Part shown: positions 1 through 64,000 of the stretch, one piece after another
How positions within the stretch are numbered: the stretch's first letter is position 1
How the letters are laid out: the number at the start of each line of letters is the position of its first letter
Virus record (IMG/VR): IMGVR_UViG_3300027754_000069
Span: 1 to 64,000 of that record
DNA from: a virus
Length of the DNA stretch: 64,000 bases
Direction: 5' to 3' (one strand)
The notes under the pieces: model-generated
Told to the model about the DNA's origin: nothing
Databases searched by the model: none
What the model saw: the letters and a program-made list of their open reading frames with translations, nothing else
Program-made: the position numbers and the translations under genes

Positions 1-82
1 CTAACCAACGAACTGAGCCAGCAAAGCTGGCAACTATTGTGGCAGTGGCAACAGCCAAGCCAGCCCATTCGTTGGTAGACAT
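1..82 (-). CDS. Small membrane protein of lysis cassette (partial, runs off window)
   Basis: Same N-terminus (MSTNEWAGLAVATATIVASFAG) as 40426..40629. Confidence 0.75.
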   Translation of the reverse strand, partial: MSTNEWAGLAVATATIVASFAGSVRWL

Positions 83-88
83 TATTCT
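1..88 (+). repeat. 88-bp exact direct repeat, copy 1
   Basis: ctaaccaacg...attattct identical to 40548..40635; first mismatch at 89/40636. Confidence 0.95.
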
Positions 89-270
89 ACTCCGCGACCA
101 AAGTCTGTAGATGACTGGTCAAGCCACTTAAGTACTGGACCAAGGAAGCCTGTTAGGGCTGCCATTCCTAGTGTCTTAAGGTCCGTCTCACCAACAAGGT
201 ATAAAGCGACAGCAGCTGATGCTGCTGCGCGGAACCAAGATAGTGCTGCTGCTTGAAACTTTGCGTTCAT
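82..270 (-). CDS. Putative holin
   Basis: 62 aa, two hydrophobic helices, upstream of endolysin in circular order; homologue 40629..40817. Confidence 0.7.
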   Translation of the reverse strand: MNAKFQAAALSWFRAAASAAVALYLVGETDLKTLGMAALTGFLGPVLKWLDQSSTDFGRGVE

Positions 271-283
271 TTATTTCTCCTTA

Positions 284-517
284 TTATTCTGTTGTTGTTT
301 CTTCTGGTGCAATAAATACATCTGCTGCAGAGTCATAGGTATAACCTGGACGAGCAAACACTCCACGGATACGACCAGTAAAGGATGTCTGAATCCAGTT
401 ACCACCTTCACCCCAGTACTTAGTTAGGTATTCAGTTGGGTCTGTTTCAAATTCATCTGGTACAGCAACTACAATATCTACTACATTATCTTCTTTTACT
501 TTTGCAAAATATGCCAT
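284..517 (-). CDS. Small tail-fibre-associated protein
   Basis: MAYFAKV...WIQTS...GYTYD motif; homologous to N-part of 40872..41219; follows fibre gene. Confidence 0.6.
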   Translation of the reverse strand: MAYFAKVKEDNVVDIVVAVPDEFETDPTEYLTKYWGEGGNWIQTSFTGRIRGVFARPGYTYDSAADVFIAPEETTTE

Positions 518-519
518 TT

Positions 520-2235
520 TTATACTCCGTTGTTTATTCCTGAGTTACCGTTTGCTGCACTTCCGATACCACCTTGCCCAGGTAAAATAGCCCCTAGGTT
601 TACAGTTGTTGCAGGTGCTGTATATACTGTAATAGGAATATATCTGGCTATTACACTGTTAGCGCCACTTTTAACATATCCTATTTCTACAAGAACAATA
701 GTATTAGCAACAACAATAACAATCTGTTTTGTCTGACTAACGTTCATACTAGAATTTATTCCACGATTACCAATTGCAAATAATGAATTATTATCATTAG
801 TTGCTATTGGTTGGTTAAGAGCAGTATTTAAGTGGTCAACAATTGAATAAGACATTGACTGCCCCGCTACCATTACACCATTTGGAAGAAATGTAGCCAT
901 TAGACCATAAGAGTTTGGTGCTCCACCGTAGTTTCCATTGTTAGTGCTACCACCGTAAACATTTCTAGATTGAAAACTTCCTACGCCAGTATAGACACCA
1001 GTCCTACTAAATCTAGCAAGGTAACCTTGCCCACTGTTATCACCAACCGCATAACTTAAACCAGTGCTTGCATTTGGAACCGCACAATACCATCCCATAT
1101 TAGTATCAGTTGTACCACCAGCGATTCTTGGGTCAACAACTCCATTAACATTTGAATATTCAACAGTATTTGTTGCAATATCCCATTGTGCCCAGTTGTG
1201 ACGCCAGCCATAATTTACATAAGTGCCGCTGTAGGTAATATCTTTGCACCCATTGTAGATAACTTTATTATTTACTCTATCATGAAAATAAGTCATAACG
1301 TTATTTAAAAGAGTACCTATGTTTGAACTGAGTGAAGCAAATGCAGTATTAGTATGACCAGGTGACATTGTTAATGTAGAACCTGTTGGAAAAGTTCCAG
1401 CACTGATGTTTCCCTTAATCCAACCCCAGCGGTAACCAGCAGCATCTGTCATTAACCCAGACTGGTCTAAATTATGCAATTCATTGCTTTTAATAAAGAA
1501 TGAGGAATGGAACTCGGTTGCATTATCACCACGAAAACCAATACCATTACCATTGTAAAATGTATTTCCTGATGATGCAATTACATTGCTCCAATATGTA
1601 GCATCCCAGGTGCCACTTGAATTAGCCCGCCATAGATAAAAATCTGATGTTCTAATTCTTCCGCTAGTTAAAGTGCCGTTTGAAGTAATTAAAAATGGAA
1701 GATTTCTATCGTAATCCCAACCAACTTGAAGGTCCTTGTGACTAAGGTCCGTAGTTGCAGTTGAAGATGCCCCACCAACTGTTGTTCTATTTCCAGTAAT
1801 GGTTCCTAAAGATTTATATGCTGAGTATGTTGGAGTAAAAGTAACATCAAACCCAACATCATTAAGTCCCGCTGCGCCATTGCTATTTCTTAGAGAGATT
1901 TGAACGTAAGCATCTCTTTGCAAGATAAGAATATTTCCTTTAGGGCTATTATCGTTTCCCATAAGAAACGGTCCTGGTCTGCCATTGTCGGCGTATTGGG
2001 TTAATACCGTCCATTCGCCACCACCTAGTGTGTAGTTTGCAGCAAAACTGCTTGACCCACCAATTGCAAAACCCATTGGCTGCGCCGAAACCGTGTACGT
2101 ACCTTTTGGAATAACATGACGAGTGGATGTTGCATTTGCTACTGTACTTGCTACAGCATTTGCCAGCATGTTTTTAATTACAATTGGAGTATAGGAAACA
2201 TTTGTTACTGAAGTACCGACAGTTGTTGCACCCAT
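520..2235 (-). CDS. Putative receptor-binding/tail protein
   Basis: 571 aa, G/N/S/T/Y-rich beta-type composition, distal tail cassette; no orthologue in unit B. Confidence 0.55.
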   Translation of the reverse strand: MGATTVGTSVTNVSYTPIVIKNMLANAVASTVANATSTRHVIPKGTYTVSAQPMGFAIGGSSSFAANYTLGGGEWTVLTQYADNGRPGPFLMGNDNSPKGNILILQRDAYVQISLRNSNGAAGLNDVGFDVTFTPTYSAYKSLGTITGNRTTVGGASSTATTDLSHKDLQVGWDYDRNLPFLITSNGTLTSGRIRTSDFYLWRANSSGTWDATYWSNVIASSGNTFYNGNGIGFRGDNATEFHSSFFIKSNELHNLDQSGLMTDAAGYRWGWIKGNISAGTFPTGSTLTMSPGHTNTAFASLSSNIGTLLNNVMTYFHDRVNNKVIYNGCKDITYSGTYVNYGWRHNWAQWDIATNTVEYSNVNGVVDPRIAGGTTDTNMGWYCAVPNASTGLSYAVGDNSGQGYLARFSRTGVYTGVGSFQSRNVYGGSTNNGNYGGAPNSYGLMATFLPNGVMVAGQSMSYSIVDHLNTALNQPIATNDNNSLFAIGNRGINSSMNVSQTKQIVIVVANTIVLVEIGYVKSGANSVIARYIPITVYTAPATTVNLGAILPGQGGIGSAANGNSGINNGV

Positions 2236-2537
2236 TATACTATCTCCACTCCGCTAATATGGAAGTTAACAGTTGTTGCGTTTGCCAAACCAGTAATTGT
2301 TTGAGTTGCGGCTAGCACTTGTTTTAAGTCAATAAATGTTGTTGCATTTGCAGGTACTGCACCACCCGATACTAAAGCAACTCCATTAAGGTTAATAGTA
2401 AATGTTGCATCATTGATTGATGTATTTGCTACTGCAATGTTTGTGACAACCGCAGTACTTCCTGCAGGTGTTGTATAGAGGGTTGTACTTGATGTTGCTG
2501 CTGCTGTACGAGACAGCACCTTTGATATAACAGCCAT
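2235..2537 (-). CDS. Small tail structural protein
   Basis: 100 aa beta-rich; good RBS (AACCGAAAGG); between fibre genes. Confidence 0.6.
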   Translation of the reverse strand: MAVISKVLSRTAAATSSTTLYTTPAGSTAVVTNIAVANTSINDATFTINLNGVALVSGGAVPANATTFIDLKQVLAATQTITGLANATTVNFHISGVEIV

Positions 2538-2557
2538 TAGTTACTGTTTCCTTTCGG

Positions 2558-4327
2558 TTAGAGGTATGCACCCATGATGATTTGTTGTTGTATTTCTTCT
2601 ATCTGTACTGTTGTCGGTCCACCAGCCACAGTTGACCATAGGATTCCAGAGCCAGTTGATTGCAAATACTGACCATTGGTACCAGATGATGCTGCTGCAG
2701 TTAGTGTTCCAGTTAATGTTAAGTTAGAAATTGTAGGACTTGTTCCAAATACTAGCGAACCTGAACCAGTCTCGTCTGAAATAACTCCTGCTAATTCTGC
2801 AGAAGTAGTAGCAGCAAGTTGCGATAATTTATCTGTAGTAACTACTAGAGTCTTAGATGTAGGAATAGTTGTTGAGTTAATGGTTAAGCCAGCAATATTG
2901 GTATAAGTAGTACCAGAGGCAATTGTTGTGCTACCAAGAGTCGGTGCCGAATAAATGCTAGTTGTAGCAATCTGTACCCAAGTAGAACCTGACCACACAT
3001 ACATATTGTTAAGTGTAGAATTCCAATAGATAGCACCAACAAGAAGTGTGTTGCCATCATTGTCTACTGTAGGAGTAGTTGCCTTGCTACCAAGATAGCG
3101 GTCATCAAAATCATCGTATGTTGTTGCAGCAGAAGAAGCACTCGTTAAAGCACTTGATGCCGATGTAGCAGCAGACGATGCGCTAGTAGCTGCAGCAGAG
3201 GCAGATGATGCCGATGCGGAAGCCGATGCGGAGGCGCTTGTTGCGCTTGTTGCAGCTGCAGTTGCGCTTGTACCAGCAGATGTTGCACTGGTAGCAGCAG
3301 CGGTAGCGCTTGCAGAAGCGTTTGTAGCACTGGTTGCAGCTGCTGCTGCACTTGCAGCAGCGCTGGTTGCACTGGTTGCTGCCTGTGATGCAGAAGTTGT
3401 AGCAGTTGCTGCTGAGTTGGATGCAGTAGTTGCTGACCCTGCAGCTGCCGATGCTGATGCTGCTGCGTTGGATGCAGATGTTCCTGCACTGGTTGCACTG
3501 GTTGCAGCGCTAGATGCTGAAGTGGCTGCTGCTGTTTGAGAAGTCAATGCCGATGTTGCAGAAGTTGCAGCAGCCGTCTGTGATGTTAACGCTGAGCTAG
3601 CACTGGTTGCTGCTGCGGTTTGGCTAGCAAGTGCAGAAGATGCACTGGTTGCTGCTGCAGATGCAGAAGCAGATGCACTTGTGGCACTTGTTGCTGCAGC
3701 GGTAGCCGATGTTGCAGCTGATGCTGCAGAAGTAGATGCTGCAGTAGCAGAACCAAGAATGTTGTCTACATAGTTTTTAGGAGTAGCAGACGAGTCAACC
3801 ATGCCAGCAGATGACAATCCAGTAATAGTTGCGCTGGTAATTGTACCGCCAGTAATTGTTGCTGATGATGTGAAGGCACCAGTTAATGTTCCACCAGCAT
3901 GTGCTGCTGTTGTAATAGTACCACCAGTAATTGTCGGTGAAGTAAGCGTCTTGCTAGTAAGTGTTTGTGCTCCGCCAGTACCAACAACATCTCCAGTTAC
4001 GTTGTGTGCTGTGCTTGCCACCTCGTGTGCGCGAGACTCAGTAAAGTCTCTAGCGGACACACCATGTTCAATGATTGCACCAATGTTGTGAGCCTTTGCT
4101 GTGGTTCCGTCTTGACCACGAAGAATGGTGTAAGCAGTACCAACTAAAGTAGTGACACTAACAATTTCTTCGTTAGCCGTATCCTTTTCAAGAATAAGCG
4201 TAAATGGATATTGTGATGGTAGACCAGAAGCGGTAGCAATCTGAAGGCTAGTTGAAGCCGAATCGATAGCAACAGCTACCGTTGTCTTTGCAGCGGTTGA
4301 GCTATAATAACGTGATGGTGATGGCAT
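2558..4327 (-). CDS. Tail fibre protein with Ala/Ser/Thr-rich stalk
   Basis: N-terminal anchor shared with 43742..45361; long (SAATSA)-like low-complexity segment. Confidence 0.75.
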   Translation of the reverse strand: MPSPSRYYSSTAAKTTVAVAIDSASTSLQIATASGLPSQYPFTLILEKDTANEEIVSVTTLVGTAYTILRGQDGTTAKAHNIGAIIEHGVSARDFTESRAHEVASTAHNVTGDVVGTGGAQTLTSKTLTSPTITGGTITTAAHAGGTLTGAFTSSATITGGTITSATITGLSSAGMVDSSATPKNYVDNILGSATAASTSAASAATSATAAATSATSASASASAAATSASSALASQTAAATSASSALTSQTAAATSATSALTSQTAAATSASSAATSATSAGTSASNAAASASAAAGSATTASNSAATATTSASQAATSATSAAASAAAAATSATNASASATAAATSATSAGTSATAAATSATSASASASASASSASAAATSASSAATSASSALTSASSAATTYDDFDDRYLGSKATTPTVDNDGNTLLVGAIYWNSTLNNMYVWSGSTWVQIATTSIYSAPTLGSTTIASGTTYTNIAGLTINSTTIPTSKTLVVTTDKLSQLAATTSAELAGVISDETGSGSLVFGTSPTISNLTLTGTLTAAASSGTNGQYLQSTGSGILWSTVAGGPTTVQIEEIQQQIIMGAYL

Positions 4328-4330
4328 TTG

Positions 4331-5230
4331 TTACCTCGTATACTGGATGATGTTTAGGAAGTTTGCCTGTTGCTTAGCAATTTCTTCTGCCAAGCGAACA
4401 GAATAAAGTTGGAAGATGTACTTTGCAGCATTAGTTGATGCACCTGGTGCTACTGGTTGGTCTAGTGCATCAGCAGATACTGATACCGCTGTAACCTTTC
4501 CTGGGTCTACTGTTGAAAGTAGTCGATACATTGCACCAAGTCGAACGACATCTTCGCAAGAAGATGGAAGACCGCTTGCTGTTAAATCCTGACCATTGGT
4601 AATTGCTGTTGGATACTTTGTATATTGAACTCGAACATCACGACCAGGCATTGGTGATTCTTTAAGAATCAAAGCCTGTCTTGTGGTTCCAGTATCTGGG
4701 TCATAGTAATTTGTATCCAAACGCCAGTTCTTAATAATCTGCCATACTCCTGTTGAATCTGGTACGTCCCATGAGATTCCAGTAATATCTACCAATGAAT
4801 CTGGCATAACGTATGAGTAGTCAGCTCCGTTAAATTCAAATGTTTCATTTGTTACAACAGGAAAAGTCATTCCCTTGATTGTTTCTAGCAACGCTCTCTT
4901 TACCTGAGAACGTGGGAACAATGGGTTGTTGCGAACAATCGAGCCAGACACGTGACTTGTTGCTGTAGTCCCACGCCATCCACGACCAGAAGGGTTTCCG
5001 CTGGTTCCGATAATCTCAATAGTTCCGCTGTCTGCAATAGATTTCTTTACGTAGAGAAGTTCTTCTTCGATTTCTACAACGCCTTTGCTGAGGGATTTAA
5101 CATCGTCTACTGCAATAGTAAGGTCATTAGCAGCAATGCTACTAGTGATGACAGTAATTGAATCTTGGTTCTTGATATAAGAACCAACCTCAGCAATAGT
5201 CTGTTCAACTAATTCCGATAATATAGTCAT
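4331..5230 (-). CDS. Head-tail adaptor / tail tubular A-like protein
   Basis: 299 aa, position after capsid cluster and before fibre; homologue 45365..46264 of the same length. Confidence 0.55.
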   Translation of the reverse strand: MTILSELVEQTIAEVGSYIKNQDSITVITSSIAANDLTIAVDDVKSLSKGVVEIEEELLYVKKSIADSGTIEIIGTSGNPSGRGWRGTTATSHVSGSIVRNNPLFPRSQVKRALLETIKGMTFPVVTNETFEFNGADYSYVMPDSLVDITGISWDVPDSTGVWQIIKNWRLDTNYYDPDTGTTRQALILKESPMPGRDVRVQYTKYPTAITNGQDLTASGLPSSCEDVVRLGAMYRLLSTVDPGKVTAVSVSADALDQPVAPGASTNAAKYIFQLYSVRLAEEIAKQQANFLNIIQYTR

Positions 5231-5472
5231 TATGCTTGTGCTGCCCTTCCTATTTTTTCAGATACTCGTACAGCTTTTTGAATATCTTTCATCTTGGTTG
5301 ATGCTGGTTGAATACCGAGTTTGCGAGCATCGCGGTAGGCGCTTAACTCTCTATCGGTTGTCTTAATAAAAGTTGCTGCGCCTTCGTGACTGACGCCAAT
5401 ATTTGCATCACGTAAACAATCACCATAACTTCCATGGTCTTGCGTACGACATCCGCTTCTACACTTCGACAA
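5230..5472 (-). CDS. Conserved hypothetical protein (CRSGC..QDH..C)
   Basis: Homologue 46264..46506; TTG start chosen by alignment. Confidence 0.7.
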   Translation of the reverse strand: MSKCRSGCRTQDHGSYGDCLRDANIGVSHEGAATFIKTTDRELSAYRDARKLGIQPASTKMKDIQKAVRVSEKIGRAAQA

Positions 5473-5713
5473 CGTAATCCCCATACCCTGCAGCGGTTAG
5501 CTCCGCTGCCTCTGCGTCAGTAATTGGGTTGTCGTATCCACCACGTAATACCTTTTGGTAACTAGCAAGACTAGAGTCTTGCGGAGATACGATTGTCTTC
5601 CAGATTCCATTGTCTTTGACAACGGTCTTTCCCCATGGATATGAAACAAACCATAGGTCATTCTGCATGCCTAGCTTTATTCTCATGGTTGGTCCACGGA
5701 AAATTTTTGCCAT
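5459..5713 (-). CDS. Conserved hypothetical virion-region protein
   Basis: Homologue 46499..46753; stop/start overlap. Confidence 0.7.
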   Translation of the reverse strand: MAKIFRGPTMRIKLGMQNDLWFVSYPWGKTVVKDNGIWKTIVSPQDSSLASYQKVLRGGYDNPITDAEAAELTAAGYGDYVVEV

Positions 5714-5988
5714 TACCATTTCACCTTATCTGCCCAATAGGCTGCTGACATAACACCCTTATTAATGTTCTTTGCATGACGTGCTTTAAAAGATTGACGA
5801 CGTTGGCGATATGATTTTGTTTCACCAGATTTTTCTGGTGAACCAGATACACCTTGTTGACCAAAACGGATAGTCTTTATTTGAGAACCAGATTTGGCTA
5901 CAACAACATGAGACTTCTTGGGATGTGAAGGTGTAGCCTTTGGCTTATTAAAGCCAGATACACCTGCTCGTTTTAGTCTTGGGTCCAT
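5713..5988 (-). CDS. Conserved basic phage protein (KTIRFG...SFKARH...AYWA)
   Basis: Near-identical homologue 46753..47028. Confidence 0.8.
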   Translation of the reverse strand: MDPRLKRAGVSGFNKPKATPSHPKKSHVVVAKSGSQIKTIRFGQQGVSGSPEKSGETKSYRQRRQSFKARHAKNINKGVMSAAYWADKVKW

Positions 5989-6159
5989 TTACTTCTTCTT
6001 TGCTTTAGGCTTCTTGACCCCTGGCTTTGCTTTACCAGTCATTGACAAAGCAATAGCAATTGCCTGCTTTGGGTTCTTTACTACTTTGCCACCTTTACCA
6101 GAGTGAAGTCCTCCAGCTTTGAATTCATGCATTACTGCTTTAACTGATTTCTTTGGCAT
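5989..6159 (-). CDS. Small basic protein, DUF6496-like
   Basis: VMHEFKxGxLHSG...KQAIAIALS motif; homologue 47029..47199. Confidence 0.65.
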   Translation of the reverse strand: MPKKSVKAVMHEFKAGGLHSGKGGKVVKNPKQAIAIALSMTGKAKPGVKKPKAKKK

Positions 6160-6215
6160 TAGCACTTGCACTTCGACTTAGCTTTGCCACACTTCTTGCA
6201 CATCTTTGTTGGCAT
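6159..6215 (-). CDS. Putative 18-aa Cys/Lys-rich microprotein MPTKMCKKCGKAKSKCKC
   Basis: Fills the gap between two genes exactly, TAATG coupling to next start; below the ORF-track cutoff. Confidence 0.45.
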   Translation of the reverse strand: MPTKMCKKCGKAKSKCKC

Positions 6216-6217
6216 GA

Positions 6218-6370
6218 TTACATACCCTTCTTCTTCTTAAGGGCTGGCTTCTTGACGGCTGGCTTCATTTTAACCTTGCCATATTCCATCATCATTTCTT
6301 TTTTGCCTTCAGACTTCTCATGCTTTTTCATTGCAGTCTTTGACTTGTACTTCTCATTCTTCATTGACAT
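6218..6370 (-). CDS. Small Lys/Met-rich protein
   Basis: MSMKNEKYKS...KKPALKKKKGM; homologue 47199..47393. Confidence 0.65.
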   Translation of the reverse strand: MSMKNEKYKSKTAMKKHEKSEGKKEMMMEYGKVKMKPAVKKPALKKKKGM

Positions 6371-6563
6371 CGTCTAACCCTTCATCTAGAAAATCTAATC
6401 CTTCTAATTCCAAATCGGGAAGCTGGCGCATTAACAATTCCCATGCTTCACCTTCACTAAACCCTGCTTCTTTGTACTCCGTGTAAAGCTCGTGAGCTTG
6501 AACAGCATGTAATTTAAGCGGTGTTAAGAAAGTTATATCTGGTTTTTGTTTCTTCTTTGTCAT
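6354..6563 (-). CDS. Hypothetical protein (HExY..AGFSxxEAWxLL)
   Basis: Homologue 47377..47589. Confidence 0.7.
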   Translation of the reverse strand: MTKKKQKPDITFLTPLKLHAVQAHELYTEYKEAGFSEGEAWELLMRQLPDLELEGLDFLDEGLDDVNEE

Positions 6564-6577
6564 ATCTCCCCTAAGTA

Positions 6578-6603
6578 GAAGGGGGAGGTTGCCCTCCCCC
6601 TTC
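6578..6603 (-). terminator. Hairpin after major capsid gene (probable leaky terminator)
   Basis: 11-bp stem GAAGGGGGAGG/CCTCCCCCTTC, GCAA tetraloop on minus strand, weak U-tract. Confidence 0.7.
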
Positions 6604-6611
6604 CGTCAAAG

Positions 6612-7589
6612 TTACGCTGTTGCGATGCTTGACTTGGTCTGGATAACGTAACGTGCTTCCTTGCGGTAGACGTTCCATCCGAGTAGACCCTTCCAACCCG
6701 CTGGGCGGAAGCGCATCAACTTATCTGTAACTGGACCGATGACAGTCTTTGGCTCATATGAAACAGCCTCAACAAGAGCCTGCTTACCAAGGAGTACAGT
6801 TGCGTAAACCTTAGATGTACCTGAACCTGAGATTGACTCAGCACGTGGTGTTTCGATGTAACGAACCTGGTCGAAGATACCAATTTCACCATTCCATAGG
6901 TTGGCAACGCCAGCCTCTGTGTAGGTGTGTGGTAGCTGCCATGAAACGTTTCCAGATGATGCTGCTTCTGAACGAAGGTCATATGAAACATCTGGGTGAA
7001 TAAGTGCTGTGTAGAATCCACCATCACGTGGCTGAACAGATGCGCCACGAAGCTTTGCTACTGCCTTGCGAGCAAGTGCTGCAGACATGTATGGAGCTGT
7101 GGTTGAAGCAGATACGTTCTCACCGTTGATGGTTGATTCATCAGCAGATGATGTACCTGTGTAGCGCATTGTTGCAAGTGATGTTAGCTTTGCCCATACA
7201 AGTGAATCCAATGAATCGCGCATGTTGAATGCCAACATATCTGCGACCGCTGGGTCAATTGCTGATAGGGACTCTAGAGCTAGACGCTCTGTTGTGATGA
7301 CAGCATTACCGAATTCATCTACAACTACGTTCACCTTGTCGGTGTTTGATAGTGTAACTGCATCTGGGTCCTGTGTCTGAGTTAGTGCTGTAGTAGCACG
7401 TGATAGGTCCTTGTAGACCTGGAATACGACAGTGTTGCCTGGGTTTGTTACATCGACAGGGCGCTTGTCCGCAAACTTGCGGAACATTGGCTCTGAACGA
7501 AGGTTAAACTCAATCAGCTTGTCATACGAGGTTTGAATCAAGTTCGACAACGTTGACGTTGTCGTACTCGTTGCTGGTGTAGTAGGCAT
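6612..7589 (-). CDS. Major capsid protein (N4-gp56-like family)
   Basis: 325 aa after acidic scaffold, followed by hairpin; motifs EFGNAV, IHPDVSYDL, GEIG, DKLMRFRPAGWK. Confidence 0.9.
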   Translation of the reverse strand: MPTTPATSTTTSTLSNLIQTSYDKLIEFNLRSEPMFRKFADKRPVDVTNPGNTVVFQVYKDLSRATTALTQTQDPDAVTLSNTDKVNVVVDEFGNAVITTERLALESLSAIDPAVADMLAFNMRDSLDSLVWAKLTSLATMRYTGTSSADESTINGENVSASTTAPYMSAALARKAVAKLRGASVQPRDGGFYTALIHPDVSYDLRSEAASSGNVSWQLPHTYTEAGVANLWNGEIGIFDQVRYIETPRAESISGSGTSKVYATVLLGKQALVEAVSYEPKTVIGPVTDKLMRFRPAGWKGLLGWNVYRKEARYVIQTKSSIATA

Positions 7590-7624
7590 GATTTCCTTCT
7601 ATTAGGGTTTTATGTGGACTTTTG

Positions 7625-8074
7625 TTAGCCCTGAATTAGTTTCATTAACTCTTCTTTGGTACCAGCATTTCCAATACGAGATTGCAAATCCTGTCCAACG
7701 TAAGGGTCAATGTTTCCATCATCCAGGCTAGACATATGCTCATATGCTTGAGCATCTGAGGAGGCTTCCCCTCCTTCTTCAACGGCTTCGATACCGAAAG
7801 CATCACCGTATTCGTTCAACCATTCAGCAATCGCATCCGCGTCGGCTTCGACTTCAGATGGTATGAACTGAGCGATTCTTGGGTTTAACCCGAATGATTC
7901 TAGGATTTCTCCGACTGACGATTCGTGACTATAAGTCGTGAACTCTTCAATAAGCGATTCTTTTTCCTTCAATGATTTTTGAAGTCCATCGATTTGCTTA
8001 CGAAGTTTCTTGACTAAGTCACTACCGCTGTAGTCTTCGTCGTCTTCGATTTCGTATTCGTAGTTATCTGCCAT
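7625..8074 (-). CDS. Capsid scaffolding protein
   Basis: 149 aa, very acidic with coiled coil, immediately upstream of MCP. Confidence 0.75.
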   Translation of the reverse strand: MADNYEYEIEDDEDYSGSDLVKKLRKQIDGLQKSLKEKESLIEEFTTYSHESSVGEILESFGLNPRIAQFIPSEVEADADAIAEWLNEYGDAFGIEAVEEGGEASSDAQAYEHMSSLDDGNIDPYVGQDLQSRIGNAGTKEELMKLIQG

Positions 8075-8217
8075 TGCTTTTTCTCCCTATTAGTTAGTTG
8101 AAACCCTCATCGGGTTTGCACCACACGTACTCCTCACAAGGGGTAGTGATTCATAGACGTGATGACTTCCAGACTTATACACATCACCAGGGCTGGACAA
8201 TCTGGGACGGAACTTAA
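8075..8217 (-). ncRNA. Structured cis-regulatory RNA leader (H-type pseudoknot plus hairpins) upstream of scaffold gene
   Basis: Highly conserved with 49107..49247; three fully compensatory base-pair changes between the copies. Confidence 0.7.
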
Positions 8218-10176
8218 TTAAACGTCTGGGTTGTTTAGACGTCTTGTGAGACTTGCTCGGTCTATAGCACTGCGGGTTGAGAACTTTGCACGTTCCTTAG
8301 AAGCAAGCTTCTTGGTTTTAAGTGCAACTTCTGTTCCGCCTTTAAGCGATAACTGCTGGCGAGTAAGGTCTTCTTCGCCAGACTTCTCATTATATAGACC
8401 CATTAAACGCGCATAGTCTTGTTGATTACGAGCTGTTGTTTGGAATGCTGCTTCAGCTTCTCCTGCTTTACCAGCAGTAGTAATCTCTTCAGCAAAGCCC
8501 TTGGTTGCTTTCATTCCTGCGCGACCTGCTGCTCCACCAACTTCAGAAGCCGTGTACATCTTTTGTGCTTCTGTCGTTGAGTAAACAAATCGTTTGTCAA
8601 TAGCTCTAAATGCTTTATCTTTATCAAGAAGATAGGCAACCATATCTGCGTCAGTAAGACCGTAGTATTCTTTCAATGCCTTCTTGGCTTCTGGGTCAGC
8701 AGTTTGCAAAACATTCTTTGCAATGTTGACACGGTCTTTTAACTCATCTGCGCTAACAGAGTTAGCGATAAGATTAGTAAAGTCATTAAGCTCGTTATAG
8801 AAATCTGTTGGCAACCCAGCTGATTCCATGTATTGCTTGAAAGTTTTTTCTGTTTCAATATACTCTCGTGGAGTTAGAACTCTATCTCCTGGTAATCCCT
8901 TGCCAGATGCCATACGGTCACGTATAGTTTTGTTTGCAGCAAACCGTGTGTTGTATGCATCGCTTGTATAGATTGCGTTAATAACTTGGTCTTCGGTTGG
9001 CATAATGTTATCTTCATATACCTTGTCAATAGCTCCAAGCATAGAATCAATTAAGTCTTTACCAAGACCAAGATTCTGAAACATCTGCATTACAGAGTCA
9101 CGAGCACCAAAGTCTTTATATGAATCAATTACTTTTCCAGCCGAACCATCGGACATAACCTCAACGGTTTCAACAATGCCACCAGCTTTACGTTGGGTAC
9201 GGACTCCAACAACTTTTGGCTTCTTTGCATCCTCAGCAGCTTTAGCTGCAGCATCTGTTTGTAGTTTTACTAATTCTGCAATCTGGTCGGCAAGTGCTTT
9301 TACTTGTGCAGTTACTGCTGCAGTTGCTGCTGCTGCTGCAGCATCAGATGCATTTGCTGGTTCAACAATTTCTATGCCGTCTTTGTAAGATTTGCCATTG
9401 TAGTTTCCAGTATAAGTTTTTCCATTCTTGGTAAAAACACCATCAATCGTTTCGTATTTATCGGCAACTGTTTTAGCTTTACCGTCTACGTATTCTTGAC
9501 CATCGTAAGTACCAGTATACGGCTTACCATTCTTGTTAAGGACGCCGTTAACAGTTTCATATTTGTCTCCGCCTGGAATTTCTACAACTTTACCGTCTTT
9601 GTATTCTTTGCCTTGATAGGTTCCAGTATATGGCTCACCGTTCTTCATGAAAACGTCACCAACGGTTTCGTACTTGTCACCGCTTGGAGCTTCTACAACT
9701 TTACCGTCTTTGTAATTCTTACCATCCCATTCGCCAGTATATGGGTTGTTATTAATGTCATAAAGAATTCCGTCTTTTGTGACAAATCCATCTACACCAG
9801 TAGCTACTGTTGATGTAGTGGTATTATCTGTTGCTTGATATGCATCATAAATTTCTTGCTCGGCATCATTGAGCTGAAGACCCTTAGCTATTTTTGCTAA
9901 AATAGCAGAAAGGTCTGATGCTGTATATGTAGGGGTAGGTGTTGGAGTAGGTGTTGGAGTAGGTGTTGGAGTAGGTGTTGGAGTAGGTGTAACGGTAGAC
10001 GTGCCTATTTCATTTGCTGCATCAAACTCCGCATCATCAAGCATTTTGCCTTGTCCTGTTTTAGCAGCTGCAACTTGATTTCCTACTGTTACAAATGTAT
10101 TTAATGCATTGACTAAATCAGGGATACTTCCCCCGTCATCAGTCATCATTAAATTTGGATTTAAATAATTTGGCAT
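8218..10176 (-). CDS. Putative internal virion/ejection protein with PT linker and 4 tandem ~36-aa repeats
   Basis: C-terminal ~330 aa homologous to 49248..50864; repeats of type DKYETVxxVFxKNGxPYTGxYxGKxYKDGK. Confidence 0.6.
   Translation of the reverse strand: MPNYLNPNLMMTDDGGSIPDLVNALNTFVTVGNQVAAAKTGQGKMLDDAEFDAANEIGTSTVTPTPTPTPTPTPTPTPTPTPTYTASDLSAILAKIAKGLQLNDAEQEIYDAYQATDNTTTSTVATGVDGFVTKDGILYDINNNPYTGEWDGKNYKDGKVVEAPSGDKYETVGDVFMKNGEPYTGTYQGKEYKDGKVVEIPGGDKYETVNGVLNKNGKPYTGTYDGQEYVDGKAKTVADKYETIDGVFTKNGKTYTGNYNGKSYKDGIEIVEPANASDAAAAAATAAVTAQVKALADQIAELVKLQTDAAAKAAEDAKKPKVVGVRTQRKAGGIVETVEVMSDGSAGKVIDSYKDFGARDSVMQMFQNLGLGKDLIDSMLGAIDKVYEDNIMPTEDQVINAIYTSDAYNTRFAANKTIRDRMASGKGLPGDRVLTPREYIETEKTFKQYMESAGLPTDFYNELNDFTNLIANSVSADELKDRVNIAKNVLQTADPEAKKALKEYYGLTDADMVAYLLDKDKAFRAIDKRFVYSTTEAQKMYTASEVGGAAGRAGMKATKGFAEEITTAGKAGEAEAAFQTTARNQQDYARLMGLYNEKSGEEDLTRQQLSLKGGTEVALKTKKLASKERAKFSTRSAIDRASLTRRLNNPDV
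9935..9990 (+). repeat. 12-bp tandem repeat GTAGGTGTTGGA x4.7 (encodes Thr-Pro linker)
   Basis: Perfect tandem units starting 9935, 9947, 9959, 9971, partial at 9983. Confidence 0.9.
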
Positions 10177-10185
10177 CTTTTACCC

Positions 10186-11550
10186 CTACTGGATGAATCC
10201 AAAGTCTTGAAGAATGCGACTTGCAATTCTTGTCTTCTCTTCTTTTGCGTTCTGGGTTAAGTCCCACTTAGAACTTCGACGCGCCATCTTCTTTGCATCA
10301 AACAGATTAACTGGAGATACATTTCCTTTTTCATCTGTATTGTTTATAGTGCGCTGTACATATTCATCGTTAAGGTCTATTGAATCCGCATCTGTTTCCC
10401 ATACATCAGCTATAGCTTGTAACCATGGGTCTGCTGCTTGACGCAGCGTTTGACCTTGGTCAATTAGGTTAGCCAATCCAGGAGCAAATGACTTTGCTCG
10501 TGTTTGTAGTTGGTCATCAACTTGCTGTGGGTTTAATTTTCCACCGACAAGACCTTTCATGCTGGTTTCAAACCAGTTAGTAAATCCAGCGTTAGACATA
10601 GTCTGTGGATATCCGTAGTCCCATGCTTGCTTGTAAAGACTCTGTGCAAGAGTCTCAAGGTTTCCGCTAAGCTTTGTATATACGACCCTATCGCCAATCT
10701 TGTCGTTCTTAGTAAAGTTAATAGCACCAGACATAAGCGTATTAATATAGTCAGCATCAAAGCGAATAACTTTGCCATCTTGAATAATAGATTGTTTCAT
10801 CATTTGTTCTGCGTATTTAACAGCGTCTTGTGCTGTAATGTTTAATCCATTGGCAGCAAACTTCTTAACAATCTCGCTTGCATTTAGTTGTAAATCTGCA
10901 GCAAACTGTCCAGGATTTGTTTCTCTAGCCCAGTCATACTGACGTTGACTGTCAGTTTGACCTTGCCACCAAGATGTTCCTTTAATAATTTGTTCTTGTA
11001 GAAAAGGGTCCGTAATCATTGGTTCACCGTTTATACCAAGAATCTTATTAAGAGCTTCTTGTAAACTTTTGTCTGCTCCGATAACAGCAGCAGCAATACT
11101 AAATCGTGACTGCAGTTGCGCCAAAGAAAAAGTATCTTTTGTTTGTGATGAAGTCGTGCTCAGTGTTGCTGGGTCTACTGTAATTGTTGACCCTGGTACA
11201 ACTGCTGGAGGTTCAACAGGTTCAACAGGTACAACAGGTGCAACAGGAATTGCGCTAGGAACAAACCCACTCTTGTTATTAAGTGCAGTAACCTTGGCTT
11301 CATTCTGAAGTTTTTGTTTTTCTAGTGCAGATAAACGAGCAACCTCAGCAGCTGCAGCTACAGATGAAGTACTTGATGAAGTACTTTTTTCTGTACCAAT
11401 AGGAATCATAATCTTTTGATTTACACGAATAAGATTAGGATTAGTAATACTTGGGTTAGCTGCAAGAATCTTTGCTACTGTGGTCTTATTAGCTTTAGCA
11501 AGTGCACTAAGTGTGTCGCCTTTTTTAACTGTAATAGTTTTGTTTGCCAT
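10186..11550 (-). CDS. LysM-domain virion protein
   Basis: N-terminal LysM (TVKKGDTLSALAK...ANPSITNPNLIRVNQKI); homologue 50869..52095. Confidence 0.8.
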   Translation of the reverse strand: MANKTITVKKGDTLSALAKANKTTVAKILAANPSITNPNLIRVNQKIMIPIGTEKSTSSSTSSVAAAAEVARLSALEKQKLQNEAKVTALNNKSGFVPSAIPVAPVVPVEPVEPPAVVPGSTITVDPATLSTTSSQTKDTFSLAQLQSRFSIAAAVIGADKSLQEALNKILGINGEPMITDPFLQEQIIKGTSWWQGQTDSQRQYDWARETNPGQFAADLQLNASEIVKKFAANGLNITAQDAVKYAEQMMKQSIIQDGKVIRFDADYINTLMSGAINFTKNDKIGDRVVYTKLSGNLETLAQSLYKQAWDYGYPQTMSNAGFTNWFETSMKGLVGGKLNPQQVDDQLQTRAKSFAPGLANLIDQGQTLRQAADPWLQAIADVWETDADSIDLNDEYVQRTINNTDEKGNVSPVNLFDAKKMARRSSKWDLTQNAKEEKTRIASRILQDFGFIQ

Positions 11551-12365
11551 TACTGAACGACCTTTCCAATTGCTGTTCTGTCAGGACCAATCAAACCTTC
11601 TATAATCTTTAACATGTTTTTTGCTGCAAAAGATTCTGCGTAGTCTGGCAAACTTCGGGCAAAGTTCTGTGCAAATATTGTTGGGTCAAATCCTGTTGAT
11701 TGAGTAGCGTTTGTGACCGTATTGCTTACGCCAGTAGCACCAGACCCTGTAACTGTGGTCTTGCTTGTGTTCTCATAGACAGATGGCTCAAGGGCTGCCT
11801 TAGCATTAACAGCTTTTAAGTAAGCAGCAGCCTCAACAGATGAGGCTGTGCGACCAAGTTCTGATTCAATAGATTTGTTGACATCGGCACCAGCGCCTGA
11901 TGCGCTGTACTTTGTTGCTGTAGTAACCTTGCTTTTATTTGTTGCTGGTGCCTTGGCAGCCGTTGTCTTGTCAGCATAATCTGCCATAGACATACCAGAA
12001 GATAGGTACAACGCTGGGTCACCTTTAGAACCAGACCCTGGTGCTTGTGTCCAAGACACAGCATCTGCCCAAACATCATTGTACTTTGACTTTGGGATAC
12101 CAGCTTTGGCAAGTAGCGCAATAAAGTTGTCGTAGTACTTTCGACTTGGACTTCCTTTTGCTGCCTTTGGTGCAGTAAATTTAAACCAGTCTTTTGCTTG
12201 TGTGGCGTCGACACCTGTCTTAAGACCAGGAAGAATAATCGGCGGAATGTCTAATGTATTTTCAGTCTTTCCAGCGTTTTCTTTATTCCATTTAGCAAGA
12301 GCTGCTGTGTACTGTTTAATACCAGTTGCTCCCTTTGGGTAATCGCTTCTTACTGGTTTAGCCAT
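11550..12365 (-). CDS. Putative internal virion protein
   Basis: Homologue 52095..52904 (GFDPTxFAxNFAxSxPDYAESFAA). Confidence 0.6.
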   Translation of the reverse strand: MAKPVRSDYPKGATGIKQYTAALAKWNKENAGKTENTLDIPPIILPGLKTGVDATQAKDWFKFTAPKAAKGSPSRKYYDNFIALLAKAGIPKSKYNDVWADAVSWTQAPGSGSKGDPALYLSSGMSMADYADKTTAAKAPATNKSKVTTATKYSASGAGADVNKSIESELGRTASSVEAAAYLKAVNAKAALEPSVYENTSKTTVTGSGATGVSNTVTNATQSTGFDPTIFAQNFARSLPDYAESFAAKNMLKIIEGLIGPDRTAIGKVVQ

Positions 12366-15300
12366 TTGTCACCGTGAATTCTGTATCTAGTTGAGGCATG
12401 TTGTTTAACCATCTATATGCAAAAGCAGCAAATTCTTCTGATGCTGTTTGCAAAAAGTCATAATGGAACTGAGCAAACTGTTGCTTTAGTTGTTTCTTTC
12501 TGGCATCAGTATTGTTCTGTGCTTCGTAAGTTTTGTTAAAGATTTTAGCTTCTTGCAGCCAGTAAGTAATCTCTTCCCACTTAGGGCTTCCTTTAGATAT
12601 GGCGTAACTTCTCCAGTTAGTGTCATCAGTAATCTTTTGAATCGCTGGAATTGTTACATCCCAATACTCTTCATTAGTATTCTTTCTGTCAACAGCCCAG
12701 CTTGGAAAGTCTTCGATTACGGAATCAACCATCTTCTGGTACTCACGTTTGATACCACTTCGTTCATACGTGGCATCATATGTAGAACCAATCCCATACT
12801 CAGCCATCTTGGCATCACGCCATTCTTGAGCTTTTTGGAATTCAAACCAACCGCGTCGAGCTTCGACGCTATCGGCTACTTCTTTCTTGGTCTTCTTCTG
12901 TGTAATTGGAGTGTCATACCCAGGGAAGCCAAGCTTCTTAAAGATTGCAGCAACCTCAGTTGAATACTCAGAACTACTTGATAAATCACCATAACCAGAT
13001 GAAAGCATTGCTGCGTACTTTGTATTTGAACGACCAAGTTTAGTAATTAACTCTGGGTTCTTACGAAGTACGGCTAGGTCTTCCATGGTTGTTGCAAGAC
13101 CTGAGATGTTCTTTTGGTTAGAACCAATCAACGCAATAGCGTCAACTCCCCAGTCTTCAGCAAACATTTTATCTGCAAGTTTGTAATCTCCGCCTGCTGC
13201 ATCAACCAAATCTGCATACCATGCAGTAGCTGCACGTGTGACAGGGTCAAAGGATGTAGCAATTGGCATAGAGAATTGGACTACTGCTCTAATGAAAGAC
13301 ATTACTCCAGCAGATTTAGCTGCTGTTGCCATTGTAGGTGGTTCACCTATACGACCGTTTCTATCCCATTGTGAATATGCAACTTTAAACTGAGCATATG
13401 TTTCATCTAGGAATCGGTCATCTCTGAATAATCCAGAAGCAGCTAACGCTGACTTCATATATCCAGGAATAATCGTATTGGCTGCAGTTTCTACAAAACC
13501 GCCACCTTCTTGTGGGTATCCACCGTAAAGTACGCTTGACTCATAGACATCATCGCCTAACGCATCACGTAATCCTTGAGCAACCTGCTCGCCATAAATC
13601 TTCCATGGACCAATTCCAATACCGTTCTTAACGATTTCAGAAACTGTGATACCGCCGAACCAAGATATGGATGGGTCAGCAACCATGAACTCTAGTTGCT
13701 TTGGGTTCCAACGAACTCCACCACCGCGTGAATCTGTGTATGGCTTTAGTGCATCTTGAGCCCATCCTGGCAACTTGTTGCCAAACGGAATTGGATACTT
13801 TATAGAAACCTGTGTTCCCTTTGGAACATCTTGAATACTCTTGTAAGTATTTCCTTCTTGGTCTTCGTATGCTTCAAAGTTATCAAACGCTTCTTGGATA
13901 CTGTTGTACCAATAAGCATTCATTGGGTTGCGAGCCAATAGGCGAAGCGCTACCGCTTGTGAGTTAAAGAATGCAAGAGGGAATGACATCGCATAACGTG
14001 CAACATACATTCCGTTAGTAAGTCTACGTGATGAGTATAGTGTTTCTTCAACACGTGTCAAAGCTTTACGGTATGCAGCTTGACGAATCTCATTGTTGAC
14101 AACCGCATCAGACAAATCAATGCCAGCACGTTCTGCTGCATCTACCATTGTCTTCATCTCTTGACGAGTGTAGGTGAGAAACAGCGGATTACGCACAAGT
14201 TTGTTTTCTGACGCAGATAGAATTCTCCATGCTGCATCGGTCATACCTTGCACCTTAGCCAAGCCACGTTCCATATTATTAAGGTCGTTTAGCTTAAGAC
14301 TTGGTCCATCAATTGTCTCTGGTAGGTCTGGCTTACCATAAAGAATTGAATCTACTTCATCTACTGACACATCACGAGCAAGGATTGTTGAACGCAATCC
14401 TTCATCTGGATACATCTGATTGAGTTTTTCTCTAGTTGTATCAATCCAAGTTGCAAATCCATCGCGGTCAACTTCTTTGCCAAAGCGACTTTGCATACGC
14501 AATCTGTACTCTTTGCCTGCTGGGCTATAAAGCCATTTAAGAATACTTCCAGTAGATTCGTTACGCAGCATCATGCCAAGAGGCAAATCAATTTCGTTGC
14601 GAATCTGACGGTTTGCAATATGAGTCAAAGCATTCATGTACTCTGCTCGGTCTGCTCGGTTAATCTTTACAAAGCGGGTACCGTCTGCGCGAAGGCGACG
14701 AGAGATTTGGCTTTGCATCGCCGTTGCAAGAAAGTTTTGTGCCGAATCAATCTCGGTCATGTAGGCACCGACACCGCGTACGTTAGGGTCTGCAAGACCC
14801 TGAATTGTATATTCTTTACCGCTTGAACTTACAATAACGTCTTCTTCTTGACCAATTTTCTTTTTACCAGTTTTAAGTTCTTGCTTACGAGTTTCGTAAT
14901 CAACCCAGTCTGTGCGGTTCTTGTCGATAAGTTTTGCATAACCATTGACTACGTCTGCTCTTAACGAAAGCTCATCACTTGCATCACCTAGCGCAACACG
15001 TGCTTCATATAAAACATCTTCTGCTGCATACAATGCAGCCTGTGCTTTAGCAGCGCTATCGCCTTTAGCTTTATTGGCACGAGCTAATGCTTTTTGTTGA
15101 GCAACCTCTGCCTTATTAAAGATTCTTGTTGCTTCATCAACGTTTGATTGAGCCTTTTCCCACAGTGCAACTTTTGGTTCCATCTCAGCGCGGTAACGTT
15201 CAATTTCAAACTTTGCTGCTTTGGCACGTTTGCGAGCGTTCGCTTGTGGACTACCAGGCTTAAACCGCTTTAAAGATTCAGCAAGTAAACTTGAGTTGTA

Positions 15301-17301
15301 TGCAACATTTTCCATTGCAGGTGCTGCATTGCGTATTAGCTCCATTGACTCAAGTGCCATAGATGCACGAGCCATAGGGTCTGCCATTGAGTTTTTTGGA
15401 ATATAAGCAAGACGAAGTAAGTTAAGGTTTGAGAAAACCATGTTAGCTAAATCAAGGAACTCTCCAGTATTCATGCCAACCTTTGAAGCTATTGCTCCAC
15501 GATATTGACCTTGAGTTACCTTGGTTCCTTTGCCTGCTGTGCGCTTTGCATTAAGAATTACTTCTATTTCAAGTCTGCGGAAGTCAAGCATCGGAATAAT
15601 GCTTGCTTCATTTGACACGGAAATAAAGTTCTGAACGTTAATTGAACCATCTGCATCAGGTATGATGCCGTTCTTAACTGCATACTGCTTAAGAGATGAA
15701 CGTGATTCGTTGGCTTGTGTACGCCAGCTTTTAATAAGGTCAATTGCGTCAGCTGATGTACGGATACCCTGAAGGTCTGTTACACCATAATGCTTAGCCA
15801 AGCGGGTCATAACGATTTCTTCAATTTGACCTAAAGCAATTGCACGTTCTGTATCATCTTGCGCCTTAAGGAATCTTGCTACCATCTTACGTTTGAAGAC
15901 AGCACCTTCGGTTCCATTTAAAAACTGAAGACGGTTAAGGTCTGATAGTAAATCGCCAGATGCTTCGAATTGACGTGGGTTAGAAATATTAATCATTCCC
16001 TGTGGGCGTCCTGAGCCAGTCCATGCAATCGTACGAATTACTCTGTCATAAGTATTTGACTGATAGACAGTTGACTTCCATCCTTCGCCACCATCGTCGC
16101 CAAACATCTTAAGGTCACCATACTGTGACTGCAGTTGAATCTTCTTCTTAGCAAGGCTAAGTGATTCAATCACAGCAAATCGTCCTGGACGATAGCTTTC
16201 AATGTTAACGCCACGTGGTGCGTTATTAGCAAATTCTTCTAATGCTCTAGCAAGTTTAGGGTCTTTTGCTTTTTTTGCATCAAGAATGCGTTGCATTCTT
16301 TCTGTCATCTTTGGTGTTAAAAATTCTTTGCCAACTTCAGACCAATTAGAGATTGGAGAATTATTATTAATACCGTAGTCATCTAAGTGGTCTGCTTCTA
16401 GTGGCTTCTTGTCAAAGAAGCGAGCAAAAGCAGCAGCATCTCCGCGTTCTGCTAGCAAGTAATCTGCTACATCGCGGTGATTATCTAACTTAGATACAAT
16501 CGTGGCAGTACGATATGGGTTTGATGTCTCACTAATTAAAGGATTGGCAGAAAGTTTAGTTAAATCTTTTTCATTTACCGCATCATCCACAAGTACAGAA
16601 AGACCGCTTCTTGTACGCTCGGCAGCTGGCAATGTTGCATCAATAACAACTTCTTCTAGTTCATTAGTGAACTTATCCATGTCATCTGTTGTGACAATAC
16701 GCTTTGGTCCAACAACTTTTTTGCCAGTGTAGCGTAATGTTCCGCCGACACCTTTAGTTCCAAGTGCTGCTAATACTAAATCGCTAGAACCAGACGCAAC
16801 AATACCCACCCATTCATCTCTGAATGCTTTGTCTCGTTGTTTATCATTGAAGATATCAAAGTCTTTATCAAGAAATGTTGTATTAGTTGCAGGACCAAGT
16901 ATTGGTGATGCAATTTTGCCTACACCGCCAGCAAGTGCTTGACCCATAGAAATCTTTTCGGATTGCTTTTTAGCAAAACGGAAAGATTCAATAACATTAC
17001 CTTTACCAGAAGCTAAAGCTTGTGGTGTAAGTAAAGCAGTAGATGCACCCTGGGTAATTGGTTTGACAATACGCTCACCAAAAGTTTCAAGTACGCGCAT
17101 TGCAGGGTTAATTACAGCACCAAGGATTGGCTTCTTTTTGCCTGCTTCAAGTGCTCCCATTACTTTTGGTATGATTGCAGCTTCTGCTTTTCCTACCTTA
17201 GTACTATCTGTTTTCTTTTTAAAATCATCTACCTTAGAGGTCTTGACCTTAGAAGGCTGCTCTGTATAACGTGGGTCATTCCACCATTCCGTCATTGACA
17301 C
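12358..17301 (-). CDS. Large helical internal virion / DNA-ejection protein
   Basis: 1647 aa with central coiled coil; homologue 52904..57859; podovirus-like position. Confidence 0.6.
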   Translation of the reverse strand: MSMTEWWNDPRYTEQPSKVKTSKVDDFKKKTDSTKVGKAEAAIIPKVMGALEAGKKKPILGAVINPAMRVLETFGERIVKPITQGASTALLTPQALASGKGNVIESFRFAKKQSEKISMGQALAGGVGKIASPILGPATNTTFLDKDFDIFNDKQRDKAFRDEWVGIVASGSSDLVLAALGTKGVGGTLRYTGKKVVGPKRIVTTDDMDKFTNELEEVVIDATLPAAERTRSGLSVLVDDAVNEKDLTKLSANPLISETSNPYRTATIVSKLDNHRDVADYLLAERGDAAAFARFFDKKPLEADHLDDYGINNNSPISNWSEVGKEFLTPKMTERMQRILDAKKAKDPKLARALEEFANNAPRGVNIESYRPGRFAVIESLSLAKKKIQLQSQYGDLKMFGDDGGEGWKSTVYQSNTYDRVIRTIAWTGSGRPQGMINISNPRQFEASGDLLSDLNRLQFLNGTEGAVFKRKMVARFLKAQDDTERAIALGQIEEIVMTRLAKHYGVTDLQGIRTSADAIDLIKSWRTQANESRSSLKQYAVKNGIIPDADGSINVQNFISVSNEASIIPMLDFRRLEIEVILNAKRTAGKGTKVTQGQYRGAIASKVGMNTGEFLDLANMVFSNLNLLRLAYIPKNSMADPMARASMALESMELIRNAAPAMENVAYNSSLLAESLKRFKPGSPQANARKRAKAAKFEIERYRAEMEPKVALWEKAQSNVDEATRIFNKAEVAQQKALARANKAKGDSAAKAQAALYAAEDVLYEARVALGDASDELSLRADVVNGYAKLIDKNRTDWVDYETRKQELKTGKKKIGQEEDVIVSSSGKEYTIQGLADPNVRGVGAYMTEIDSAQNFLATAMQSQISRRLRADGTRFVKINRADRAEYMNALTHIANRQIRNEIDLPLGMMLRNESTGSILKWLYSPAGKEYRLRMQSRFGKEVDRDGFATWIDTTREKLNQMYPDEGLRSTILARDVSVDEVDSILYGKPDLPETIDGPSLKLNDLNNMERGLAKVQGMTDAAWRILSASENKLVRNPLFLTYTRQEMKTMVDAAERAGIDLSDAVVNNEIRQAAYRKALTRVEETLYSSRRLTNGMYVARYAMSFPLAFFNSQAVALRLLARNPMNAYWYNSIQEAFDNFEAYEDQEGNTYKSIQDVPKGTQVSIKYPIPFGNKLPGWAQDALKPYTDSRGGGVRWNPKQLEFMVADPSISWFGGITVSEIVKNGIGIGPWKIYGEQVAQGLRDALGDDVYESSVLYGGYPQEGGGFVETAANTIIPGYMKSALAASGLFRDDRFLDETYAQFKVAYSQWDRNGRIGEPPTMATAAKSAGVMSFIRAVVQFSMPIATSFDPVTRAATAWYADLVDAAGGDYKLADKMFAEDWGVDAIALIGSNQKNISGLATTMEDLAVLRKNPELITKLGRSNTKYAAMLSSGYGDLSSSSEYSTEVAAIFKKLGFPGYDTPITQKKTKKEVADSVEARRGWFEFQKAQEWRDAKMAEYGIGSTYDATYERSGIKREYQKMVDSVIEDFPSWAVDRKNTNEEYWDVTIPAIQKITDDTNWRSYAISKGSPKWEEITYWLQEAKIFNKTYEAQNNTDARKKQLKQQFAQFHYDFLQTASEEFAAFAYRWLNNMPQLDTEFTVTNG

Positions 17302-17455
17302 CTGGTGCAGCCTCCTTCTTTACAGTCAACTCTTCTAATAAAGCAAGTCGGTCATCATCTGATGGGAATTGCATCTTTGCAATATCCCAAGCAAGAGGAG
17401 CTAAATCAAAGCCAAGGTACTCAAGGTTCTCTTCGAACTTCTTGAGTACTCTCAT
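17276..17455 (-). CDS. Hypothetical protein
   Basis: MRVLKKFEENLEYLGFDLAP..., homologue 57810..58016; just below ORF-track cutoff. Confidence 0.7.
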   Translation of the reverse strand: MRVLKKFEENLEYLGFDLAPLAWDIAKMQFPSDDDRLALLEELTVKKEAAPGVNDGMVE

Positions 17456-17847
17456 TCGCTTTGACTCCTTAAATATCTGACAAATGCTTTCATAGTTCCG
17501 CTTGATTCTGGTGAATCTGCATAACGAACCATTAATGGCATGAATTTTGCAATCTTGCTTAGGTCATCTAATTGAGATTCAACTGGTGACTTCATATTAA
17601 GAATGCTGCTACCTGGACCTGGACCAGCATCAACACCTGTAGTAACAGGTTCATCTGGTCTACGAGTTGGTGCTGTTAGCGGAACTACTTCCGCTAATGG
17701 ACTAGGTGACTTTGCCATAGGTGCGCCAGCTTGTTCTGCTTGAAATTGCTTTTGCTCACCATAGGCTGCATCAGGCAATCTTTTTGCTCCTTGTATATCA
17801 GTCCTTTTGGAAAACTTTCCAGGACCTGAAGGCTGCATCATTGACAT
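17452..17847 (-). CDS. Conserved Pro/Gly-rich virion-region protein
   Basis: SGPGKFSKR...YGEQK...RPDEPVTxGVDAGPGPG; homologue 58013..58429. Confidence 0.75.
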   Translation of the reverse strand: MSMMQPSGPGKFSKRTDIQGAKRLPDAAYGEQKQFQAEQAGAPMAKSPSPLAEVVPLTAPTRRPDEPVTTGVDAGPGPGSSILNMKSPVESQLDDLSKIAKFMPLMVRYADSPESSGTMKAFVRYLRSQSE

Positions 17848-17855
17848 TATTTACC

Positions 17856-19355
17856 CTACTTCTTCTTAATATTAACCTTTGTTCCAGACCAAATCATTGA
17901 GCCCTTCTTATACTTAGGGTCATTCATTAGTTTTGGATTGATTGCTCGTACTTCAGATACTGTAAGCCCAGCATTCTTTGCAATACCTGATAAGGTATCA
18001 CCCTTCTTTACTGTGTATTTAGTGGTAGAACCACCACCACCAACAGATGGCTTAGAAGCTGCACCTGCTGCTGGACGTGTTTTAGAACCAGCCTTATATG
18101 CTGCAGTTCCTGGCACTAAGCTTTCTCCGCCTTTGCCATAACGTAATTTCTTGTTTTGATTTTCTGCCTTTGTAATCTTTTTGTTAAGTTCGTCCATACG
18201 TTGACGACGAGTTTTGCCAACAAGACCCATAGTTGCAAGATTAGCAAGGTTGCTTGCTTGTGTTACAGCACCTTCTTTAGCTGACATTGGCTTATCACCA
18301 AGCTTTGCCTTAAGACGGTTAATTTCTTTAAGGTCTTTGAATGTTGAACCTTTACCAGCGGAAACAACTTCTCCAGCAACCATAGCTAATGGGAATTTTT
18401 TAGCTGCAAACTTAGCTACACGAAATGTACGTGAACTCTTCTTAGCAACCTTTACTGCTTTACCTTCTGGCTTAGCAGTTGCCCTAGCTTTTTCTGCTTG
18501 AGGAGTTTGTGTCTTGCCTTTAGCAGAGTTAGCAAGTGCCTTGTTCTTTGCAGCAACACGTGCCTTTGCTTCTTCAAGACCTTTAGCCTCGTTACGCTTT
18601 AAATCAGCAAGCGTTACACGCTTAGGAGCTTTTGCTTCTGGCTTAGATGCTGCTTTAGCTGCTGGCTTTTCCTTAAATAGATTTGGATTAGCTGCTTTGG
18701 CTGCCTCTGCTGGTGTCTTACCTGCAGCACGAGCTGCTTCGTAAGTTGAAGGTTTAGCACCTGGCTTATTTGACTTCCAGTTTCTACGTTCTTCTGGTGT
18801 CATCTTTGCCCATGCTGCTTTATTGGCAGCAGATTTTGTCATCTTTGGCGCATCAGCAGTTTTTGCTGGAGCTTGTGGCTTAGGCGCTGTAGCTTTCTTT
18901 GAAGTTGGCTTCTTAGCAGCTGGCTTCTTTGTGTCTGACATAATTTCTTCAGCACGAGCTTTAGATACAACCTTGCCATTTTCTACAAAAGACTTACCTT
19001 TAGCTGAAACGGTTGACTTCTTAGTCGTTGGCTTCTTAGGCGCTTCTGCTTCTGCAGGAGTAGCCTTCTTGCCACCGTACTCACCAAATTCATCCCGCAT
19101 GCTAGAACGAAACTTTTCACGTGCTGTTTTTTGAGTAGCTTCGTAATCAGATTTCTTGAGATATGCGTTTTTGCCAAGGTCTGTCTTAGCAGATTCTGAA
19201 ACTTCTTTAGCAACAATTCTATCTTCGGCACTAATTTTTAACTTAGGGTCACGTTTTGCTGCTTGTTTCTTACCAGGAAATGCTGCCTTAGCAGCAGGTT
19301 TGGCAGCCTGCTTTGCCTGCCGATACTTTCGTGTGGTTGCCTTTTTGGCTGCCAT
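17856..19355 (-). CDS. Lys/Ala/Pro-rich (histone H1-like composition) protein with C-terminal LysM
   Basis: Extremely basic low complexity; YTVKKGDTLSGIAK LysM; homologue 58436..59914. Confidence 0.75.
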   Translation of the reverse strand: MAAKKATTRKYRQAKQAAKPAAKAAFPGKKQAAKRDPKLKISAEDRIVAKEVSESAKTDLGKNAYLKKSDYEATQKTAREKFRSSMRDEFGEYGGKKATPAEAEAPKKPTTKKSTVSAKGKSFVENGKVVSKARAEEIMSDTKKPAAKKPTSKKATAPKPQAPAKTADAPKMTKSAANKAAWAKMTPEERRNWKSNKPGAKPSTYEAARAAGKTPAEAAKAANPNLFKEKPAAKAASKPEAKAPKRVTLADLKRNEAKGLEEAKARVAAKNKALANSAKGKTQTPQAEKARATAKPEGKAVKVAKKSSRTFRVAKFAAKKFPLAMVAGEVVSAGKGSTFKDLKEINRLKAKLGDKPMSAKEGAVTQASNLANLATMGLVGKTRRQRMDELNKKITKAENQNKKLRYGKGGESLVPGTAAYKAGSKTRPAAGAASKPSVGGGGSTTKYTVKKGDTLSGIAKNAGLTVSEVRAINPKLMNDPKYKKGSMIWSGTKVNIKKK

Positions 19356-19373
19356 GATTATCCTTTACTTAAA

Positions 19374-19697
19374 TTACTTAGTGCGACGAATGATTGATTC
19401 AGCTCGCGATAATGTACGTTTGCGGTCTGCGATTCGACGTGCCTGCATTTGCTTTGTTTCTTTATCAGATAAACTTGTTGCACCTTTAGGGATAGTAAAA
19501 AGTGTATCTGCAGTTTTAGGGCTTTGTGCTAATTTACCAAATGCTATTCCTTGGCTAGGTGTCATTGGAAATTTATATGAAGTATTTGGATTATAATTAT
19601 TTGGTCCTTCTACCTTAACTTTTTTAGCCATTGTCTTTTTCTTAGCGGTAGATGATGCAACTACCTTTTTAGGTGCTGGCTTTTTTGCTTTTGCCAT
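19374..19697 (-). CDS. Basic hypothetical protein
   Basis: RBS AAGGA, Lys-rich; positionally equivalent to the unrelated 59917..60459. Confidence 0.6.
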   Translation of the reverse strand: MAKAKKPAPKKVVASSTAKKKTMAKKVKVEGPNNYNPNTSYKFPMTPSQGIAFGKLAQSPKTADTLFTIPKGATSLSDKETKQMQARRIADRKRTLSRAESIIRRTK

Positions 19698-19705
19698 TGT
19701 TATCC

Positions 19706-19855
19706 TTACTTAAGTTTGTTTTTGCTACCCTTGATTGTCTTAGGTGCCTTTGCTACGTCAACTTGACCTAGACCAATGCCTTTTCCTGCTGGCTTCTTGC
19801 CCATGATTGCTGAGCTTGTTGGTGCTTTTGTCATCTTTCCTTGCTTTCCGAACAT
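19706..19855 (-). CDS. 49-aa basic protein
   Basis: MFGKQGK..KAPTS.AIMGKK...NKLK conserved with 60490..60639; AAGGAG RBS. Confidence 0.7.
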   Translation of the reverse strand: MFGKQGKMTKAPTSSAIMGKKPAGKGIGLGQVDVAKAPKTIKGSKNKLK

Positions 19856-19868
19856 TTTTTCTCCTTGT

Positions 19869-21626
19869 TTATGCTGGTATTTGACGAGTTACTCTTGCTG
19901 CAAGATTTGGGTTTCCACCGCCAGTTAGACCTGCAAGAAGTTCTTGCATTGCTGGACGTTGTTGTTGGAATTCTGGCGCACCCGCGCCACCCATACCCTG
20001 TTCTGGACCTGCGCCCATTCCAGATGCTTCTGGCATCTGAGGTTGTGCTGGTTCTGGCTTGAACGCTTTGGCAACCGCGTCTTCTAACGAGGTACCCTTT
20101 TTACGTTCGGCAATAACTGCAGCCATTTTTTCAACAATCTTCATTGGGTCTTGACCTTGCATTACCATTTGTGGAATTGCTTGAGCCATTGATGCAACTG
20201 ACGCCTTGAGGGAGTCACGCATCTCTTCAATATCAATTGCTCGCTCTTCTTCTCCAGCATTGAGCGAAATCGGTAGATTGCGACGTAGCATCCCACGAGA
20301 GATTAGCTTGTCACCACGAGCTTGTAGACCCCAGACAAGTGCTCGGTTAGGGTCTAGACCTGCCATTAATCCGTATTCAACAGTAACTCCATAGTTACCT
20401 ATGATGTCAGATGATGGCTTGTACTTTAACTTGTATGGAACTCCATTTGCTGTAGCAGATACTTCACGTGTTATGTTCTCGAAGAATGCTTCGTCTGTAG
20501 CAAATGCTAGTGAAATTGCTTGACCAATTGCTTCGCCAAGTACTGATTGAATAACTTTAATCTGTGAATCAAATCCAGCCATAAGTGCCTTGACACCTTG
20601 ACCAGTAACGATAGAACCTTCAGCTTGACCTGCACGTGCCTGTGGGAAACGAGTTCCCAACTTCATTTCATCGGCTAGGACATTGTTTTCCGCAAACGCG
20701 AACTGAGGTACATCCAGATTAATACGACGAATTTTCTCAGGGGAGTTAGAACGAATAACTGAATCAGGACCAACGGAAAGCTGAGTAACGTCATTAGGCA
20801 AAGCAAGAGGAGCTTCAACAGATTTTTGGACAGCTTCCATAGTAAGGAGAGCCAAACGTGCTTTCGCCGCGTAGACTGGTAGTACGTCGTCGAATGACCC
20901 TCGGACTTCGCCATCAAGCGAAGGACGCTGAGCAATTGCAACTGGGACTTTACCGATTTTGTTTTCTGTTTGTGCAAGTACTATTCCTCCACGTTCTGGA
21001 ATAAACATGACTGTTTGCTTCTTGTCTGACCAACGTACAACTTCAAGTAGCTGGTTGCTATCTCCACGAGAGAATGCACCTGTTTGTAGAATTTGATTAG
21101 CGTACTCAGGGAACTGAGCTGCTAAATCTCCCGCCTTACGATAGTAAGAACGAGCATAAACTTGGACATCGCCAAATCTATCAACGTCATAGTATGCACC
21201 CATGGAATTTTCAACATGGATGTGAGGACGTTTTTCTTTAAAGTTAGGTTCTACACGGAATACAACAAATCCGTATGTTGCCAACTGGTCTGCGCCACGC
21301 AGTAGTTCCGTTCCAAGACGAGATGATGCTACGTAGTAATTAGCAATCTTAGTTCTCTTGTCAGCCTTGGTACGCTGGTTATCATCGAGAGATGAATCGC
21401 CAGCAGCAGTAATGGTAGGTAGAACACCAGCTTGCTCAGATACATCACGAGCTACAACGTCGATAAGGTTAGCAATAATTGGTCGTGACCAATTTCCTTC
21501 TGGAAGCAACCCTTTGAATACTTGGTCTGCTTGTCCAGCACGAACTAAGGCAACATCGCGCATGCGCCTGTCGCGCTCGGAGTTTCTAGCTTTTAACTGT
21601 TCAAAAGCTTGTACAAGTTCTTTCAT
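19869..21626 (-). CDS. Portal protein
   Basis: 585 aa directly after terminase; P/Q/M-rich C-terminus; homologue 60654..62429. Confidence 0.85.
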   Translation of the reverse strand: MKELVQAFEQLKARNSERDRRMRDVALVRAGQADQVFKGLLPEGNWSRPIIANLIDVVARDVSEQAGVLPTITAAGDSSLDDNQRTKADKRTKIANYYVASSRLGTELLRGADQLATYGFVVFRVEPNFKEKRPHIHVENSMGAYYDVDRFGDVQVYARSYYRKAGDLAAQFPEYANQILQTGAFSRGDSNQLLEVVRWSDKKQTVMFIPERGGIVLAQTENKIGKVPVAIAQRPSLDGEVRGSFDDVLPVYAAKARLALLTMEAVQKSVEAPLALPNDVTQLSVGPDSVIRSNSPEKIRRINLDVPQFAFAENNVLADEMKLGTRFPQARAGQAEGSIVTGQGVKALMAGFDSQIKVIQSVLGEAIGQAISLAFATDEAFFENITREVSATANGVPYKLKYKPSSDIIGNYGVTVEYGLMAGLDPNRALVWGLQARGDKLISRGMLRRNLPISLNAGEEERAIDIEEMRDSLKASVASMAQAIPQMVMQGQDPMKIVEKMAAVIAERKKGTSLEDAVAKAFKPEPAQPQMPEASGMGAGPEQGMGGAGAPEFQQQRPAMQELLAGLTGGGNPNLAARVTRQIPA

Positions 21627-21630
21627 GGAA

Positions 21631-23520
21631 TCACAATCTCGCTATTCGCTGCGCTGCAGCTAAGTCATCTAAGTTGACAATGTACCTAGATTCAATCTCA
21701 TGACGAGGTGTGAATTCGTTTTTGAGGAAGTTGGGTACATTCGCTGAAGTAAGTAAAACATCACGGGCTACGATTTCACAGAACCATAACGCCATTACGG
21801 CGTCCATCTTTAATCGCTTGCCCTGTACTCCTGGTTGCCAGGTTACAAGTTGTTCTATTAACTTTTTAATATGTTCATTTCTTGAAGAATCAGGCAACTC
21901 AATTATGTTGTCACCTGCATGCTTCAAGTTGTTATTGGTACCGTCTCGCTTAACTACGGTTCCAAATAACGGAGCCAGAGAGGCTACGCCAAACTCTGGG
22001 TCTTGCTTATTATTACCAGTATAATGTGGTCGGTAATTAATACCACGTGTAGCGAGGAAGTTTCTAATTTCCTCGTCTTGTGTTAAGAAAAGCTGAAAAG
22101 CATTTGATTCCACAATGACAGTATGCGGTTTGTAAGCATCTGTCCATTCTTTTATCAAAGAGCGAATTGCTGCAGGTGTTGGGGCTGTCATGACGTGAAC
22201 GTCCATGACGTAGCGTTTGTGTGTTCTGCGGTCAACTGCGTAAGCTACAGCTGCGGTGTCGCCAGACATCGCTGGGTCGATACCAATAACGCGATAGAAG
22301 TTCTGTGCATTATCAGGATGACCCGCTGCGCCTGCAATCAAAGCACCCGATTTTCTCATTCCATTGACTGCGCCTCTGACGCATGTCGGGTCGAAGATTG
22401 CATTCTCCGCGATATCGAGATTTTGGTAAACCAAGGACCACTTGGAAGGACCAGCCTCGTTGCGAACCGCCGTTAAGCGTTCGCCTGTCCATCGGTCAAA
22501 GTTCCCATTTTCGTCAGGCACATCAGTGTCTGTGAGGGGTTGCTCTGATTTTGCCCAAAGAGTTTTCCAATCCTTTGGATTGTCAGCGTACTGAAGTACT
22601 GCTGGCATGGACAAATATGACCACGGAAGGACACCGTCCGTGTAATGCGTTGAGTTGCGAAGTTCTTTATATAAGTCAACTGCTGATACGCGAGTACCAA
22701 CAACAAGAAGCTGACCACCACCTGGTGGAAGGCGGGAGGCAACTTCTTGTCTAATCCATTCTTGTTGCTTAGCCCATTCATTGGCGTTAGACAACGTCAC
22801 AACGTCGTCTAGCACAATTAAATCTGCACGTGCTCCATAGACCTGACCGCCCATACCGATAGCTTCAACGGTTGGGTCTTTAGCGTCATTGTCGCGGATA
22901 TCTCCGCCAAGGTAAATCTTGTTAGCCGACCACTGGTCGGCGGTTGCTTTGTAACCATCTGCTGGTCCAAAAGCTGCCTGTAGGTCAGCGTACCGAGGAT
23001 GTGTCAGTCGCTGCTTAATAGCGTAAAGAAACTTCTTAGCCTGCTCCTGGGTTTTCGAAATAACGATAACCGAGATATTAGGGTTCTTGACGATACGGTA
23101 GGTCACGTAGTTAATCGTAATGGTCATAGTCTTGGCGTGGTTTGGTGGTATGTTTACCAACAAACGAGCTAGACCAGCCGAGCCTTTTTCGTAGGTCATA
23201 GCTGGGTCAATCCAGCGGGGCTCTCGACCTTCTAGCATATCGACCACGTTAAGCATGTGGTCCCAGACTTTGGCACCAAGATATTTCTCGGAGAACTCGG
23301 CGAAATCTGAAAGATTCGTCCGAGCATCTTCTGCCAAATCGGCTGTTCTAAACCGAGCATTATCTATAAAGGCAGCGAAGCCTTGAGCTTCGCGCCGTTG
23401 GGTGTCATACCAAGAACGACTTCTACCAATAACTTTTAGAGAATCGGCGATGGTGCGCCCTTGGCGTACCAAGTCGATAAGTTCTTTACGTGCCTCTTCT
23501 GGGGTTAAGTTTCTTTCCAA
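21631..23520 (-). CDS. terL: Terminase large subunit with N-terminal HTH-like extension
   Basis: Walker A variant PPNHAKT, Walker B ADLIVLDD, coupling motif VGTR, nuclease IGIDPA/VESNAFQ/MDAVMA. Confidence 0.92.
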   Translation of the reverse strand: MERNLTPEEARKELIDLVRQGRTIADSLKVIGRSRSWYDTQRREAQGFAAFIDNARFRTADLAEDARTNLSDFAEFSEKYLGAKVWDHMLNVVDMLEGREPRWIDPAMTYEKGSAGLARLLVNIPPNHAKTMTITINYVTYRIVKNPNISVIVISKTQEQAKKFLYAIKQRLTHPRYADLQAAFGPADGYKATADQWSANKIYLGGDIRDNDAKDPTVEAIGMGGQVYGARADLIVLDDVVTLSNANEWAKQQEWIRQEVASRLPPGGGQLLVVGTRVSAVDLYKELRNSTHYTDGVLPWSYLSMPAVLQYADNPKDWKTLWAKSEQPLTDTDVPDENGNFDRWTGERLTAVRNEAGPSKWSLVYQNLDIAENAIFDPTCVRGAVNGMRKSGALIAGAAGHPDNAQNFYRVIGIDPAMSGDTAAVAYAVDRRTHKRYVMDVHVMTAPTPAAIRSLIKEWTDAYKPHTVIVESNAFQLFLTQDEEIRNFLATRGINYRPHYTGNNKQDPEFGVASLAPLFGTVVKRDGTNNNLKHAGDNIIELPDSSRNEHIKKLIEQLVTWQPGVQGKRLKMDAVMALWFCEIVARDVLLTSANVPNFLKNEFTPRHEIESRYIVNLDDLAAAQRIARL

Positions 23521-23667
23521 GTCATCTCCAGTACCTGTAGGGGTCTACAAGAGGATAGACAGAGGTATCCCCACATAAGCATATTTACCAAACTAAGCAG
23601 GCGTTAAGCCTGCGTCTAAGGCTCAGTGGAACTTCGCCTTTATACTTATATAGGGGTCTAGAGAGTC

Positions 23668-23675
23668 GGCGTGTC
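23668..23675. promoter_or_regulatory. GACACGCC box (WhiA-type GACAC motif) upstream of terL
   Basis: Same octamer at 24408..24415 and 37640..37647, all in promoter-bearing intergenic DNA. Confidence 0.45.
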
Positions 23676-23761
23676 TCAATAGCATTTGGAAATTATTTTT
23701 AGTTATTTTATATAACCGCAGGTCAGCAGCTGTTTCTGGTGAAAATATTTTAGGTGATAGT

Positions 23762-23783
23762 GGGGGGCGGGTGGGGGGTGGGG
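23762..23783 (+). other. G-quadruplex-forming motif G6-C-G3-T-G6-T-G4 in late/early divergence region
   Basis: Four G-tracts with 1-nt loops. Confidence 0.6.
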
Positions 23784-23818
23784 TTAAAAACCCTAGGGGT
23801 CGGCAGGGGCGGACGCAC

Positions 23819-23849
23819 AAAAAAAGGGGCAAGGGTTGCCCCCTGCCCC
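23819..23849 (-). terminator. Intrinsic terminator
   Basis: GC stem with GCAA tetraloop followed by U7 on minus strand; downstream of 24045..24317. Confidence 0.7.
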
Positions 23850-24044
23850 GCATGAATTACGCCTGCGTAGGTGAGCCCCTCCCCCACTCCATGGTGTGGA
23901 GCGAGAGAGAGGCTTGACTATCTGTAGAGGGTTAACCCTCGTCTATCCATCCGTCCCGTTCAATGTCGGGCTCGCATACGCATCTACTTGGTTGGACGTT
24001 GATGCGCCCACACGTTGGACACGTTCTGAATTGTCCCTTGTCAC

Positions 24045-24317
24045 TCATGCGCTCACCCGCTTGAGAACTACGCGAAGGTTACTCGCGACGATACTTAACT
24101 CACGCACTCCGAAGCTTTCGACTACGTCGAACACGATACCGACCTTGCCTTTACCTAGTGGAACTAGGTCACCTAGTTGAGCATACTTGAGCGAGGTTAA
24201 TTCGAAATCTGGTACATGGTCGAGCGAAGGTACGTTATAGAAACTCTTAACTTCGTTAACTTCATCCTTGAGATTTACTAGTAAATCATCGTGTGTCCAT
24301 GCTGTAATCATCTTCAT
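24045..24317 (-). CDS. Hypothetical protein (own promoter and terminator)
   Basis: AACCGAAAGG leader motif, consensus promoter upstream. Confidence 0.6.
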   Translation of the reverse strand: MKMITAWTHDDLLVNLKDEVNEVKSFYNVPSLDHVPDFELTSLKYAQLGDLVPLGKGKVGIVFDVVESFGVRELSIVASNLRVVLKRVSA

Positions 24318-24362
24318 GCCTTTCGGTTAATTCAACCAACCCAGCGCTGATTGAATGACACC

Positions 24363-24391
24363 AGAATACACGACCAGCCCCAGCATGTCAA
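24363..24391 (-). promoter_or_regulatory. Consensus sigma-A promoter
   Basis: TTGACA-17 nt-TATTCT on minus strand. Confidence 0.8.
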
Positions 24392-24580
24392 ATTCAGACG
24401 GACAGGAGGCGTGTCTTGAGCCTATCGTCATGTCATACATACATGAACACCCATCCACATACACATCGGCACATACACACACGCGCAGGGACATGCCTGC
24501 ATGCATACGGATGGATGACAGTTCACGCGGATTGGTTACTAACAGGCGGGCGCCGTGATGCAGGCGCTACGCGCATCTCA

Positions 24581-24614
24581 AGATAGCAAAGCAAAGCTTT
24601 GCATTATTAAGGAG
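24581..24614 (+). repeat. Hairpin repeat element 1 (AGATA-GCAAAGC-AAA-GCTTTGC-ATTATTAAGGAG)
   Basis: Shared with 25626 and 27081, stem position 4 covaries. Confidence 0.8.
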
Positions 24615-24653
24615 TGACCAGCCAAAATTTGGTTGGCAGATTGGAGAAAAGTT

Positions 24654-24827
24654 ATGAACGGTTATGGACTCTATTGGGGAGACTTCCTTGCAATTGGGAT
24701 TCTCTTCAGCGTGATTGGCATCCTACTCGTGGCTCTTGCATGGGACTACGTGGACATCAAGATAGCAGACCGTAGGTCTGCAGATATAGAGAAGCACTGG
24801 GCAACAACGATTCGAGAGGAACGATAA
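24654..24827 (+). CDS. Small membrane protein
   Basis: GGAG RBS before ATG 24654; one hydrophobic helix. Confidence 0.6.
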   Translation: MNGYGLYWGDFLAIGILFSVIGILLVALAWDYVDIKIADRRSADIEKHWATTIREER

Positions 24828-25003
24828 TGGATTACAAAGTAAAACTCAACTGGCAAGAAGACGAGTTCGCATCTCGCGGAACAACCTACTTCGTAGAGTT
24901 CCTGAAGATGGATGACACTTCTCTAGGAGAAGTGGATGGCAACTCATGGCAAGAAGTATTCACCAAAGCGGTGAATTACCTACAAGAGATAGGAGAAATC
25001 TAA
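24827..25003 (+). CDS. Hypothetical protein (58 aa, MDYKVKLNWQ...)
   Basis: TAATG coupling at both ends, GAGG RBS. Confidence 0.6.
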   Translation: MDYKVKLNWQEDEFASRGTTYFVEFLKMDDTSLGEVDGNSWQEVFTKAVNYLQEIGEI

Positions 25004-25362
25004 TGGGAGCACGTATCAATTTCGTACTGAAGGTATACCCGACAGAGCAAGCACACGTCACGCTCTACTCACATTGGGGCGAGACTACTTGGCGTTACGA
25101 TTTAGCAATGGCATTGCTACATGCCAAGCCTCGATGGGATGACCAGAACTACGGAGCACGAATAGTTGTTTCACAACTAATCGGTGACAACTGGAACAAT
25201 GAGACAGGCTACGGCTTGTTCACAAGCGTTGACGGCGAGGACTTAGGGGACACCACTGTAGTGGTGGACTTTACAAATCAAACAGTCAATGATACAGGCA
25301 ACGAACATTCGTTCGGTGCTTTCATCGAATACCAAACGGAAATGGTGGAATATCATGGGTAA
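25003..25362 (+). CDS. Hypothetical protein (MGARINF...LYSHWG)
   Basis: AGGAG RBS, coupled start. Confidence 0.7.
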   Translation: MGARINFVLKVYPTEQAHVTLYSHWGETTWRYDLAMALLHAKPRWDDQNYGARIVVSQLIGDNWNNETGYGLFTSVDGEDLGDTTVVVDFTNQTVNDTGNEHSFGAFIEYQTEMVEYHG

Positions 25363-25627
25363 CGCAACAGCGCAAGACTTAGCAGAGAATGTCATAGACA
25401 TTCGTCAATCAGTGGCGATTCAATTGCGAAGCAATCACTATCCGCCAGTACCTCTCAGCATGGTGGAACCATGTATCGAAGCCATCTATGCAGTATCGGA
25501 TGGTGATACTCATAAGAGTATCCAACTACCAGACGGTGTCGAGTGGCGTGGCTACCCGACAGCCCCTGCATATGCCATCGTCGAGGGGCATCATCTCGAA
25601 CCATGGTGTGACTTCGACCATCAATAG
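25355..25627 (+). CDS. Hypothetical protein (NHYPPVP...HHLEPW)
   Basis: Overlapping start, typical early-gene packing. Confidence 0.7.
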   Translation: MGNATAQDLAENVIDIRQSVAIQLRSNHYPPVPLSMVEPCIEAIYAVSDGDTHKSIQLPDGVEWRGYPTAPAYAIVEGHHLEPWCDFDHQ

Positions 25628-25660
25628 ATAGCACAGCAAAGCTGTGCATATATATAAGGG
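25626..25660 (+). repeat. Hairpin repeat element 2 (AGATA-GCACAGC-AAA-GCTGTGC-ATATATATAAGGG)
   Basis: See 24581 and 27081. Confidence 0.85.
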
Positions 25661-25689
25661 CTAACCAACCAACCGAAAGGAGCAACACA

Positions 25690-26415
25690 ATGGCAGGACT
25701 AAAGCGTTCCAATGACCGTAAGGTCACCAACTTACCAACACCAAACGGCAAACGCTCAGCAATCATGAACACGTTCGGCTTACCTAGTGGTAAGCAGTAC
25801 TCATGTCCCAACGCCACCAGTATATGCGAGAAGATTTGCTACGCTGGAAAGTTAGAACGTATCTATCCCTCTGTGAGGGATGTGCTACTTCATAACTGGA
25901 ATCTCTTGAAGGATGCAGAGTACGACACTATGGTGTCGCTGATTGATGACATGGTGACGGCATTCGAATACGATTGCAAAGCAAAAGATGCAGAACAAAT
26001 GTTCCGCATCCATTGGGATGGGGATTTCTTCTCCGATACCTATGCCAGAGCATGGCGTGACGTAATCGAAAAGCATACTGATACCCAGTTCTGGGTATAT
26101 ACCAGAGTTCCATCTGCTGCTCGTTGGTTAGATGGGATAGCAAACTTGTCGCTGTACTTTAGTACAGATGATGAGAACAAAGACAGCGCTGTCTATCTAC
26201 GAGAGACAGGACAAAAGATAAAGGTTGCCTATCTGTCTGAGACTTTTGCTGATGCAAAAGAGATAATGCTTAGCATGACTGGCAAGGTGGGTGCGAAATG
26301 TCCAGAGAATCTGGGTTCAATCCCGCTAATCAGTACCGAAGGTAGTGCTTGTGCTACATGCCGTCTATGTATCGACGGTAAATCCGATATCCGATTTGCA
26401 ATAGCAAAGAAATGA
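25690..26415 (+). CDS. GP88-family (radical-SAM-like) protein
   Basis: FGLPSG..SCPxATxxCxxxCYA, FRIHWDGDF, FWVYTR motifs. Confidence 0.75.
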   Translation: MAGLKRSNDRKVTNLPTPNGKRSAIMNTFGLPSGKQYSCPNATSICEKICYAGKLERIYPSVRDVLLHNWNLLKDAEYDTMVSLIDDMVTAFEYDCKAKDAEQMFRIHWDGDFFSDTYARAWRDVIEKHTDTQFWVYTRVPSAARWLDGIANLSLYFSTDDENKDSAVYLRETGQKIKVAYLSETFADAKEIMLSMTGKVGAKCPENLGSIPLISTEGSACATCRLCIDGKSDIRFAIAKK

Positions 26416-26759
26416 GGGCAGACATGAACACAGTAGAAGATAGTGTGGCTTTACTTAGTAAAGCTGCCGAATCATTAACAACTTATCGCACATCACTAGA
26501 GGTATGGCGTTCCGCCATGACTGACCTAGCAATCTGGCATTCACTAGAAGCCATGCTTGCAGACCAAGAAGAGTACGACATCGCAACCGTATTCACACGA
26601 GATGTACTGATGGCGTGGATTATCCGCGACCATTGGCAACCAGTATCTATCGATGAGGATGGATACGAAGGTATCGACATCGCAGTCAGAGCCTATCTAA
26701 TAGATAGCAAACTGGCACTAGACCCACACCACATGGAGGAGGATGAAGATGACGAATGA
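26412..26759 (+). CDS. Hypothetical acidic protein
   Basis: ATGA overlap with GP88. Confidence 0.6.
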   Translation: MRADMNTVEDSVALLSKAAESLTTYRTSLEVWRSAMTDLAIWHSLEAMLADQEEYDIATVFTRDVLMAWIIRDHWQPVSIDEDGYEGIDIAVRAYLIDSKLALDPHHMEEDEDDE

Positions 26760-26895
26760 CAGCATAAGTTGGGGTGAGTTAGCAGAACTAACTCATCAGA
26801 TACAGGTAGAACGCTTTCAATTCTGCATGTGTGAAGACAATGAAGGTAATGAGAATCCATACGCAGACTGCCCGAAAGGGGAAGGCAATGAGTAA
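26749..26895 (+). CDS. Hypothetical 48-aa protein (MTNDSISWGELAELTH...)
   Basis: GGAGG upstream, overlaps both neighbours. Confidence 0.55.
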   Translation: MTNDSISWGELAELTHQIQVERFQFCMCEDNEGNENPYADCPKGEGNE

Positions 26896-27070
26896 ACATA
26901 TCTATGATATGAACGCTGAAGAACTGGCTCAACTTGTGTGCTTCGGATACGAGGGACACCCATGTACCAACACGATGGATGAATATGGCTGTCGGAATAG
27001 CATGAAGGACAACGAACCATTCTGTTCAGAATGCTGTGCCGATACGAATGACGGCGCATGCTGTGGATAA
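26888..27070 (+). CDS. Small Cys-rich protein
   Basis: CCCGAAAGG leader; 8 Cys in 60 aa. Confidence 0.55.
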   Translation: MSKHIYDMNAEELAQLVCFGYEGHPCTNTMDEYGCRNSMKDNEPFCSECCADTNDGACCG

Positions 27071-27080
27071 CAGGCGTCAA

Positions 27081-27115
27081 AGATAGCATAGCAAAGCTAT
27101 GCATATATATAGGAG
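27081..27115 (+). repeat. Hairpin repeat element 3 (AGATA-GCATAGC-AAA-GCTATGC-ATATATATAGGAG)
   Basis: See 24581 and 25626. Confidence 0.85.
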
Positions 27116-27147
27116 GCAAGACCAAACCCAACCGAAAGGAAACGATA

Positions 27148-27615
27148 ATGACAGCAATAGAACAAGCAGTACAAGAAGCAGTAGGCATAGCATCACTCAG
27201 CGAAGCAGATAAACTGCGAGTTGACCTTGAAAGCGCAAGCACCACAGTCAACGCACTCCGCGTCGCCGTCAACAATCATCGCAATCAAGTACGTGATTTA
27301 TACACAGCACTCAACGACACCATCCAAGATGGTGGATGTGAAGAGACAAGCAACATCACCTTCGGTGAGTTGTCCGAGATACTCAAAGATGTATTCGGTA
27401 GTGAACTGGTGTTCACTAAAGAGTACGAAGTGCAGGTTCGATACACCATGTATGCAACGTTCAAGATAACAGCAGCATCTGAAGATGATGCTCGTTCAAT
27501 CGCCGAAGAGATTGGTATCAGCACAGACCCAGAGTGGGATATCGATACCGATAACACAGAGCCAGACTCATGGCATATCGATGACACACGTATCGACTAC
27601 ATACAGGAGGCATAA
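27148..27615 (+). CDS. Hypothetical acidic protein
   Basis: AACCGAAAGGA RBS before ATG 27148. Confidence 0.7.
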   Translation: MTAIEQAVQEAVGIASLSEADKLRVDLESASTTVNALRVAVNNHRNQVRDLYTALNDTIQDGGCEETSNITFGELSEILKDVFGSELVFTKEYEVQVRYTMYATFKITAASEDDARSIAEEIGISTDPEWDIDTDNTEPDSWHIDDTRIDYIQEA

Positions 27616-27617
27616 CG

Positions 27618-27881
27618 ATGGCAACAATCAGACGAGGTGCGACCTGCCCCAATGGGGCAGTCATCGTCGACGCTAAAAACTCATGGGTAGATGGTGAGAA
27701 AATCATCCTCTGCCTATGGCTGAAAGACATACAAGGTAGCGAACCAATGCTACGAAACGCTGACCCTTACGTAACTTGGAGGGCATACCTCCACCCAGAT
27801 ACAGGGGAAATCGTATGTAACACTGGTCATTACCATGACAAACTCTCCGATGCAGTTGTTGACTTTGCCAGCCGTATCTGA
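27618..27881 (+). CDS. Hypothetical protein
   Basis: AGGAGG RBS; DPYVTW...GHY motif. Confidence 0.7.
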   Translation: MATIRRGATCPNGAVIVDAKNSWVDGEKIILCLWLKDIQGSEPMLRNADPYVTWRAYLHPDTGEIVCNTGHYHDKLSDAVVDFASRI

Positions 27882-27894
27882 GAATATATTCTCA
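27879..27894. promoter_or_regulatory. Perfect 16-bp palindrome TGAGAATATATTCTCA (possible operator) before DUF932 gene
   Basis: Overlaps a TTGCCA-16-TATTCT candidate promoter. Confidence 0.45.
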
Positions 27895-27922
27895 CAACCA
27901 ACCCGACCCGAAAGGAAATGAT

Positions 27923-28897
27923 ATGACAACAAGAACAGAACGACGCCAAGCAATGAGCGTGGCAGGTTACGAAGTAACAGCAACATCAGCACATGATGCA
28001 GCAGTACAAGCAGGACTTGACTGGCAAGTTTCACTTGCTGAGGTTGAAGCCATCGCATTAAACAACGACGGCGTTAGCCGTCTGCCAGTACCGAATACAT
28101 TCGCCACTGTACGTACCGATAAGGATGGCGGACAGTCTGTACTAGGTACAGTTGGTAGCCGATACAAAGTATTCCAGAATGATGAGATGTTCTCAGCGTT
28201 GGATGCACTGGTTGACTCTGGTGAAGCCAGATATGCAGCAGCTGGTGCATTACGTGACGGTGCTCAAGTCTGGATGACACTTGCACTTCCAAAGGAAGTG
28301 AAGATTGCAGGTGACCCACATGCAGGGTACTTACTAGCACGAACATCACACGATGGTTCATGTTCACTTGGTATCCAGCCAATCGTTAACCGATTGTTCT
28401 GCACCAATCAAATCTCTGGCATCTTCCGTAAGGATACGAAGTATTCCTTGCACCACACAACCAACGCTAACCTCAAGGTCAATGACCTTCGCAAGATGTT
28501 AGATGTAATCTATACTGGCATCGAGACATATGAATCTGTGGCTGACCAGTTGTTGAATACAACTGTAAGTGACAATCAAGTTGAAGCCATCTTCAAGAAG
28601 ATGTGGTCATTACCTAGTACAACAGAGTCAGCACCATACTTCCGTCTCTCCACAGGGGAGAAGCGCCAGTTCAACAAAGCAACTGAGGCTCGTACTCAAG
28701 CAATGAATATCTACCAAGGTAGCACTGGTACACAGGAAAACATTAAAGGCACAGCCTTCGGTGCTTTCCAAGCCATCGTTGAGTACGTCGACTGGTTCAG
28801 CCACAAATCAGGAGCAGTACGTGCTGAACGTGTGGTGTCTGGTTCATTCGACCGAACTAAGAGCAAGGCTCTTGAACTAATCACGAGAGGGGTATAA
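27923..28897 (+). CDS. DUF932-family protein
   Basis: AGLDWQV, LGTVGSRYKVFQN, SHDGS, RLFCTNQ, GTAFGAFQAIVEYVD motifs. Confidence 0.85.
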   Translation: MTTRTERRQAMSVAGYEVTATSAHDAAVQAGLDWQVSLAEVEAIALNNDGVSRLPVPNTFATVRTDKDGGQSVLGTVGSRYKVFQNDEMFSALDALVDSGEARYAAAGALRDGAQVWMTLALPKEVKIAGDPHAGYLLARTSHDGSCSLGIQPIVNRLFCTNQISGIFRKDTKYSLHHTTNANLKVNDLRKMLDVIYTGIETYESVADQLLNTTVSDNQVEAIFKKMWSLPSTTESAPYFRLSTGEKRQFNKATEARTQAMNIYQGSTGTQENIKGTAFGAFQAIVEYVDWFSHKSGAVRAERVVSGSFDRTKSKALELITRGV

Positions 28898-28899
28898 CT

Positions 28900-29130
28900 A
28901 TGACGGAGAATCCGTTACAAAAATATGTAGATGAGTTTGACCAAGAGGTTGCTCAGCCTCCGCTATCAGCGGAGGATGGGCAGTACCTACTCAAAGCTTT
29001 GGATTATCTAGCCATCTACTCAGAAAAAAATAATCAACCAGAATTGGTTGAGCAGCCACGTCATGATGAACTAGAAGTAACCATGACTGCCGTCACCCTG
29101 TATTCACGACAGGAGAATACCGATGGGTAA
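28900..29130 (+). CDS. Hypothetical protein
   Basis: Operon packing, RBS. Confidence 0.6.
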   Translation: MTENPLQKYVDEFDQEVAQPPLSAEDGQYLLKALDYLAIYSEKNNQPELVEQPRHDELEVTMTAVTLYSRQENTDG

Positions 29131-29350
29131 ACTTGAGAACAACACCACGTTAGTGGTGCGTGAACCATCGCTAGTAATTAGACCTGTCGCTGGATGGTCA
29201 TGGTATTGTGGATATCATGATACCTATGGTATCGGTGACGATGAGGACGAAGTTCTCTGGATGGCTGGTGCTCACATGTACTACAAAGAAGCAGACGGTG
29301 ATGTCTGTGAAATCTATACACGAGAATGGGAAGTGAGGAAAGAAGCATGA
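29123..29350 (+). CDS. Hypothetical protein
   Basis: AGGAG RBS, overlap. Confidence 0.6.
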   Translation: MGKLENNTTLVVREPSLVIRPVAGWSWYCGYHDTYGIGDDEDEVLWMAGAHMYYKEADGDVCEIYTREWEVRKEA

Positions 29351-29478
29351 TACATATAGCAAGTGTGGTTCTTATCTGTGCTTACTGCAATGCAGAGATT
29401 GAACGACGCACAGAACTAGAAGCAACCGAAGCACTGGCTCACCATCAGCAGTACGTCCAGTGTATTAAGAACTACTAA
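29347..29478 (+). CDS. 43-aa putative zinc-finger protein (CxxC...H..C)
   Basis: ATGA and TAATG coupling fill the gap exactly. Confidence 0.5.
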   Translation: MIHIASVVLICAYCNAEIERRTELEATEALAHHQQYVQCIKNY

Positions 29479-29810
29479 TGGCACGACCACGTCCAACTGA
29501 AATCAAGTTAGTTGCTAACTTGTTAGACCCAGACAACACAAACTCCGAAAGTGCTAGCGAGTTAGCGTTAGAGATTATCGAAGCTCTTGATGTATCAAGA
29601 GGTAAGCGTGACTCTTATGTACTCGTAGCACAGCTTGCAAGGTGGGCTCCAGTTCAAGCGTGGGGTGAGTTCAACACACAACTACAAGCAGAGAAGTTTG
29701 TTAAGCATCTGACTGCCGTAGATATAGAAGGCGATGGGGGCAGAGCCCTCATCGTCCACCTCGAACAACCAGAAAAACTATTAGAACGGATTGGAGAATC
29801 GAAGAAATGA
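29478..29810 (+). CDS. Hypothetical protein
   Basis: Coupled start. Confidence 0.65.
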   Translation: MARPRPTEIKLVANLLDPDNTNSESASELALEIIEALDVSRGKRDSYVLVAQLARWAPVQAWGEFNTQLQAEKFVKHLTAVDIEGDGGRALIVHLEQPEKLLERIGESKK

Positions 29811-29950
29811 TTACATTTATTATCGCATCAGCAGTAGGTTTCTTTGCCTATCGGTTGGGTAAGAAGAAAGGCGAAGCCGATATGTATCGGCTTTGCTATG
29901 ACGCCGAACAAACCAAGAGAGAATTCTTCTCAGGCATAAGTCGGTGGTAA
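29807..29950 (+). CDS. 47-aa membrane-anchored protein
   Basis: MITFIIASAVGFFAYRLGKKK; ATGA overlap; ends before terminator. Confidence 0.55.
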   Translation: MITFIIASAVGFFAYRLGKKKGEADMYRLCYDAEQTKREFFSGISRW

Positions 29951-29956
29951 AGGGAG

Positions 29957-29989
29957 AGGCGGGGGATTATTCCTCCGCCTTTTCTTTTT
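29957..29989 (+). terminator. Intrinsic terminator of early operon at the convergence point
   Basis: AGGCGGGGGA-TTAT-TCCTCCGCCT then TTTCTTTTT. Confidence 0.75.
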
Positions 29990-30746
29990 CACGCGCCTGT
30001 GCCTTCATGCTATTCATCATCGTAATCCAATAGAGTTTATAGAACTCTTCATCATATGCAAACCGTTTCATATGCTTAACCCCAGCACCAGTATGACCAT
30101 ACAATGGGACGCCTGCTTCCTTCATGTTCATGAAGAACTGGATATCCTCACCAATAAATCTATCCTTGCCATCAGCGCTGCCACCATCTGTCTCTAAGAA
30201 CAGTGGCTTATCGCCATGGAATTCTCGTATCTTGTCAGCTGCATTGCGATGCATAAGTAAGAAGCCAAACCCAGCGTAATCAATCTTAAGTAATTCATTC
30301 GGTGGCAAGGGATGGATGTATGACATGCTGTACTTATCATCCTCCGATGCATGAAACAGCGCAGCATACGGCTGCATGATAGAGCTTTCCATCTGCTTAC
30401 TAATGTAATAGGTTCCGCTAACAACAGGTCGGTTGACTGGGTCAGCTGAATCCCATACCAACTTAAGCGCCTCGTTCGTAAGAACGATGTCGCTATCTAC
30501 CCAGAGTATCCAATCAAAGTTAGTCTTCTTATGCCAAGTATCGAACGCTGTCTCACGTTGCCTGCCTATCTGATTGCCTTGCACACGCTGAGCTGATGTG
30601 ATTGGTAGACCCGCAGTTAACAGGGAATACACCACACCTTCCATGAACTTGCCATCAACAGTTCCATTGTCACACCAAGTCAACATGATTTGATTGTTAA
30701 CTACCTTTGGTGTTACCTGCTTAGAAGGATTGCCTGACTTACCCAA
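29967..30746 (-). CDS. GT-A fold (GT2-like) glycosyltransferase
   Basis: WILWVDSD (DxD), GFGFLLMHR, GEDIQF; TTG start after AGGAGG. Confidence 0.8.
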   Translation of the reverse strand: MGKSGNPSKQVTPKVVNNQIMLTWCDNGTVDGKFMEGVVYSLLTAGLPITSAQRVQGNQIGRQRETAFDTWHKKTNFDWILWVDSDIVLTNEALKLVWDSADPVNRPVVSGTYYISKQMESSIMQPYAALFHASEDDKYSMSYIHPLPPNELLKIDYAGFGFLLMHRNAADKIREFHGDKPLFLETDGGSADGKDRFIGEDIQFFMNMKEAGVPLYGHTGAGVKHMKRFAYDEEFYKLYWITMMNSMKAQAREKEKAEE

Positions 30747-30915
30747 TGCTACTACCTCCTGCCCATCCTCCACCTTTAAAGTGGATAGGTGCTGCGACAA
30801 ACAGCTTAGTTAATGTGACGTTGCAGTCTTCACATTTAGGAAACTCTTCCCCATCTTTGATATTAATCTCTGTAACTTTCTCACAGGTTACGCATTTGAA
30901 ATCCCATGTTGCCAT
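30739..30915 (-). CDS. FmdB-like zinc-ribbon protein
   Basis: WDFKCxxC...CxxC...IHFKGGGW. Confidence 0.75.
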   Translation of the reverse strand: MATWDFKCVTCEKVTEINIKDGEEFPKCEDCNVTLTKLFVAAPIHFKGGGWAGGSSIG

Positions 30916-31553
30916 TAGTATGGTGCTCCCCCTCCAAGTAGTTCTGATATGTCTCGTATCCCTCGTGCTGATATCTGTTCTACTCGCTGAGGTGAGATGT
31001 CCCAAGCTGTTGCTATCTCCGTTAATGGCTGGTCGTGAGCGAAGCGACTGTTAAGTATCCCTTGTGTACGTGGGTCCAGCTTCTTCATAGCTCTGTCAAC
31101 ATCAGCCAGCATAGCCAGCAAGTTGTTACCTTCGCTTGCTTGCTTCTTAGCTTTGATGCCATGTACATCTGGGTCTAACACTTGGTTGGTTAGATGTGCA
31201 TCTTCGGAACCAAGAACTTTAATTAAACCTTCAATCATTTCAATACGATAGTAGTACTCATCACCAAGCTCATAGCCAAGAGCTCTTGCCTTTTCTTTGC
31301 GAGCGTATCGCTCGCCTGCTCTACGCATGAAAGTAGAGAAAGCTTTGTAACCCATTCGTCTTTCGTTCTCTTCTTCACGCATGAGATACTCTTTGACTTT
31401 GTCTTTACGTTTCCAAGCGTACTCATTCATAGCTTGCTTGATGTCTGCCTGCTCGGCAAACCTGTGGTATTTCTTTGAAATATTATATGAAAGTACAGAT
31501 GTAATATCGTTTACTTGTTCCCAAATAGAATGGTCGCGGTTCAGCTCAGCCAT
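30915..31553 (-). CDS. Sigma-factor-like HTH protein (sigma70 region 4)
   Basis: C-terminal LDPRTQGILNSRF...LTEIATAWDISPQRVEQI HTH. Confidence 0.7.
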   Translation of the reverse strand: MAELNRDHSIWEQVNDITSVLSYNISKKYHRFAEQADIKQAMNEYAWKRKDKVKEYLMREEENERRMGYKAFSTFMRRAGERYARKEKARALGYELGDEYYYRIEMIEGLIKVLGSEDAHLTNQVLDPDVHGIKAKKQASEGNNLLAMLADVDRAMKKLDPRTQGILNSRFAHDQPLTEIATAWDISPQRVEQISARGIRDISELLGGGAPY

Positions 31554-31833
31554 GTGCCTTCACCAGATATTCAATTGACTTAAGCAGTAGAGCAGGGTCA
31601 TCACCTAATAAACCAAGGGCGCGATTATGGTTACTGCAAAGTAATCCTCGCACCTTGCCACTCTTATGACAATGGTCGATGTCGAGCGCTCTGCCTTGGG
31701 GAGGTTCACCACAAATGTAGCAAGTCCCACCTTGGTCTTCGAGCATTTGGTCGTACTCTTCCACGCTAATACCGTAAGACCGTATGCGAGAACCACGTGC
31801 TTCTTCGTAGGTTTTATTTCTTTTGCGTGGCAT
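31546..31833 (-). CDS. Endonuclease VII-family protein
   Basis: YGISxEEY..QGGxCxIC...IDHCH..GKVRGLLCxxHNxxLG. Confidence 0.88.
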   Translation of the reverse strand: MPRKRNKTYEEARGSRIRSYGISVEEYDQMLEDQGGTCYICGEPPQGRALDIDHCHKSGKVRGLLCSNHNRALGLLGDDPALLLKSIEYLVKAHG

Positions 31834-32131
31834 ACTTCTCCCAGATGCCTCGCTCTACCATTAACGCAATGATTGCGTAGTTGGCTATGTCAACGAAGCT
31901 ATCTTCAAGTGCCTCGTTGTTTGGTTCAATATTGTTATAGATTAAATTCTTTAATCGTTCCAGCTTATCTGACATACGAACCATCAACCCATTGGTTGCA
32001 CCACCAGGTGCATTCCATATATTAAGGGGACCGTAATCAATTTGCTTCATTACTAAAATAGATAGAAGCTCATCGTAAATTCCTTGAGCGTCTTCCTGGA
32101 AATTATCGATGGTTAGTTTGTTCGTTGCCAA
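31814..32131 (-). CDS. Nucleotide-modification-associated domain 1 (DUF1599-like) protein
   Basis: KQxDYG...RMSDKLxRLxNL...EDSFxDIANYAII. Confidence 0.75.
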   Translation of the reverse strand: MATNKLTIDNFQEDAQGIYDELLSILVMKQIDYGPLNIWNAPGGATNGLMVRMSDKLERLKNLIYNNIEPNNEALEDSFVDIANYAIIALMVERGIWEKYATQKK

Positions 32132-32142
32132 CGGAGCCCTTT

Positions 32143-32790
32143 CTAATCGTCTAGTGCATTAATCAATGCTGTTAATGCTTGAGCTCCTTGGTCAGCAATT
32201 ATACTATTGATATCAGAATCAGGCGGTAACGACACGCGCATGGCTTGAGGTATTGCATCTACTAATCTGCGAGCCAAGTCCTGTCCTGGATTAGAACCAT
32301 CTTCTTTAACATCGTTATCTGTGGCTACAATTACTCTACCTATGCCATCAAAACAACGTGAGAAATAAGGCTTCCAAGCGTTAACGCCAGCAACAGCGAC
32401 AGCAGGATGCCCAGCAAGAGTAGCAGATATCGCATCAATCTCTCCTTCAACTATTAATACCTCCCTTACAGCATGAATGATTGCGTTGACATTATATAGA
32501 TGGTGCTTCTGACCAGTAGGTATCATGTACTTAGGGTCACCATCATCAATCCGACGGAACTTGAACCCGACAACACCAGCATTAGTAATATACGGAATAG
32601 ATAAATGCTTTTTAATTCTGTCTTCATGACCAGCAGCAGGTTCTTCCACGTAGCCCAACAGGAATTGTTGGGCGCCAGCAAGGATGCCACGCTTCTCAAG
32701 GTACGCCTCAGCTGGTGAACCAGCCAAAGAATTATGATAGGTGTGTGCTGCCTTTGTCCAGAGTTCAATGAGCTTAGGATTGGTTCTCAC
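32143..32790 (-). CDS. DNA primase, catalytic TOPRIM part
   Basis: YLEKRGI, PKY, IVEGEIDA, ATDND, DINS motifs. Confidence 0.88.
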   Translation of the reverse strand: MRTNPKLIELWTKAAHTYHNSLAGSPAEAYLEKRGILAGAQQFLLGYVEEPAAGHEDRIKKHLSIPYITNAGVVGFKFRRIDDGDPKYMIPTGQKHHLYNVNAIIHAVREVLIVEGEIDAISATLAGHPAVAVAGVNAWKPYFSRCFDGIGRVIVATDNDVKEDGSNPGQDLARRLVDAIPQAMRVSLPPDSDINSIIADQGAQALTALINALDD

Positions 32791-33317
32791 TTCTTCTCCT
32801 GTCTATGTGTAATGAATGGAGGCGCAGTATACACATCATTACGAGCAGCAATCTGCATTGCTTGCTTCCATGTTGCCCCGCCTGCCAGTGCGCCAAGAGC
32901 CCATGATGAGCCAGACCCTATCCCATACAGACCATCGTCACGCAGGTATACAGAATAGTTATCATCTACTTGGTAGATGGTGCCGTTGATTGCTAATAAA
33001 AATTCAAACCCAGCATCCTCGTCATCCTTACTTGGGGTATAGCCAGAATCTTTGATGCACTCTCTCATGCTAGGTACAACTGTTGTAATCATAAAATGAT
33101 ATTCATCTTTAATGTTAGCTGGGATAGTTGGTGGTTTCCACACGTGCTGCATCACATCGCATGGTTGTACGTCACCAGCACCAGCAACCAACCACTTGCC
33201 ACGTTTAGTTATCTTAGTAACTATCGGATGCGAGAATGGTCTACCGCCTGCGGTAGTACGTGAGTCGGCTGCAAATATGCAGCCGTTGTCTTGTTGGATA
33301 CCAATGATAGTTGTCAC
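32787..33317 (-). CDS. Proteasome-beta/HslV-like Ntn hydrolase
   Basis: (M)TTIIGI...AADSR...K...AGAGD...GIGSGSxxAxGAL...D; N-terminal Thr after Met removal. Confidence 0.75.
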   Translation of the reverse strand: MTTIIGIQQDNGCIFAADSRTTAGGRPFSHPIVTKITKRGKWLVAGAGDVQPCDVMQHVWKPPTIPANIKDEYHFMITTVVPSMRECIKDSGYTPSKDDEDAGFEFLLAINGTIYQVDDNYSVYLRDDGLYGIGSGSSWALGALAGGATWKQAMQIAARNDVYTAPPFITHRQEKK

Positions 33318-33646
33318 AGTGAAGCCCTCAATCTTGGTGGCGTCCAACGCCCACTTGACTTCTTACGTCCACGAGTTGGAGCAGACTGCTGTGATTCCTT
33401 GCCAATGTTTTTCTCTGCCCACTTACGAGCTTCTGGGTATGTTAGCTTCTCACGAGCCATGATTATCTGTATACCAGAACCACTTCCGCTACATGCATAA
33501 CATACCCAGACGCCCTTGTCTGAGTTTACTGAAGCAGACTTACGTGAGTCGTCATGTACAGGACACAAGATTGATTTCTCCCCGCCAAGTGGCAAGGTCA
33601 ATCCGTAATGACTGAAGACTGCTTCTAAAAACTCAGACTGATTCAT
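33314..33646 (-). CDS. DNA primase, CHC2 zinc-binding part
   Basis: CPVHDD...SASV...WxCYAC..SG. Confidence 0.88.
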   Translation of the reverse strand: MNQSEFLEAVFSHYGLTLPLGGEKSILCPVHDDSRKSASVNSDKGVWVCYACSGSGSGIQIIMAREKLTYPEARKWAEKNIGKESQQSAPTRGRKKSSGRWTPPRLRASL

Positions 33647-33649
33647 TTG

Positions 33650-34027
33650 TTAATACCAATTCCTTTCCTGGTGGAACCTGTACGCCCCGCACCAAGTGTC
33701 ATAACGATGAAGCACATACTTGTGTGCCTCCTGAGTCTGTTTGAGTATAGACCAATGAGGTTTCCCCCATAGTAGCTGCCATACTCCACGTGCTCCACTC
33801 GATTTGTTGAATGAATCCGTGTTGTAGCGACTCTCTTTGTACGCAATACGTTTTGCACATAGTCGCTGCTCTTTCTCGGTTACGAACTGAGCAATTGCAT
33901 ACTCCACCTTCTGCTCTTTTGTCATTACTGACATACGAACTTCTTGTGTGAGTATGGGTGACAACGCTTGTGCTGGTGAAACCAGCGCCATCGCTGTTGC
34001 TATGCCCATCGTTATCGCTAACCGCAT
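33650..34027 (-). CDS. Secreted lytic-transglycosylase-like protein
   Basis: Signal peptide; KESR (catalytic Glu), SSGARGVWQ, C-terminal WY. Confidence 0.7.
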   Translation of the reverse strand: MRLAITMGIATAMALVSPAQALSPILTQEVRMSVMTKEQKVEYAIAQFVTEKEQRLCAKRIAYKESRYNTDSFNKSSGARGVWQLLWGKPHWSILKQTQEAHKYVLHRYDTWCGAYRFHQERNWY

Positions 34028-34065
34028 AGTTACCTCTTTTCATTTTGTGAGTAGCCGTAACTTGC

Positions 34066-34419
34066 TCACTGATGTCCATTGTAACCTGCCTGTTTAAGCA
34101 GATTCACCCAGAGTTCCGCAGGCATTACTGCATACGACTCTGAGATATTAGAAGTGCCACGCTTCTTGATTAACACAACGCCTGTCTCTGCATCGGCATG
34201 TGTCATCTCATTCTCCAGTTCCCGAAGATACTGAGGAATTCTAATTGCTTTCTCATTCTTACATTCTATAACCACACCATTGATACCGTCAATATCTCCG
34301 ACATCATCGTGTCTGCCTGCACCATATGCGCGTTCAGCGCATGGATAGCCCATGGTTACTAACCACTTAACTACATCACGTTCGTACTGTGAGCCTTTAC
34401 GTTTAGCTGCTGATGTCAT
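34066..34419 (-). CDS. Holliday junction resolvase (PD-(D/E)xK, Hjc-like)
   Basis: KRKGxxYERDV, GDIDG, IECKN. Confidence 0.8.
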   Translation of the reverse strand: MTSAAKRKGSQYERDVVKWLVTMGYPCAERAYGAGRHDDVGDIDGINGVVIECKNEKAIRIPQYLRELENEMTHADAETGVVLIKKRGTSNISESYAVMPAELWVNLLKQAGYNGHQ

Positions 34420-34685
34420 ACGTAATCTCCTGGTATCAATGAGTCTAGTTTTATATTTAACTTACGACGTATCTTCATTCTTTCACGTGGTGTCAATCCA
34501 CCCCATAGACCATACCCTTCATGGAGTACTGCCCAGTCAAGACATTCTTTCTTTACTTGACAACCAGAACATATTTTTTTACCAAAGGAATACATTGATG
34601 TATCACCTTCGTTCTCAGAATCTGGGTAAAAAAAATCGCTACCAACTTCTCTGCACTGACCACGTGATAGGTCTGGCATACGCAT
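34416..34685 (-). CDS. whiB: WhiB-family transcription regulator
   Basis: Four Cys (C...CxxC.....C) and GLWGGLTPRER. Confidence 0.95.
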   Translation of the reverse strand: MRMPDLSRGQCREVGSDFFYPDSENEGDTSMYSFGKKICSGCQVKKECLDWAVLHEGYGLWGGLTPRERMKIRRKLNIKLDSLIPGDYV

Positions 34686-34695
34686 CTGTAACTCC

Positions 34696-34857
34696 TTAAG
34701 GTCGGCGGTTTAATCTATAAAGATTTTCCCAGTACTTTAACGCAACTTCATCCGTAACTGCAAGATATTGTAACCTTTTTCTTTTTTGCACACCAAGGTA
34801 GGCAAGTACATGCCACTTAATCCAAGCACCACGTATATAGATGGTTGGCTTAATCAT
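34696..34857 (-). CDS. Hypothetical 53-aa protein
   Basis: Fills gap between nuclease and whiB, overlapping start. Confidence 0.45.
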   Translation of the reverse strand: MIKPTIYIRGAWIKWHVLAYLGVQKRKRLQYLAVTDEVALKYWENLYRLNRRP

Positions 34858-35242
34858 TCTTTAATTCTTTCATCACATCTAATAGGTTCTCTACCGTAAT
34901 CAGATAGCCCTTGCTTCTATTCGGTGGTATCTCACAAGTAATCTCTCGACCAAACTTTTTAATTGCATACAACACATGACCAGTTGGAACCATGAGCACA
35001 CCACGTTCAAGTACGAACGCCCAGTATGCAGCTTTAGTTACCATCACACCTGACGGTTCCCAATTCTGGGAACGTCGATACCAGCATTCAACTTCTATAT
35101 ATAGGTTATTGGTTGACCACCATTTGCGGTCACGTTTAACTTCTACTGTGCCACCTTCGGTCAGTAGTTGATTTACTAGTGACTCGCCTTCTTGACCAAA
35201 TCTAAAATCTAAATCAAATGACGATAGATTTTCTACTGCCAT
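34850..35242 (-). CDS. Putative PD-(D/E)xK nuclease-fold protein
   Basis: FDLD..GxEGE...VEVKRD...NLYIE. Confidence 0.6.
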   Translation of the reverse strand: MAVENLSSFDLDFRFGQEGESLVNQLLTEGGTVEVKRDRKWWSTNNLYIEVECWYRRSQNWEPSGVMVTKAAYWAFVLERGVLMVPTGHVLYAIKKFGREITCEIPPNRSKGYLITVENLLDVMKELKND

Positions 35243-36066
35243 TGCGATAACGTTCTTGCTCTATGTAAATCAGATGGAGAGTTGTAAAGAACCATCTTGC
35301 TTGCTTCCGCCGATAAAGTTACATAGCTTTCTGCAGTTGGGTCTGCCTTGCCATGTCTGTTCTTTACAACAGCAACTCGATAATTAGAGGAAGCACTATC
35401 CAGAGCCACCGAAAGGACCAACTCTGGTAGTGCTGCCACCTTACCCATCAATGCTTTACGTGGTGCTGGGTAGTTCGGCTTAGACATCTTCTCATTCTCG
35501 GAAACGTGGTGCAGGACGATGAATGCCGATTCATACTCACGAGCCATGTAGTGAAACGCTGACATGGCATCGCGTAGTGCAGTCCACTCGTTATCACTTG
35601 CGGATGCTACGTTCATTAAGTTGTCTACATATACAGCAGTAGGTGCCGAACCATGCAATTCAATCCACGCTTCTATCTCCTCTTCAATGTCTTGAAGAGA
35701 AGGTGCTGGGTCGAACGCGAATCGTACATGGTCGGCACCTTCCGCTAGCGCATCCTCAAGGAGAACGCTTGCTTCGGTATCCATCAATCTTTCTACATCA
35801 GCAACATCTTTATTCATAAGTATTGCACCAGCGCGAGTAGCGATGGTACGTGAATCAGAGTCAGCTGATATATATAACGACGGAACCTTAGATGTAATTG
35901 CGTACCATAATGCAAGTAGTGTCTTACCTCCGCCTGGTTGACCAGCGACCAAATGCAATTGCGCTTGGCGAAAGACAACTTGACTGGCTGTGAGTTGAGG
36001 CAGGATTTCTGGTAGTTGATGACCAACTGGTGACTCGACACCCACTACTTGCAAGAGGCTACGCAC
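35233..36066 (-). CDS. DnaB-like (SF4) replicative helicase, C-terminal ATPase only
   Basis: AGQPGGGKT, YVDNL, VLHH, VVKNRHG. Confidence 0.88.
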   Translation of the reverse strand: MRSLLQVVGVESPVGHQLPEILPQLTASQVVFRQAQLHLVAGQPGGGKTLLALWYAITSKVPSLYISADSDSRTIATRAGAILMNKDVADVERLMDTEASVLLEDALAEGADHVRFAFDPAPSLQDIEEEIEAWIELHGSAPTAVYVDNLMNVASASDNEWTALRDAMSAFHYMAREYESAFIVLHHVSENEKMSKPNYPAPRKALMGKVAALPELVLSVALDSASSNYRVAVVKNRHGKADPTAESYVTLSAEASKMVLYNSPSDLHRARTLSQWQ

Positions 36067-36542
36067 TACTTAGCCCAGATTGTTTCTGCTTCTACGGCAC
36101 CTGGTGAGAAAGGCTTCGGTCCCTTGGCTGGGTCAAACCAACCAACATAAGCCTTGCCTGCTTTTGATACGCCCTTCTTCTTGGCGTACTTACCGCGTCC
36201 GTCTGGTAGGTCTGGTGCATCTGGATGCCCATATGTCCATTCATTACCGTACCTATCTTTGACAACCTCGATTGATTGTACTGTTGTTCCTGATGTTACT
36301 GGCTGTGGGTTTAGCCCAGCATCCTGCAACATTTGGATTGCTTGTTCAGCATTAGGTGTGTATGCGTTGCCTGTTGGTATAGGCAGTGGTCGACCAAGAC
36401 GTGCTTGGAGTTGTACAGCCTCAGCGATTGCTTCGACTGCTGCTTCTAGGTTAGTTCTAAATTCACTAACGCTATTACCTCGGACGGTAAATAGGTCAGT
36501 TGAATTTAACTTACCTGTATACGAGAACATAGATTCAGTCAT
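36066..36542 (-). CDS. Hypothetical replication-module protein (possible ssDNA-binding)
   Basis: Between exonuclease and helicase; basic/aromatic C-terminus. Confidence 0.5.
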   Translation of the reverse strand: MTESMFSYTGKLNSTDLFTVRGNSVSEFRTNLEAAVEAIAEAVQLQARLGRPLPIPTGNAYTPNAEQAIQMLQDAGLNPQPVTSGTTVQSIEVVKDRYGNEWTYGHPDAPDLPDGRGKYAKKKGVSKAGKAYVGWFDPAKGPKPFSPGAVEAETIWAK

Positions 36543-37211
36543 CTACTTTCTCTCCTTTTCTTTCCCTGTTGTTGGTAGTTGTAGTGGGAAATCTTTTGAG
36601 CCCCATGCGGGGCACTTCGCCATGAACGAACACATCTTACAGTTTTCACCAACGAATGTTGGGAAGTAACCTTGCAATACTGAGTGGTTCATAGATGTAA
36701 ACGCATGTTCATAGTATTCAATACTGAGGTGGGTTAAGTCAATCAATTCATCAAGCTCGCCTTTGCGAGTCATAAAAAATGCGCCCCACTTGGGGCGAAT
36801 ACCAAAAATCTTTTCAACACCACTGGCATACAATCCATTTTGGATTACACCGAACGGTGTCCTGGAACCAGTCTTATAGTCAACGATAACCAAGTCTTCC
36901 CCTACTTGGTATATCGCATCAATAATAAATCGAACAGGTGTACCCCCGAAATGCACATCTGCTGACCATTCGATTCCAGGACGACCATCAGGCATGGTAG
37001 CGATTTGCCAACCAGATTGCAACATCCATTGATGGTATGCCTCAACCTGCTTTAGCCCATCGCTTTGCCAGAAGGAGAGGTCCTCACCGTCAGGACGAGC
37101 AGCGGTCTTACGACCAGCTACCTTCCATTCTGATGGGGGTAACCCCGACTTCTCCTCGACATCTCTTACTTCGGCATTGAATATCTCAAGCCATTTCTCA
37201 GTTAAACTCAT
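36543..37211 (-). CDS. Cas4/RecB-like PD-(D/E)xK exonuclease, C-terminal catalytic part
   Basis: IE...IDAI...IVDYKTG, QxxxY, CxxCxxxxxC. Confidence 0.85.
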   Translation of the reverse strand: MSLTEKWLEIFNAEVRDVEEKSGLPPSEWKVAGRKTAARPDGEDLSFWQSDGLKQVEAYHQWMLQSGWQIATMPDGRPGIEWSADVHFGGTPVRFIIDAIYQVGEDLVIVDYKTGSRTPFGVIQNGLYASGVEKIFGIRPKWGAFFMTRKGELDELIDLTHLSIEYYEHAFTSMNHSVLQGYFPTFVGENCKMCSFMAKCPAWGSKDFPLQLPTTGKEKERK

Positions 37212-37440
37212 CGTACTCTTCCTCTGGTCGGTCAGGTTTCACATAGTCTGGATGGTCAACTGGTGTGGGGGTTGTCATAGGTGAACCGCAATCAGCACAG
37301 AAAGAATCCGTGAACCACATGACCAAGTCGTAGTCTTGGAAGATAGCCCTGATAACCTGAATGTTTGAACCGCAGTTCACACATTCATTACTAGGGATAC
37401 CTCGCTGGTCAATCAAGTTGTTGTTGTTTGTAGAGCTCAT
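37198..37440 (-). CDS. Zinc-ribbon protein inserted between exonuclease halves
   Basis: DQRGIPxxxCxxCGS...CxxCGSxxTxPTP; start may be the TTG near 37416. Confidence 0.7.
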   Translation of the reverse strand: MSSTNNNNLIDQRGIPSNECVNCGSNIQVIRAIFQDYDLVMWFTDSFCADCGSPMTTPTPVDHPDYVKPDRPEEEYDEFN

Positions 37441-37600
37441 GGTTTAACCATTCCAACATAGAGTGGACGGCAGAGCCAGCAGCAAGATACACTGCAGGCT
37501 TCTCTGGGACCATGGCTATCTTGCTCAGATAGTATTTCTGAGGACAGGATTGCCAAGTGGATAACTGACTATACGACCGATGAGGAGGAAGTTGATTCAT
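37409..37600 (-). CDS. Cas4/RecB-like exonuclease, N-terminal part
   Basis: SYSQLSTWQSCPQKYYL...GSAVH motif; probable leaderless start at 37600. Confidence 0.8.
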   Translation of the reverse strand: MNQLPPHRSYSQLSTWQSCPQKYYLSKIAMVPEKPAVYLAAGSAVHSMLEWLNHELYKQQQLD

Positions 37601-37607
37601 ACCGTAA

Positions 37608-37647
37608 ATCATACCAATGAATTACCAATCTGTGTCATAGACACGCC
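37608..37647 (-). promoter_or_regulatory. Replication-operon promoter (leaderless) with inverted GACAC boxes
   Basis: Minus strand GGCGTGTC-TAT-GACAC-N18-TATGAT (TGn extended) -7 nt-ATG. Confidence 0.6.
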
Positions 37648-37672
37648 AAATGTTATTACCAATAATCTGATA

Positions 37673-37694
37673 GGGTTGAGGGGTGGTGGGAGGG
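37673..37694 (+). other. Second G-quadruplex motif
   Basis: GGG-TTGA-GGGG-TGGT-GGG-A-GGG, next to 8-bp hairpin GGCTTGCC/GGCAAGCC (37698..37717). Confidence 0.45.
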
Positions 37695-37737
37695 AAAGGC
37701 TTGCCCGATGGCAAGCCGTGGTAAGAAAAAGAGAAAT

Positions 37738-37768
37738 AAAAAAAGAGGGGGACCATTAAGTCCCCCTC
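37738..37768 (-). terminator. Intrinsic terminator ending the late operon
   Basis: 9-bp stem GAGGGGGAC/GTCCCCCTC followed by U-tract on minus strand. Confidence 0.85.
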
Positions 37769-37780
37769 CTCTTCTATCTC

Positions 37781-37999
37781 CTACCATTCTGGTGGAGCAA
37801 CTGCGAGCGCATCCAGCGTGGCTATATTGATGCACCCGACTGCTGGGATGGAAAGCCGATGCTGCAAACCTCTTAGCAATTCAGCAAGGGGCGCATCTAG
37901 CACATCATCGCCAGCAACATTAAGAGCTAGCCTGACTTGATTGACTAACTCATTTCGTTCGCCTAGTGATACCAGTGGTATTAACTTGTTATCTTCCAC
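37781..37999 (-). CDS. Stand-alone peptidoglycan-binding-domain-like protein
   Basis: Degenerate PG_binding_1 pattern (LG....V..V..AL....D....L..LQ...I...G.I...TL.AL). Confidence 0.45.
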   Translation of the reverse strand: MEDNKLIPLVSLGERNELVNQVRLALNVAGDDVLDAPLAELLRGLQHRLSIPAVGCINIATLDALAVAPPEW

Positions 38000-39912
38000 T
38001 ACTGGATTGCTTGTTCGTAATCGATTGTCTGCAACTGGATGGTGACTATCCCACCAAATCCTTTAGCAAACGTTGGAGGAGATTGTTGTTCGAACTGAAT
38101 AGCTCGGATGACACAGACTCTTTCCTCACCAGAGGAGAAGTCTTGAAACAGTACGGCTCCACCGTTTTGTTCGATACGTTCTAAATATCTAATACGTTCC
38201 CAAGGAGTGCTTACGTTAGTGACGCCGTTAGAGTCACGTTCTTCCTCGTAACACAGCAATGGAATTGTTATTGTTCTTGACCGAAGTGGCGCAGGCAATG
38301 CTCGACATTGCCACTCTTCAATCGTTGGACCAGAGGTTGCACTTGACGTACTACGGTTAAGGGTCAAGGTTATATTGAAATGGTCAGCTGGTTGCAGTCC
38401 AGCTGAAAGTTGAATCTCGCTAGACATATTAACTGCAATGGAGTCAACAGATGTTTCATTACCTTCTTGGTCTTCAACTTTAAATCCAACTGTTCCAGTA
38501 CCAGATGAACGGACAGATAGTGAAACTGGTTGCTTGCGTTCTGCTGTGCCCCAGCGAACCCAACCAGAACTAATTGTTCCGCTTGTTGCAAGCTCGGTTG
38601 CATGTTCAAGATAAATGCCAGCTGTAGTTGTTATGAATTTTCTACTACTAGTTCCAATAAAAGCAACACCAGTTGGCGCAGCTGCGCCAATAACTAAATC
38701 AGAAGCGTAAGCATAACCAACATTAAGGGGTACGCCTAAGTCAATTCGCCATAATCCATAGTTAAGTTCAGAGTTTGTCGAACTTTTGGTTGCATATAAA
38801 TAGTTGCTATCAAAACTTACATCTTTGATTTCATCTTCAATAACCAATGCACCTAAAATAAAGGTCGTTCCATCGGTTGATTGATTGCCAATACGTAGAC
38901 CTCGGTTAGTGCATAGGGCAACATACTCATTGAGATACATTCTCATTTGATTGAGAGTCTCACCACGTGGTAGTTCAGCAATAACATTTGCTTCATTGAT
39001 GGCAGCTAGTGGATTAGCTAGGTCAATTGAAAAAGAAATTACACGTGATATAGCACCCTGTGTGTAACCAGCAACAATTGCACTGTTTAGTTCCGTAATA
39101 GAATTAACTACAGTGGATGTATTGGTAGTTTCCCATCGTTCGTTGGATGCATTAATAGTTGGAGTAGGTGTTGTGTAGGCTCTAGCTACTTCATAGATTC
39201 CAACCTCAACTGTGCCTTCCAAAGCTGCTACAACAATACGTTCTTTGATATAAGCAATTGTTTGTGGGAACCATGCAGCTGCTACATATGTAGGATGGTT
39301 CCATAATTTCCGAACAACACCTGCAGTTGTTACATCATAGATTCCTTCAGTTGCTGCAACAATACAATAGGTTCCATCTGATGTAATGCAATATGGAATA
39401 TTGCCTGCACCAAGGGTTATGGCTGTATGTGTATTAGCTGATTGACTATAAAACTTTAACGTTGAGCCTTCAATATAAAAAGTTCCACCAGATACGGTTA
39501 CTGGATTTATTACAGATGCAGTAGTTGCCTGGGTTGTTTTCTTAAGAAGGGACATATTTCCTAAATCCCAAACATCTACGTTATTAGATTCCCAAAATTT
39601 AAATAAGTCACTTGAGTCTGCATCGTAATACTCTTCTCCAGCACCATGGTGCCATGATGTAGCAGTACGTAACCACCAGTTAGATAAGGAGTTCTCACCA
39701 GCAGATGCACCCTGGTCAATACGTTCCTTCTGGTATGTTGTAGTTACACGAGTGATACGGTTCTGGTCTGTTGCAGCAGATAGCCATGGCGTATTGCCGA
39801 TAGCATAACTTGCAGCAAAGTCTTCACGTTTGTATTTAACTAAGGCAGTCGGAATCGACTGGCTTAATATAATCGGTAGGTCACCAACAAGTTCTTTGTT
39901 ATTTGTTGCCAC
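37999..39912 (-). CDS. Tail nozzle / tail tubular B-like protein
   Basis: 637 aa beta-rich, WHHGAG motif, last large late gene. Confidence 0.55.
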   Translation of the reverse strand: MATNNKELVGDLPIILSQSIPTALVKYKREDFAASYAIGNTPWLSAATDQNRITRVTTTYQKERIDQGASAGENSLSNWWLRTATSWHHGAGEEYYDADSSDLFKFWESNNVDVWDLGNMSLLKKTTQATTASVINPVTVSGGTFYIEGSTLKFYSQSANTHTAITLGAGNIPYCITSDGTYCIVAATEGIYDVTTAGVVRKLWNHPTYVAAAWFPQTIAYIKERIVVAALEGTVEVGIYEVARAYTTPTPTINASNERWETTNTSTVVNSITELNSAIVAGYTQGAISRVISFSIDLANPLAAINEANVIAELPRGETLNQMRMYLNEYVALCTNRGLRIGNQSTDGTTFILGALVIEDEIKDVSFDSNYLYATKSSTNSELNYGLWRIDLGVPLNVGYAYASDLVIGAAAPTGVAFIGTSSRKFITTTAGIYLEHATELATSGTISSGWVRWGTAERKQPVSLSVRSSGTGTVGFKVEDQEGNETSVDSIAVNMSSEIQLSAGLQPADHFNITLTLNRSTSSATSGPTIEEWQCRALPAPLRSRTITIPLLCYEEERDSNGVTNVSTPWERIRYLERIEQNGGAVLFQDFSSGEERVCVIRAIQFEQQSPPTFAKGFGGIVTIQLQTIDYEQAIQ

Positions 39913-39922
39913 GAGTTATCTC

Positions 39923-40429
39923 CTACTTCTTGGATGGACAGTGCTTACAGCAGTTAGATGTATCTTCTGCTGGGTATGCTTTCTTAGTCGGTACAGCAGC
40001 AATTGCTGCTTTAACCTGATTAATTATCTTAGGTTGATTCATCCACCAGAACCACGGAGAAGTATCGGTACCCATAGTGGACTCAATAGAAACATGTAGA
40101 TGCTTATTATGAGGATTACTCCCAGTGTACCGTCTGTTTCCCAGCTTGGATTTTTCTTTAGACCAAATCTTTCCCTGAAAGATAAGGTACTTAACTCTTT
40201 TATCTTCTTTAAGTTTCTCAAATATTTCCTTACAGTCAATACCATTATCTGGGTCATGGGTAAGGTCTGCTGCTAGCCCAGTATTGTGGTCCGAGTTCGG
40301 ACTTTGACTGACATGTGCTGCAGATGGTAGAAGACCATCGCTTGCTTTCTTCCGCTTTGGTTGCAGTGCCGTCGCTTGGCGCAGCACAGCAAGTGCAGCA
40401 GGTGTGGCTTTCTTGACTACAGTTGTCAT
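39923..40429 (-). CDS. Endolysin, M15-like Zn peptidase
   Basis: SDH...AAD...HxxHLHVS LAS-type motif; next to holin. Confidence 0.75.
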   Translation of the reverse strand: MTTVVKKATPAALAVLRQATALQPKRKKASDGLLPSAAHVSQSPNSDHNTGLAADLTHDPDNGIDCKEIFEKLKEDKRVKYLIFQGKIWSKEKSKLGNRRYTGSNPHNKHLHVSIESTMGTDTSPWFWWMNQPKIINQVKAAIAAVPTKKAYPAEDTSNCCKHCPSKK

Positions 40430-40629
40430 TCACGATTCTTTCCAGCTACTAGTTCATACAGGCTGTCAACACGAAGTTCTAATCTATCGAGTGAGTCACG
40501 CATCGAGCTGCCTGAATTTGGTTTCAATTCTGTGAGGTAGTGTTTTACTAACCAACGAACTGAGCCAGCAAAGCTGGCAACTATTGTGGCAGTGGCAACA
40601 GCCAAGCCAGCCCATTCGTTGGTAGACAT
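40426..40629 (-). CDS. Small membrane protein of lysis cassette
   Basis: N-terminal TM helix, ELKPNSGSSMRD, coiled coil. Confidence 0.7.
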   Translation of the reverse strand: MSTNEWAGLAVATATIVASFAGSVRWLVKHYLTELKPNSGSSMRDSLDRLELRVDSLYELVAGKNRE

Positions 40630-40635
40630 TATTCT
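40548..40635 (+). repeat. 88-bp exact direct repeat, copy 2 (junction between units A and B)
   Basis: Identical to 1..88; first GATC of the window follows at 40660. Confidence 0.95.
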
Positions 40636-40817
40636 GCTCCGCGTCCGAAGTCTGTTGAAGATCCGTCAAGCCACTTAAGAACTGGACCAAGGAACCCTGT
40701 TAGAGCTGCTGTTCCCAGAACCTTAAGGTCCGTCTGACCAGCAAGATAAAGTGCGACAGCAGCAGATGCTGCTGCACGGAACCAAGATAATGCTATTGCT
40801 TGAAACTTTGCGTTCAT
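40629..40817 (-). CDS. Putative holin (unit B)
   Basis: Homologue of 82..270. Confidence 0.7.
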   Translation of the reverse strand: MNAKFQAIALSWFRAAASAAVALYLAGQTDLKVLGTAALTGFLGPVLKWLDGSSTDFGRGAE

Positions 40818-40833
40818 TGTTTTCTCCTTAAAT

Positions 40834-40860
40834 AAAAAACCCCGCCGAAGCGGGGTTTTT
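40834..40860. terminator. Bidirectional intrinsic terminator between tail and lysis genes
   Basis: AAAAACCCCGC-CGAA-GCGGGGTTTTT; cUUCGg loop on minus strand. Confidence 0.88.
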
Positions 40861-40871
40861 AATAGTTGTTA

Positions 40872-41219
40872 TTATTCGGTTGGTAATTCAATCCAAGAGG
40901 TTGTGTCTTCATCCCATGAATAAAACTTGCCGTCAGTAGGCATTGGGGTTGGTGCTTCCCATAGGTAAGATTCTGTATTAAGAGTCCATGATTGGTATGG
41001 TTGTGGGGCTGCAAAGCCTATGCCATCCCATGTATATCCAATACCTGCATAGTTCTTATTTAACGGTGTTCCACCTAGAGAGTGAACTCCACCATATGTA
41101 TTGTATGAGGTCTTAATCCAAGTGCCTGTGTATCGATCAGGGTTTGCTTGTAGGAAATTATCTTCAACTACATTAACTTGAGTGACTACGCCATCTTCTA
41201 CTTTAGCCCAATGTGCCAT
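40872..41219 (-). CDS. Tail-fibre-associated protein
   Basis: MAHWAKV...WIKTSYN...NYAGIGYTWD...WEAPxPMP. Confidence 0.65.
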   Translation of the reverse strand: MAHWAKVEDGVVTQVNVVEDNFLQANPDRYTGTWIKTSYNTYGGVHSLGGTPLNKNYAGIGYTWDGIGFAAPQPYQSWTLNTESYLWEAPTPMPTDGKFYSWDEDTTSWIELPTE

Positions 41220-41425
41220 TATTTATTATCCTTATCTTCTCCGTAAATAGCTACTGTATTTAGCAACTTAACATCACGCTTGGTGACAATGCCACCCTTT
41301 TCATCTAATTGAGCCTTTGCTGTAGCTTCATCATCTGCGATGATGTGTACCAACATGGTGACTTCGTATGAAAAACATTGTGTTGGTTTTGTTTCTTTAA
41401 TCTTAGTTACATTATCTTTAGTCAT
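41219..41425 (-). CDS. Hypothetical protein
   Basis: AAGGA RBS, coupled to next gene. Confidence 0.6.
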   Translation of the reverse strand: MTKDNVTKIKETKPTQCFSYEVTMLVHIIADDEATAKAQLDEKGGIVTKRDVKLLNTVAIYGEDKDNK

Positions 41426-41438
41426 TTAGTATCCTTTG

Positions 41439-43166
41439 TTAGACTGCATAACGAACTATAACAATACCAGAACCACCAGCACCAGAAGGGAGAGATGAAT
41501 TATTAGATGCTTGTCCACCACCGCCGCCACCTGTGTTTGCAGTTCCGCTAAGAGGCTGCAAGACATCTTGGAAACATCCACCACGACCACCGCCACCTGA
41601 ACCACCTGAACCATTACCAGATGCCTGAAGAATAGAACCTCCACCGCCACCTGCGTAATAACCACTTACACCAGTTCCTGTTGCACTTGCTATAGCAGAA
41701 TAAGTATTTACACCAACTCCACCGTTGCCACCAACACTTGTTGTTCCTGTTGCACCTACTGCACCAGCACCACCACCACCACCAGAGCCGTAGTTTGCAT
41801 TGTTGTTTGCTCCACCACCAGCGTAACCTTCTACTGGAGAATATGAGCCAGCGTTACCTGCTGAGCCTGTTCCATCTTCACCAGCACCTCCGCCTGAACC
41901 ACCAGTTTTACCAGCCTTCCAAGTTCCACCATTACCACCACCACCACCTCCGCCTGTTGCACTATTACCTGCAAAAGATGAGTTAGTGCCGTTAGGGGCT
42001 TCTGTTGATGTTCCATTAATGCCAGCACCGCCACCGCCAACTACTGCATTGTATGTAGTTCCAGAAGCAAAAGATTGTGAAGAGAAATATCGTAGACCGC
42101 CCGCTCCACCGCCTCCGCCAATTTGACCACCACCTGCACCACCACCTGCAACTATTAAGTAGTCACAAGTTAATGCAGTTGATGGAACAAATGCTCCGTC
42201 TGATAAAAATGTGTGATAGAAATATCCACCAGAAAATACAATAGTTCCGCCAGTTGCTTTTGCAGTACCTGTATAAAATGTTTCGTCTGATAAGAATGTA
42301 TGGTAGTAATAACCACCAGATGAAACTACAGTTCCACCGTATGCTTTTTGTGTAGCAGATTGATATCGGGCAATAACAATCCCAGAACCACCGCCACCAC
42401 CAATGCCACTTGCATTATTACCTGCACCGCCACCGCCACCGCCTCCTGTGTTTACGGTTCCGTTTGTTCCATTACCCCCTGCAACACCTGCACCACCGCC
42501 ACCAGATCCACCAGCACCAACATTTGCAACATACGCAAATACACCGCCACCGCCACCAGCATAATAACCGCTGTTAGCACCAGTTGATGTAGCACTAGCA
42601 AAAGTTGAATATTGTTTTCCTATGCCACCAATTCCAGCAGTAGTAGCACCACTTGCGTTAGTACCAGCACCACCAGCACCACCACCACCGCCACCGCCAT
42701 AACTAGGTGCAGTAACCATATTTCCGCCAATGTTACCAAAACCTTTTCCGCCGTAAGATGTTTGTGTTGATGTTCCAGCAGAAAGTGACGAACCCTCTGC
42801 TTGACCACCACCTGAACCACCATTAAGAGTTCCCGAGTTAAATCCTTGTGATCCACCTCTACCACCACCATTAGCAGTATACAAAGAACCAAATACTGAA
42901 TTTCCACCAAGACCACCACCAACACCATAAGTACCAGTAGCAGCACCGCCTGCACCAACTGTTACGGCATATGAAGTAGATAGATTGAGAGTATCGTTTT
43001 CTGAATAAACAAGACCTCCACCACCACCACCACCAGCAGTATAATAACCACCTCCGCCACCACCAGCAACAACTAACATATCAACAGTCAAAGTTGAGGG
43101 TGCAAAAGTTCTCATACCGCCCAAGCCTCTGGCTGAGCCTCCTGCTAATGTACCGATAACTGGCAT
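41439..43166 (-). CDS. Glycine-rich tail/receptor-binding protein with two tandem Gly-rich domains
   Basis: Two LVVAGGGG...GGSGIVIxRY units joined by duplicated GGTxVxSGGYxYHTFLSD. Confidence 0.75.
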   Translation of the reverse strand: MPVIGTLAGGSARGLGGMRTFAPSTLTVDMLVVAGGGGGGYYTAGGGGGGGLVYSENDTLNLSTSYAVTVGAGGAATGTYGVGGGLGGNSVFGSLYTANGGGRGGSQGFNSGTLNGGSGGGQAEGSSLSAGTSTQTSYGGKGFGNIGGNMVTAPSYGGGGGGGAGGAGTNASGATTAGIGGIGKQYSTFASATSTGANSGYYAGGGGGVFAYVANVGAGGSGGGGAGVAGGNGTNGTVNTGGGGGGGAGNNASGIGGGGGSGIVIARYQSATQKAYGGTVVSSGGYYYHTFLSDETFYTGTAKATGGTIVFSGGYFYHTFLSDGAFVPSTALTCDYLIVAGGGAGGGQIGGGGGAGGLRYFSSQSFASGTTYNAVVGGGGAGINGTSTEAPNGTNSSFAGNSATGGGGGGGNGGTWKAGKTGGSGGGAGEDGTGSAGNAGSYSPVEGYAGGGANNNANYGSGGGGGAGAVGATGTTSVGGNGGVGVNTYSAIASATGTGVSGYYAGGGGGSILQASGNGSGGSGGGGRGGCFQDVLQPLSGTANTGGGGGGQASNNSSLPSGAGGSGIVIVRYAV

Positions 43167-43181
43167 TTTTAGATCTCCTTA

Positions 43182-43742
43182 TTAGGCAAACTTGGTTTGT
43201 GTCTCAAGAACTGTAAATGTTGCTGATGCTGTCTTAATAATTGTAAATGAATATGCATCGATAGACGATGCGTTGCCAGCCGAAATTGTTGCTGGAACCT
43301 TTGGGGTTACAGTAGTTCCATCGATCTGGATTGTGTTTGGATAATAAGCACTAGCACCGTTAGTGTTAAGCCATACTACAGTTATTGCATCACCAACCGC
43401 TAGTGCAGTATTAAGGGATACGCTAGAACTGTATCGAATGTTAAGAGTATGGTTTGCTGTTGCGTTAGATGTGTAATACCAGATAGAAGCAGTCTCAACA
43501 TTTAAGTTGATTGTGCCAGTTGCAGCAGAAGCTACAACATTGACATCTTCTTCTAACCCTCGAACTACTGTGTCTTCAAGGGTTCCACCCTTTGCACGAG
43601 CTAGAGGGAATCCACCTGCTGTGGATCCATCATGTACTACTACAACATCCTTATCAGTATCTACTGTCAATTCGCCCAGTAGTCCTGTAAAGGATGCGTG
43701 TTGTGCCGTAGTTCCTCTACGGCGTTGGAATGCGAATGGCAT
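43182..43742 (-). CDS. Tail protein with Mtd N-terminal-like domain
   Basis: QRRRGTTAQHxxFTGxxGELTVDTDK..VVHDG; C-terminal IDAYSFTIIKTA. Confidence 0.7.
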   Translation of the reverse strand: MPFAFQRRRGTTAQHASFTGLLGELTVDTDKDVVVVHDGSTAGGFPLARAKGGTLEDTVVRGLEEDVNVVASAATGTINLNVETASIWYYTSNATANHTLNIRYSSSVSLNTALAVGDAITVVWLNTNGASAYYPNTIQIDGTTVTPKVPATISAGNASSIDAYSFTIIKTASATFTVLETQTKFA

Positions 43743-45361
43743 TAGATCGTTCCCCAATCTGCTAAGGAAGCCCAGTTAGCTGAGGTTCCGTTGTTAGTCA
43801 TGAAATAACCACTTACACCAGAAGTTATAGTTGGTATATAACCTGCTGCCGTAGTGGCACTTGCTGCAGCAGATGATGCTGATGTAGCTGCAGAAGACGC
43901 TGATGTCGCAGCCGAAGTCTGCGATGTTAAAGCACTCGAAGCAGAGGTCGCTGCCGAGGTAGAACTAGTTAATGCATTGCTTGCATATACACCAGCAGAT
44001 CCTGCTGATGTTGCAGCCGATGAGGCTGAGGTAGCAGCAGCTGACTGTGATGCAGCAGAACTTGTTGCACTTGTCTGTGCAGCAGTGGCTGATACACCAG
44101 CAGATCCTGCACTGGTTGCTGCGCTTGATGCGCTTGTTGCAGCGGATGCTTGTGATGTTGCTGCGCTAGAAGCTGAAGTAGAAGCTTGTCCTGCAGATGT
44201 TACCGCAGTAGCTGCTGATGTAGTAGCCGTTGCTGCAGATGCTGAAGCAGCAGACGCTGACGCAGATGCAGAATTAGCTGATGTTAAAGAACTTGATGCT
44301 GAAGTAGCAGCACTTGCTGCTGATGTATTTGTATTTGCTTCAACAGATGATAATGAAATCCATGTTCCAGTGGAAGTATCAGCGGTTGTGATATCACCCA
44401 TGTCTCTAACGAGACCAGATGCAACTTGACCAGCAACTGTTGATGCTGAACCAGCAGCAGAAGATGCTGATGTTCCAGAAGATGTTGCGCTGGTAGCTGC
44501 AGAGTTGGCTGATGTTACTGCTGCCGATGCTGAAGCTGCTGCGCTAGTAGCACTAGTAGCAGCAGATGTAGCAGAAGTTAAAGCAGACGATGCAAATGTA
44601 GATGCGCTTGACTGTGATGTGCTGGCTGCGGTAGCAGAAGCTGCTGCTGAAGAAGCACTTGTTGCAGCGGAGGTAGCACTAGTGGCTGCCGATGTGGCAG
44701 ATGTAGCTGCTGCAGATGATGCTGTACCAGCATTAGTTGCTGCAGTGGTTGCACTAGATGCAGAGGTTGCTGCCGAGGTTGCTGATGTAGCAGCACTGGA
44801 TGCGCTAGTTGCTGCAGCAGTTGCACTGCTTGCAGCAGCGGTAGCAGAACCTGCAATAGTAGTTACGTATGCTAAGTTAGCTGCATCACCAGATGTTGTT
44901 GGTGTTGCTACGTTTGTAATCTTGTAGCTATTAGCATTGATGACACCAGCAGCGGTAATAATTGCTGCAGATAAAGTCTTTGTTCCAGTAAGGGTTTGTG
45001 TCCCACCAGTGCCGACAACGTCGCCTGTAATGCCATGGATATCAGTAGTTGCTACTTCGTGTTGGCGAGACTCGGTAAAGTCTCGAGCCGATACGCCGTG
45101 TTCAACGTTAGCACCAAAGGCGTGTGCCTTAGCACCTGATGAGTCAATGTTACGAGTGATCTGATAGGCAGTACCTACCAGACTGGTAACTTCGACTACT
45201 TCTTCATTAGCTGTATCCTTCTCAAGAATGAGTGTGTATGGATATTGCGCTGGAAGATTGCTTGCAGCAGCAAGCGTAAGGCTTACTGCTGAAGAACTTA
45301 TCGATGCAGCAAGAGTTGTCTTAGCTGCATTCGAACTATAGTAACGTGCTTGTGTTGGCAT
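43742..45361 (-). CDS. Tail fibre protein with Ala/Ser/Thr-rich stalk (unit B)
   Basis: N-terminus homologous to 2558..4327. Confidence 0.75.
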   Translation of the reverse strand: MPTQARYYSSNAAKTTLAASISSSAVSLTLAAASNLPAQYPYTLILEKDTANEEVVEVTSLVGTAYQITRNIDSSGAKAHAFGANVEHGVSARDFTESRQHEVATTDIHGITGDVVGTGGTQTLTGTKTLSAAIITAAGVINANSYKITNVATPTTSGDAANLAYVTTIAGSATAAASSATAAATSASSAATSATSAATSASSATTAATNAGTASSAAATSATSAATSATSAATSASSAAASATAASTSQSSASTFASSALTSATSAATSATSAAASASAAVTSANSAATSATSSGTSASSAAGSASTVAGQVASGLVRDMGDITTADTSTGTWISLSSVEANTNTSAASAATSASSSLTSANSASASASAASASAATATTSAATAVTSAGQASTSASSAATSQASAATSASSAATSAGSAGVSATAAQTSATSSAASQSAAATSASSAATSAGSAGVYASNALTSSTSAATSASSALTSQTSAATSASSAATSASSAAASATTAAGYIPTITSGVSGYFMTNNGTSANWASLADWGTI

Positions 45362-45364
45362 TCA

Positions 45365-46264
45365 TCACCTCTGGTACTGGATTATGTTGAGGAAGTTGGC
45401 TTGCTGCTTTGCCACCTCTTCCGCAAGGCGGACGGAGTAAAGCTGGAATAGATATTTAGCAGCAGTAGTAGATGCGCCAGCAGATACTGGTTGATCTAAT
45501 GCGTCTGCAGAAACTGATGTGGCAATTACCTTGCCTGGGTCTACTGTTGAAAGTAGGCGATACATAGCACCAAGACGAACAACATCTTCACATGATGCGG
45601 GAAGACCACTTACTGTCAACTCTTGGCTATCTGTAATGGTTGTCGGATAGGCTGTGTACTGAACGTTAATACGAGCACCAGCCATAGGTGCTTCATTAAG
45701 CACAATAGCCTGACCATATGTATCTGTATCTTCGTCATAATAATTGGTATCAATACGCCATCTTTTAATAAGAGCCCATACTCCAGTAGCGTCTGGCAGT
45801 TCCCATGAAACACCAGTGATATCTACAACTGTGCTTGGGATTGAGTATGCGTATTGTGAGCCAGTAAAATCAAAGTTTGTTTCTTTAATAACTGGAAAGT
45901 TCATTCCTTTTATAGTCTCGAGCAATGCTCGTTTAACTTGTGTCCTTGGAAATAAAGGATTGTTTCTTACTATAGATCCAGACACATGGCTAGTTGCTGT
46001 AGTCCCACGCCATCCTCGACCAACAGGATTAGCTGATGTTCCAAGAATAGAAAGGTTACCGCTTGCTGCAATAGATTTCTTTACATATAAGAGTTCATCA
46101 TCAATCTCAATGATGCCTTTGCTTATAGCTGATGCATCGTCAACTGCAATAGACAAGTCGTCACCATCAACGGTATTAAGTGCAATCGTTACCGATTCCT
46201 GGTTGCGGACATAGCCATTAATCTCACCAAGCGTTTGTTCTGTTAATTGATTTAACGTAGCCAT
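45365..46264 (-). CDS. Head-tail adaptor / tail tubular A-like (unit B)
   Basis: Homologue of 4331..5230. Confidence 0.55.
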   Translation of the reverse strand: MATLNQLTEQTLGEINGYVRNQESVTIALNTVDGDDLSIAVDDASAISKGIIEIDDELLYVKKSIAASGNLSILGTSANPVGRGWRGTTATSHVSGSIVRNNPLFPRTQVKRALLETIKGMNFPVIKETNFDFTGSQYAYSIPSTVVDITGVSWELPDATGVWALIKRWRIDTNYYDEDTDTYGQAIVLNEAPMAGARINVQYTAYPTTITDSQELTVSGLPASCEDVVRLGAMYRLLSTVDPGKVIATSVSADALDQPVSAGASTTAAKYLFQLYSVRLAEEVAKQQANFLNIIQYQR

Positions 46265-46506
46265 TATGCTTGTAACGCCTTTCCTGCTTTATCAGACATA
46301 CGGACAGCTTTTTCAATGTCCTTTATCTTGGTTGATGCTGGCTGAATGCCATCTTTCCTTGCGTTTCTATACGCATTAAGTTCTTTATTTGTAAGTTTGT
46401 TTGCTGCACTAGACAGAGGGTCTGTAATACTAAAGTTAGCTGCCTTGGCACACTCACCCCAGTTAGCATGGTCTTGGGTCTTACAGCCTGATCTACAATT
46501 AGACAT
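46264..46506 (-). CDS. Conserved hypothetical protein
   Basis: Homologue of 5230..5472. Confidence 0.7.
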   Translation of the reverse strand: MSNCRSGCKTQDHANWGECAKAANFSITDPLSSAANKLTNKELNAYRNARKDGIQPASTKIKDIEKAVRMSDKAGKALQA

Positions 46507-46753
46507 TGAAAACGTAATCTCCGTATCCCGCTGCTGCTAGTTCTACTGCTTCTGCATCTGTTATGACGTTGTCATAACCACCACGTAATACGCGTTGGTA
46601 TGTTGCTAGATCTGAATCCTGTGGGACGACTATTGTTTTCCAAACGCCACCAGTTTTAACAACGCTCTTACCAATAGGATAAGAAACAAACCATAGGTCA
46701 TACTCACGACCAGGTCTGTATTTGTATGTTGGTCCACGAAATACCTTTGCCAT
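46499..46753 (-). CDS. Conserved hypothetical protein
   Basis: Homologue of 5459..5713. Confidence 0.7.
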   Translation of the reverse strand: MAKVFRGPTYKYRPGREYDLWFVSYPIGKSVVKTGGVWKTIVVPQDSDLATYQRVLRGGYDNVITDAEAVELAAAGYGDYVFNV

Positions 46754-47028
46754 TACCACTTCACCTTGTCTGCCCAATAGGCTGCTGACATAACACCCTT
46801 GCTAATATTCTTTGCATGACGTGCCTTAAACGATTGGCGACGTTGGCGGTACTTTTTAGTCTCGCCAGCTTTTTCAGGTGAACCTGATACACCCTGCTGA
46901 CCAAAACGAATAGTCTTAATTTGTGAGCCAGATTTGGCTACAACAATGTGAGACTTTTTTAGATGCGTTGGTGTAGCTTTTGGTTTATTAAAACCAGATA
47001 CACCTGCTCGTTTTAGCCTTGGGTCCAT
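46753..47028 (-). CDS. Conserved basic phage protein
   Basis: Homologue of 5713..5988. Confidence 0.8.
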   Translation of the reverse strand: MDPRLKRAGVSGFNKPKATPTHLKKSHIVVAKSGSQIKTIRFGQQGVSGSPEKAGETKKYRQRRQSFKARHAKNISKGVMSAAYWADKVKW

Positions 47029-47199
47029 TTACTTCTTCTTTACTTTAGGTTTTCTAATTCCCGACTTGGCTTTACCAGATGCTGATAAAGCAATTGCAAT
47101 TGCTTGCTTTGGGTTCTTAACTACCTTGCCACCTTTACCTGAATGTAAAGTGCCAGTTTTGAACTCATGCATAATTCCTTGAACTGATTTCTTTGGCAT
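47029..47199 (-). CDS. Small basic protein, DUF6496-like
   Basis: Homologue of 5989..6159. Confidence 0.65.
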   Translation of the reverse strand: MPKKSVQGIMHEFKTGTLHSGKGGKVVKNPKQAIAIALSASGKAKSGIRKPKVKKK

Positions 47200-47393
47200 T
47201 ATTTCTTCTTTTTAATCGCTGGCTTTTTAACGCCAGGCTTCTTCATATCAGAATTCTTCATCATCTTGCCATTCATCATATGCATGCCACCTTTTGTAGA
47301 ACCATATTCTTTCTTACGTGCAGATGAACCTTCAGTTGTTTCGTGCTTCTTCATTGCTTTCATTGAAGTATACTTTTCATTCTTCGCTGACAT
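47199..47393 (-). CDS. Small Lys/Met-rich protein
   Basis: Homologue of 6218..6370. Confidence 0.65.
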   Translation of the reverse strand: MSAKNEKYTSMKAMKKHETTEGSSARKKEYGSTKGGMHMMNGKMMKNSDMKKPGVKKPAIKKKK

Positions 47394-47589
47394 CTTCTTC
47401 TTCTTCCTCAAAATCATCCATGTCATTCTCTGACATTGGTGCGGGAAATTCCCAGTCTGGCAATTGGCGAGTTAATAGATCCCAAGCTTCAGCATCACTA
47501 AAGCCAGCATCCATAAATGCTTTATACATTTCATGCGCTTCGTAGGCGTAAGCCTGGAGCGGTGTAATTAGATCTAACTCTTCGCTCAT
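47377..47589 (-). CDS. Hypothetical protein
   Basis: Homologue of 6354..6563. Confidence 0.7.
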   Translation of the reverse strand: MSEELDLITPLQAYAYEAHEMYKAFMDAGFSDAEAWDLLTRQLPDWEFPAPMSENDMDDFEEEEEDVSEE

Positions 47590-47605
47590 AATTTCCTTAA
47601 GTAGA

Positions 47606-47627
47606 GAGGGGCAGTTGCCTGCCCCTC
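47606..47627 (-). terminator. Hairpin after capsid gene (unit B)
   Basis: GAGGGGCAG/CTGCCCCTC stem, same GCAA loop as 6578..6603 with a different stem sequence. Confidence 0.7.
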
Positions 47628-47636
47628 CCCATCAAA

Positions 47637-48614
47637 TTAAGCAGACGCGATAGATGACTTGCTCTTGATAACGTAACGTGCTTCTGTACGGAAGACGTTC
47701 CATCCAAGAAGACCCTTCCAGCCCGCTGGGCGGAAGCGCATCAACTTATCTGTAACTGGACCGATAACAGTCTTTGGCTCGTATGAGACAGCCTCAAGAA
47801 GAGCCTGCTTTCCAAGTAGAACTGTTGCGTATACCTTTGATGTACCAGAACCTGAAACAGATTCAGCACGAGGTGTTTCGATATAGCGAACCTGATCGAA
47901 GATTCCGATCTCGCCAGACCATAGGTTACCTACACCTGCTTCGGTGTATGTGTGAGGAAGCTGCCATACAGCAGATCCTGATGTTTGTGCTTCAGAACGA
48001 AGATCGTATGAAACATCTGGGTGGATTAGTGCAGTGTAGAGACCGCCTTCGCGTGTCTGAACATTTGCTCCACGTAGCTTTGCTACACCACGGCGAGCAA
48101 GTGCTGCTGTGAAGTTAGCTGCTGAAGTTGAAGCTGAAACATCTTGTCCATTGAGTGTTGACTCATCGGCAGAAGTTGTTCCTGTGTAGCGACCTGTTGC
48201 TAAGGCAGTTAACTTAGTCCATACAAGTGAGTCCAGTGAGTCACGCATGTTGAAAGACAACATGTCTGCAACTGCTGGATCGATTGCTGATAGAGACTCA
48301 AGAGCAAGACGCTCAGTTGTTAGAACAGCATTACCGTATTCGTTCACTGTTACGTGGACGCGGTTGGTATTGCTTAGCTCTACTGCATCTGGATCAGCTG
48401 TTTGAGTTAGTGCTGAAGTAGCACGAGATAGATCTGTGTAGACCTGAAATACGACAGTGTTACCTGGGTTTGTTACATCGACAGGACGCTTGTCCGCAAA
48501 CTTGCGGAACATTGGTTCTGAACGAAGGTTAAACTCAATGTACTTGTCATACGCAGTCTGGATCAAGTTCGACATCGTTGATGTCGTTGTTGACGTGGCT
48601 GGTGTTGTTGGCAC
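47637..48614 (-). CDS. Major capsid protein (unit B)
   Basis: 325 aa; 15 differences from 6612..7589 in the first 120 aa. Confidence 0.9.
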   Translation of the reverse strand: MPTTPATSTTTSTMSNLIQTAYDKYIEFNLRSEPMFRKFADKRPVDVTNPGNTVVFQVYTDLSRATSALTQTADPDAVELSNTNRVHVTVNEYGNAVLTTERLALESLSAIDPAVADMLSFNMRDSLDSLVWTKLTALATGRYTGTTSADESTLNGQDVSASTSAANFTAALARRGVAKLRGANVQTREGGLYTALIHPDVSYDLRSEAQTSGSAVWQLPHTYTEAGVGNLWSGEIGIFDQVRYIETPRAESVSGSGTSKVYATVLLGKQALLEAVSYEPKTVIGPVTDKLMRFRPAGWKGLLGWNVFRTEARYVIKSKSSIASA

Positions 48615-48647
48615 GTTTAATTCCTTCTATTAGGGTTGATTGTATTG

Positions 48648-49106
48648 TTACCGTTTTAAGAAGTTGGTGAGCTCTTCCACTGAAGTAGCGTTGCTAATCA
48701 ATGAATGAATGTCACGACCCACTGATGGGTCGACATCACCATCTTCAAAATTCGACATTTGCTCAAATGCTTGAGCATCAGGGTCTTCTTCTGAAGACTC
48801 TGATTCATCAACGGCAGTAATGCCAAAGGCATCGCCGTATTCATTTAACCATTCAGCTACTGCTTCCTCGTCGGCTTCAATATCCGATGGAATAAATGCT
48901 GCGATTCTTGGATTGAGACCAAAACTTTCTAGTACTTCCCCGATAGCTGCTTCGTGACTATATGTCTGATACTCCTCAAGCTGTGAATCTCTCTCCTTGA
49001 TTTGCTTGGAAAGTTGATCTACTTGCTTGCGTAGTTTCTTTACTAAGTCAGTACCGTAGTCTTCGGTATCGTCTTCGAACGTTTCGTACTCGTTATATTC
49101 TGCCAT
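48648..49106 (-). CDS. Capsid scaffolding protein (unit B)
   Basis: Homologue of 7625..8074. Confidence 0.75.
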   Translation of the reverse strand: MAEYNEYETFEDDTEDYGTDLVKKLRKQVDQLSKQIKERDSQLEEYQTYSHEAAIGEVLESFGLNPRIAAFIPSDIEADEEAVAEWLNEYGDAFGITAVDESESSEEDPDAQAFEQMSNFEDGDVDPSVGRDIHSLISNATSVEELTNFLKR

Positions 49107-49247
49107 TGCTTTTTCTCCCTATTAGTTGTTGGACCCTCATCGGGTTTGCACCACACGTACTCCTCACAAGGGGAAGTGATTCATAGACGTGATGACTACC
49201 AGACTGATACTCGTTACCTGGGCTGGTCGATCAGGAACGGAACTTAG
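49107..49247 (-). ncRNA. Structured RNA leader, unit B copy
   Basis: Covaries with 8075..8217. Confidence 0.7.
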
Positions 49248-50864
49248 TTATACGTCAGCTTTTTTACTACGACGTCCAAGAGAGGACGCATCAATTGCTG
49301 ATTTCTGTGCAAACATTGCACGTTCTTTAGAAGCTAATCGCTTCTTCTTCATTGTTACATCTGCGCCACCTGCAAGAGCAAGCTCTTCACGAGCTAGATC
49401 TTGAGTGCCACCTTGTTCACCATAGAGACCTGTAAGTCTTTGGTAATCGGCTTGGCTTGCAGCTGCAGACTGGAAGGCTGACTCTGCTTGAGCACCTTTA
49501 CCAGATGTGTAAATTTCTTCTGCGAAAGCTTTGTCAGATAGTTGACCAGCACGTGCAGCAGCACCACCGATTTCGGCTGCGCCGTACATCTTCTTAGCTT
49601 CTTCGGTTGTGTACTTAAACTTAGAGTTAACTAAGTCAAAAGCCTTTTCGCTGTCAAGCATATATGCAGCAAGTTCGCCTTCTGTCCAACCGTAATATTC
49701 TTTAAGAGCATTCTTAGTGCTGTAATCAGCATTTTGCAAAGCATTCTTTGCAATATTAACACGGTCTGTAAGTTCGCTTACGCTGACTGAGTTTTCAATA
49801 AGACGACGGAAGTCGTCTTGTGTATCATAGAAACCAGTTGGTAATCCAGCCTCACGAAGAATTGATTCGTATCCTTTTTCTGCTTGGATGTATTCGTATG
49901 GTGTAAGAAGCTTATCGCCAGGTCGACCCTTGCCATCCTTCATACGTGCAGCAATTGTTTCATTTGCAGCAAAACGAGTCTTATATGCCTCACTGTCATA
50001 AATACTATTAAGGATCTGAGCATCGGTTGGCATAATGTTTTCTTCATATACCTTATCGATTGCCTTATTTAATGAATCAATAAATCCAGCACCAAGACCT
50101 GTGTTCTGAAACATCTTTAATACGGAATCTTTAGCACCAAAATCTGTGTATGTATCAACCATGTTGCCCATGGTTCCATCTGACATAACCTGCCAGACTT
50201 CTACAACTCCACCAGTTTTACGAATAGTCTTTTCGTATGCAACAGTCTTTGCTACTGGCTTATTAAATGTAGCCTGCATTGCTGCAATTTGATTAAGCAA
50301 ATCTGCAATCTGTGTATCAACTGCACCAGTTGCTGCAGTTACTGGATTAACAAATGTTGTAGATCCGCCATAGGTAGCAGTCGAAGTGCTTGTTGCTGTA
50401 CTTGTCGCAGTGCTGGTCGCAGTGCTGGTCGCAGTGCTAGTCGCAGTAGAGGTCGCGGTGCTGGTTGATGTTGCTGTTCCAGTATCGCTTGGTGTATATG
50501 GTAAATTTTCAATTGGTGCAGATGGTGCAGCAGGAGCTGCTGGTGCTTTTGGCAGTGGTGGCTCTGTATAAATCTTAGTGCCAGACCAAATCATAGAACC
50601 ATTGTTATACTTTGGATTGTTATCAATTGTTGGGTTGATAGCAAGAAGTTCTTTAACTGTCATGCCATTGTCTTTAGCAATTTGCCAGAATGTATCTCCT
50701 GGTTTTACTGTAACAAATTCACGTGGTGCTGGTGCTGAAGCAGCAACTGTACCTGACTTAGATGCAGCGGAAGCATTCTTCTCACTAGCCGTCATTCCAT
50801 AATCAGCTACTGCTGACGCAAGCGGTGAATAATCTCCGCCATCTGACATATAATCTCTTGGCAT
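49248..50864 (-). CDS. Putative internal virion protein with N-terminal LysM and (TSTA)n linker
   Basis: VTVKPGDTFWQIAK LysM; C-terminus homologous to 8218..10176. Confidence 0.7.
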   Translation of the reverse strand: MPRDYMSDGGDYSPLASAVADYGMTASEKNASAASKSGTVAASAPAPREFVTVKPGDTFWQIAKDNGMTVKELLAINPTIDNNPKYNNGSMIWSGTKIYTEPPLPKAPAAPAAPSAPIENLPYTPSDTGTATSTSTATSTATSTATSTATSTATSTATSTSTATYGGSTTFVNPVTAATGAVDTQIADLLNQIAAMQATFNKPVAKTVAYEKTIRKTGGVVEVWQVMSDGTMGNMVDTYTDFGAKDSVLKMFQNTGLGAGFIDSLNKAIDKVYEENIMPTDAQILNSIYDSEAYKTRFAANETIAARMKDGKGRPGDKLLTPYEYIQAEKGYESILREAGLPTGFYDTQDDFRRLIENSVSVSELTDRVNIAKNALQNADYSTKNALKEYYGWTEGELAAYMLDSEKAFDLVNSKFKYTTEEAKKMYGAAEIGGAAARAGQLSDKAFAEEIYTSGKGAQAESAFQSAAASQADYQRLTGLYGEQGGTQDLAREELALAGGADVTMKKKRLASKERAMFAQKSAIDASSLGRRSKKADV

Positions 50865-50868
50865 TTAC

Positions 50869-52095
50869 TTACCCCAGGAATCCGAAGTCGCGGAGAATCG
50901 TTGATGCAATCTTGGTCTTCTCCTCTTTTGCTGTGCTTGTGTAATCCCAGTTGCCAGAACGACGAGCCATTTTCTTGGCATCGTAAAGGTTCATGGTTCC
51001 AACATTTCCTTTTTCATCTGTGTAGTTAAGGGCTCGTTGTACATAATCATTGTTAAGATCTAGTGAGTTAACATCCTGTTCCCATGTATCAGCAATTGCT
51101 GTTAACCATGGATCGGCTGCGTCGCGTAGCGTCTTGCCTTGAGATAATTGTGTTGTAAGACCAGGAAACATTGACATTGCTCGCTTTTGAAGTTCATTAT
51201 CTAGATCTTCTGCGTTAAGAGTTCCAGCAATAAGACCTTTCATGCTGTTCTCAAACCAGCCTTCGAATCGTGTATTAGACATGCTGTTAGGGAAACCATA
51301 TTCCCATGCTCGCTTGTAAAGCTCGTTGGCTACAGTCTCTAATTTGCCAGTTAGGTTATAGATTGTTTTGTCGCCAATAACACTCTTTTTGCTAAAGTCA
51401 ATTGCCTTAGACATAATCTTATTAAGAAATTCTTGGTCGTAGCGAACAACCTTTCCATCTTTAATAATAGCTGACTGCATCATTTGCTGTGCATAATCAA
51501 TAGCTTGTGCTGCTGTAATGTTTATACCATTACCCATAAATTGCTTAACAATGTTGCTTGCATTAAGTTGCAAGTCTGCAGCGTATTGACCTGGGTTAGT
51601 TTCTTTATAATAAGCGTATTGACGCTGAGTATCAGTTTGGTTCTTGTACCAAGTAGTACCCTGAATCATCTGAGTCATCAATGCCTCAGATGTAATTCCT
51701 TGTTCAAGGATTGAATTTAAGATATTCTTGAGGCTGTCATCAGCACCAATAACACCAGCAGCAATACCAAACTTGGCTTGTAATGTAGCCATGTCTAGCT
51801 TATCTACGTTTGTTGCAGCCTGTGTTGATGTACTTGTAGATGTTGCAGTAGAAGTTCCAGTACTAGTTCCTGTATTATTGCCACTGGTTGCATTGTTAAC
51901 TGCTGTGTTTAAGCCAGTTGATGCACCAGACTGTGTTGGCATCTGAAGGACAGTACCACTAAAGATTGTGCTTCCGCCGTTATATTTTGGATTAGTCTTT
52001 AAGAATGGATTGGCTGCAATAATCTTTGCGGTTGTTGTTCCGTTAGCAGCTGCAATTTTACTAAGCGTATCGCCAGTTTTAACTGTATATGCCAT
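50869..52095 (-). CDS. LysM-domain virion protein (unit B)
   Basis: YTVKTGDTLSKIA; homologue of 10186..11550. Confidence 0.8.
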   Translation of the reverse strand: MAYTVKTGDTLSKIAAANGTTTAKIIAANPFLKTNPKYNGGSTIFSGTVLQMPTQSGASTGLNTAVNNATSGNNTGTSTGTSTATSTSTSTQAATNVDKLDMATLQAKFGIAAGVIGADDSLKNILNSILEQGITSEALMTQMIQGTTWYKNQTDTQRQYAYYKETNPGQYAADLQLNASNIVKQFMGNGINITAAQAIDYAQQMMQSAIIKDGKVVRYDQEFLNKIMSKAIDFSKKSVIGDKTIYNLTGKLETVANELYKRAWEYGFPNSMSNTRFEGWFENSMKGLIAGTLNAEDLDNELQKRAMSMFPGLTTQLSQGKTLRDAADPWLTAIADTWEQDVNSLDLNNDYVQRALNYTDEKGNVGTMNLYDAKKMARRSGNWDYTSTAKEEKTKIASTILRDFGFLG

Positions 52096-52904
52096 TAGCC
52101 ACCCACCACATTTCCAATTGCATTAGGATCTTTAAGAAGTTTTTCAACTAAACCTAAGAATGTATTTGCTGCAAATGACTCGGCATAGTCTGGACGAGAC
52201 ATTGCAAAGTTACGAGCAAACATTGTTGGATCAAATCCAGTAGTCTGTGTTCCAGTTGTTGCAGTTGAACCTAATGTATTCTTACCTTTAGGAGCAGTAG
52301 TTGTAGTTGAACCAGTAAATACTGAAGGTTCTTTTTTAGCTGCTGCATTAACACCTGCAGTGTATGCATCAATTTCAGACTGTGTCGCTCTGCGACCAAG
52401 TCTGCGCTCCATCTCATCGCTGATTTGTTGAGCAGCAGATGAACCACTGTACTGTGTAACACGTGAATCTTTCTGAGCCTGTGTTCCATACTTAGGACCA
52501 GAACTTTCAGTTCGATATAAAGATGGGTCCATTACATTAAGATATTCAAATGGATTACCACTGGTACTACCTAGTGATTGTGTCCAACCAACTGCATCAT
52601 TCCAAACAACCTGTGCATATTTTTTAGCTATACCTTTACGTGCAAGATCTGCAATAAAGTCATTATATAAAGATTTGTTCTTAGTAGGTAGATACTTAAA
52701 CCAGTCTTTAGCTTCATCTGGTGAGGCAAAACGTGCAGGTGGTAGACCTGGCAATTGAATGCCAGGAACGTTAGGAGCAAATGATGGGTATGATGAACTT
52801 GTTCCAGTGTTTGTTACAACTGGTCTTGTTTTAGAACCTGCTGCATACGCAGCAGTTCCTGGTACAAGGCTTTCACCATTGGGACCGTATCTTAGTTCAG
52901 CCAT
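52095..52904 (-). CDS. Putative internal virion protein (unit B)
   Basis: Homologue of 11550..12365; TAATG-coupled start MAELRY. Confidence 0.6.
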   Translation of the reverse strand: MAELRYGPNGESLVPGTAAYAAGSKTRPVVTNTGTSSSYPSFAPNVPGIQLPGLPPARFASPDEAKDWFKYLPTKNKSLYNDFIADLARKGIAKKYAQVVWNDAVGWTQSLGSTSGNPFEYLNVMDPSLYRTESSGPKYGTQAQKDSRVTQYSGSSAAQQISDEMERRLGRRATQSEIDAYTAGVNAAAKKEPSVFTGSTTTTAPKGKNTLGSTATTGTQTTGFDPTMFARNFAMSRPDYAESFAANTFLGLVEKLLKDPNAIGNVVGG

Positions 52905-55900
52905 TATGAAGCCACCAATTCTGTACTTAGTTCGGGCATGTTCTCTAACCACCTTGCTGCAAATGTTGAAAAGTCATCGCTTGCAACTTGCATAAAGTTA
53001 TAATGAAATTGCGAGAACTGTGCTTTAAGATCTGCTTTACGAGCATCGCTGCTCATTGCTTGGGCATACTGTTGTTTGAATGCGTTAGCTTGGGTTAACC
53101 AGTAGGCAATTTCTGTCCACTTGTCACCTTTACCATCGGCATATTGTCTCCACTTAGGATCATTAGCAATCTCCTGGATTGCTGGAACTGTTACGCCCCA
53201 GAAATCTCTTTGGCTTGCTGAACGATTATCAGCCCAACCTGGAAAGTCTGTTTGGATTGCTTTAACCATTCGGTCATACTCTGCTTTAATACCAAGTGAT
53301 TGGTATCTAACTTGATATGACGAAGTAACTCCATATTGAGCCATAACTGAATCACGCCACTCTGTGGCTTTCTGATATTCAGCCCACCCACGGCGTGATT
53401 CAATGTCAACTCTTAGTTCTTCTGCACTCTTCTTTTGAGTAAGAGGAGAGTTATATCCGCCAGGGAAATTTAATCTCTTGTAGATTGCAGCGATCTCAGT
53501 TGAATATTCATCTGTTAACTCACCATATCCAGCAGATAACATTGATGCGTATTTAGTATCCCAACGACCAATCTTTTCAAGAAGGGCTGGGTTATTACGA
53601 ATCATTTTAATATCTGAGTAGTTTGCAGCTACACCAGCAATGTTCTTTTGGTTTGAACCAATCAAAGCAATGGAGTCAATGCCCCATTCTTCTTCCATCT
53701 TCTTCTGCGCTAGGTCGTAGTCGCCACCAAACTGAGTAAGTAGGTCGCTGTAATACTGTGTAGCAGCACGAGTTACTGGATCAAAAGTTGTTGAGATAGG
53801 AGCAAAGAATTGAACCACAGAACGGATGAAAGACATATTACCTGCTGCTTTAGCAGCAACCGCCATGCTAGGAGGTTCGCCTGTACGTCCATTGCGATCC
53901 CATTCTGAATAAAGAACGCGATAGTTAGTAAACACTTCATCGACGAATCGATCACTACGCAGTATGCCAATCTTATCCAGTGCTGAACGTAAATAGCCTG
54001 GAGCAATTGTATTAACTGCTGTGCTTACTAGGTTGCCACCTTCTTGTGGGTAACCACCATAAAGAATACTGTTTTCATAAAAGTCATCACCAAATGTGGA
54101 ACGTATGTTCTTTGCAATGTCTTCACCATGAATTGTCCATAAACCAAAAGGTGCTGTAAATCCATCTTTAACAAGTTGTGAAATTCCAACGGTTCCAAAC
54201 CAAGACACGCTTGGATCTGCAATCATGAATTCCATTTGCTTTGGATTCCATTTAAGCCCACCACCACGTGAGTCTGTATATGGCTTAAGCGCATCCTTTG
54301 CCCACTGAGGGAGCTTGTCTCCCAATGGAAGCGGATACTTAACGTTTACCTGAGTCCCTGGTGGAACATCTGACATCTTTGCATATGTGTTTCCATCTTG
54401 GTCTTCGTATGCTTCAAAGTTATCAAAAGCATTAGCAATACCGTTATACCAATATGCATTCATTGGGTTCTTAGCCATCAATTTCATGGCAACTACCTGG
54501 CTATTAAAGAACGCTAGAGGGAATGACATTGCAAAACGAGCAGCGTACATACCATTGGTAAGGCGACGTGATGAATACAGTGTTTGTTCCACACGTGCTA
54601 GTGCATTACGATAGGCAACCTGACGCATCTGGTTATTAACCACTGCATCTGATGGGTCAATGCCAGCACGTTGTGCTGCATTGATAAGTGTTCGCATTTC
54701 ATCTCTTGTGTAATTCAAGAAGAGTGGATTACGAACCATTCTATTTTCAGATAACGCAAGAACGCGCCATGCTGCATCAGTAACTCCAGCTAAATTAGCA
54801 AATCTCTTTTCAGCCCAGTTCAAATCATTAAGATTAATGTTTGGACCTTCAATAGACTCAAGTAGATCTGGTCTATTGCGAAGAAGGATTTCTGTTTCCT
54901 TGATTGAAACATCTCGTTCTAGGATAAGTTTACGTAGTTCTTCGCTTGGATACATCTTACGAAGCTTGTCGCTTGTTGTGCTAATCCATGATGCAAATTC
55001 ATCTTGAGTCATTTGATGACCAGCACGTGATGACATACGACGTCGGTATTCTTTACCAGCATCACCTGTATAAAGCCATTTAAGAATCTGTCCGTCTGAT
55101 TCACCACGCATCATCATGCCTAAAGGCATCTCAAGTTCGTTACGAATCTGACGATTAGCAATATGTGCTAACGCATTCCAATAAGGCTTACCCTCGTTAC
55201 GCTTGATTGTGACAAATCGTGAGCCTTCTGCACGTAGACGACGGCTATATTCAGCCTGCATAGATGTACTATAAAAGTTTTGTGTTGAATCGATCTCAGA
55301 CATGTAGGCTTTAGCACCACGAATGTTGGGATCTGCAAGACCTGCAATTGCATATTCTTTACCATTAACAATAATGACTTCTGCTTCTTGACCTAGCAGT
55401 TTACGATTGCGTAAAGCACCTTGTGCTTTAGCCTCGTCTGAAATAAGAGCACGTTTCTTTTCAATAAGAACTGAAAGACCATTAACAGCCTGTCCAGTGC
55501 GATCTAATTCATCGGTTGCCTTGTAGAAAGCATCTTGTGCTTTCCAAAGTTCGTAATCTGCTGCATGTTTTGCAGCATCTGCTTGTGCTTGTGTAGCTTT
55601 AGTAGCCTTTTTGGCTAGTGCTTCAGCTTTTGCTTGCGCTGTACGTGCTGCTTGCCATGCCATTTCGGCTGCATCAAAATTCTTTTGTGCTACTTCCCAT
55701 GGTTCAACAGCAATTTTAAGATCACCAGCAAGGATATCCATCTCTTTGAGGACGGCTTTCTCTTGACGTCGTGATGCTGCGCTATTAGTTCCAGGAATCC
55801 AACGCTTTGCTTGTTCTGCACGTAGGCTTGTATTGTGAACAATGTTCTGTACACCAGGCATTCCGTTTTTTACAAGTTCCATTGATTCAAGTGCCATACT

Positions 55901-57859
55901 TCCACGAGCAAATGGATCAACCATTGAGTTCTTTGGGATGTATGCAAAGCGAAGTAGGTTTAAGTTGTTAAATACCATATTGGCTGTGTCAAGAACTTGA
56001 CCTACAGCCATTCCAACCTTAGAGGCAAATGCTCCAAGCTCTTGACCTTTAGTAATTGGTGCTCTTGCACCAAGTGAACGCTTAGTATTTACAATAACTT
56101 CAATTTCTAACTTACGGAAATCAAGCATTGGTACAGTCTGAGCTTCATTTGATACAGCAAAGAAGTTGGTTACGTTAAGGTTTCCATCTTCATCTGGTAT
56201 AAATCCATGCTTAGTTGCATATTGGGTTAATGTTTGGCGACGCTCACTAACTCCAGCATGCCATTTAGTAATTTGGTCTACTGCATCTTTGTTAGTTTTG
56301 ATATCATCGATACCACGAACACCGTAATTATTAGCAAGTCTAATCATGACTTGTTGTTCTACTTGCGCAAGAGCCATTGCTCGTTGAGTATCATCCTGTG
56401 CTGCAAGGAACTTCTCAACCATATCGCGCTTAAACTTTGCACCTTCTGAACCGCGCAGCATTTGCAAACGGTTAAGGTCTGATAGTAAATCATTGGCTGC
56501 TTCAAACCTACGTGGGTTAGAAACATTGATGTGACCTTGTGGTCGACCTGAACCCACCCATGCAATAGCACGTACGGCACGATCGTAAACATCTGTTTGA
56601 TATACAGTTGAACGCCAGCCTTCGCCACCGTCTCGACCAAATAGTTTGATGTCACCATACTTAGCTTGCAAAGCAAGCTTTTGCTTACCGAGGTTTAGCT
56701 TTTCTAATACGCCATACTTACCTGGTTGATAACTTTCAAGTACGCCACTAGTTGCTTTAGACATAAAGTCATCAAGTGCATCAGAAAATTTAGGATCAGA
56801 TGCTCGCTTGGCGTCAATGATAGCCTGATAGCGAGTTGTCAACTTAGGACTGATTGCATCTAATCCAATTTTAGAAAAATCTGAAATTGGTTCAAATCGG
56901 TTAATGCCATAATTGTCAATATGGTCAGCAAGTACTGGCTTGCTTTGCATTAAACGCATGAATGCTGCAGTATCACCACGTTCGGCAAGCAAGTAATCTC
57001 CAACATCTCGATGATTATCAAGACGAGAGACGATTGTTGCTGTGCGATATGGGTTTGCAGTTTCTGAAATCAAAGGATTCGCAGCAAGACGAGTTAGATT
57101 TGTCTCTTTAACTGCGTCATCAATAAGAACACCAAGACCAGATGTAGGTGCTTCGCCAGTTTTGGCAGCAGCCCAAGCAACAGTATCCTCAACTTTAGCG
57201 CGGAATGTATTCATATCTGCAGTTGTAAGAATCTTTTTTGATCCAACTGCAGTCTTTACACCTGCACGAGTTATTGCTCCAGCACCTTTAGTACCAAGCA
57301 ATGCGAGAGTTAAATCTGTTCCACCTGATGCAACAATTCCAAGCCATTCATCTCTGAATGCATTGTCTCGTTGTTTGTCATCAAAGACGTTAAAGTTGCT
57401 GTCCATGAATGTAGGAGTAATTGCATCTGGTAATACAGATCCAACAACTCCTCCTACAGATGTGGCAAGAGCCTGACCCATTGAGATCTTCTTGGCTTGC
57501 TGGGATGCGTATCTAAAACTAGATACGCCCTTGCCTTGACCAAGAGCTTGTGGAACAAGAAGAGCAGTAGAGACACCCTGTGTAATAGGTTGAACTACGT
57601 ATTTGCCTACTGTCTCCATAACCTTCATGGCTGGATTTACAATAAAACCAAATGGACTATTCTTTGCCTTTTCAATTCCAGAAGCAATCTTAGGAACAAT
57701 AGCTTTTTCAATTCCACCGACTTTAGTATTATCAAACTGTTGTTTCTTAAAAGAATCTACAGGTGAATACGTTGGTCCAGGGGCGGTTGCTGGTGTTTCA
57801 GCGTAGTACTTATCCCACCAGTTGGGAGTTGGTGTTGGCTGTGGTTGCATCTGCGACAT
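52904..57859 (-). CDS. Large internal virion / ejection protein (unit B)
   Basis: 1651 aa homologue of 12358..17301. Confidence 0.6.
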   Translation of the reverse strand: MSQMQPQPTPTPNWWDKYYAETPATAPGPTYSPVDSFKKQQFDNTKVGGIEKAIVPKIASGIEKAKNSPFGFIVNPAMKVMETVGKYVVQPITQGVSTALLVPQALGQGKGVSSFRYASQQAKKISMGQALATSVGGVVGSVLPDAITPTFMDSNFNVFDDKQRDNAFRDEWLGIVASGGTDLTLALLGTKGAGAITRAGVKTAVGSKKILTTADMNTFRAKVEDTVAWAAAKTGEAPTSGLGVLIDDAVKETNLTRLAANPLISETANPYRTATIVSRLDNHRDVGDYLLAERGDTAAFMRLMQSKPVLADHIDNYGINRFEPISDFSKIGLDAISPKLTTRYQAIIDAKRASDPKFSDALDDFMSKATSGVLESYQPGKYGVLEKLNLGKQKLALQAKYGDIKLFGRDGGEGWRSTVYQTDVYDRAVRAIAWVGSGRPQGHINVSNPRRFEAANDLLSDLNRLQMLRGSEGAKFKRDMVEKFLAAQDDTQRAMALAQVEQQVMIRLANNYGVRGIDDIKTNKDAVDQITKWHAGVSERRQTLTQYATKHGFIPDEDGNLNVTNFFAVSNEAQTVPMLDFRKLEIEVIVNTKRSLGARAPITKGQELGAFASKVGMAVGQVLDTANMVFNNLNLLRFAYIPKNSMVDPFARGSMALESMELVKNGMPGVQNIVHNTSLRAEQAKRWIPGTNSAASRRQEKAVLKEMDILAGDLKIAVEPWEVAQKNFDAAEMAWQAARTAQAKAEALAKKATKATQAQADAAKHAADYELWKAQDAFYKATDELDRTGQAVNGLSVLIEKKRALISDEAKAQGALRNRKLLGQEAEVIIVNGKEYAIAGLADPNIRGAKAYMSEIDSTQNFYSTSMQAEYSRRLRAEGSRFVTIKRNEGKPYWNALAHIANRQIRNELEMPLGMMMRGESDGQILKWLYTGDAGKEYRRRMSSRAGHQMTQDEFASWISTTSDKLRKMYPSEELRKLILERDVSIKETEILLRNRPDLLESIEGPNINLNDLNWAEKRFANLAGVTDAAWRVLALSENRMVRNPLFLNYTRDEMRTLINAAQRAGIDPSDAVVNNQMRQVAYRNALARVEQTLYSSRRLTNGMYAARFAMSFPLAFFNSQVVAMKLMAKNPMNAYWYNGIANAFDNFEAYEDQDGNTYAKMSDVPPGTQVNVKYPLPLGDKLPQWAKDALKPYTDSRGGGLKWNPKQMEFMIADPSVSWFGTVGISQLVKDGFTAPFGLWTIHGEDIAKNIRSTFGDDFYENSILYGGYPQEGGNLVSTAVNTIAPGYLRSALDKIGILRSDRFVDEVFTNYRVLYSEWDRNGRTGEPPSMAVAAKAAGNMSFIRSVVQFFAPISTTFDPVTRAATQYYSDLLTQFGGDYDLAQKKMEEEWGIDSIALIGSNQKNIAGVAANYSDIKMIRNNPALLEKIGRWDTKYASMLSAGYGELTDEYSTEIAAIYKRLNFPGGYNSPLTQKKSAEELRVDIESRRGWAEYQKATEWRDSVMAQYGVTSSYQVRYQSLGIKAEYDRMVKAIQTDFPGWADNRSASQRDFWGVTVPAIQEIANDPKWRQYADGKGDKWTEIAYWLTQANAFKQQYAQAMSSDARKADLKAQFSQFHYNFMQVASDDFSTFAARWLENMPELSTELVAS

Positions 57860-58016
57860 TAGTCATTCCCCCTTCTGGAGCTGTAGTTAATTCATTAAGT
57901 AAATCAATGCGATCACTATCAGACTCAAAAGGAAAACGAGCTAAATCCCATGCTACTGGAGCCAACTCAAACCCAAGATACTCGAGGTTCTCCTCGAACT
58001 TCTTGAATACTTTCAT
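57810..58016 (-). CDS. Hypothetical protein
   Basis: Homologue of 17276..17455. Confidence 0.7.
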   Translation of the reverse strand: MKVFKKFEENLEYLGFELAPVAWDLARFPFESDSDRIDLLNELTTAPEGGMTNVADATTANTNSQLVG

Positions 58017-58429
58017 TCAGTTTGACTCCGTAGATATTTAACAAATGCTTTCATTGTTCCAGTTGAATTAGGTGAATCTGCAAACTGCATCATTAGAGGT
58101 AGATACTTTTGTAACGCAGTTAAGTCTCCTACTTGTACATCACTGGGTGCTTTAAGTCCTAGTACTTCACTGCCTGGACCTGGACCAGCATCAACACCTG
58201 CAGTAACAGGTTCGTTTGGTCGGTTAGTTTGCGCAGATAACGGAATAACACTGCCTAATGGATTAGCAGATTTTGCCATTGGTGCGCCCGCCTGTTGTGC
58301 AAGAAAATCCTTTTGCTCGCCATAGGCTGCATTAGGTAATCTTTTAGCACCCTGCGCTGGGATATCTGGTCGCTTGGAAAACTTTCCAGGACCAGATACC
58401 GCGCCAGGATTGGGTTGCAACATAGACAT
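58013..58429 (-). CDS. Conserved Pro/Gly-rich protein
   Basis: Homologue of 17452..17847. Confidence 0.75.
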   Translation of the reverse strand: MSMLQPNPGAVSGPGKFSKRPDIPAQGAKRLPNAAYGEQKDFLAQQAGAPMAKSANPLGSVIPLSAQTNRPNEPVTAGVDAGPGPGSEVLGLKAPSDVQVGDLTALQKYLPLMMQFADSPNSTGTMKAFVKYLRSQTE

Positions 58430-58435
58430 GAATTA

Positions 58436-59914
58436 CTACTTTCTTGAAGCTTCGTATGCTTTCGCTGCTTTAGATCCTGGTACATATGGAACTGGACCTG
58501 TATACATTGGCTTAGGAGCTGGCTTGTTATTAGGGATCTTCACTGTTGTGTTTCGATAAATCTTGCGAGGATCTTTAATTTTCTTATTAGCTGCTAGTAA
58601 CTCTGAAAGAGTTACGCCAGCCTTCTTAGCAATACCTGAAAGTGTGTCACCGTGTTCAACTTTGTAATCAGTAGTTGTTCCACCAGGACCGATCTTAAGA
58701 CCTTTACCGCCACCCTTTGGATACGCACCTGCTGGACGCTTAGGCAATGCTGTTAGACCTGCAGCTGCTGCTGCAGTTGTCTTTCCTTTTAATCCACCTG
58801 GAACTGCACGACCATAAGATGCGTTAGTCATCTTATCTTCACGACCGCGACCAAATGGCTTTCCTGAATTGATCATGTCCCAAGTTGTGCGATCCTTGGT
58901 ATCTTTGCTTAATGCTTTATGAATAGGACCTGCAGCAAGAGATGCTGCTGTAATTGCAAGACCGACTTTACCGCCAGTTGCTTTCCATGCGCCTTTACCA
59001 ATTGCACGTGCAACTGTGCCTGCAGTAACTTTCTTAGCTGCTGACTTAGCACCAGTTGTAGCAACTGTGCCTGCGCCCTTCTTTGCAACTACTGCAGGAA
59101 GGTTAGGTGTTCCGCCTTTAGCAATACGAACCGCTTCGCCCTTTGACTTACCTGACGCAACCGCTGCCTTGTACCTATCAACTTCTGCTGCTGTCTTAAG
59201 TTCACCTGCTGCTGCAACACCTGTTTTAATTTTTGGTGTTGTTACTGTTGGCTTAGTTGTTGTTGGCTTAGCTGTTGTTGTGCCTCTTGTTGCTGCCCAG
59301 TTCTTACGTTCTGCTGGTGTCATCTTTGCCCATGCTGCTTTATTAGCAGCAGACTTTTCTGCACGAGTTACGCCAGGCTTCTTAACGCCAGGCTTTGGCG
59401 AGAATCCCTTGTTAACCTTTGGAGGTTTATTTGGCGGTGTTTGACCACCACCTGCAGCAGCAACCTTTGGTTTAGGTTTTGATATTGTTTCAGCGGTTCC
59501 AGAAACTGGACGAGTTGTCAACTTCTTCTTTGATTTTGGTTTTGGCTTCTCTGGTTTAGCTGCAGCAGGTGCTGTTGCTTTAGCAGGAGCAGATTTAGCT
59601 GCTGCTGCATCTTCTTTTGCATACATGCGATCAACTGCAGCTCTAGCCTCACGGCGATCACGAGCAATTCGCTCTTGTGCTGTTTCAGTTGGCTTACTAA
59701 ATACTTTATTTCCGCGATCATCGGTAATGTAACCTGCCTTGGCTTCTTTCTTTACTTCTGAAAGAACTGCCTTATCTTCTGCAGATACTTTTGCCATAGG
59801 GTCACGGCGTACCGCCTTGGTCTTTCTACTTGTGAAAGCTCCCTTGGCATCGGCTACAGCAGCTTTACGCGCCTGCTTAAACTTCTTCGGAGCTTTTGGT
59901 TTCTTTGCTGCCAT
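58436..59914 (-). CDS. Lys/Ala/Pro-rich protein with C-terminal LysM (unit B)
   Basis: Shares KSAANKAAWAKMTP and LysM with 17856..19355. Confidence 0.75.
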   Translation of the reverse strand: MAAKKPKAPKKFKQARKAAVADAKGAFTSRKTKAVRRDPMAKVSAEDKAVLSEVKKEAKAGYITDDRGNKVFSKPTETAQERIARDRREARAAVDRMYAKEDAAAAKSAPAKATAPAAAKPEKPKPKSKKKLTTRPVSGTAETISKPKPKVAAAGGGQTPPNKPPKVNKGFSPKPGVKKPGVTRAEKSAANKAAWAKMTPAERKNWAATRGTTTAKPTTTKPTVTTPKIKTGVAAAGELKTAAEVDRYKAAVASGKSKGEAVRIAKGGTPNLPAVVAKKGAGTVATTGAKSAAKKVTAGTVARAIGKGAWKATGGKVGLAITAASLAAGPIHKALSKDTKDRTTWDMINSGKPFGRGREDKMTNASYGRAVPGGLKGKTTAAAAAGLTALPKRPAGAYPKGGGKGLKIGPGGTTTDYKVEHGDTLSGIAKKAGVTLSELLAANKKIKDPRKIYRNTTVKIPNNKPAPKPMYTGPVPYVPGSKAAKAYEASRK

Positions 59915-59916
59915 GG

Positions 59917-60459
59917 TTATCCTCTTCCGATGTAGCCGAATTGACCATTTTTTGTATTTTTAGGCGTCGGCTTTTTAGTTATTTTTGGTGTTGGTTTAGC
60001 CGTTACTTTAGGTGTTGGCGTAGGTGTTGGTTTAATTGTTATTTTAGGTTTTGGTTTTGCTGTTACCTTAGGCGTTGGCGTTACCTTGGGTTTTACCACT
60101 CTTGGCTTAGGCTTAACAGTTACTGTTGAAGTATCCACTGGTGTAATCACTGTTGAAGTATCCACTGGTGTAGTTACCGTTGAGGTATCTTCTGGTGGAA
60201 TAATTACTTTTGGTGGGACTGTTGCTTTAGGCGTAAGGGTTGGCTTAACTACCTTTGGCTTAGGTTTTGGTGTAGCAGTTGGCTTGGGTGTTGGCTTTAC
60301 TACCTTAGGTTTAGGCGTTGGCGTAGCTGATGGTTTAGGTTTTGGTGGAGGATTATCTCTAACCATGCCTTTTTCAAATCGATAAATACCCTTGGGGAGC
60401 GAACTCATCGGTTTCCAAGTTTTTGATTTGCTATCGTAATACCATCTACTGTCAGCCAT
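59917..60459 (-). CDS. Pro/Thr/Lys-repeat protein
   Basis: PKPKVVKPT and DTSTVxTPV repeats; near-perfect 27-bp tandem unit near 60122..60175. Confidence 0.6.
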   Translation of the reverse strand: MADSRWYYDSKSKTWKPMSSLPKGIYRFEKGMVRDNPPPKPKPSATPTPKPKVVKPTPKPTATPKPKPKVVKPTLTPKATVPPKVIIPPEDTSTVTTPVDTSTVITPVDTSTVTVKPKPRVVKPKVTPTPKVTAKPKPKITIKPTPTPTPKVTAKPTPKITKKPTPKNTKNGQFGYIGRG

Positions 60460-60489
60460 AAATGTCCTTTACTTAAAAGTTATTAAGCT

Positions 60490-60639
60490 TTACTTAAGCT
60501 TGTTGTTGTTGCCCTTTGTGCCTTTTGACAAAGTACCTTGCTTCACCATTCCACCACCAACGACTTTTCCGCCGTTTTTCTTGCCCATGATTGCTGTTGA
60601 AGTTGGAGCCTTTGCTGATTTTCCTTGCTTTCCGAACAT
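60490..60639 (-). CDS. 49-aa basic protein (unit B)
   Basis: Homologue of 19706..19855. Confidence 0.7.
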   Translation of the reverse strand: MFGKQGKSAKAPTSTAIMGKKNGGKVVGGGMVKQGTLSKGTKGNNNKLK

Positions 60640-60653
60640 TTGTTTCTCCTTAG

Positions 60654-62429
60654 TTATGCTGGGATCTGACGAGTTACTCTCGCTGCTAGATTTGGATTTC
60701 CTCCACCTGTTAGACCTGCAAGCAGTTCTTGCATTGCTGGTCTACCTTGAGGAAGTTGTGGTGCTTGTCCTCCGCCCATTCCAGGTTCAGGAACTGCTGG
60801 TTGTTCTTGCATTCCTGGTTGTCCTGCTGGGGCTTCTGGTGCTGGTTCTGGCTTAAAAGCATTTGCTACTGCATCTTCAAGAGGGATACCCTTCTTGCGA
60901 TCTGTAATAACGCTTGCCATTTTTTCTACAATCTTCATTGGGTCTTGACCTTGCATTACCATTTGTGGAATTGCTGCAGCCATTTGTGATACGGACGCTT
61001 TAAGGGAATCACGCATCTCTTCAATGTCGATTGCTCGCTCTTCTTCACCAGCATTAAGCGAGATAGGAAGGTTGCGACGCAACATTCCACGAGAGATTAA
61101 CTTATCTCCACGAGCTTGTAGACCCCATACCAATGCACGGTTAGGGTCTAAACCTGCCATAAGACCGTACTCAACGGTCACGCCATAATTTCCATTAATG
61201 TCGGAAGATGGCTTGTACTTTAACTTGTAAGGAACTCCGTTAGCAGTTGCGGATACTTCACGAGTAATCTCTGGGAAATATGCTTCATCAGTTGCAAATG
61301 CAAATGAGATTGCCTGTCCAATTGCCTCACCAAGAATTGATTGGTAAATCTTAACTTGTGAATCGTATCCTGCCATCAAAGCCTTTACGCCTTGACCAGT
61401 AACTACTGATCCTTCTGCTTGTCCTGCACGTGCTTGAGGGAAACGTGTTCCCAATTTCATTTCATCCGCTAGGACATTGTTCTCCGCAAACGCGAACTGA
61501 GGTACATCCAGGTTGATACGACGAATTTTCTCAGGAGAGTTAGAACGAATGACTGAATCAGGACCAATGGATAAAGAAGTAACATCATTAGGAAGAGCAA
61601 GTGGAGCTTCAACAGACTTCTGAACAGCTTCCATAGTAAGGAGAGCAAGTCGCGCTTTCGCTGCGTAAACAGGTAGTACATCGTCGAACTGACCCCTGGT
61701 CTCGCCATCCAAAGAAGGACGTTGAGCAATTGCAATTGGGACGATACCCGCCTTGTTTGGTGTCGTTGCAAGTACTAACCCTCCACGATCTGGTAAAAAT
61801 AAAACAGTCTTTTGTCTGTCTGTCCAACGTACAACCTGTAACAAACTGTTACCGTCGCCACGTGTATAAGTATTTGTTTGAAGAATTGCATCGGCATGCT
61901 CGGGGAAGTGAGCAGCCAAGTCTCCAGCTTTACGGTGATATAGACGAGCGTAGGTGTTTACAACACCGAAGCGATCCATATCGTAATAAGCACCCATTGA
62001 ATTTTCCACATGGATGTGTGGTCGCTTGTCCTTAAAGTTTGGTTCAACTCGTAAAGGAACAAAGCCATAGGTTGCTAACTGATCTGCGCCACGCAGTAGT
62101 TCCGTTCCAAGCCGAGATGATGCAACATAATAGTTTGCAATCTTGGTACGCTTGTCAGCCTTGGAACGCTGGTTATCATCGAGAGATGAATCACCAGCAG
62201 CAGTAATGGTAGGTAGAACACCGACTTGTTCAGCAACATCTCTTGCGACAACGTCAATGAGGTTGGCAATAATAGGACGTGACCAAATGCCTTCTGGGAA
62301 TAAACCACGGAAGACCTGATCGGCATTGCCAGCTCTAACAAGAGCAACCTCGCGCATGCGCTTATCGCGCTCGGAGTTACGAGCTTTTAATTGCTCGAAT
62401 GCATTTACAAGTTCTTTCATTGATGTCAC
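60654..62429 (-). CDS. Portal protein (unit B)
   Basis: Homologue of 19869..21626. Confidence 0.85.
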   Translation of the reverse strand: MTSMKELVNAFEQLKARNSERDKRMREVALVRAGNADQVFRGLFPEGIWSRPIIANLIDVVARDVAEQVGVLPTITAAGDSSLDDNQRSKADKRTKIANYYVASSRLGTELLRGADQLATYGFVPLRVEPNFKDKRPHIHVENSMGAYYDMDRFGVVNTYARLYHRKAGDLAAHFPEHADAILQTNTYTRGDGNSLLQVVRWTDRQKTVLFLPDRGGLVLATTPNKAGIVPIAIAQRPSLDGETRGQFDDVLPVYAAKARLALLTMEAVQKSVEAPLALPNDVTSLSIGPDSVIRSNSPEKIRRINLDVPQFAFAENNVLADEMKLGTRFPQARAGQAEGSVVTGQGVKALMAGYDSQVKIYQSILGEAIGQAISFAFATDEAYFPEITREVSATANGVPYKLKYKPSSDINGNYGVTVEYGLMAGLDPNRALVWGLQARGDKLISRGMLRRNLPISLNAGEEERAIDIEEMRDSLKASVSQMAAAIPQMVMQGQDPMKIVEKMASVITDRKKGIPLEDAVANAFKPEPAPEAPAGQPGMQEQPAVPEPGMGGGQAPQLPQGRPAMQELLAGLTGGGNPNLAARVTRQIPA

Positions 62430-64000
62430 AATCTCACAGCTCGCTGTTGTGCAGCGAGGTCATCTAAGTTGATGATGTATCTTGATTCAATCTCACCACG
62501 AGGTGTATATTGATTGTTGATAAAGTTTGGTACGTTAGTCGAAGTTAACAAAGTTTCTCTGGCTACGATCTCACAGAACCATAATGCCATCACGGCATCC
62601 ATCTTGAGTTTCTTGCCTTGTACTCCTGGTTGCCAGGTTACTAATTGTTCTATTAACTTTTTGACGTGTTCATTCTTCGAGCTGTCTGGTAATTCAATTA
62701 AGTTATCATCAGCATGCTTGAAGTTGTTCATGACTCCATCTCGCTTAGTGAGGGAGCCGAACAGTGGAGCCAGAGAGGCAACGCCAAACTCTGGATCCTG
62801 TTTATTATTTCCTGTGTAGTGAGGTCTATAACTAATACCTCGGGTCGACAGGAAGTTACGAATCTCTTCGTCTTGTGTAAGGAAAAGCTGAAAAGCATTT
62901 GATTCCACAATGACCGTATGCGGTTTATACGCATCGGTCCATTCCCTGATAAGAGAACGAATTGCTGCAGGTGTAGGAGCTGTCATGATGTGAACATCTA
63001 AGACGTAGCGTTTATGTGACCTGCGGTCAACCGCATAGGCGATAGCAGCGGTATCACCAGACATTGCTGGGTCGATACCTATGACCCTGTAAAAGTTCTC
63101 AGGGTTGTTGGGATGTCCTGCTGCGCCTGCAACCAATGCACCCGATTTTCTCATTCCGTTGACTGCGCCTCTGACGCATGTCGGGTCGAAGATTGCATTC
63201 TCCGCAATATCGAGGTTCTGGTATACCAGCGACCACTTAGATGGTCCTGCCTCATTACGGACCGCCGTTAGACGCGGTCCTGTCCATCGATCAAACAAAC
63301 CATTCTCGTCGGGTACGTCAGTATCCGTAAGAGGTTGTTCGGTCTTTTCCCAAAGACATTTCCAGTCTTCAGGCTTGTCTGCATATTCTAAGACTGCAGG
63401 CATGGACAAATATGACCAAGGCAATGTGCCATCGGTGTAATGCTGTGGGTTGCGGAGTTCCTTATATAAGTCAACTGCTGATACTCGTGTGCCTACAACA
63501 AGAAGCTGCCCACCTCCTGGTGGTAGGCGTGAAGCAACTTCTTGTCGAATCCACTCTTGTTGCTTAGCCCACTCTGAAGCATTACTCAGAGTGACTACGT
63601 CGTCAAGAACGATTAAGTCTGCACGGTTTCCGTAAACCTGCCCGCCCATACCGATAGCTTCGACTGAAGGGTCTTTAGCATCGTTATCGCGGATGTCGCC
63701 ACCAAGATAGATCTTGGTTGCTGACCACTGGTCTGCAGTAGCTTTGTATCCATCTGCTGGACCAAAAGCTGCCTGAAGGTCAGCGTACCTCGGATGCGTC
63801 AAGCGTTGCTTGATCGCATACAAAAACTTCTTTGCCTGCTCCTGGGTCTTGGAGATAACCATGACCGAGATGTTAGGATTCTTAACCAGACGGTAGGTGA
63901 CGTAGTTAATTGTGATCGTCATTGTCTTGGCGTGGTTAGGGGGTACGTTTACAAGAAGGCGGGATAAGCCCGCCGACCCCTTTTCGTAGACCATGCTTTC
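62426..64000 (-). CDS. terL: Terminase large subunit (unit B, 5' end outside window)
   Basis: Homologue of 21631..23520 with the same ATPase/nuclease motifs. Confidence 0.92.
   Translation of the reverse strand, partial: ESMVYEKGSAGLSRLLVNVPPNHAKTMTITINYVTYRLVKNPNISVMVISKTQEQAKKFLYAIKQRLTHPRYADLQAAFGPADGYKATADQWSATKIYLGGDIRDNDAKDPSVEAIGMGGQVYGNRADLIVLDDVVTLSNASEWAKQQEWIRQEVASRLPPGGGQLLVVGTRVSAVDLYKELRNPQHYTDGTLPWSYLSMPAVLEYADKPEDWKCLWEKTEQPLTDTDVPDENGLFDRWTGPRLTAVRNEAGPSKWSLVYQNLDIAENAIFDPTCVRGAVNGMRKSGALVAGAAGHPNNPENFYRVIGIDPAMSGDTAAIAYAVDRRSHKRYVLDVHIMTAPTPAAIRSLIREWTDAYKPHTVIVESNAFQLFLTQDEEIRNFLSTRGISYRPHYTGNNKQDPEFGVASLAPLFGSLTKRDGVMNNFKHADDNLIELPDSSKNEHVKKLIEQLVTWQPGVQGKKLKMDAVMALWFCEIVARETLLTSTNVPNFINNQYTPRGEIESRYIINLDDLAAQQRAVRL

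Follow-up and report, generated by a model that had tools for sequence, protein, structure and literature searches.

Inherited loss of GATC in one clade of freshwater actinophages and its early-region avoidance in the sister clade

The word GATC is cut by Sau3AI, MboI and DpnII, CCGG by HpaII and MspI, and GGCC by HaeIII. The region of phage T5 that is transferred in the first step of entry has no EcoRI sites. To our knowledge, the most abundant freshwater bacteria have no CRISPR, and assigning phages to them is difficult.

In a survey of short-palindrome avoidance that includes virulent dsDNA phages (Rusinov et al. 2018, PMC6286503), roughly one viral genome in ten shows complete or near-complete elimination of restriction sites. 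An early-injected region is reported to figure in Type I restriction of Autographiviridae (PMC12455610), and a comparable depletion has been sought in the leading regions of conjugative plasmids and was not consistently found (PMC13478746). The first phages of 'Ca. Nanopelagicales' to be brought into culture were LanE43-AprE7 and LanE43-AprF5, E7 and F5 below (PMC10202952; OX376640, OX376641). Site avoidance is not mentioned in the main text of that report, and our literature search found no report of the purge described below in freshwater actinophages.

Here we describe a clean example of this well-known escape from host DNA-cutting enzymes. The window, meaning the whole 64,000-nucleotide stretch that was analysed, comprises positions 1 to 64,000 of IMG/VR record IMGVR_UViG_3300027754_000069. 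Restriction-site avoidance has been known for decades, and the finding therefore does not change understanding; the least ordinary result of the analysis is an avoidance of GATC confined to the early region of the sister clade.

Two genomes in one record and the words they lack

The record (82,688 bp) consists of two complete phage genomes, unit A of 40.5 kb and unit B of about 42.1-42.2 kb, from related lake phages of actinobacteria that the assembler fused end to end. Complete relatives measure 41-42.6 kb, and the length of unit A agrees with this.

1..40547, no strand: unit A, one complete phage genome, circularly permuted; GATC 0, CCGG 0, GGCC 0
40548..64000, no strand: unit B, the first 23.4 kb of its 42.1-kb genome; GATC 77 here and 126 in the whole unit, CCGG 0, GGCC 0
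40437..40635, no strand: 199-bp stretch identical in A and B, the route of the assembler's join

In source run X2, the end of A continues into its start. The 199-bp stretch forms a unitig of its own in the source run (depth 27.4, with an A-side flank of 9.9 and a B-side flank of 15.2). The 88-bp repeat reported in the initial annotation (1-88 = 40548-40635) is present and is part of this identity, the last 99 bp of the record being equal to 40437-40535. A minus-strand reading frame of 67 codons (40426-40629) nearly coincides with the stretch, which is 76-91% identical in five other complete relatives and exactly identical only between A and B. Because A and B share these 199 bp exactly, the two phages probably infect a common cell on occasion. 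Over 629 aligned columns, the terminase protein of another IMG/VR contig (L040) does not differ from that of unit B. The initial annotation had placed a switch in GATC content at the junction. A change is indeed present in the sequence, but it is not biological: at 40548 the assembler fused two separate, co-occurring phage genomes, and the change there is not a feature of one molecule.

The counts themselves agree with what had first been noticed. Positions 1..40659 contain no GATC and the first site lies at 40660; 77 sites were counted in 40660..64000, where about 70 had been estimated. Exact 4-mer counting with a Markov expectation, run per unit, gave 0 against 146 for unit A (154 from composition; about 150 had been quoted), and the counts of A do not approach those of B. 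The whole record holds 126 GATC, all in unit B, where about 192 are expected (O/E 0.66). The initial annotation did not mention that CCGG and GGCC are absent from both units (Markov expectation 39-62 each) and that GCSGC is nearly absent (3/29 in A and 1/38 in B); the remaining 4-bp palindromes lie near their Markov expectation. Long GATC-free tracts in B were considered as a sign of mosaicism and rejected, as the longest gap measures 1,422 bp where simulation gives a median of 1,719. Across 349 kb of 31 GATC-free relatives, GATC occurs 0 times where about 1,296 are expected, and three complete genomes of relatives have 0 against 148-169. Other relatives lack other sets of words, drawn from CGCG, GTAC, AGCT, CATG and TTAA.

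The removal of GATC in unit A works through synonymous codon choice, sparing the protein. Aspartate before C is encoded by GAC in 120 cases and by GAT in none, GAT accounting for 66% in other contexts; isoleucine after G is never ATC (0/115), and serine after xGA is AGY 20 times and TCN 0 times. No such context-dependent codon rule exists genome-wide in unit B. At the 91 aligned GATC sites of B, A keeps the dipeptide at 57 and reads GACC at 30. The recoding examples first given for the capsid gene are correct (B 48278 TGGATCGAT vs A 7253 TGGGTCAAT; also 48392, 48002 and 48561), as is the one in the RNA leader, where GATC becomes AATC.

6612..7589, minus strand: capsid gene of A, in which all eight GATC sites of the B copy are recoded
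47637..48614, minus strand: capsid gene of B, with eight GATC sites

Inheritance of the purge and candidate host enzymes

The large terminase subunit served as the marker for a family tree.

21631..23520, minus strand: large terminase subunit of unit A
62426..64000, minus strand: large terminase subunit of unit B, continuing to 64387 beyond the window; 87% identical to the A protein

We examined 80 relatives out of more than 598 matched IMG/VR stretches. In the terminase tree, the 25 rows with zero GATC form one clade (support 95), which is sister to 27 GATC-keeping rows; all outgroups keep GATC, and one change suffices. Both clades have zero CCGG and almost no GGCC. The GATC purge is thus real and inherited, a trait of one clade. 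As only one evolutionary change is involved, the purge cannot be tied statistically to a trait of hosts or genes. A comparison of gene content up to 10 kb from the terminase gene revealed no gene separating GATC-free from GATC-keeping relatives. Among isolates, the terminase of E7/F5 is the nearest (46% identity), and both of these phages are entirely without GATC, CCGG, GGCC, AGCT and CATG.

A Nanopelagicales host is plausible for A and B. Both carry a WhiB-like gene, a marker of actinobacterial phages. Of two close relatives found in bins, one shares its bin with a 'Ca. Nanopelagicus' genome and the other with a Polynucleobacter genome, which counts against a firm assignment.

34473..34664, minus strand: WhiB-like gene of A (52.9 bits vs a cut-off of 23.6)
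76512-76694 of the record: WhiB-like gene of B (53 bits vs a cut-off of 23.6)

The comparison with Nanopelagicales restriction-modification systems that had been suggested at the outset was carried out and revealed patchy GATC systems. A Sau3AI-family enzyme adjoining a C5 methylase is encoded in 4 of the 151 Nanopelagicales genomes (G008, G010, G026 and G028), with an NF040973 score of 397 bits against an equivalog cut-off of 300, a match to PDB 4pxg (E 5e-56) and two MutH stretches in each of the four. Methylases 76-100% identical to the C5 methylases of these islands occur in 14/151 genomes, ten of which are without the enzyme. An HpaII (CCGG) enzyme is found in 2/151 genomes, in the same island as the Sau3AI-type system. 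The DpnII family had no match in 201 genomes; the DpnI, HaeIII and NgoPII families had none in 151 each, which are weak negatives as control genomes also gave nothing, and with HaeIII and NgoPII at 0/151 no GGCC enzyme was found. The enzymes found are rare, yet CCGG/GGCC avoidance is universal in the clade, an observation that runs against an explanation by host restriction. In host core DNA, CCGG and GGCC are not depleted (0.84-1.31) and GATC is depleted only mildly (0.67-0.97). When the candidate-host methylases were compared with the M.HhaI and M.HaeIII structures, the catalytic core aligned and the target-recognition part did not.

Our preferred explanation, in which we have good though not full confidence, is that cutting by a GATC-specific Type II enzyme in the host population, most likely one of the Sau3AI family, selected against GATC in A until no site was left, that CCGG and GGCC were purged earlier, and that the A/B join arose in assembly. 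The ancestor would have carried GATC. Every GATC would then have gone on the stem of one clade, for the most part through synonymous codons, with purifying selection excluding the word ever since. The sister clade, with unit B, would have kept GATC at about the expected level in late and structural genes and avoided it in an early region of about 7.7 kb, the purge of CCGG and GGCC preceding this in both clades. The most likely agent would be a Sau3AI-family system, enzyme plus C5 methylase, encoded in a variable island of some Nanopelagicales genomes.

Early-region avoidance in the GATC-keeping clade

Avoidance of GATC in the clade to which B belongs is limited to about 7.7 kb, the early region.

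23521..29950, plus strand: early-gene region of A, with small rightward genes including GP88-like and DUF932
64388-72050 of the record, outside the window: early-gene region of B, counterpart of A's and the sole GATC-poor part of B

Across this clade, the early region contains 174 GATC against 364 expected (0.48; 0.25 in B alone), and the terminase and structural region contains 623 against 690 (0.90). In a codon-aware test of B and two relatives (G208 and G209), GAT encodes aspartate within the early region in 19% of cases before C and in 49% of other contexts (p 9e-6); outside that region the two figures are 64% and 66% (p 0.39). The depletion is present in three subclades of the clade, and in distant relatives GATC O/E is near 1 in both halves. 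In a tree of the GP88 early gene, the GATC-free and GATC-keeping clades stay apart (100/100), and the early depletion of the B clade therefore arose in place and was not imported. The idea that B recently acquired its early region from the GATC-free clade was also rejected, with best identities of 66-78% to GATC-free and 86-94% to GATC-keeping loci.

These results bear on the earlier proposal of restriction pressure that differs between two close relatives. The clade-inherited purge, the synonymous recoding and the patchy GATC systems of candidate hosts all favor it, but "different host regimes" needs qualifying, as the 199-bp stretch is exactly identical in A and B and the B clade also avoids GATC, albeit in the early region only. 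The exact identity itself suggests overlapping rather than separate hosts, which also counts against our preferred explanation.

It is possible, although we would not favor it, that the same GATC restriction acts on both clades and receives different answers, with A removing all sites and B, as T5 does, keeping site-poor the early region that is expressed first and may enter first, and protecting the rest by an early function or by staged entry. The confinement of the depletion to the early region, with which the codon-aware test agrees, and the hint of shared hosts from the 199-bp stretch point in this direction. Many small acidic proteins and a DUF932 gene are encoded in the early region, but searches of Pfam and PHROGs found no known anti-restriction family there, and no early gene cleanly separates the two clades. 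Moreover, although the ends of 15 related contigs cluster 133-298 nt upstream of the terminase gene, they are spread over about 130 alignment columns, fall at no single base and therefore do not fix the physical ends of the genome. A common restriction pressure of this kind would refine, and not exclude, selection by a host GATC-specific enzyme as the best explanation.

Gene content, remaining alternatives and comparison with known systems

The different tail cassettes first noticed in A and B were borne out, as their tail-fibre genes have no BLASTP match to each other; three further kinds of gene are common to both units.

2558..4327, minus strand: tail-fibre gene of A (PHROG 38058, E 5e-178)
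43742..45361, minus strand: tail-fibre gene of B, a different cassette (PHROG 38058, E 2e-68)
29967..32131, minus strand: glycosyltransferase-like, sigma-factor and DUF1599 genes, common to A and B; DUF1599 is nucleotide-modification associated and 96% identical between A and B

No tyrosine or serine integrase and no tRNA genes were found in the phage. By the integrase test it would count as non-temperate, the lifestyle in which avoidance is strongest.

It is very unlikely that B or its clade tolerates GATC by encoding a methylase or another enzyme that modifies it. A Dam-like methylase of B beyond the window had been suggested and proved unsupported: PF02086, PF01555, PF05869, PF00145 and PF05063 have no match in the whole 82.7-kb record, and PF02086 has none in two complete GATC-keeping relatives of the B clade. 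The DUF1599 and glycosyltransferase-like genes are candidates for such a modification, but they, like the sigma-factor gene, are common to both units and cannot explain the difference between A and B. Some early genes of B without assigned function are clade-enriched; an example, encoding a 212-aa DUF1281_C protein, is also present in two GATC-free relatives. Furthermore, a protective modification would leave B's early-region avoidance of GATC unexplained.

We regard as most improbable that the words are missing as self-protection from a phage-encoded nuclease that destroys host DNA. Host DNA is rich in CCGG, GGCC and GATC, and both units encode PD-(D/E)XK nucleases and show an Mrr-like match that is weak and does not reach the cut-off (E 0.006). 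However, these nuclease genes are common to A and B, and no gene occurs in every GATC-free relative while missing from every GATC-keeping one. As E7/F5 purge five words and other relatives purge other sets, many nucleases would be needed per 40-kb genome. An artefact of composition, mutation bias, sequencing or assembly has a practically negligible probability: the A-to-B join is itself an assembly artefact, but the Markov and composition estimates for GATC are close to each other, other 4-bp palindromes occur about as often as expected, the loss follows codon context, and the purge recurs in two phages sequenced from culture and in dozens of assemblies made independently from other samples.

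In practical terms, the finding provides a marker, readable from sequence alone, for phages of the most abundant freshwater bacteria: the set of words that a phage has purged, which splits similar phages into lineages probably seeing different host defences. It also names a concrete candidate agent, the Sau3AI-type system in a variable Nanopelagicales island, at a time when hosts and two phages are in culture. In addition, neither Sau3AI nor DpnII cuts phages that have no GATC. Proximity-ligation kits based on Sau3AI would therefore act on such phages only through a second enzyme, which may bias virus-host linking. A further possibility, less likely than not, is that across this family the set of fully purged 4-bp palindromes is a heritable barcode that changes stepwise between close lineages and reports the restriction repertoire of uncultured host populations, and that the early-only avoidance of the GATC-keeping clade reflects, in a siphovirus-like actinophage, an exposure to restriction limited to the DNA that is expressed first or enters first, through staged entry or a novel early anti-restriction function.

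The candidate host enzymes resemble the Sau3AI system of Staphylococcus (PDB 4pxg, NF040973) in having two MutH-like domains within 443-475 aa, a score that exceeds the equivalog cut-off and a neighbouring C5 methylase of about 420 aa; they differ in coming from streamlined freshwater actinobacteria, and their GATC specificity is predicted from sequence. Like E7 and F5, which infect Planktophila and have genomes of about 39 kb with 45% G+C, the present phages are freshwater phages with WhiB, sigma-factor and glycosyltransferase genes, but E7 and F5 are also without AGCT and CATG and their gene content is largely different. As in T5, avoidance in the B clade is restricted to the early region and sites persist in the remainder of the genome, which may be a natural instance of exposure to restriction that depends on position; unlike in T5 and the Autographiviridae, the depletion is partial (O/E 0.2-0.7), and staged entry and an early protective function are only putative here. 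With the avoidance described by Rusinov et al. (2018), our phages share the full loss of 4-bp palindromes targeted by orthodox Type II systems, the absence of an integrase and the synonymous recoding. Here the host is only inferred, and the avoidance differs in that a tree of uncultured relatives resolves it as one change between sister clades, in a family across which the set of purged words shifts in discrete steps.

Two joined genomes and the loss of GATC from one of them

The record as a whole, one IMG/VR virus contig of 82,688 bp, holds two colinear genomes:

Unit A: positions 1-40547
Unit B: positions 40548-82688

DNA identity between A and B is 64-79% across most genes, and their tail-fibre cassettes are non-homologous. 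One unit matches relatives whose contigs, rated 99-100% complete by CheckV, measure 41.1-42.6 kb.

Direct counting confirmed the claim of the initial annotation that GATC is absent up to position 40659 and common past the junction: the first copy lies at 40660, and the remainder of the window contains 77, close to the 70 or so estimated by eye. In the first 40.6 kb, 0 copies were seen, against 146 expected from a maximal-order Markov model and 154 from base composition. Thirteen of the 16 4-bp palindromes occur there at 0.72-1.12 of expectation, and the three outliers, GATC, CCGG and GGCC, have 0 copies each. CCGG and GGCC are also at 0 in the second part of the window, where GATC stands at 0.77 of expectation. 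The GATC difference was real, and the absence of CCGG and GGCC from both parts had been overlooked; over the whole record, both words number 0 in A and in B, with a Markov expectation of 39-62 each. GCSGC is nearly lost as well (3 vs 29 expected in A, 1 vs 38 in B).

The removal of GATC from A is apparent in codon choice. Aspartate is encoded by GAC in 120/120 cases when the next codon begins with C, and otherwise by GAT in 66%; isoleucine following a codon that ends in G is never ATC (0/115, vs 35% elsewhere); and serine after an xGA codon is encoded by AGY 20 times and never by TCN, which accounts for 73% elsewhere. The same comparison over the whole genome of B revealed no such rule. Within orthologous genes, 91 B GATC sites align to A; the dipeptide is kept in A at 57 of them, and A reads GACC at 30. 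The aligned examples of recoding cited earlier from the capsid gene and the RNA leader proved correct on checking.

We examined the nature of the A-to-B join with contigs of public runs. Record bases 1-88 match 40548-40635 and the final 99 bp match 40437-40535, so that a 199-bp identical stretch (window 40437-40635) is common to A and B, and the record begins and stops inside it. In the probable source run, these 199 bp stand apart as a unitig of depth 27.4, between an A flank of depth 9.9 and a B flank of 15.2, which is the signature of a node common to two genomes of different abundance. Moreover, a 5,266-bp contig of a second run, from another study, leaves the end of A, crosses the 199 bp and enters the start of A; it differs from the window at 30 positions, all from 40636 onward, and carries A's letters at 30/30. 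Therefore, A closes on itself and the join is the assembler's path, and the GATC switch that the initial annotation placed at the junction is merely the border between two phages. In five other complete relatives, identity to the 199-bp stretch is only 76-91%, and the exact identity of A and B there suggests, on sequence comparison, a recent exchange between co-occurring phages, in which case A and B would infect the same cell at least sometimes. The ends of the contig of another complete relative, G208, also lie inside 40437-40635, which may be a common assembly breakpoint.

Purged words across the phage family

Eighty loci with related terminases were taken from IMG/VR, their words were counted, and a terminase tree was rooted on a distant group. 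The 25 zero-GATC rows form one clade (SH-aLRT 95), which is sister (support 89) to a 27-row GATC-keeping clade; A belongs to the former and B to the latter. Both are nested in a larger clade with full support, made up of 52 low-G+C rows, all of which lack CCGG and all but one of which lack GGCC, the exception being L029, a locus of the GATC-free clade that has regained it (9 vs 25 expected). The outgroups (51-63% G+C) retain all three words, so the polarity is loss, and the GATC state is explained by one change. GATC numbers 0 vs ~1,296 expected in 31 GATC-free relatives (349 kb) and 0 vs 148-169 in each of three complete genomes of that clade, while 59 low-G+C relatives (632 kb) hold 0 CCGG vs 664 expected and 9 GGCC vs 1,051.

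The set of purged words changes elsewhere in the family. CGCG is purged in one B-side subclade, GTAC in locus L038 (0 vs 33 expected; 6 vs 52 in its near relative L043) and AGCT in most high-G+C relatives, and the distant group lacks AGCT and CATG, in some cases along with CCGG or TTAA. One relative of 57% G+C (L054) has 0 CCGG vs 74 expected and 0 AGCT vs 78, with normal GATC. The nearest isolates by terminase are two phages cultured on 'Ca. Planktophila' (46%), followed by Streptomyces phages:

LanE43-AprE7 (E7): OX376640.1
LanE43-AprF5 (F5): OX376641.1

E7 and F5 contain zero GATC, CCGG, GGCC, AGCT and CATG, with 38-177 of each expected; the main text of the paper describing them does not mention this five-word absence (PMC10202952).

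In a tree of the DUF932 gene (window 27923-28897), four GATC-free relatives (L004, L007, L032 and G205) nest in the GATC-keeping group (support 88-91), and their copies have no GATC despite this nesting. Judging from the tree, the gene may have been imported across clades and then purged.

The initial annotation had proposed a Dam-like methylase in B, which is unsupported, since DNA methylases of the D12, N6/N4, T1-Dam, C5 and MT-A70 families are absent from both units; D12 methylase is also absent from two complete GATC-keeping relatives. Within 10 kb of the terminase gene, the two clades are not distinguished by any gene. GATC-free tracts of unusual length do not occur in B. In four candidate host genomes, the core DNA contains CCGG at 0.96-1.31, GGCC at 0.84-0.95 and GATC at 0.67-0.97 times the expected number, so the purge is specific to the phage and not copied from host word usage. 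The most conserved A/B protein (96%) is a 105-aa DUF1599 protein (window 31814-32131), DUF1599 being a domain associated with nucleotide modification, and its gene lies close to a glycosyltransferase-like gene (window 29967-30800); if the DNA were cytosine-modified, avoidance of CCGG, GGCC and GATC would be unnecessary. At another place, a 499-aa A protein (window 17856-19355) has relatives in 11 GATC-free loci vs 0 GATC-keeping ones, and the 492-aa B protein in the same place (58436-59914) matches lysin/transglycosylase families at its C terminus and has no relatives in either set.

GATC in the early region of the sister clade

In the regions upstream of the terminase gene of GATC-keeping relatives (loci L019-L044), the rightward early genes contain 174 GATC vs 364 expected (0.48), and the terminase and structural region contains 623 vs 690 (0.90). 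The early region of B (record 64388-72050) has 9 vs 36 expected. In distant relatives, which served as controls, observed/expected ratios are close to 1 in either half. When codon context was taken into account in B and two complete relatives, the outcome agreed: aspartate before C is GAT in 19% of early-region cases vs 49% elsewhere (Fisher p 9e-6) and isoleucine after G is ATC in 22% vs 65%, with no context effect in the remainder of the genome (64 vs 66%, p 0.39). Import of the depletion from the GATC-free clade is ruled out: the early genes of B match GATC-keeping loci at 86-94% identity and GATC-free ones at only 66-78%, and a tree of the early gene GP88 separates the two clades with full support.

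Other words are also low in the B early region (AATT 0.34, TTAA 0.22, AGCT 0.34, CATG 0.45 of expectation), and both clades have lower AGCT in this region. By analogy with T5, whose first-step-transfer region is an example, early-region-only avoidance may be read as position-dependent exposure to restriction; searches of the early region with Pfam and PHROGs turned up no known anti-restriction family, and contig ends did not reveal the order of DNA entry. Fifteen related contigs (among L008-L020, L030, L040, L046 and L069) end 133-298 nt upstream of the terminase gene (window about 23650-23820), spread over ~130 alignment columns, and both ends of another relative, G207, abut at the same place. 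This cluster may mark a physical end of the genome or a place that assembles poorly.

Candidate restriction systems in the probable host order

A and B both encode a WhiB-like protein, which marks phages of actinobacteria (PMC10202952). Among close relatives of A, one (terminase 91%) was binned with 'Ca. Nanopelagicus' and one (90%) with Polynucleobacter, so that binning is ambiguous as to host. A terminase 48% identical to A's lies on a 48.9-kb contig (67% G+C) from a Kineococcus sp. isolate, which may represent, within the same broad family, either a prophage or a co-purified phage.

The search covered samples of 151-201 genomes from the order to which the binned Nanopelagicus genome belongs. 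C5 DNA methylases occur in 40/151 genomes, for the most part at a single spot on the chromosome, around 420-510 kb, and in four genomes such a methylase adjoins a Sau3AI-family enzyme with two MutH-like domains (397 bits vs a 300-bit equivalog cut-off; PDB 4pxg match, E 5e-56). Methylases 76-100% identical to the enzyme-linked ones are present in 14/151 genomes, indicating that the enzyme was lost or replaced in most. The same spot holds an HpaII-type (CCGG) enzyme with its methylase in two genomes, as well as LlaMI-like, BpuJI-like and GmrSD-like genes. No GGCC-specific enzyme was recognised in the searched genomes of the order. In a few further genomes, Dam-family methylases are accompanied by small nucleases. 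On contig 1 (L098-L107 and L112), the defence genes at the spot change: in addition to those named above, of which GmrSD is Type IV, they include a HerA-like ATPase and a C5 methylase paired with a small HNH nuclease. A clade-specific purge would call for just such a patchy GATC system in the likely host order; the link is circumstantial.

The purge is restriction-site avoidance of the kind surveyed by Rusinov et al. (PMC6286503), and the searched literature does not describe one for this phage group. No integrase was found in the phage, which fits the known rule that non-temperate phages show the strongest avoidance (PMC6286503). Beyond ordinary cases of such avoidance, the present one offers a clean one-step GATC contrast between sister clades, a purged-word set that changes family-wide and reaches five words in E7 and F5, a candidate enzyme that can be named in the host order, and a sister clade whose GATC avoidance is limited to the early region.

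Follow-up and report, generated by a model that had tools for sequence, protein, structure and literature searches.

A phage head needs hundreds of copies of its scaffold and capsid proteins, made at the pace of assembly, and to our knowledge the post-transcriptional means by which phages achieve this remain largely unknown. In phage P22 the synthesis of the scaffold protein is autoregulated post-transcriptionally, an observation that is reportedly due to King, Casjens and Wyckoff; we know of no report that defines the RNA target of this autoregulation. The operator of T4 gene 32 consists of a 5' pseudoknot followed by unstructured RNA. Two further kinds of RNA bear on the locus described here: the UCCC-loop small RNAs, which act on Shine-Dalgarno (SD) sequences in trans, and the exonuclease-resistant RNAs of plant viruses, in which the loop of a hairpin pairs with its own 3' tail. 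We are aware of no pseudoknotted 5' stabiliser described for bacteria or phages.

The RNA that we describe here is the leader of a putative scaffold gene of uncultured phages. By analogy it appears most like the leader of T4 gene 32, and it would fit the genetic precedent of P22. The likeness to T4 gene 32 lies in an H-type pseudoknot at the 5' end, after which A/U-rich RNA without structure extends as far as the ribosome-binding site, and in a product, predicted here to be regulated, that is needed in stoichiometric amounts. Our leader has this order of pseudoknot and then unstructured RNA to the SD; unlike the T4 operator, it carries an additional element between the pseudoknot and the SD, a long hairpin whose loop is C-rich. 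The two leaders share no sequence or model similarity, and the protein encoded downstream of ours is an acidic scaffold rather than a single-strand nucleic-acid-binding protein. The parallel with P22 is that the gene is of the same class and that the P22 control acts at the level of the mRNA, whereas the phages are unrelated and control through the present leader is predicted.

Genome setting of the leader

The stretch of DNA analysed (the window, 64,000 nucleotides) comprises positions 1-64,000 of the IMG/VR record IMGVR_UViG_3300027754_000069, which is 82,688 bp long. Two related genome units of about 41 kb, A and B, lie head to tail in this record with an offset of 41,032 bp. The units are clearly different, and the record, although scored as '100% complete', probably arose as an assembly chimera or by concatenation of two strains.

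All of the features considered here lie on the minus strand. In unit A, a LysM/lysin-like gene (10186-11550) is followed by a gene for a protein of 652 aa that belongs to phrog_8424 and has no assigned function (8218..10176, with its stop codon at 8220-8218). The intergenic leader of 143 nt comes next (8075-8217). Both the scaffold and the capsid genes lie downstream of it: the putative scaffold gene (phrog_7813) at 7625..8074, with its AUG at 8074-8072, and the gene for the major capsid protein (phrog_1357, PF13252) at 6612..7589. Unit B has the same gene order, and the covariance model R1, described below, finds a whole copy of the leader there at 49104..49249 with a score of 174.9 bits, overlapping both edges of the intergenic gap at 49107-49247. 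The leader had been picked out in a sequence-only reading of the window, whose sequence, coordinates and strand were all correct, and its central statement, that the minus (sense) strand encodes a structured RNA with a pseudoknot directly ahead of the scaffold-capsid genes, is borne out by the analysis below.

The product of the phrog_7813 gene is a protein of 149 aa with an acidic N-terminus and a conserved basic segment, DLVKKLRKQ; its putative role as a scaffold is judged from position, size and composition. In alignments A2 and A6 the most conserved N-terminal feature of the scaffold is this basic (D)LVKKLRKQ, near residue 20. The closest cultured relatives by capsid protein are the Streptomyces phages of the Beephvirinae (43-45% identity), and the capsid protein of Caudovirales sp. 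ct2KA10, an uncultured record, lies at the same distance. Upstream of the leaders, the genes at 8218-11550 and 49248-52095 carry LysM domains and have lysin or transglycosylase-like PHROG matches (phrog_6654, phrog_8424); the counterparts of the two upstream genes in Streptomyces phage Manuel are annotated as minor tail proteins (peptidase, glycosylase). Within the capsid gene, units A and B share 97% identity over a 5' stretch of about 90 nt (7423-7512, minus strand), against 81% over the whole gene, and the same stretch is the depth peak in all four RNA runs. Its conservation could reflect a recombination tract, strong constraint on codons or peptide, or another RNA element.

Leader and scaffold gene are joined on contigs from RNA libraries. 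Four metatranscriptome runs have contigs that span the capsid gene, the scaffold gene and the leader, and do not cover the 200 nt upstream (8217-8418). No RNA-library contig reaches into the upstream gene; that gene is poorly conserved and these data are contigs, and the ends that fall in P1 arise because of strain variation there. On the sense strand, we found no sigma-70-like promoter or terminator.

The position of the leader is fixed relative to the ribosome-binding site of the scaffold gene, and its upstream side is variable. Among the matches listed, 9-20 nt separate the upstream stop codon from the P1 loop that follows it in 113 of 119, which implies that a terminating ribosome would melt P1. 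One divergent clade (locus L349, 1550-1597, minus strand) has an insert of ~55 nt between the upstream stop and the pseudoknot. The insert contains a T-arm-like hairpin, GUAAGAG-UUCGAUU-CUCUUAC; ARAGORN calls no tRNA in it, and it may be a tRNA remnant. In Streptomyces phage Manuel (MG518519, 4473-6338) the homologous slot is filled by 19 tRNA genes, after which come a hairpin whose loop is UUCCCUA, a U-tract, and then CACUACUCACUAGGAGAACAGCAUG. This last sequence resembles the SD-proximal linker of the window.

Two candidate identities for the element were rejected. It is not a tRNA-like element, as ARAGORN calls no genes in the window or in six divergent loci and the Rfam tRNA model gives no match. 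Nor is it a recoding pseudoknot for frameshifting or readthrough: the downstream frame is closed, indels vary the length, and the ~55-nt insert is present in one clade.

Architecture and covariation

The leader is a strongly conserved folded RNA, whose helices covary in two independent sequence sets. Its architecture is an H-type pseudoknot followed by a rod-like hairpin: a stem, P1, of 7-8 bp carries a loop in which (N)CCAG pairs with CUGG(N), located 9 nt past the stem. Read 5' to 3' along the minus strand of unit A, a 5' flank UUAAGUUC (8210..8217) separates the upstream stop from P1; its family consensus is UAGAAUCC, in which UCC is nearly invariant. The 5' strand of P1, CGUCCCAG (8202..8209), which is supported by covariation, leads into a loop of 11 nt, AUUGUCCAGCC (8191..8201; family consensus AYYNNCCAGCC). 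The length of this loop is constant and its CAGCC is invariant, and it contains the 5' strand of the pseudoknot, UCCAG (8197-8193). The 3' strand of P1, CUGGUGAUG (8182..8190), has a bulged U at 8186 and is followed by the 9-nt linker L3, UGUAUAAGU (8173..8181; family consensus NGUANNAGN), in which GUA and AG are invariant in 159 copies. The 3' strand of the pseudoknot, CUGGA (8168..8172), pairs with UCCAG. The resulting loop lengths of 4, 2 and 9 nt suit an H-type pseudoknot built from helices of 8 bp and 5 bp.

An invariant AGU joint (8165..8167) connects the pseudoknot to a long irregular hairpin (8119..8164), and the G of the joint pairs with C8118 to close this hairpin. Because a single nucleotide, an A, separates the pseudoknot from the rod, the two are likely to stack coaxially. 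The hairpin begins with P2, CAUCAC(GU)/(GU)GUGGUG, whose CAUCAC/GUGGUG core pairs 8164-8159 with 8124-8119. Above P2 come a short helix (UAU/GUA), a 3x3 internal loop (GAA/GGA), P3 (UCAC/GUGA) and the apical loop UACCCCUU (8145-8138), for which the family form is (U)NCCCC. A further hairpin, P4 (AAACCC-GAUGA-GGGUUU, 8101..8117), is present only in the clade of the window. The remainder (8075..8100) is an unstructured A/C/U-rich linker, CAACUAACUAAU, that leads to the SD, AGGGAG (8088-8083). Across the family ~20-45 nt of unstructured A/C/U-rich RNA lie 3' of the fold, and the SD is GGGAG or GGGUGG. The SD is unpaired in all folds, and the unpaired RNA immediately 3' of the fold contains both it and the AUG; the distance from the pseudoknot (8209-8168) to the SD is 80 nt, with the long hairpin between them.

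Comparison of the two units gave the first indication of constraint in the sequence-only reading, which had described the leader as better conserved than the flanking coding DNA. This is the case: the leaders of A and B are 87% identical, whereas identity is 67% in the scaffold gene and 81% in the capsid gene, and only 60% over the final 600 nt of the gene upstream. The differences between A and B were also said to follow a structure, and the 11 that fall in the first 60 nt of the leader indeed include three compensatory pairs (C-G to U-A, A-U to U-A and U-A to A-U) and one change from G-U to G-C.

Wider sampling places the structure on firmer ground. For the clade of the window we assembled 78 distinct leaders (alignment A4), collected through an exact 19-mer in IMG/VR, a scan with the scaffold protein, and a degenerate pattern in metagenome contigs. 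On A4, 97.6% of the cells of the proposed structure are paired and 17 of its 33 pairs show double-sided changes, values that were reached by none of 500 shuffles; when the 3' partners were slid by 1-3 columns as a control, pairing fell to 27-45%. The top scores of an unbiased mutual-information scan include pairs from P1, P3, the pseudoknot and P2, and several further high scorers outside the helices are alignment or clade effects. The minimum free energy (MFE) of the leader is no better than that of shuffled sequences (z-scores of +0.36 and +0.83), by a method that cannot model a pseudoknot, and the structural support thus rests on covariation and not on thermodynamics. The presence of G-U pairs places the structure on the sense strand.

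In the 78 copies of A4 the strands of P1 (8209-8202 with 8190-8182) are 100% paired and five of the eight pairs covary, with pair types such as G-C, G-U and A-U at a single position. In 76 distinct divergent copies covariation extends to all eight pairs, a pair taking as many as six types, and 98.4% are paired. Over at least 159 distinct leaders P1 takes the form of 46 different helices, which are 98-100% paired. The stem that had been proposed from units A and B alone is thus confirmed.

For the pseudoknot, which the sequence-only reading had given as UCCAG/CUGGA, the result is divided. Its core, CCAG/CUGG, stands: it is near-invariant, three copies have UCAG/CUGA, a change from C-G to U-A on both sides, and no one-sided change occurs. 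The fifth pair did not hold throughout the 159 copies, being U-A in 35 copies, A-U in 83, G-U or G-C in 7 and mismatched in 34 (~20%).

The second domain had been drawn with CACGU/ACGUG around UCAC/GUGA. The inner helix, P3, survives with covariation at four of four pairs in the 78 copies, whereas in the CACGU/ACGUG register double changes are lacking and broken cells are more frequent. The register CAUCAC(GU)/(GU)GUGGUG adopted here for P2 is 99% paired, with a change from A-U to G-C, and the short helix, UAY/GUA, shows changes from U-A to C-G as well as the pair types C-G, U-G or U-A. In divergent clades the second hairpin has an outer helix of 5 bp (GU and three variable nucleotides), which is paired in 96-100% of cases and shows many compensatory combinations. 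This helix flanks an AGC/NGG internal loop that is invariant, and the apical loop is CCCC. The ACCC/GGGU hairpin of the earlier description, our P4, is real within the clade of the window, where three of its pairs covary, and is missing from most clades. In the larger collection of homologous leaders that the sequence-only reading had called for, covariation is present in every helix.

The suggestion that the CCCCU loop pairs with the SD did not survive this sampling, as covariation does not support it once clades are considered. The X-Y pair flanking the proposed loop-SD helix is paired in 71% of cases against 52% in shuffles, a signal carried by clade structure; outside the clade of the window it is not significant, and the largest divergent clade has CCCCG opposite AGGG. 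An alternative pairing of GUGAUG, in the 3' strand of P1, with CAUCAC is available in unit A and absent from unit B. We found no conserved alternative, switch-like pairing.

Distribution of the family and comparison with known RNAs

The covariance model R1 was built from A4. It gives 77 matches, one in each genome unit of the window and one in each related locus, and when applied to divergent clades it gives 76 matches in 76 loci (705 kb). When its filters are switched off, R1 detects a further copy, in ct2KA10 (42 bits, E about 5e-9); it occupies the same slot, after the stop of the ORF upstream and ahead of the AUG of a scaffold gene whose product is 26% identical. P1 of this copy is wholly different (CUAACGG/CCGUUGG), whereas the loop of 11 nt (ACCCACCAGCC) and the linker (CGUAUAAGA) are kept, as are CUGGU, the AGU joint and a hairpin whose loop is UUCCCC. 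P4 is absent from ct2KA10 and from other clades. A relaxed pattern made from the shared features retrieved at least 119 stretches from IMG/VR, mostly from further divergent clades on contigs of ~39-40 kb, and the total comes to at least 159 distinct leaders from viral and metagenome contigs. Across this family stems are completely replaced and loops are nearly invariant, and the pseudoknot domain and the CCCC-loop hairpin are kept down to ~26% identity of the scaffold and 45% of the capsid protein.

The leader is present once per genome unit or locus and is always directly 5' of a scaffold homologue. The ORFs that follow ten divergent leaders, taken one from each, all encode scaffold-like proteins of 150-165 aa with an acidic N-terminus and a (D)LVKKLRK-like segment, and a capsid-like gene comes next. 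Scaffold protein representatives P0123-P0139 are 34-54% identical, and a scan of IMG/VR with them recovered only the known clade. In GenBank phages the family was found only in the uncultured ct2KA10, and the Streptomyces Beephvirinae lack the pseudoknot domain. A search of 185,579 bacterial and archaeal species genomes returned one true match, on a phage-like contig of ~5.7 kb (RHAS01000055.1, 5,760 bp). This contig is binned with an Actinomycetota metagenome-assembled genome, which lends weak support to an actinobacterial host. The phages that carry the leader are uncultured freshwater phages that number in the hundreds and probably have actinobacterial hosts.

Rfam 15 gives no match in the 64 kb window, and for the leader and the ct2KA10 copy it gives only chance-level matches at E up to 10. 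The leader is therefore a new RNA family by comparison with Rfam 15, and the sequence-only reading, which could place it in no known RNA family, agrees with this covariance-model check. A survey published in 2023 reports 8,495 unnamed candidate RNAs from IMG/VR (Fremin et al., 2023; PMC10690425).

Several known RNAs resemble parts of the leader. The pistol ribozyme (RF02679) shares a hairpin loop that forms a pseudoknot with a downstream strand, which is seen here as (N)CCAG with CUGG(N), together with a purine-rich linker, a following hairpin and an association with phages. The conserved nucleotides differ, however, and there is no candidate strand between L3 and the 3' strand of the pseudoknot for the pistol P2 helix, which encloses that strand, the cleavage site and P3; a search with RF02679 at E up to 10 was negative. 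With freshwater-2 RNA (RF02980), a cis-regulatory motif of freshwater metagenomes, the leader shares a small hairpin followed by AAGGAGAAAA and an AUG. The match to this model (8072-8117) covers only the P4 hairpin and the SD and is far below threshold, reaching 15.9 bits (E = 4.1) where the gathering score is 49.9 and lacking the middle 37 of the 84 model positions; the similarity may reflect a common 'small hairpin plus A-rich SD' layout of freshwater phage leaders. In the riboswitches whose pseudoknot masks the SD (preQ1-II, SAM-II and SAM-V) the ribosome-binding site lies within the pseudoknot or immediately next to it, whereas here the SD stands 80 nt away on the 3' side. The exonuclease-resistant RNAs of plant viruses and bacterial stabiliser hairpins, such as those of the ompA type and the SP82 RNase III site, resemble the leader in being compact folds at the 5' edge of a highly expressed message.

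Possible roles of the leader

Our preferred reading, to which we assign a probability of roughly 0.4, is that the leader is a cis-acting post-transcriptional element that is recognised by a conserved factor and controls translation or decay. The pseudoknot and the rod would form the recognition surface for a conserved trans-acting factor, which could be free scaffold protein, binding through its basic DLVKKLRKQ segment, or a host component. Once bound, this factor would either reduce the loading of ribosomes at the open ribosome-binding site nearby or bring about decay, and the synthesis of scaffold and of the downstream capsid protein would thereby be matched post-transcriptionally to the demands of assembly. 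The narrower proposal of the sequence-only reading, that the element sets the scaffold:capsid output, gains no support from the analysis, and both genes lie downstream of the leader. The fixed, single-copy place 5' of the scaffold gene and the retention of the loops while the proteins diverge favour this reading, and the near-invariance of the core must reflect partner binding or catalysis. Weighing on the other side are the lack of any conserved switch-like pairing and the weakness of loop-SD pairing, which amounts to at most 3-4 bp and has no covariation support beyond the clade of the window. As to the identity of the factor, the conserved basic segment speaks for the scaffold itself: it is degenerate (PKALRDAY) in the scaffold homologue of Manuel, whose leader lacks the pseudoknot. 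However, the Manuel comparison is a single case and the protein is strongly acidic overall. The loops of the RNA are invariant where scaffold identity falls to ~26%, and a host factor, a ligand or a catalytic core therefore fits better than the scaffold.

Nearly as good as the favoured control element, if still doubtful in itself, is an explanation in which the leader is a 5'-end stabiliser or processing boundary. The late transcript would be cut upstream, the pseudoknot and rod would block 5'-to-3' decay (the entry of RNase J or RNase E), and the scaffold-capsid mRNA, stable, abundant and open at its ribosome-binding site, would accumulate relative to the low-copy upstream genes. The element does lie at the border between low-copy lysin/tail-type genes and high-copy scaffold and capsid genes, its SD is unpaired with no switch evident, and a hairpin loop that pairs with the 3' tail is the topology of the plant-virus exonuclease-resistant RNAs. 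The slot in Manuel is also suggestive, as its 19 tRNA genes need processing and are followed by the UUCCCUA-loop hairpin and a similar SD-proximal linker, and the T-arm-like remnant in the slot of one clade points in the same direction. That the RNA contigs stop short of the 200 nt upstream is a weak hint, the data being contigs and the upstream gene poorly conserved, and strain variation accounts for the contig ends in P1. The known bacterial 5' stabilisers, moreover, are simple hairpins, and a stabiliser has no need of near-invariant loops. A self-cleaving ribozyme of a new class would cut the polycistronic late transcript before the scaffold gene; stems that covary freely around loop and linker nucleotides invariant in ~160 distinct copies form the pattern of a catalytic core. 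The size of ~50-100 nt, the pseudoknot and the phage-only spread recall the contexts of pistol, hatchet and twister-sister ribozymes, and the order of hairpin loop, pseudoknot, short joint and hairpin reproduces part of the pistol layout. We nevertheless consider a ribozyme distinctly unlikely: the ribozyme models of Rfam yield no match at E up to 10, the leader lacks the P2 helix of pistol, we found no evidence of a cleavage site, and a strictly fixed place beside the ribosome-binding site of one gene is more typical of cis-regulators. Joined into one proposal, these two ideas would make the leader a new catalytic or enzyme-blocking phage RNA, either a ribozyme that excises the scaffold-capsid message or a bacterial-world equivalent of the viral exonuclease-resistant RNAs that blocks 5'-to-3' decay of the RNase J type, with the tRNA array in the corresponding slot of Streptomyces relatives as a functional analogue that yields the same mRNA 5' end; we regard this as unlikely, if somewhat less so than the ribozyme taken by itself.

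A riboswitch that senses a metabolite or ion, with the pseudoknot domain as its aptamer, is improbable. The location in a 5' untranslated region and the invariant junction nucleotides of the pseudoknot, like those of the SAM-II, preQ1 and fluoride classes, are in keeping with it. However, the leader has no expression platform, as there is no terminator and the SD is outside the pseudoknot, and no Rfam family matches. The single phage-like contig found among 185,579 bacterial and archaeal genomes implies that the element has no host counterpart, unlike known phage-borne riboswitches. Least probable of all, in our estimate, is that the conserved stretch acts as a DNA-level signal (a promoter, a packaging signal or a protein-binding site) or is processed into a trans-acting or structural RNA. 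The string AAUAGGGAGA resembles the start region of a T7-type promoter; it occurs only at the two leaders and is not otherwise repeated in the 64 kb window, the number of matches there is that expected by chance, and the string coincides with the SD, for which reasons we rejected the promoter assignment. The C-rich loop could target SD sequences in trans in the manner of the UCCC-loop small RNAs. DNA-level readings are contradicted by the covariation and the G-U pairs, because these are strand-specific signatures of RNA, and the sense strand shows neither a sigma-70-like promoter nor a terminator; the fixed position relative to the scaffold SD argues against a DNA signal and a trans-acting RNA alike.

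Taken together, our data describe a precisely delimited RNA of ~100-145 nt, proven by covariation and carried by hundreds of uncultured freshwater phages, that is a ready candidate for a new Rfam family. The role that we predict for the leader from its structure and place is that it most likely controls the amount of head-building protein that these phages make.
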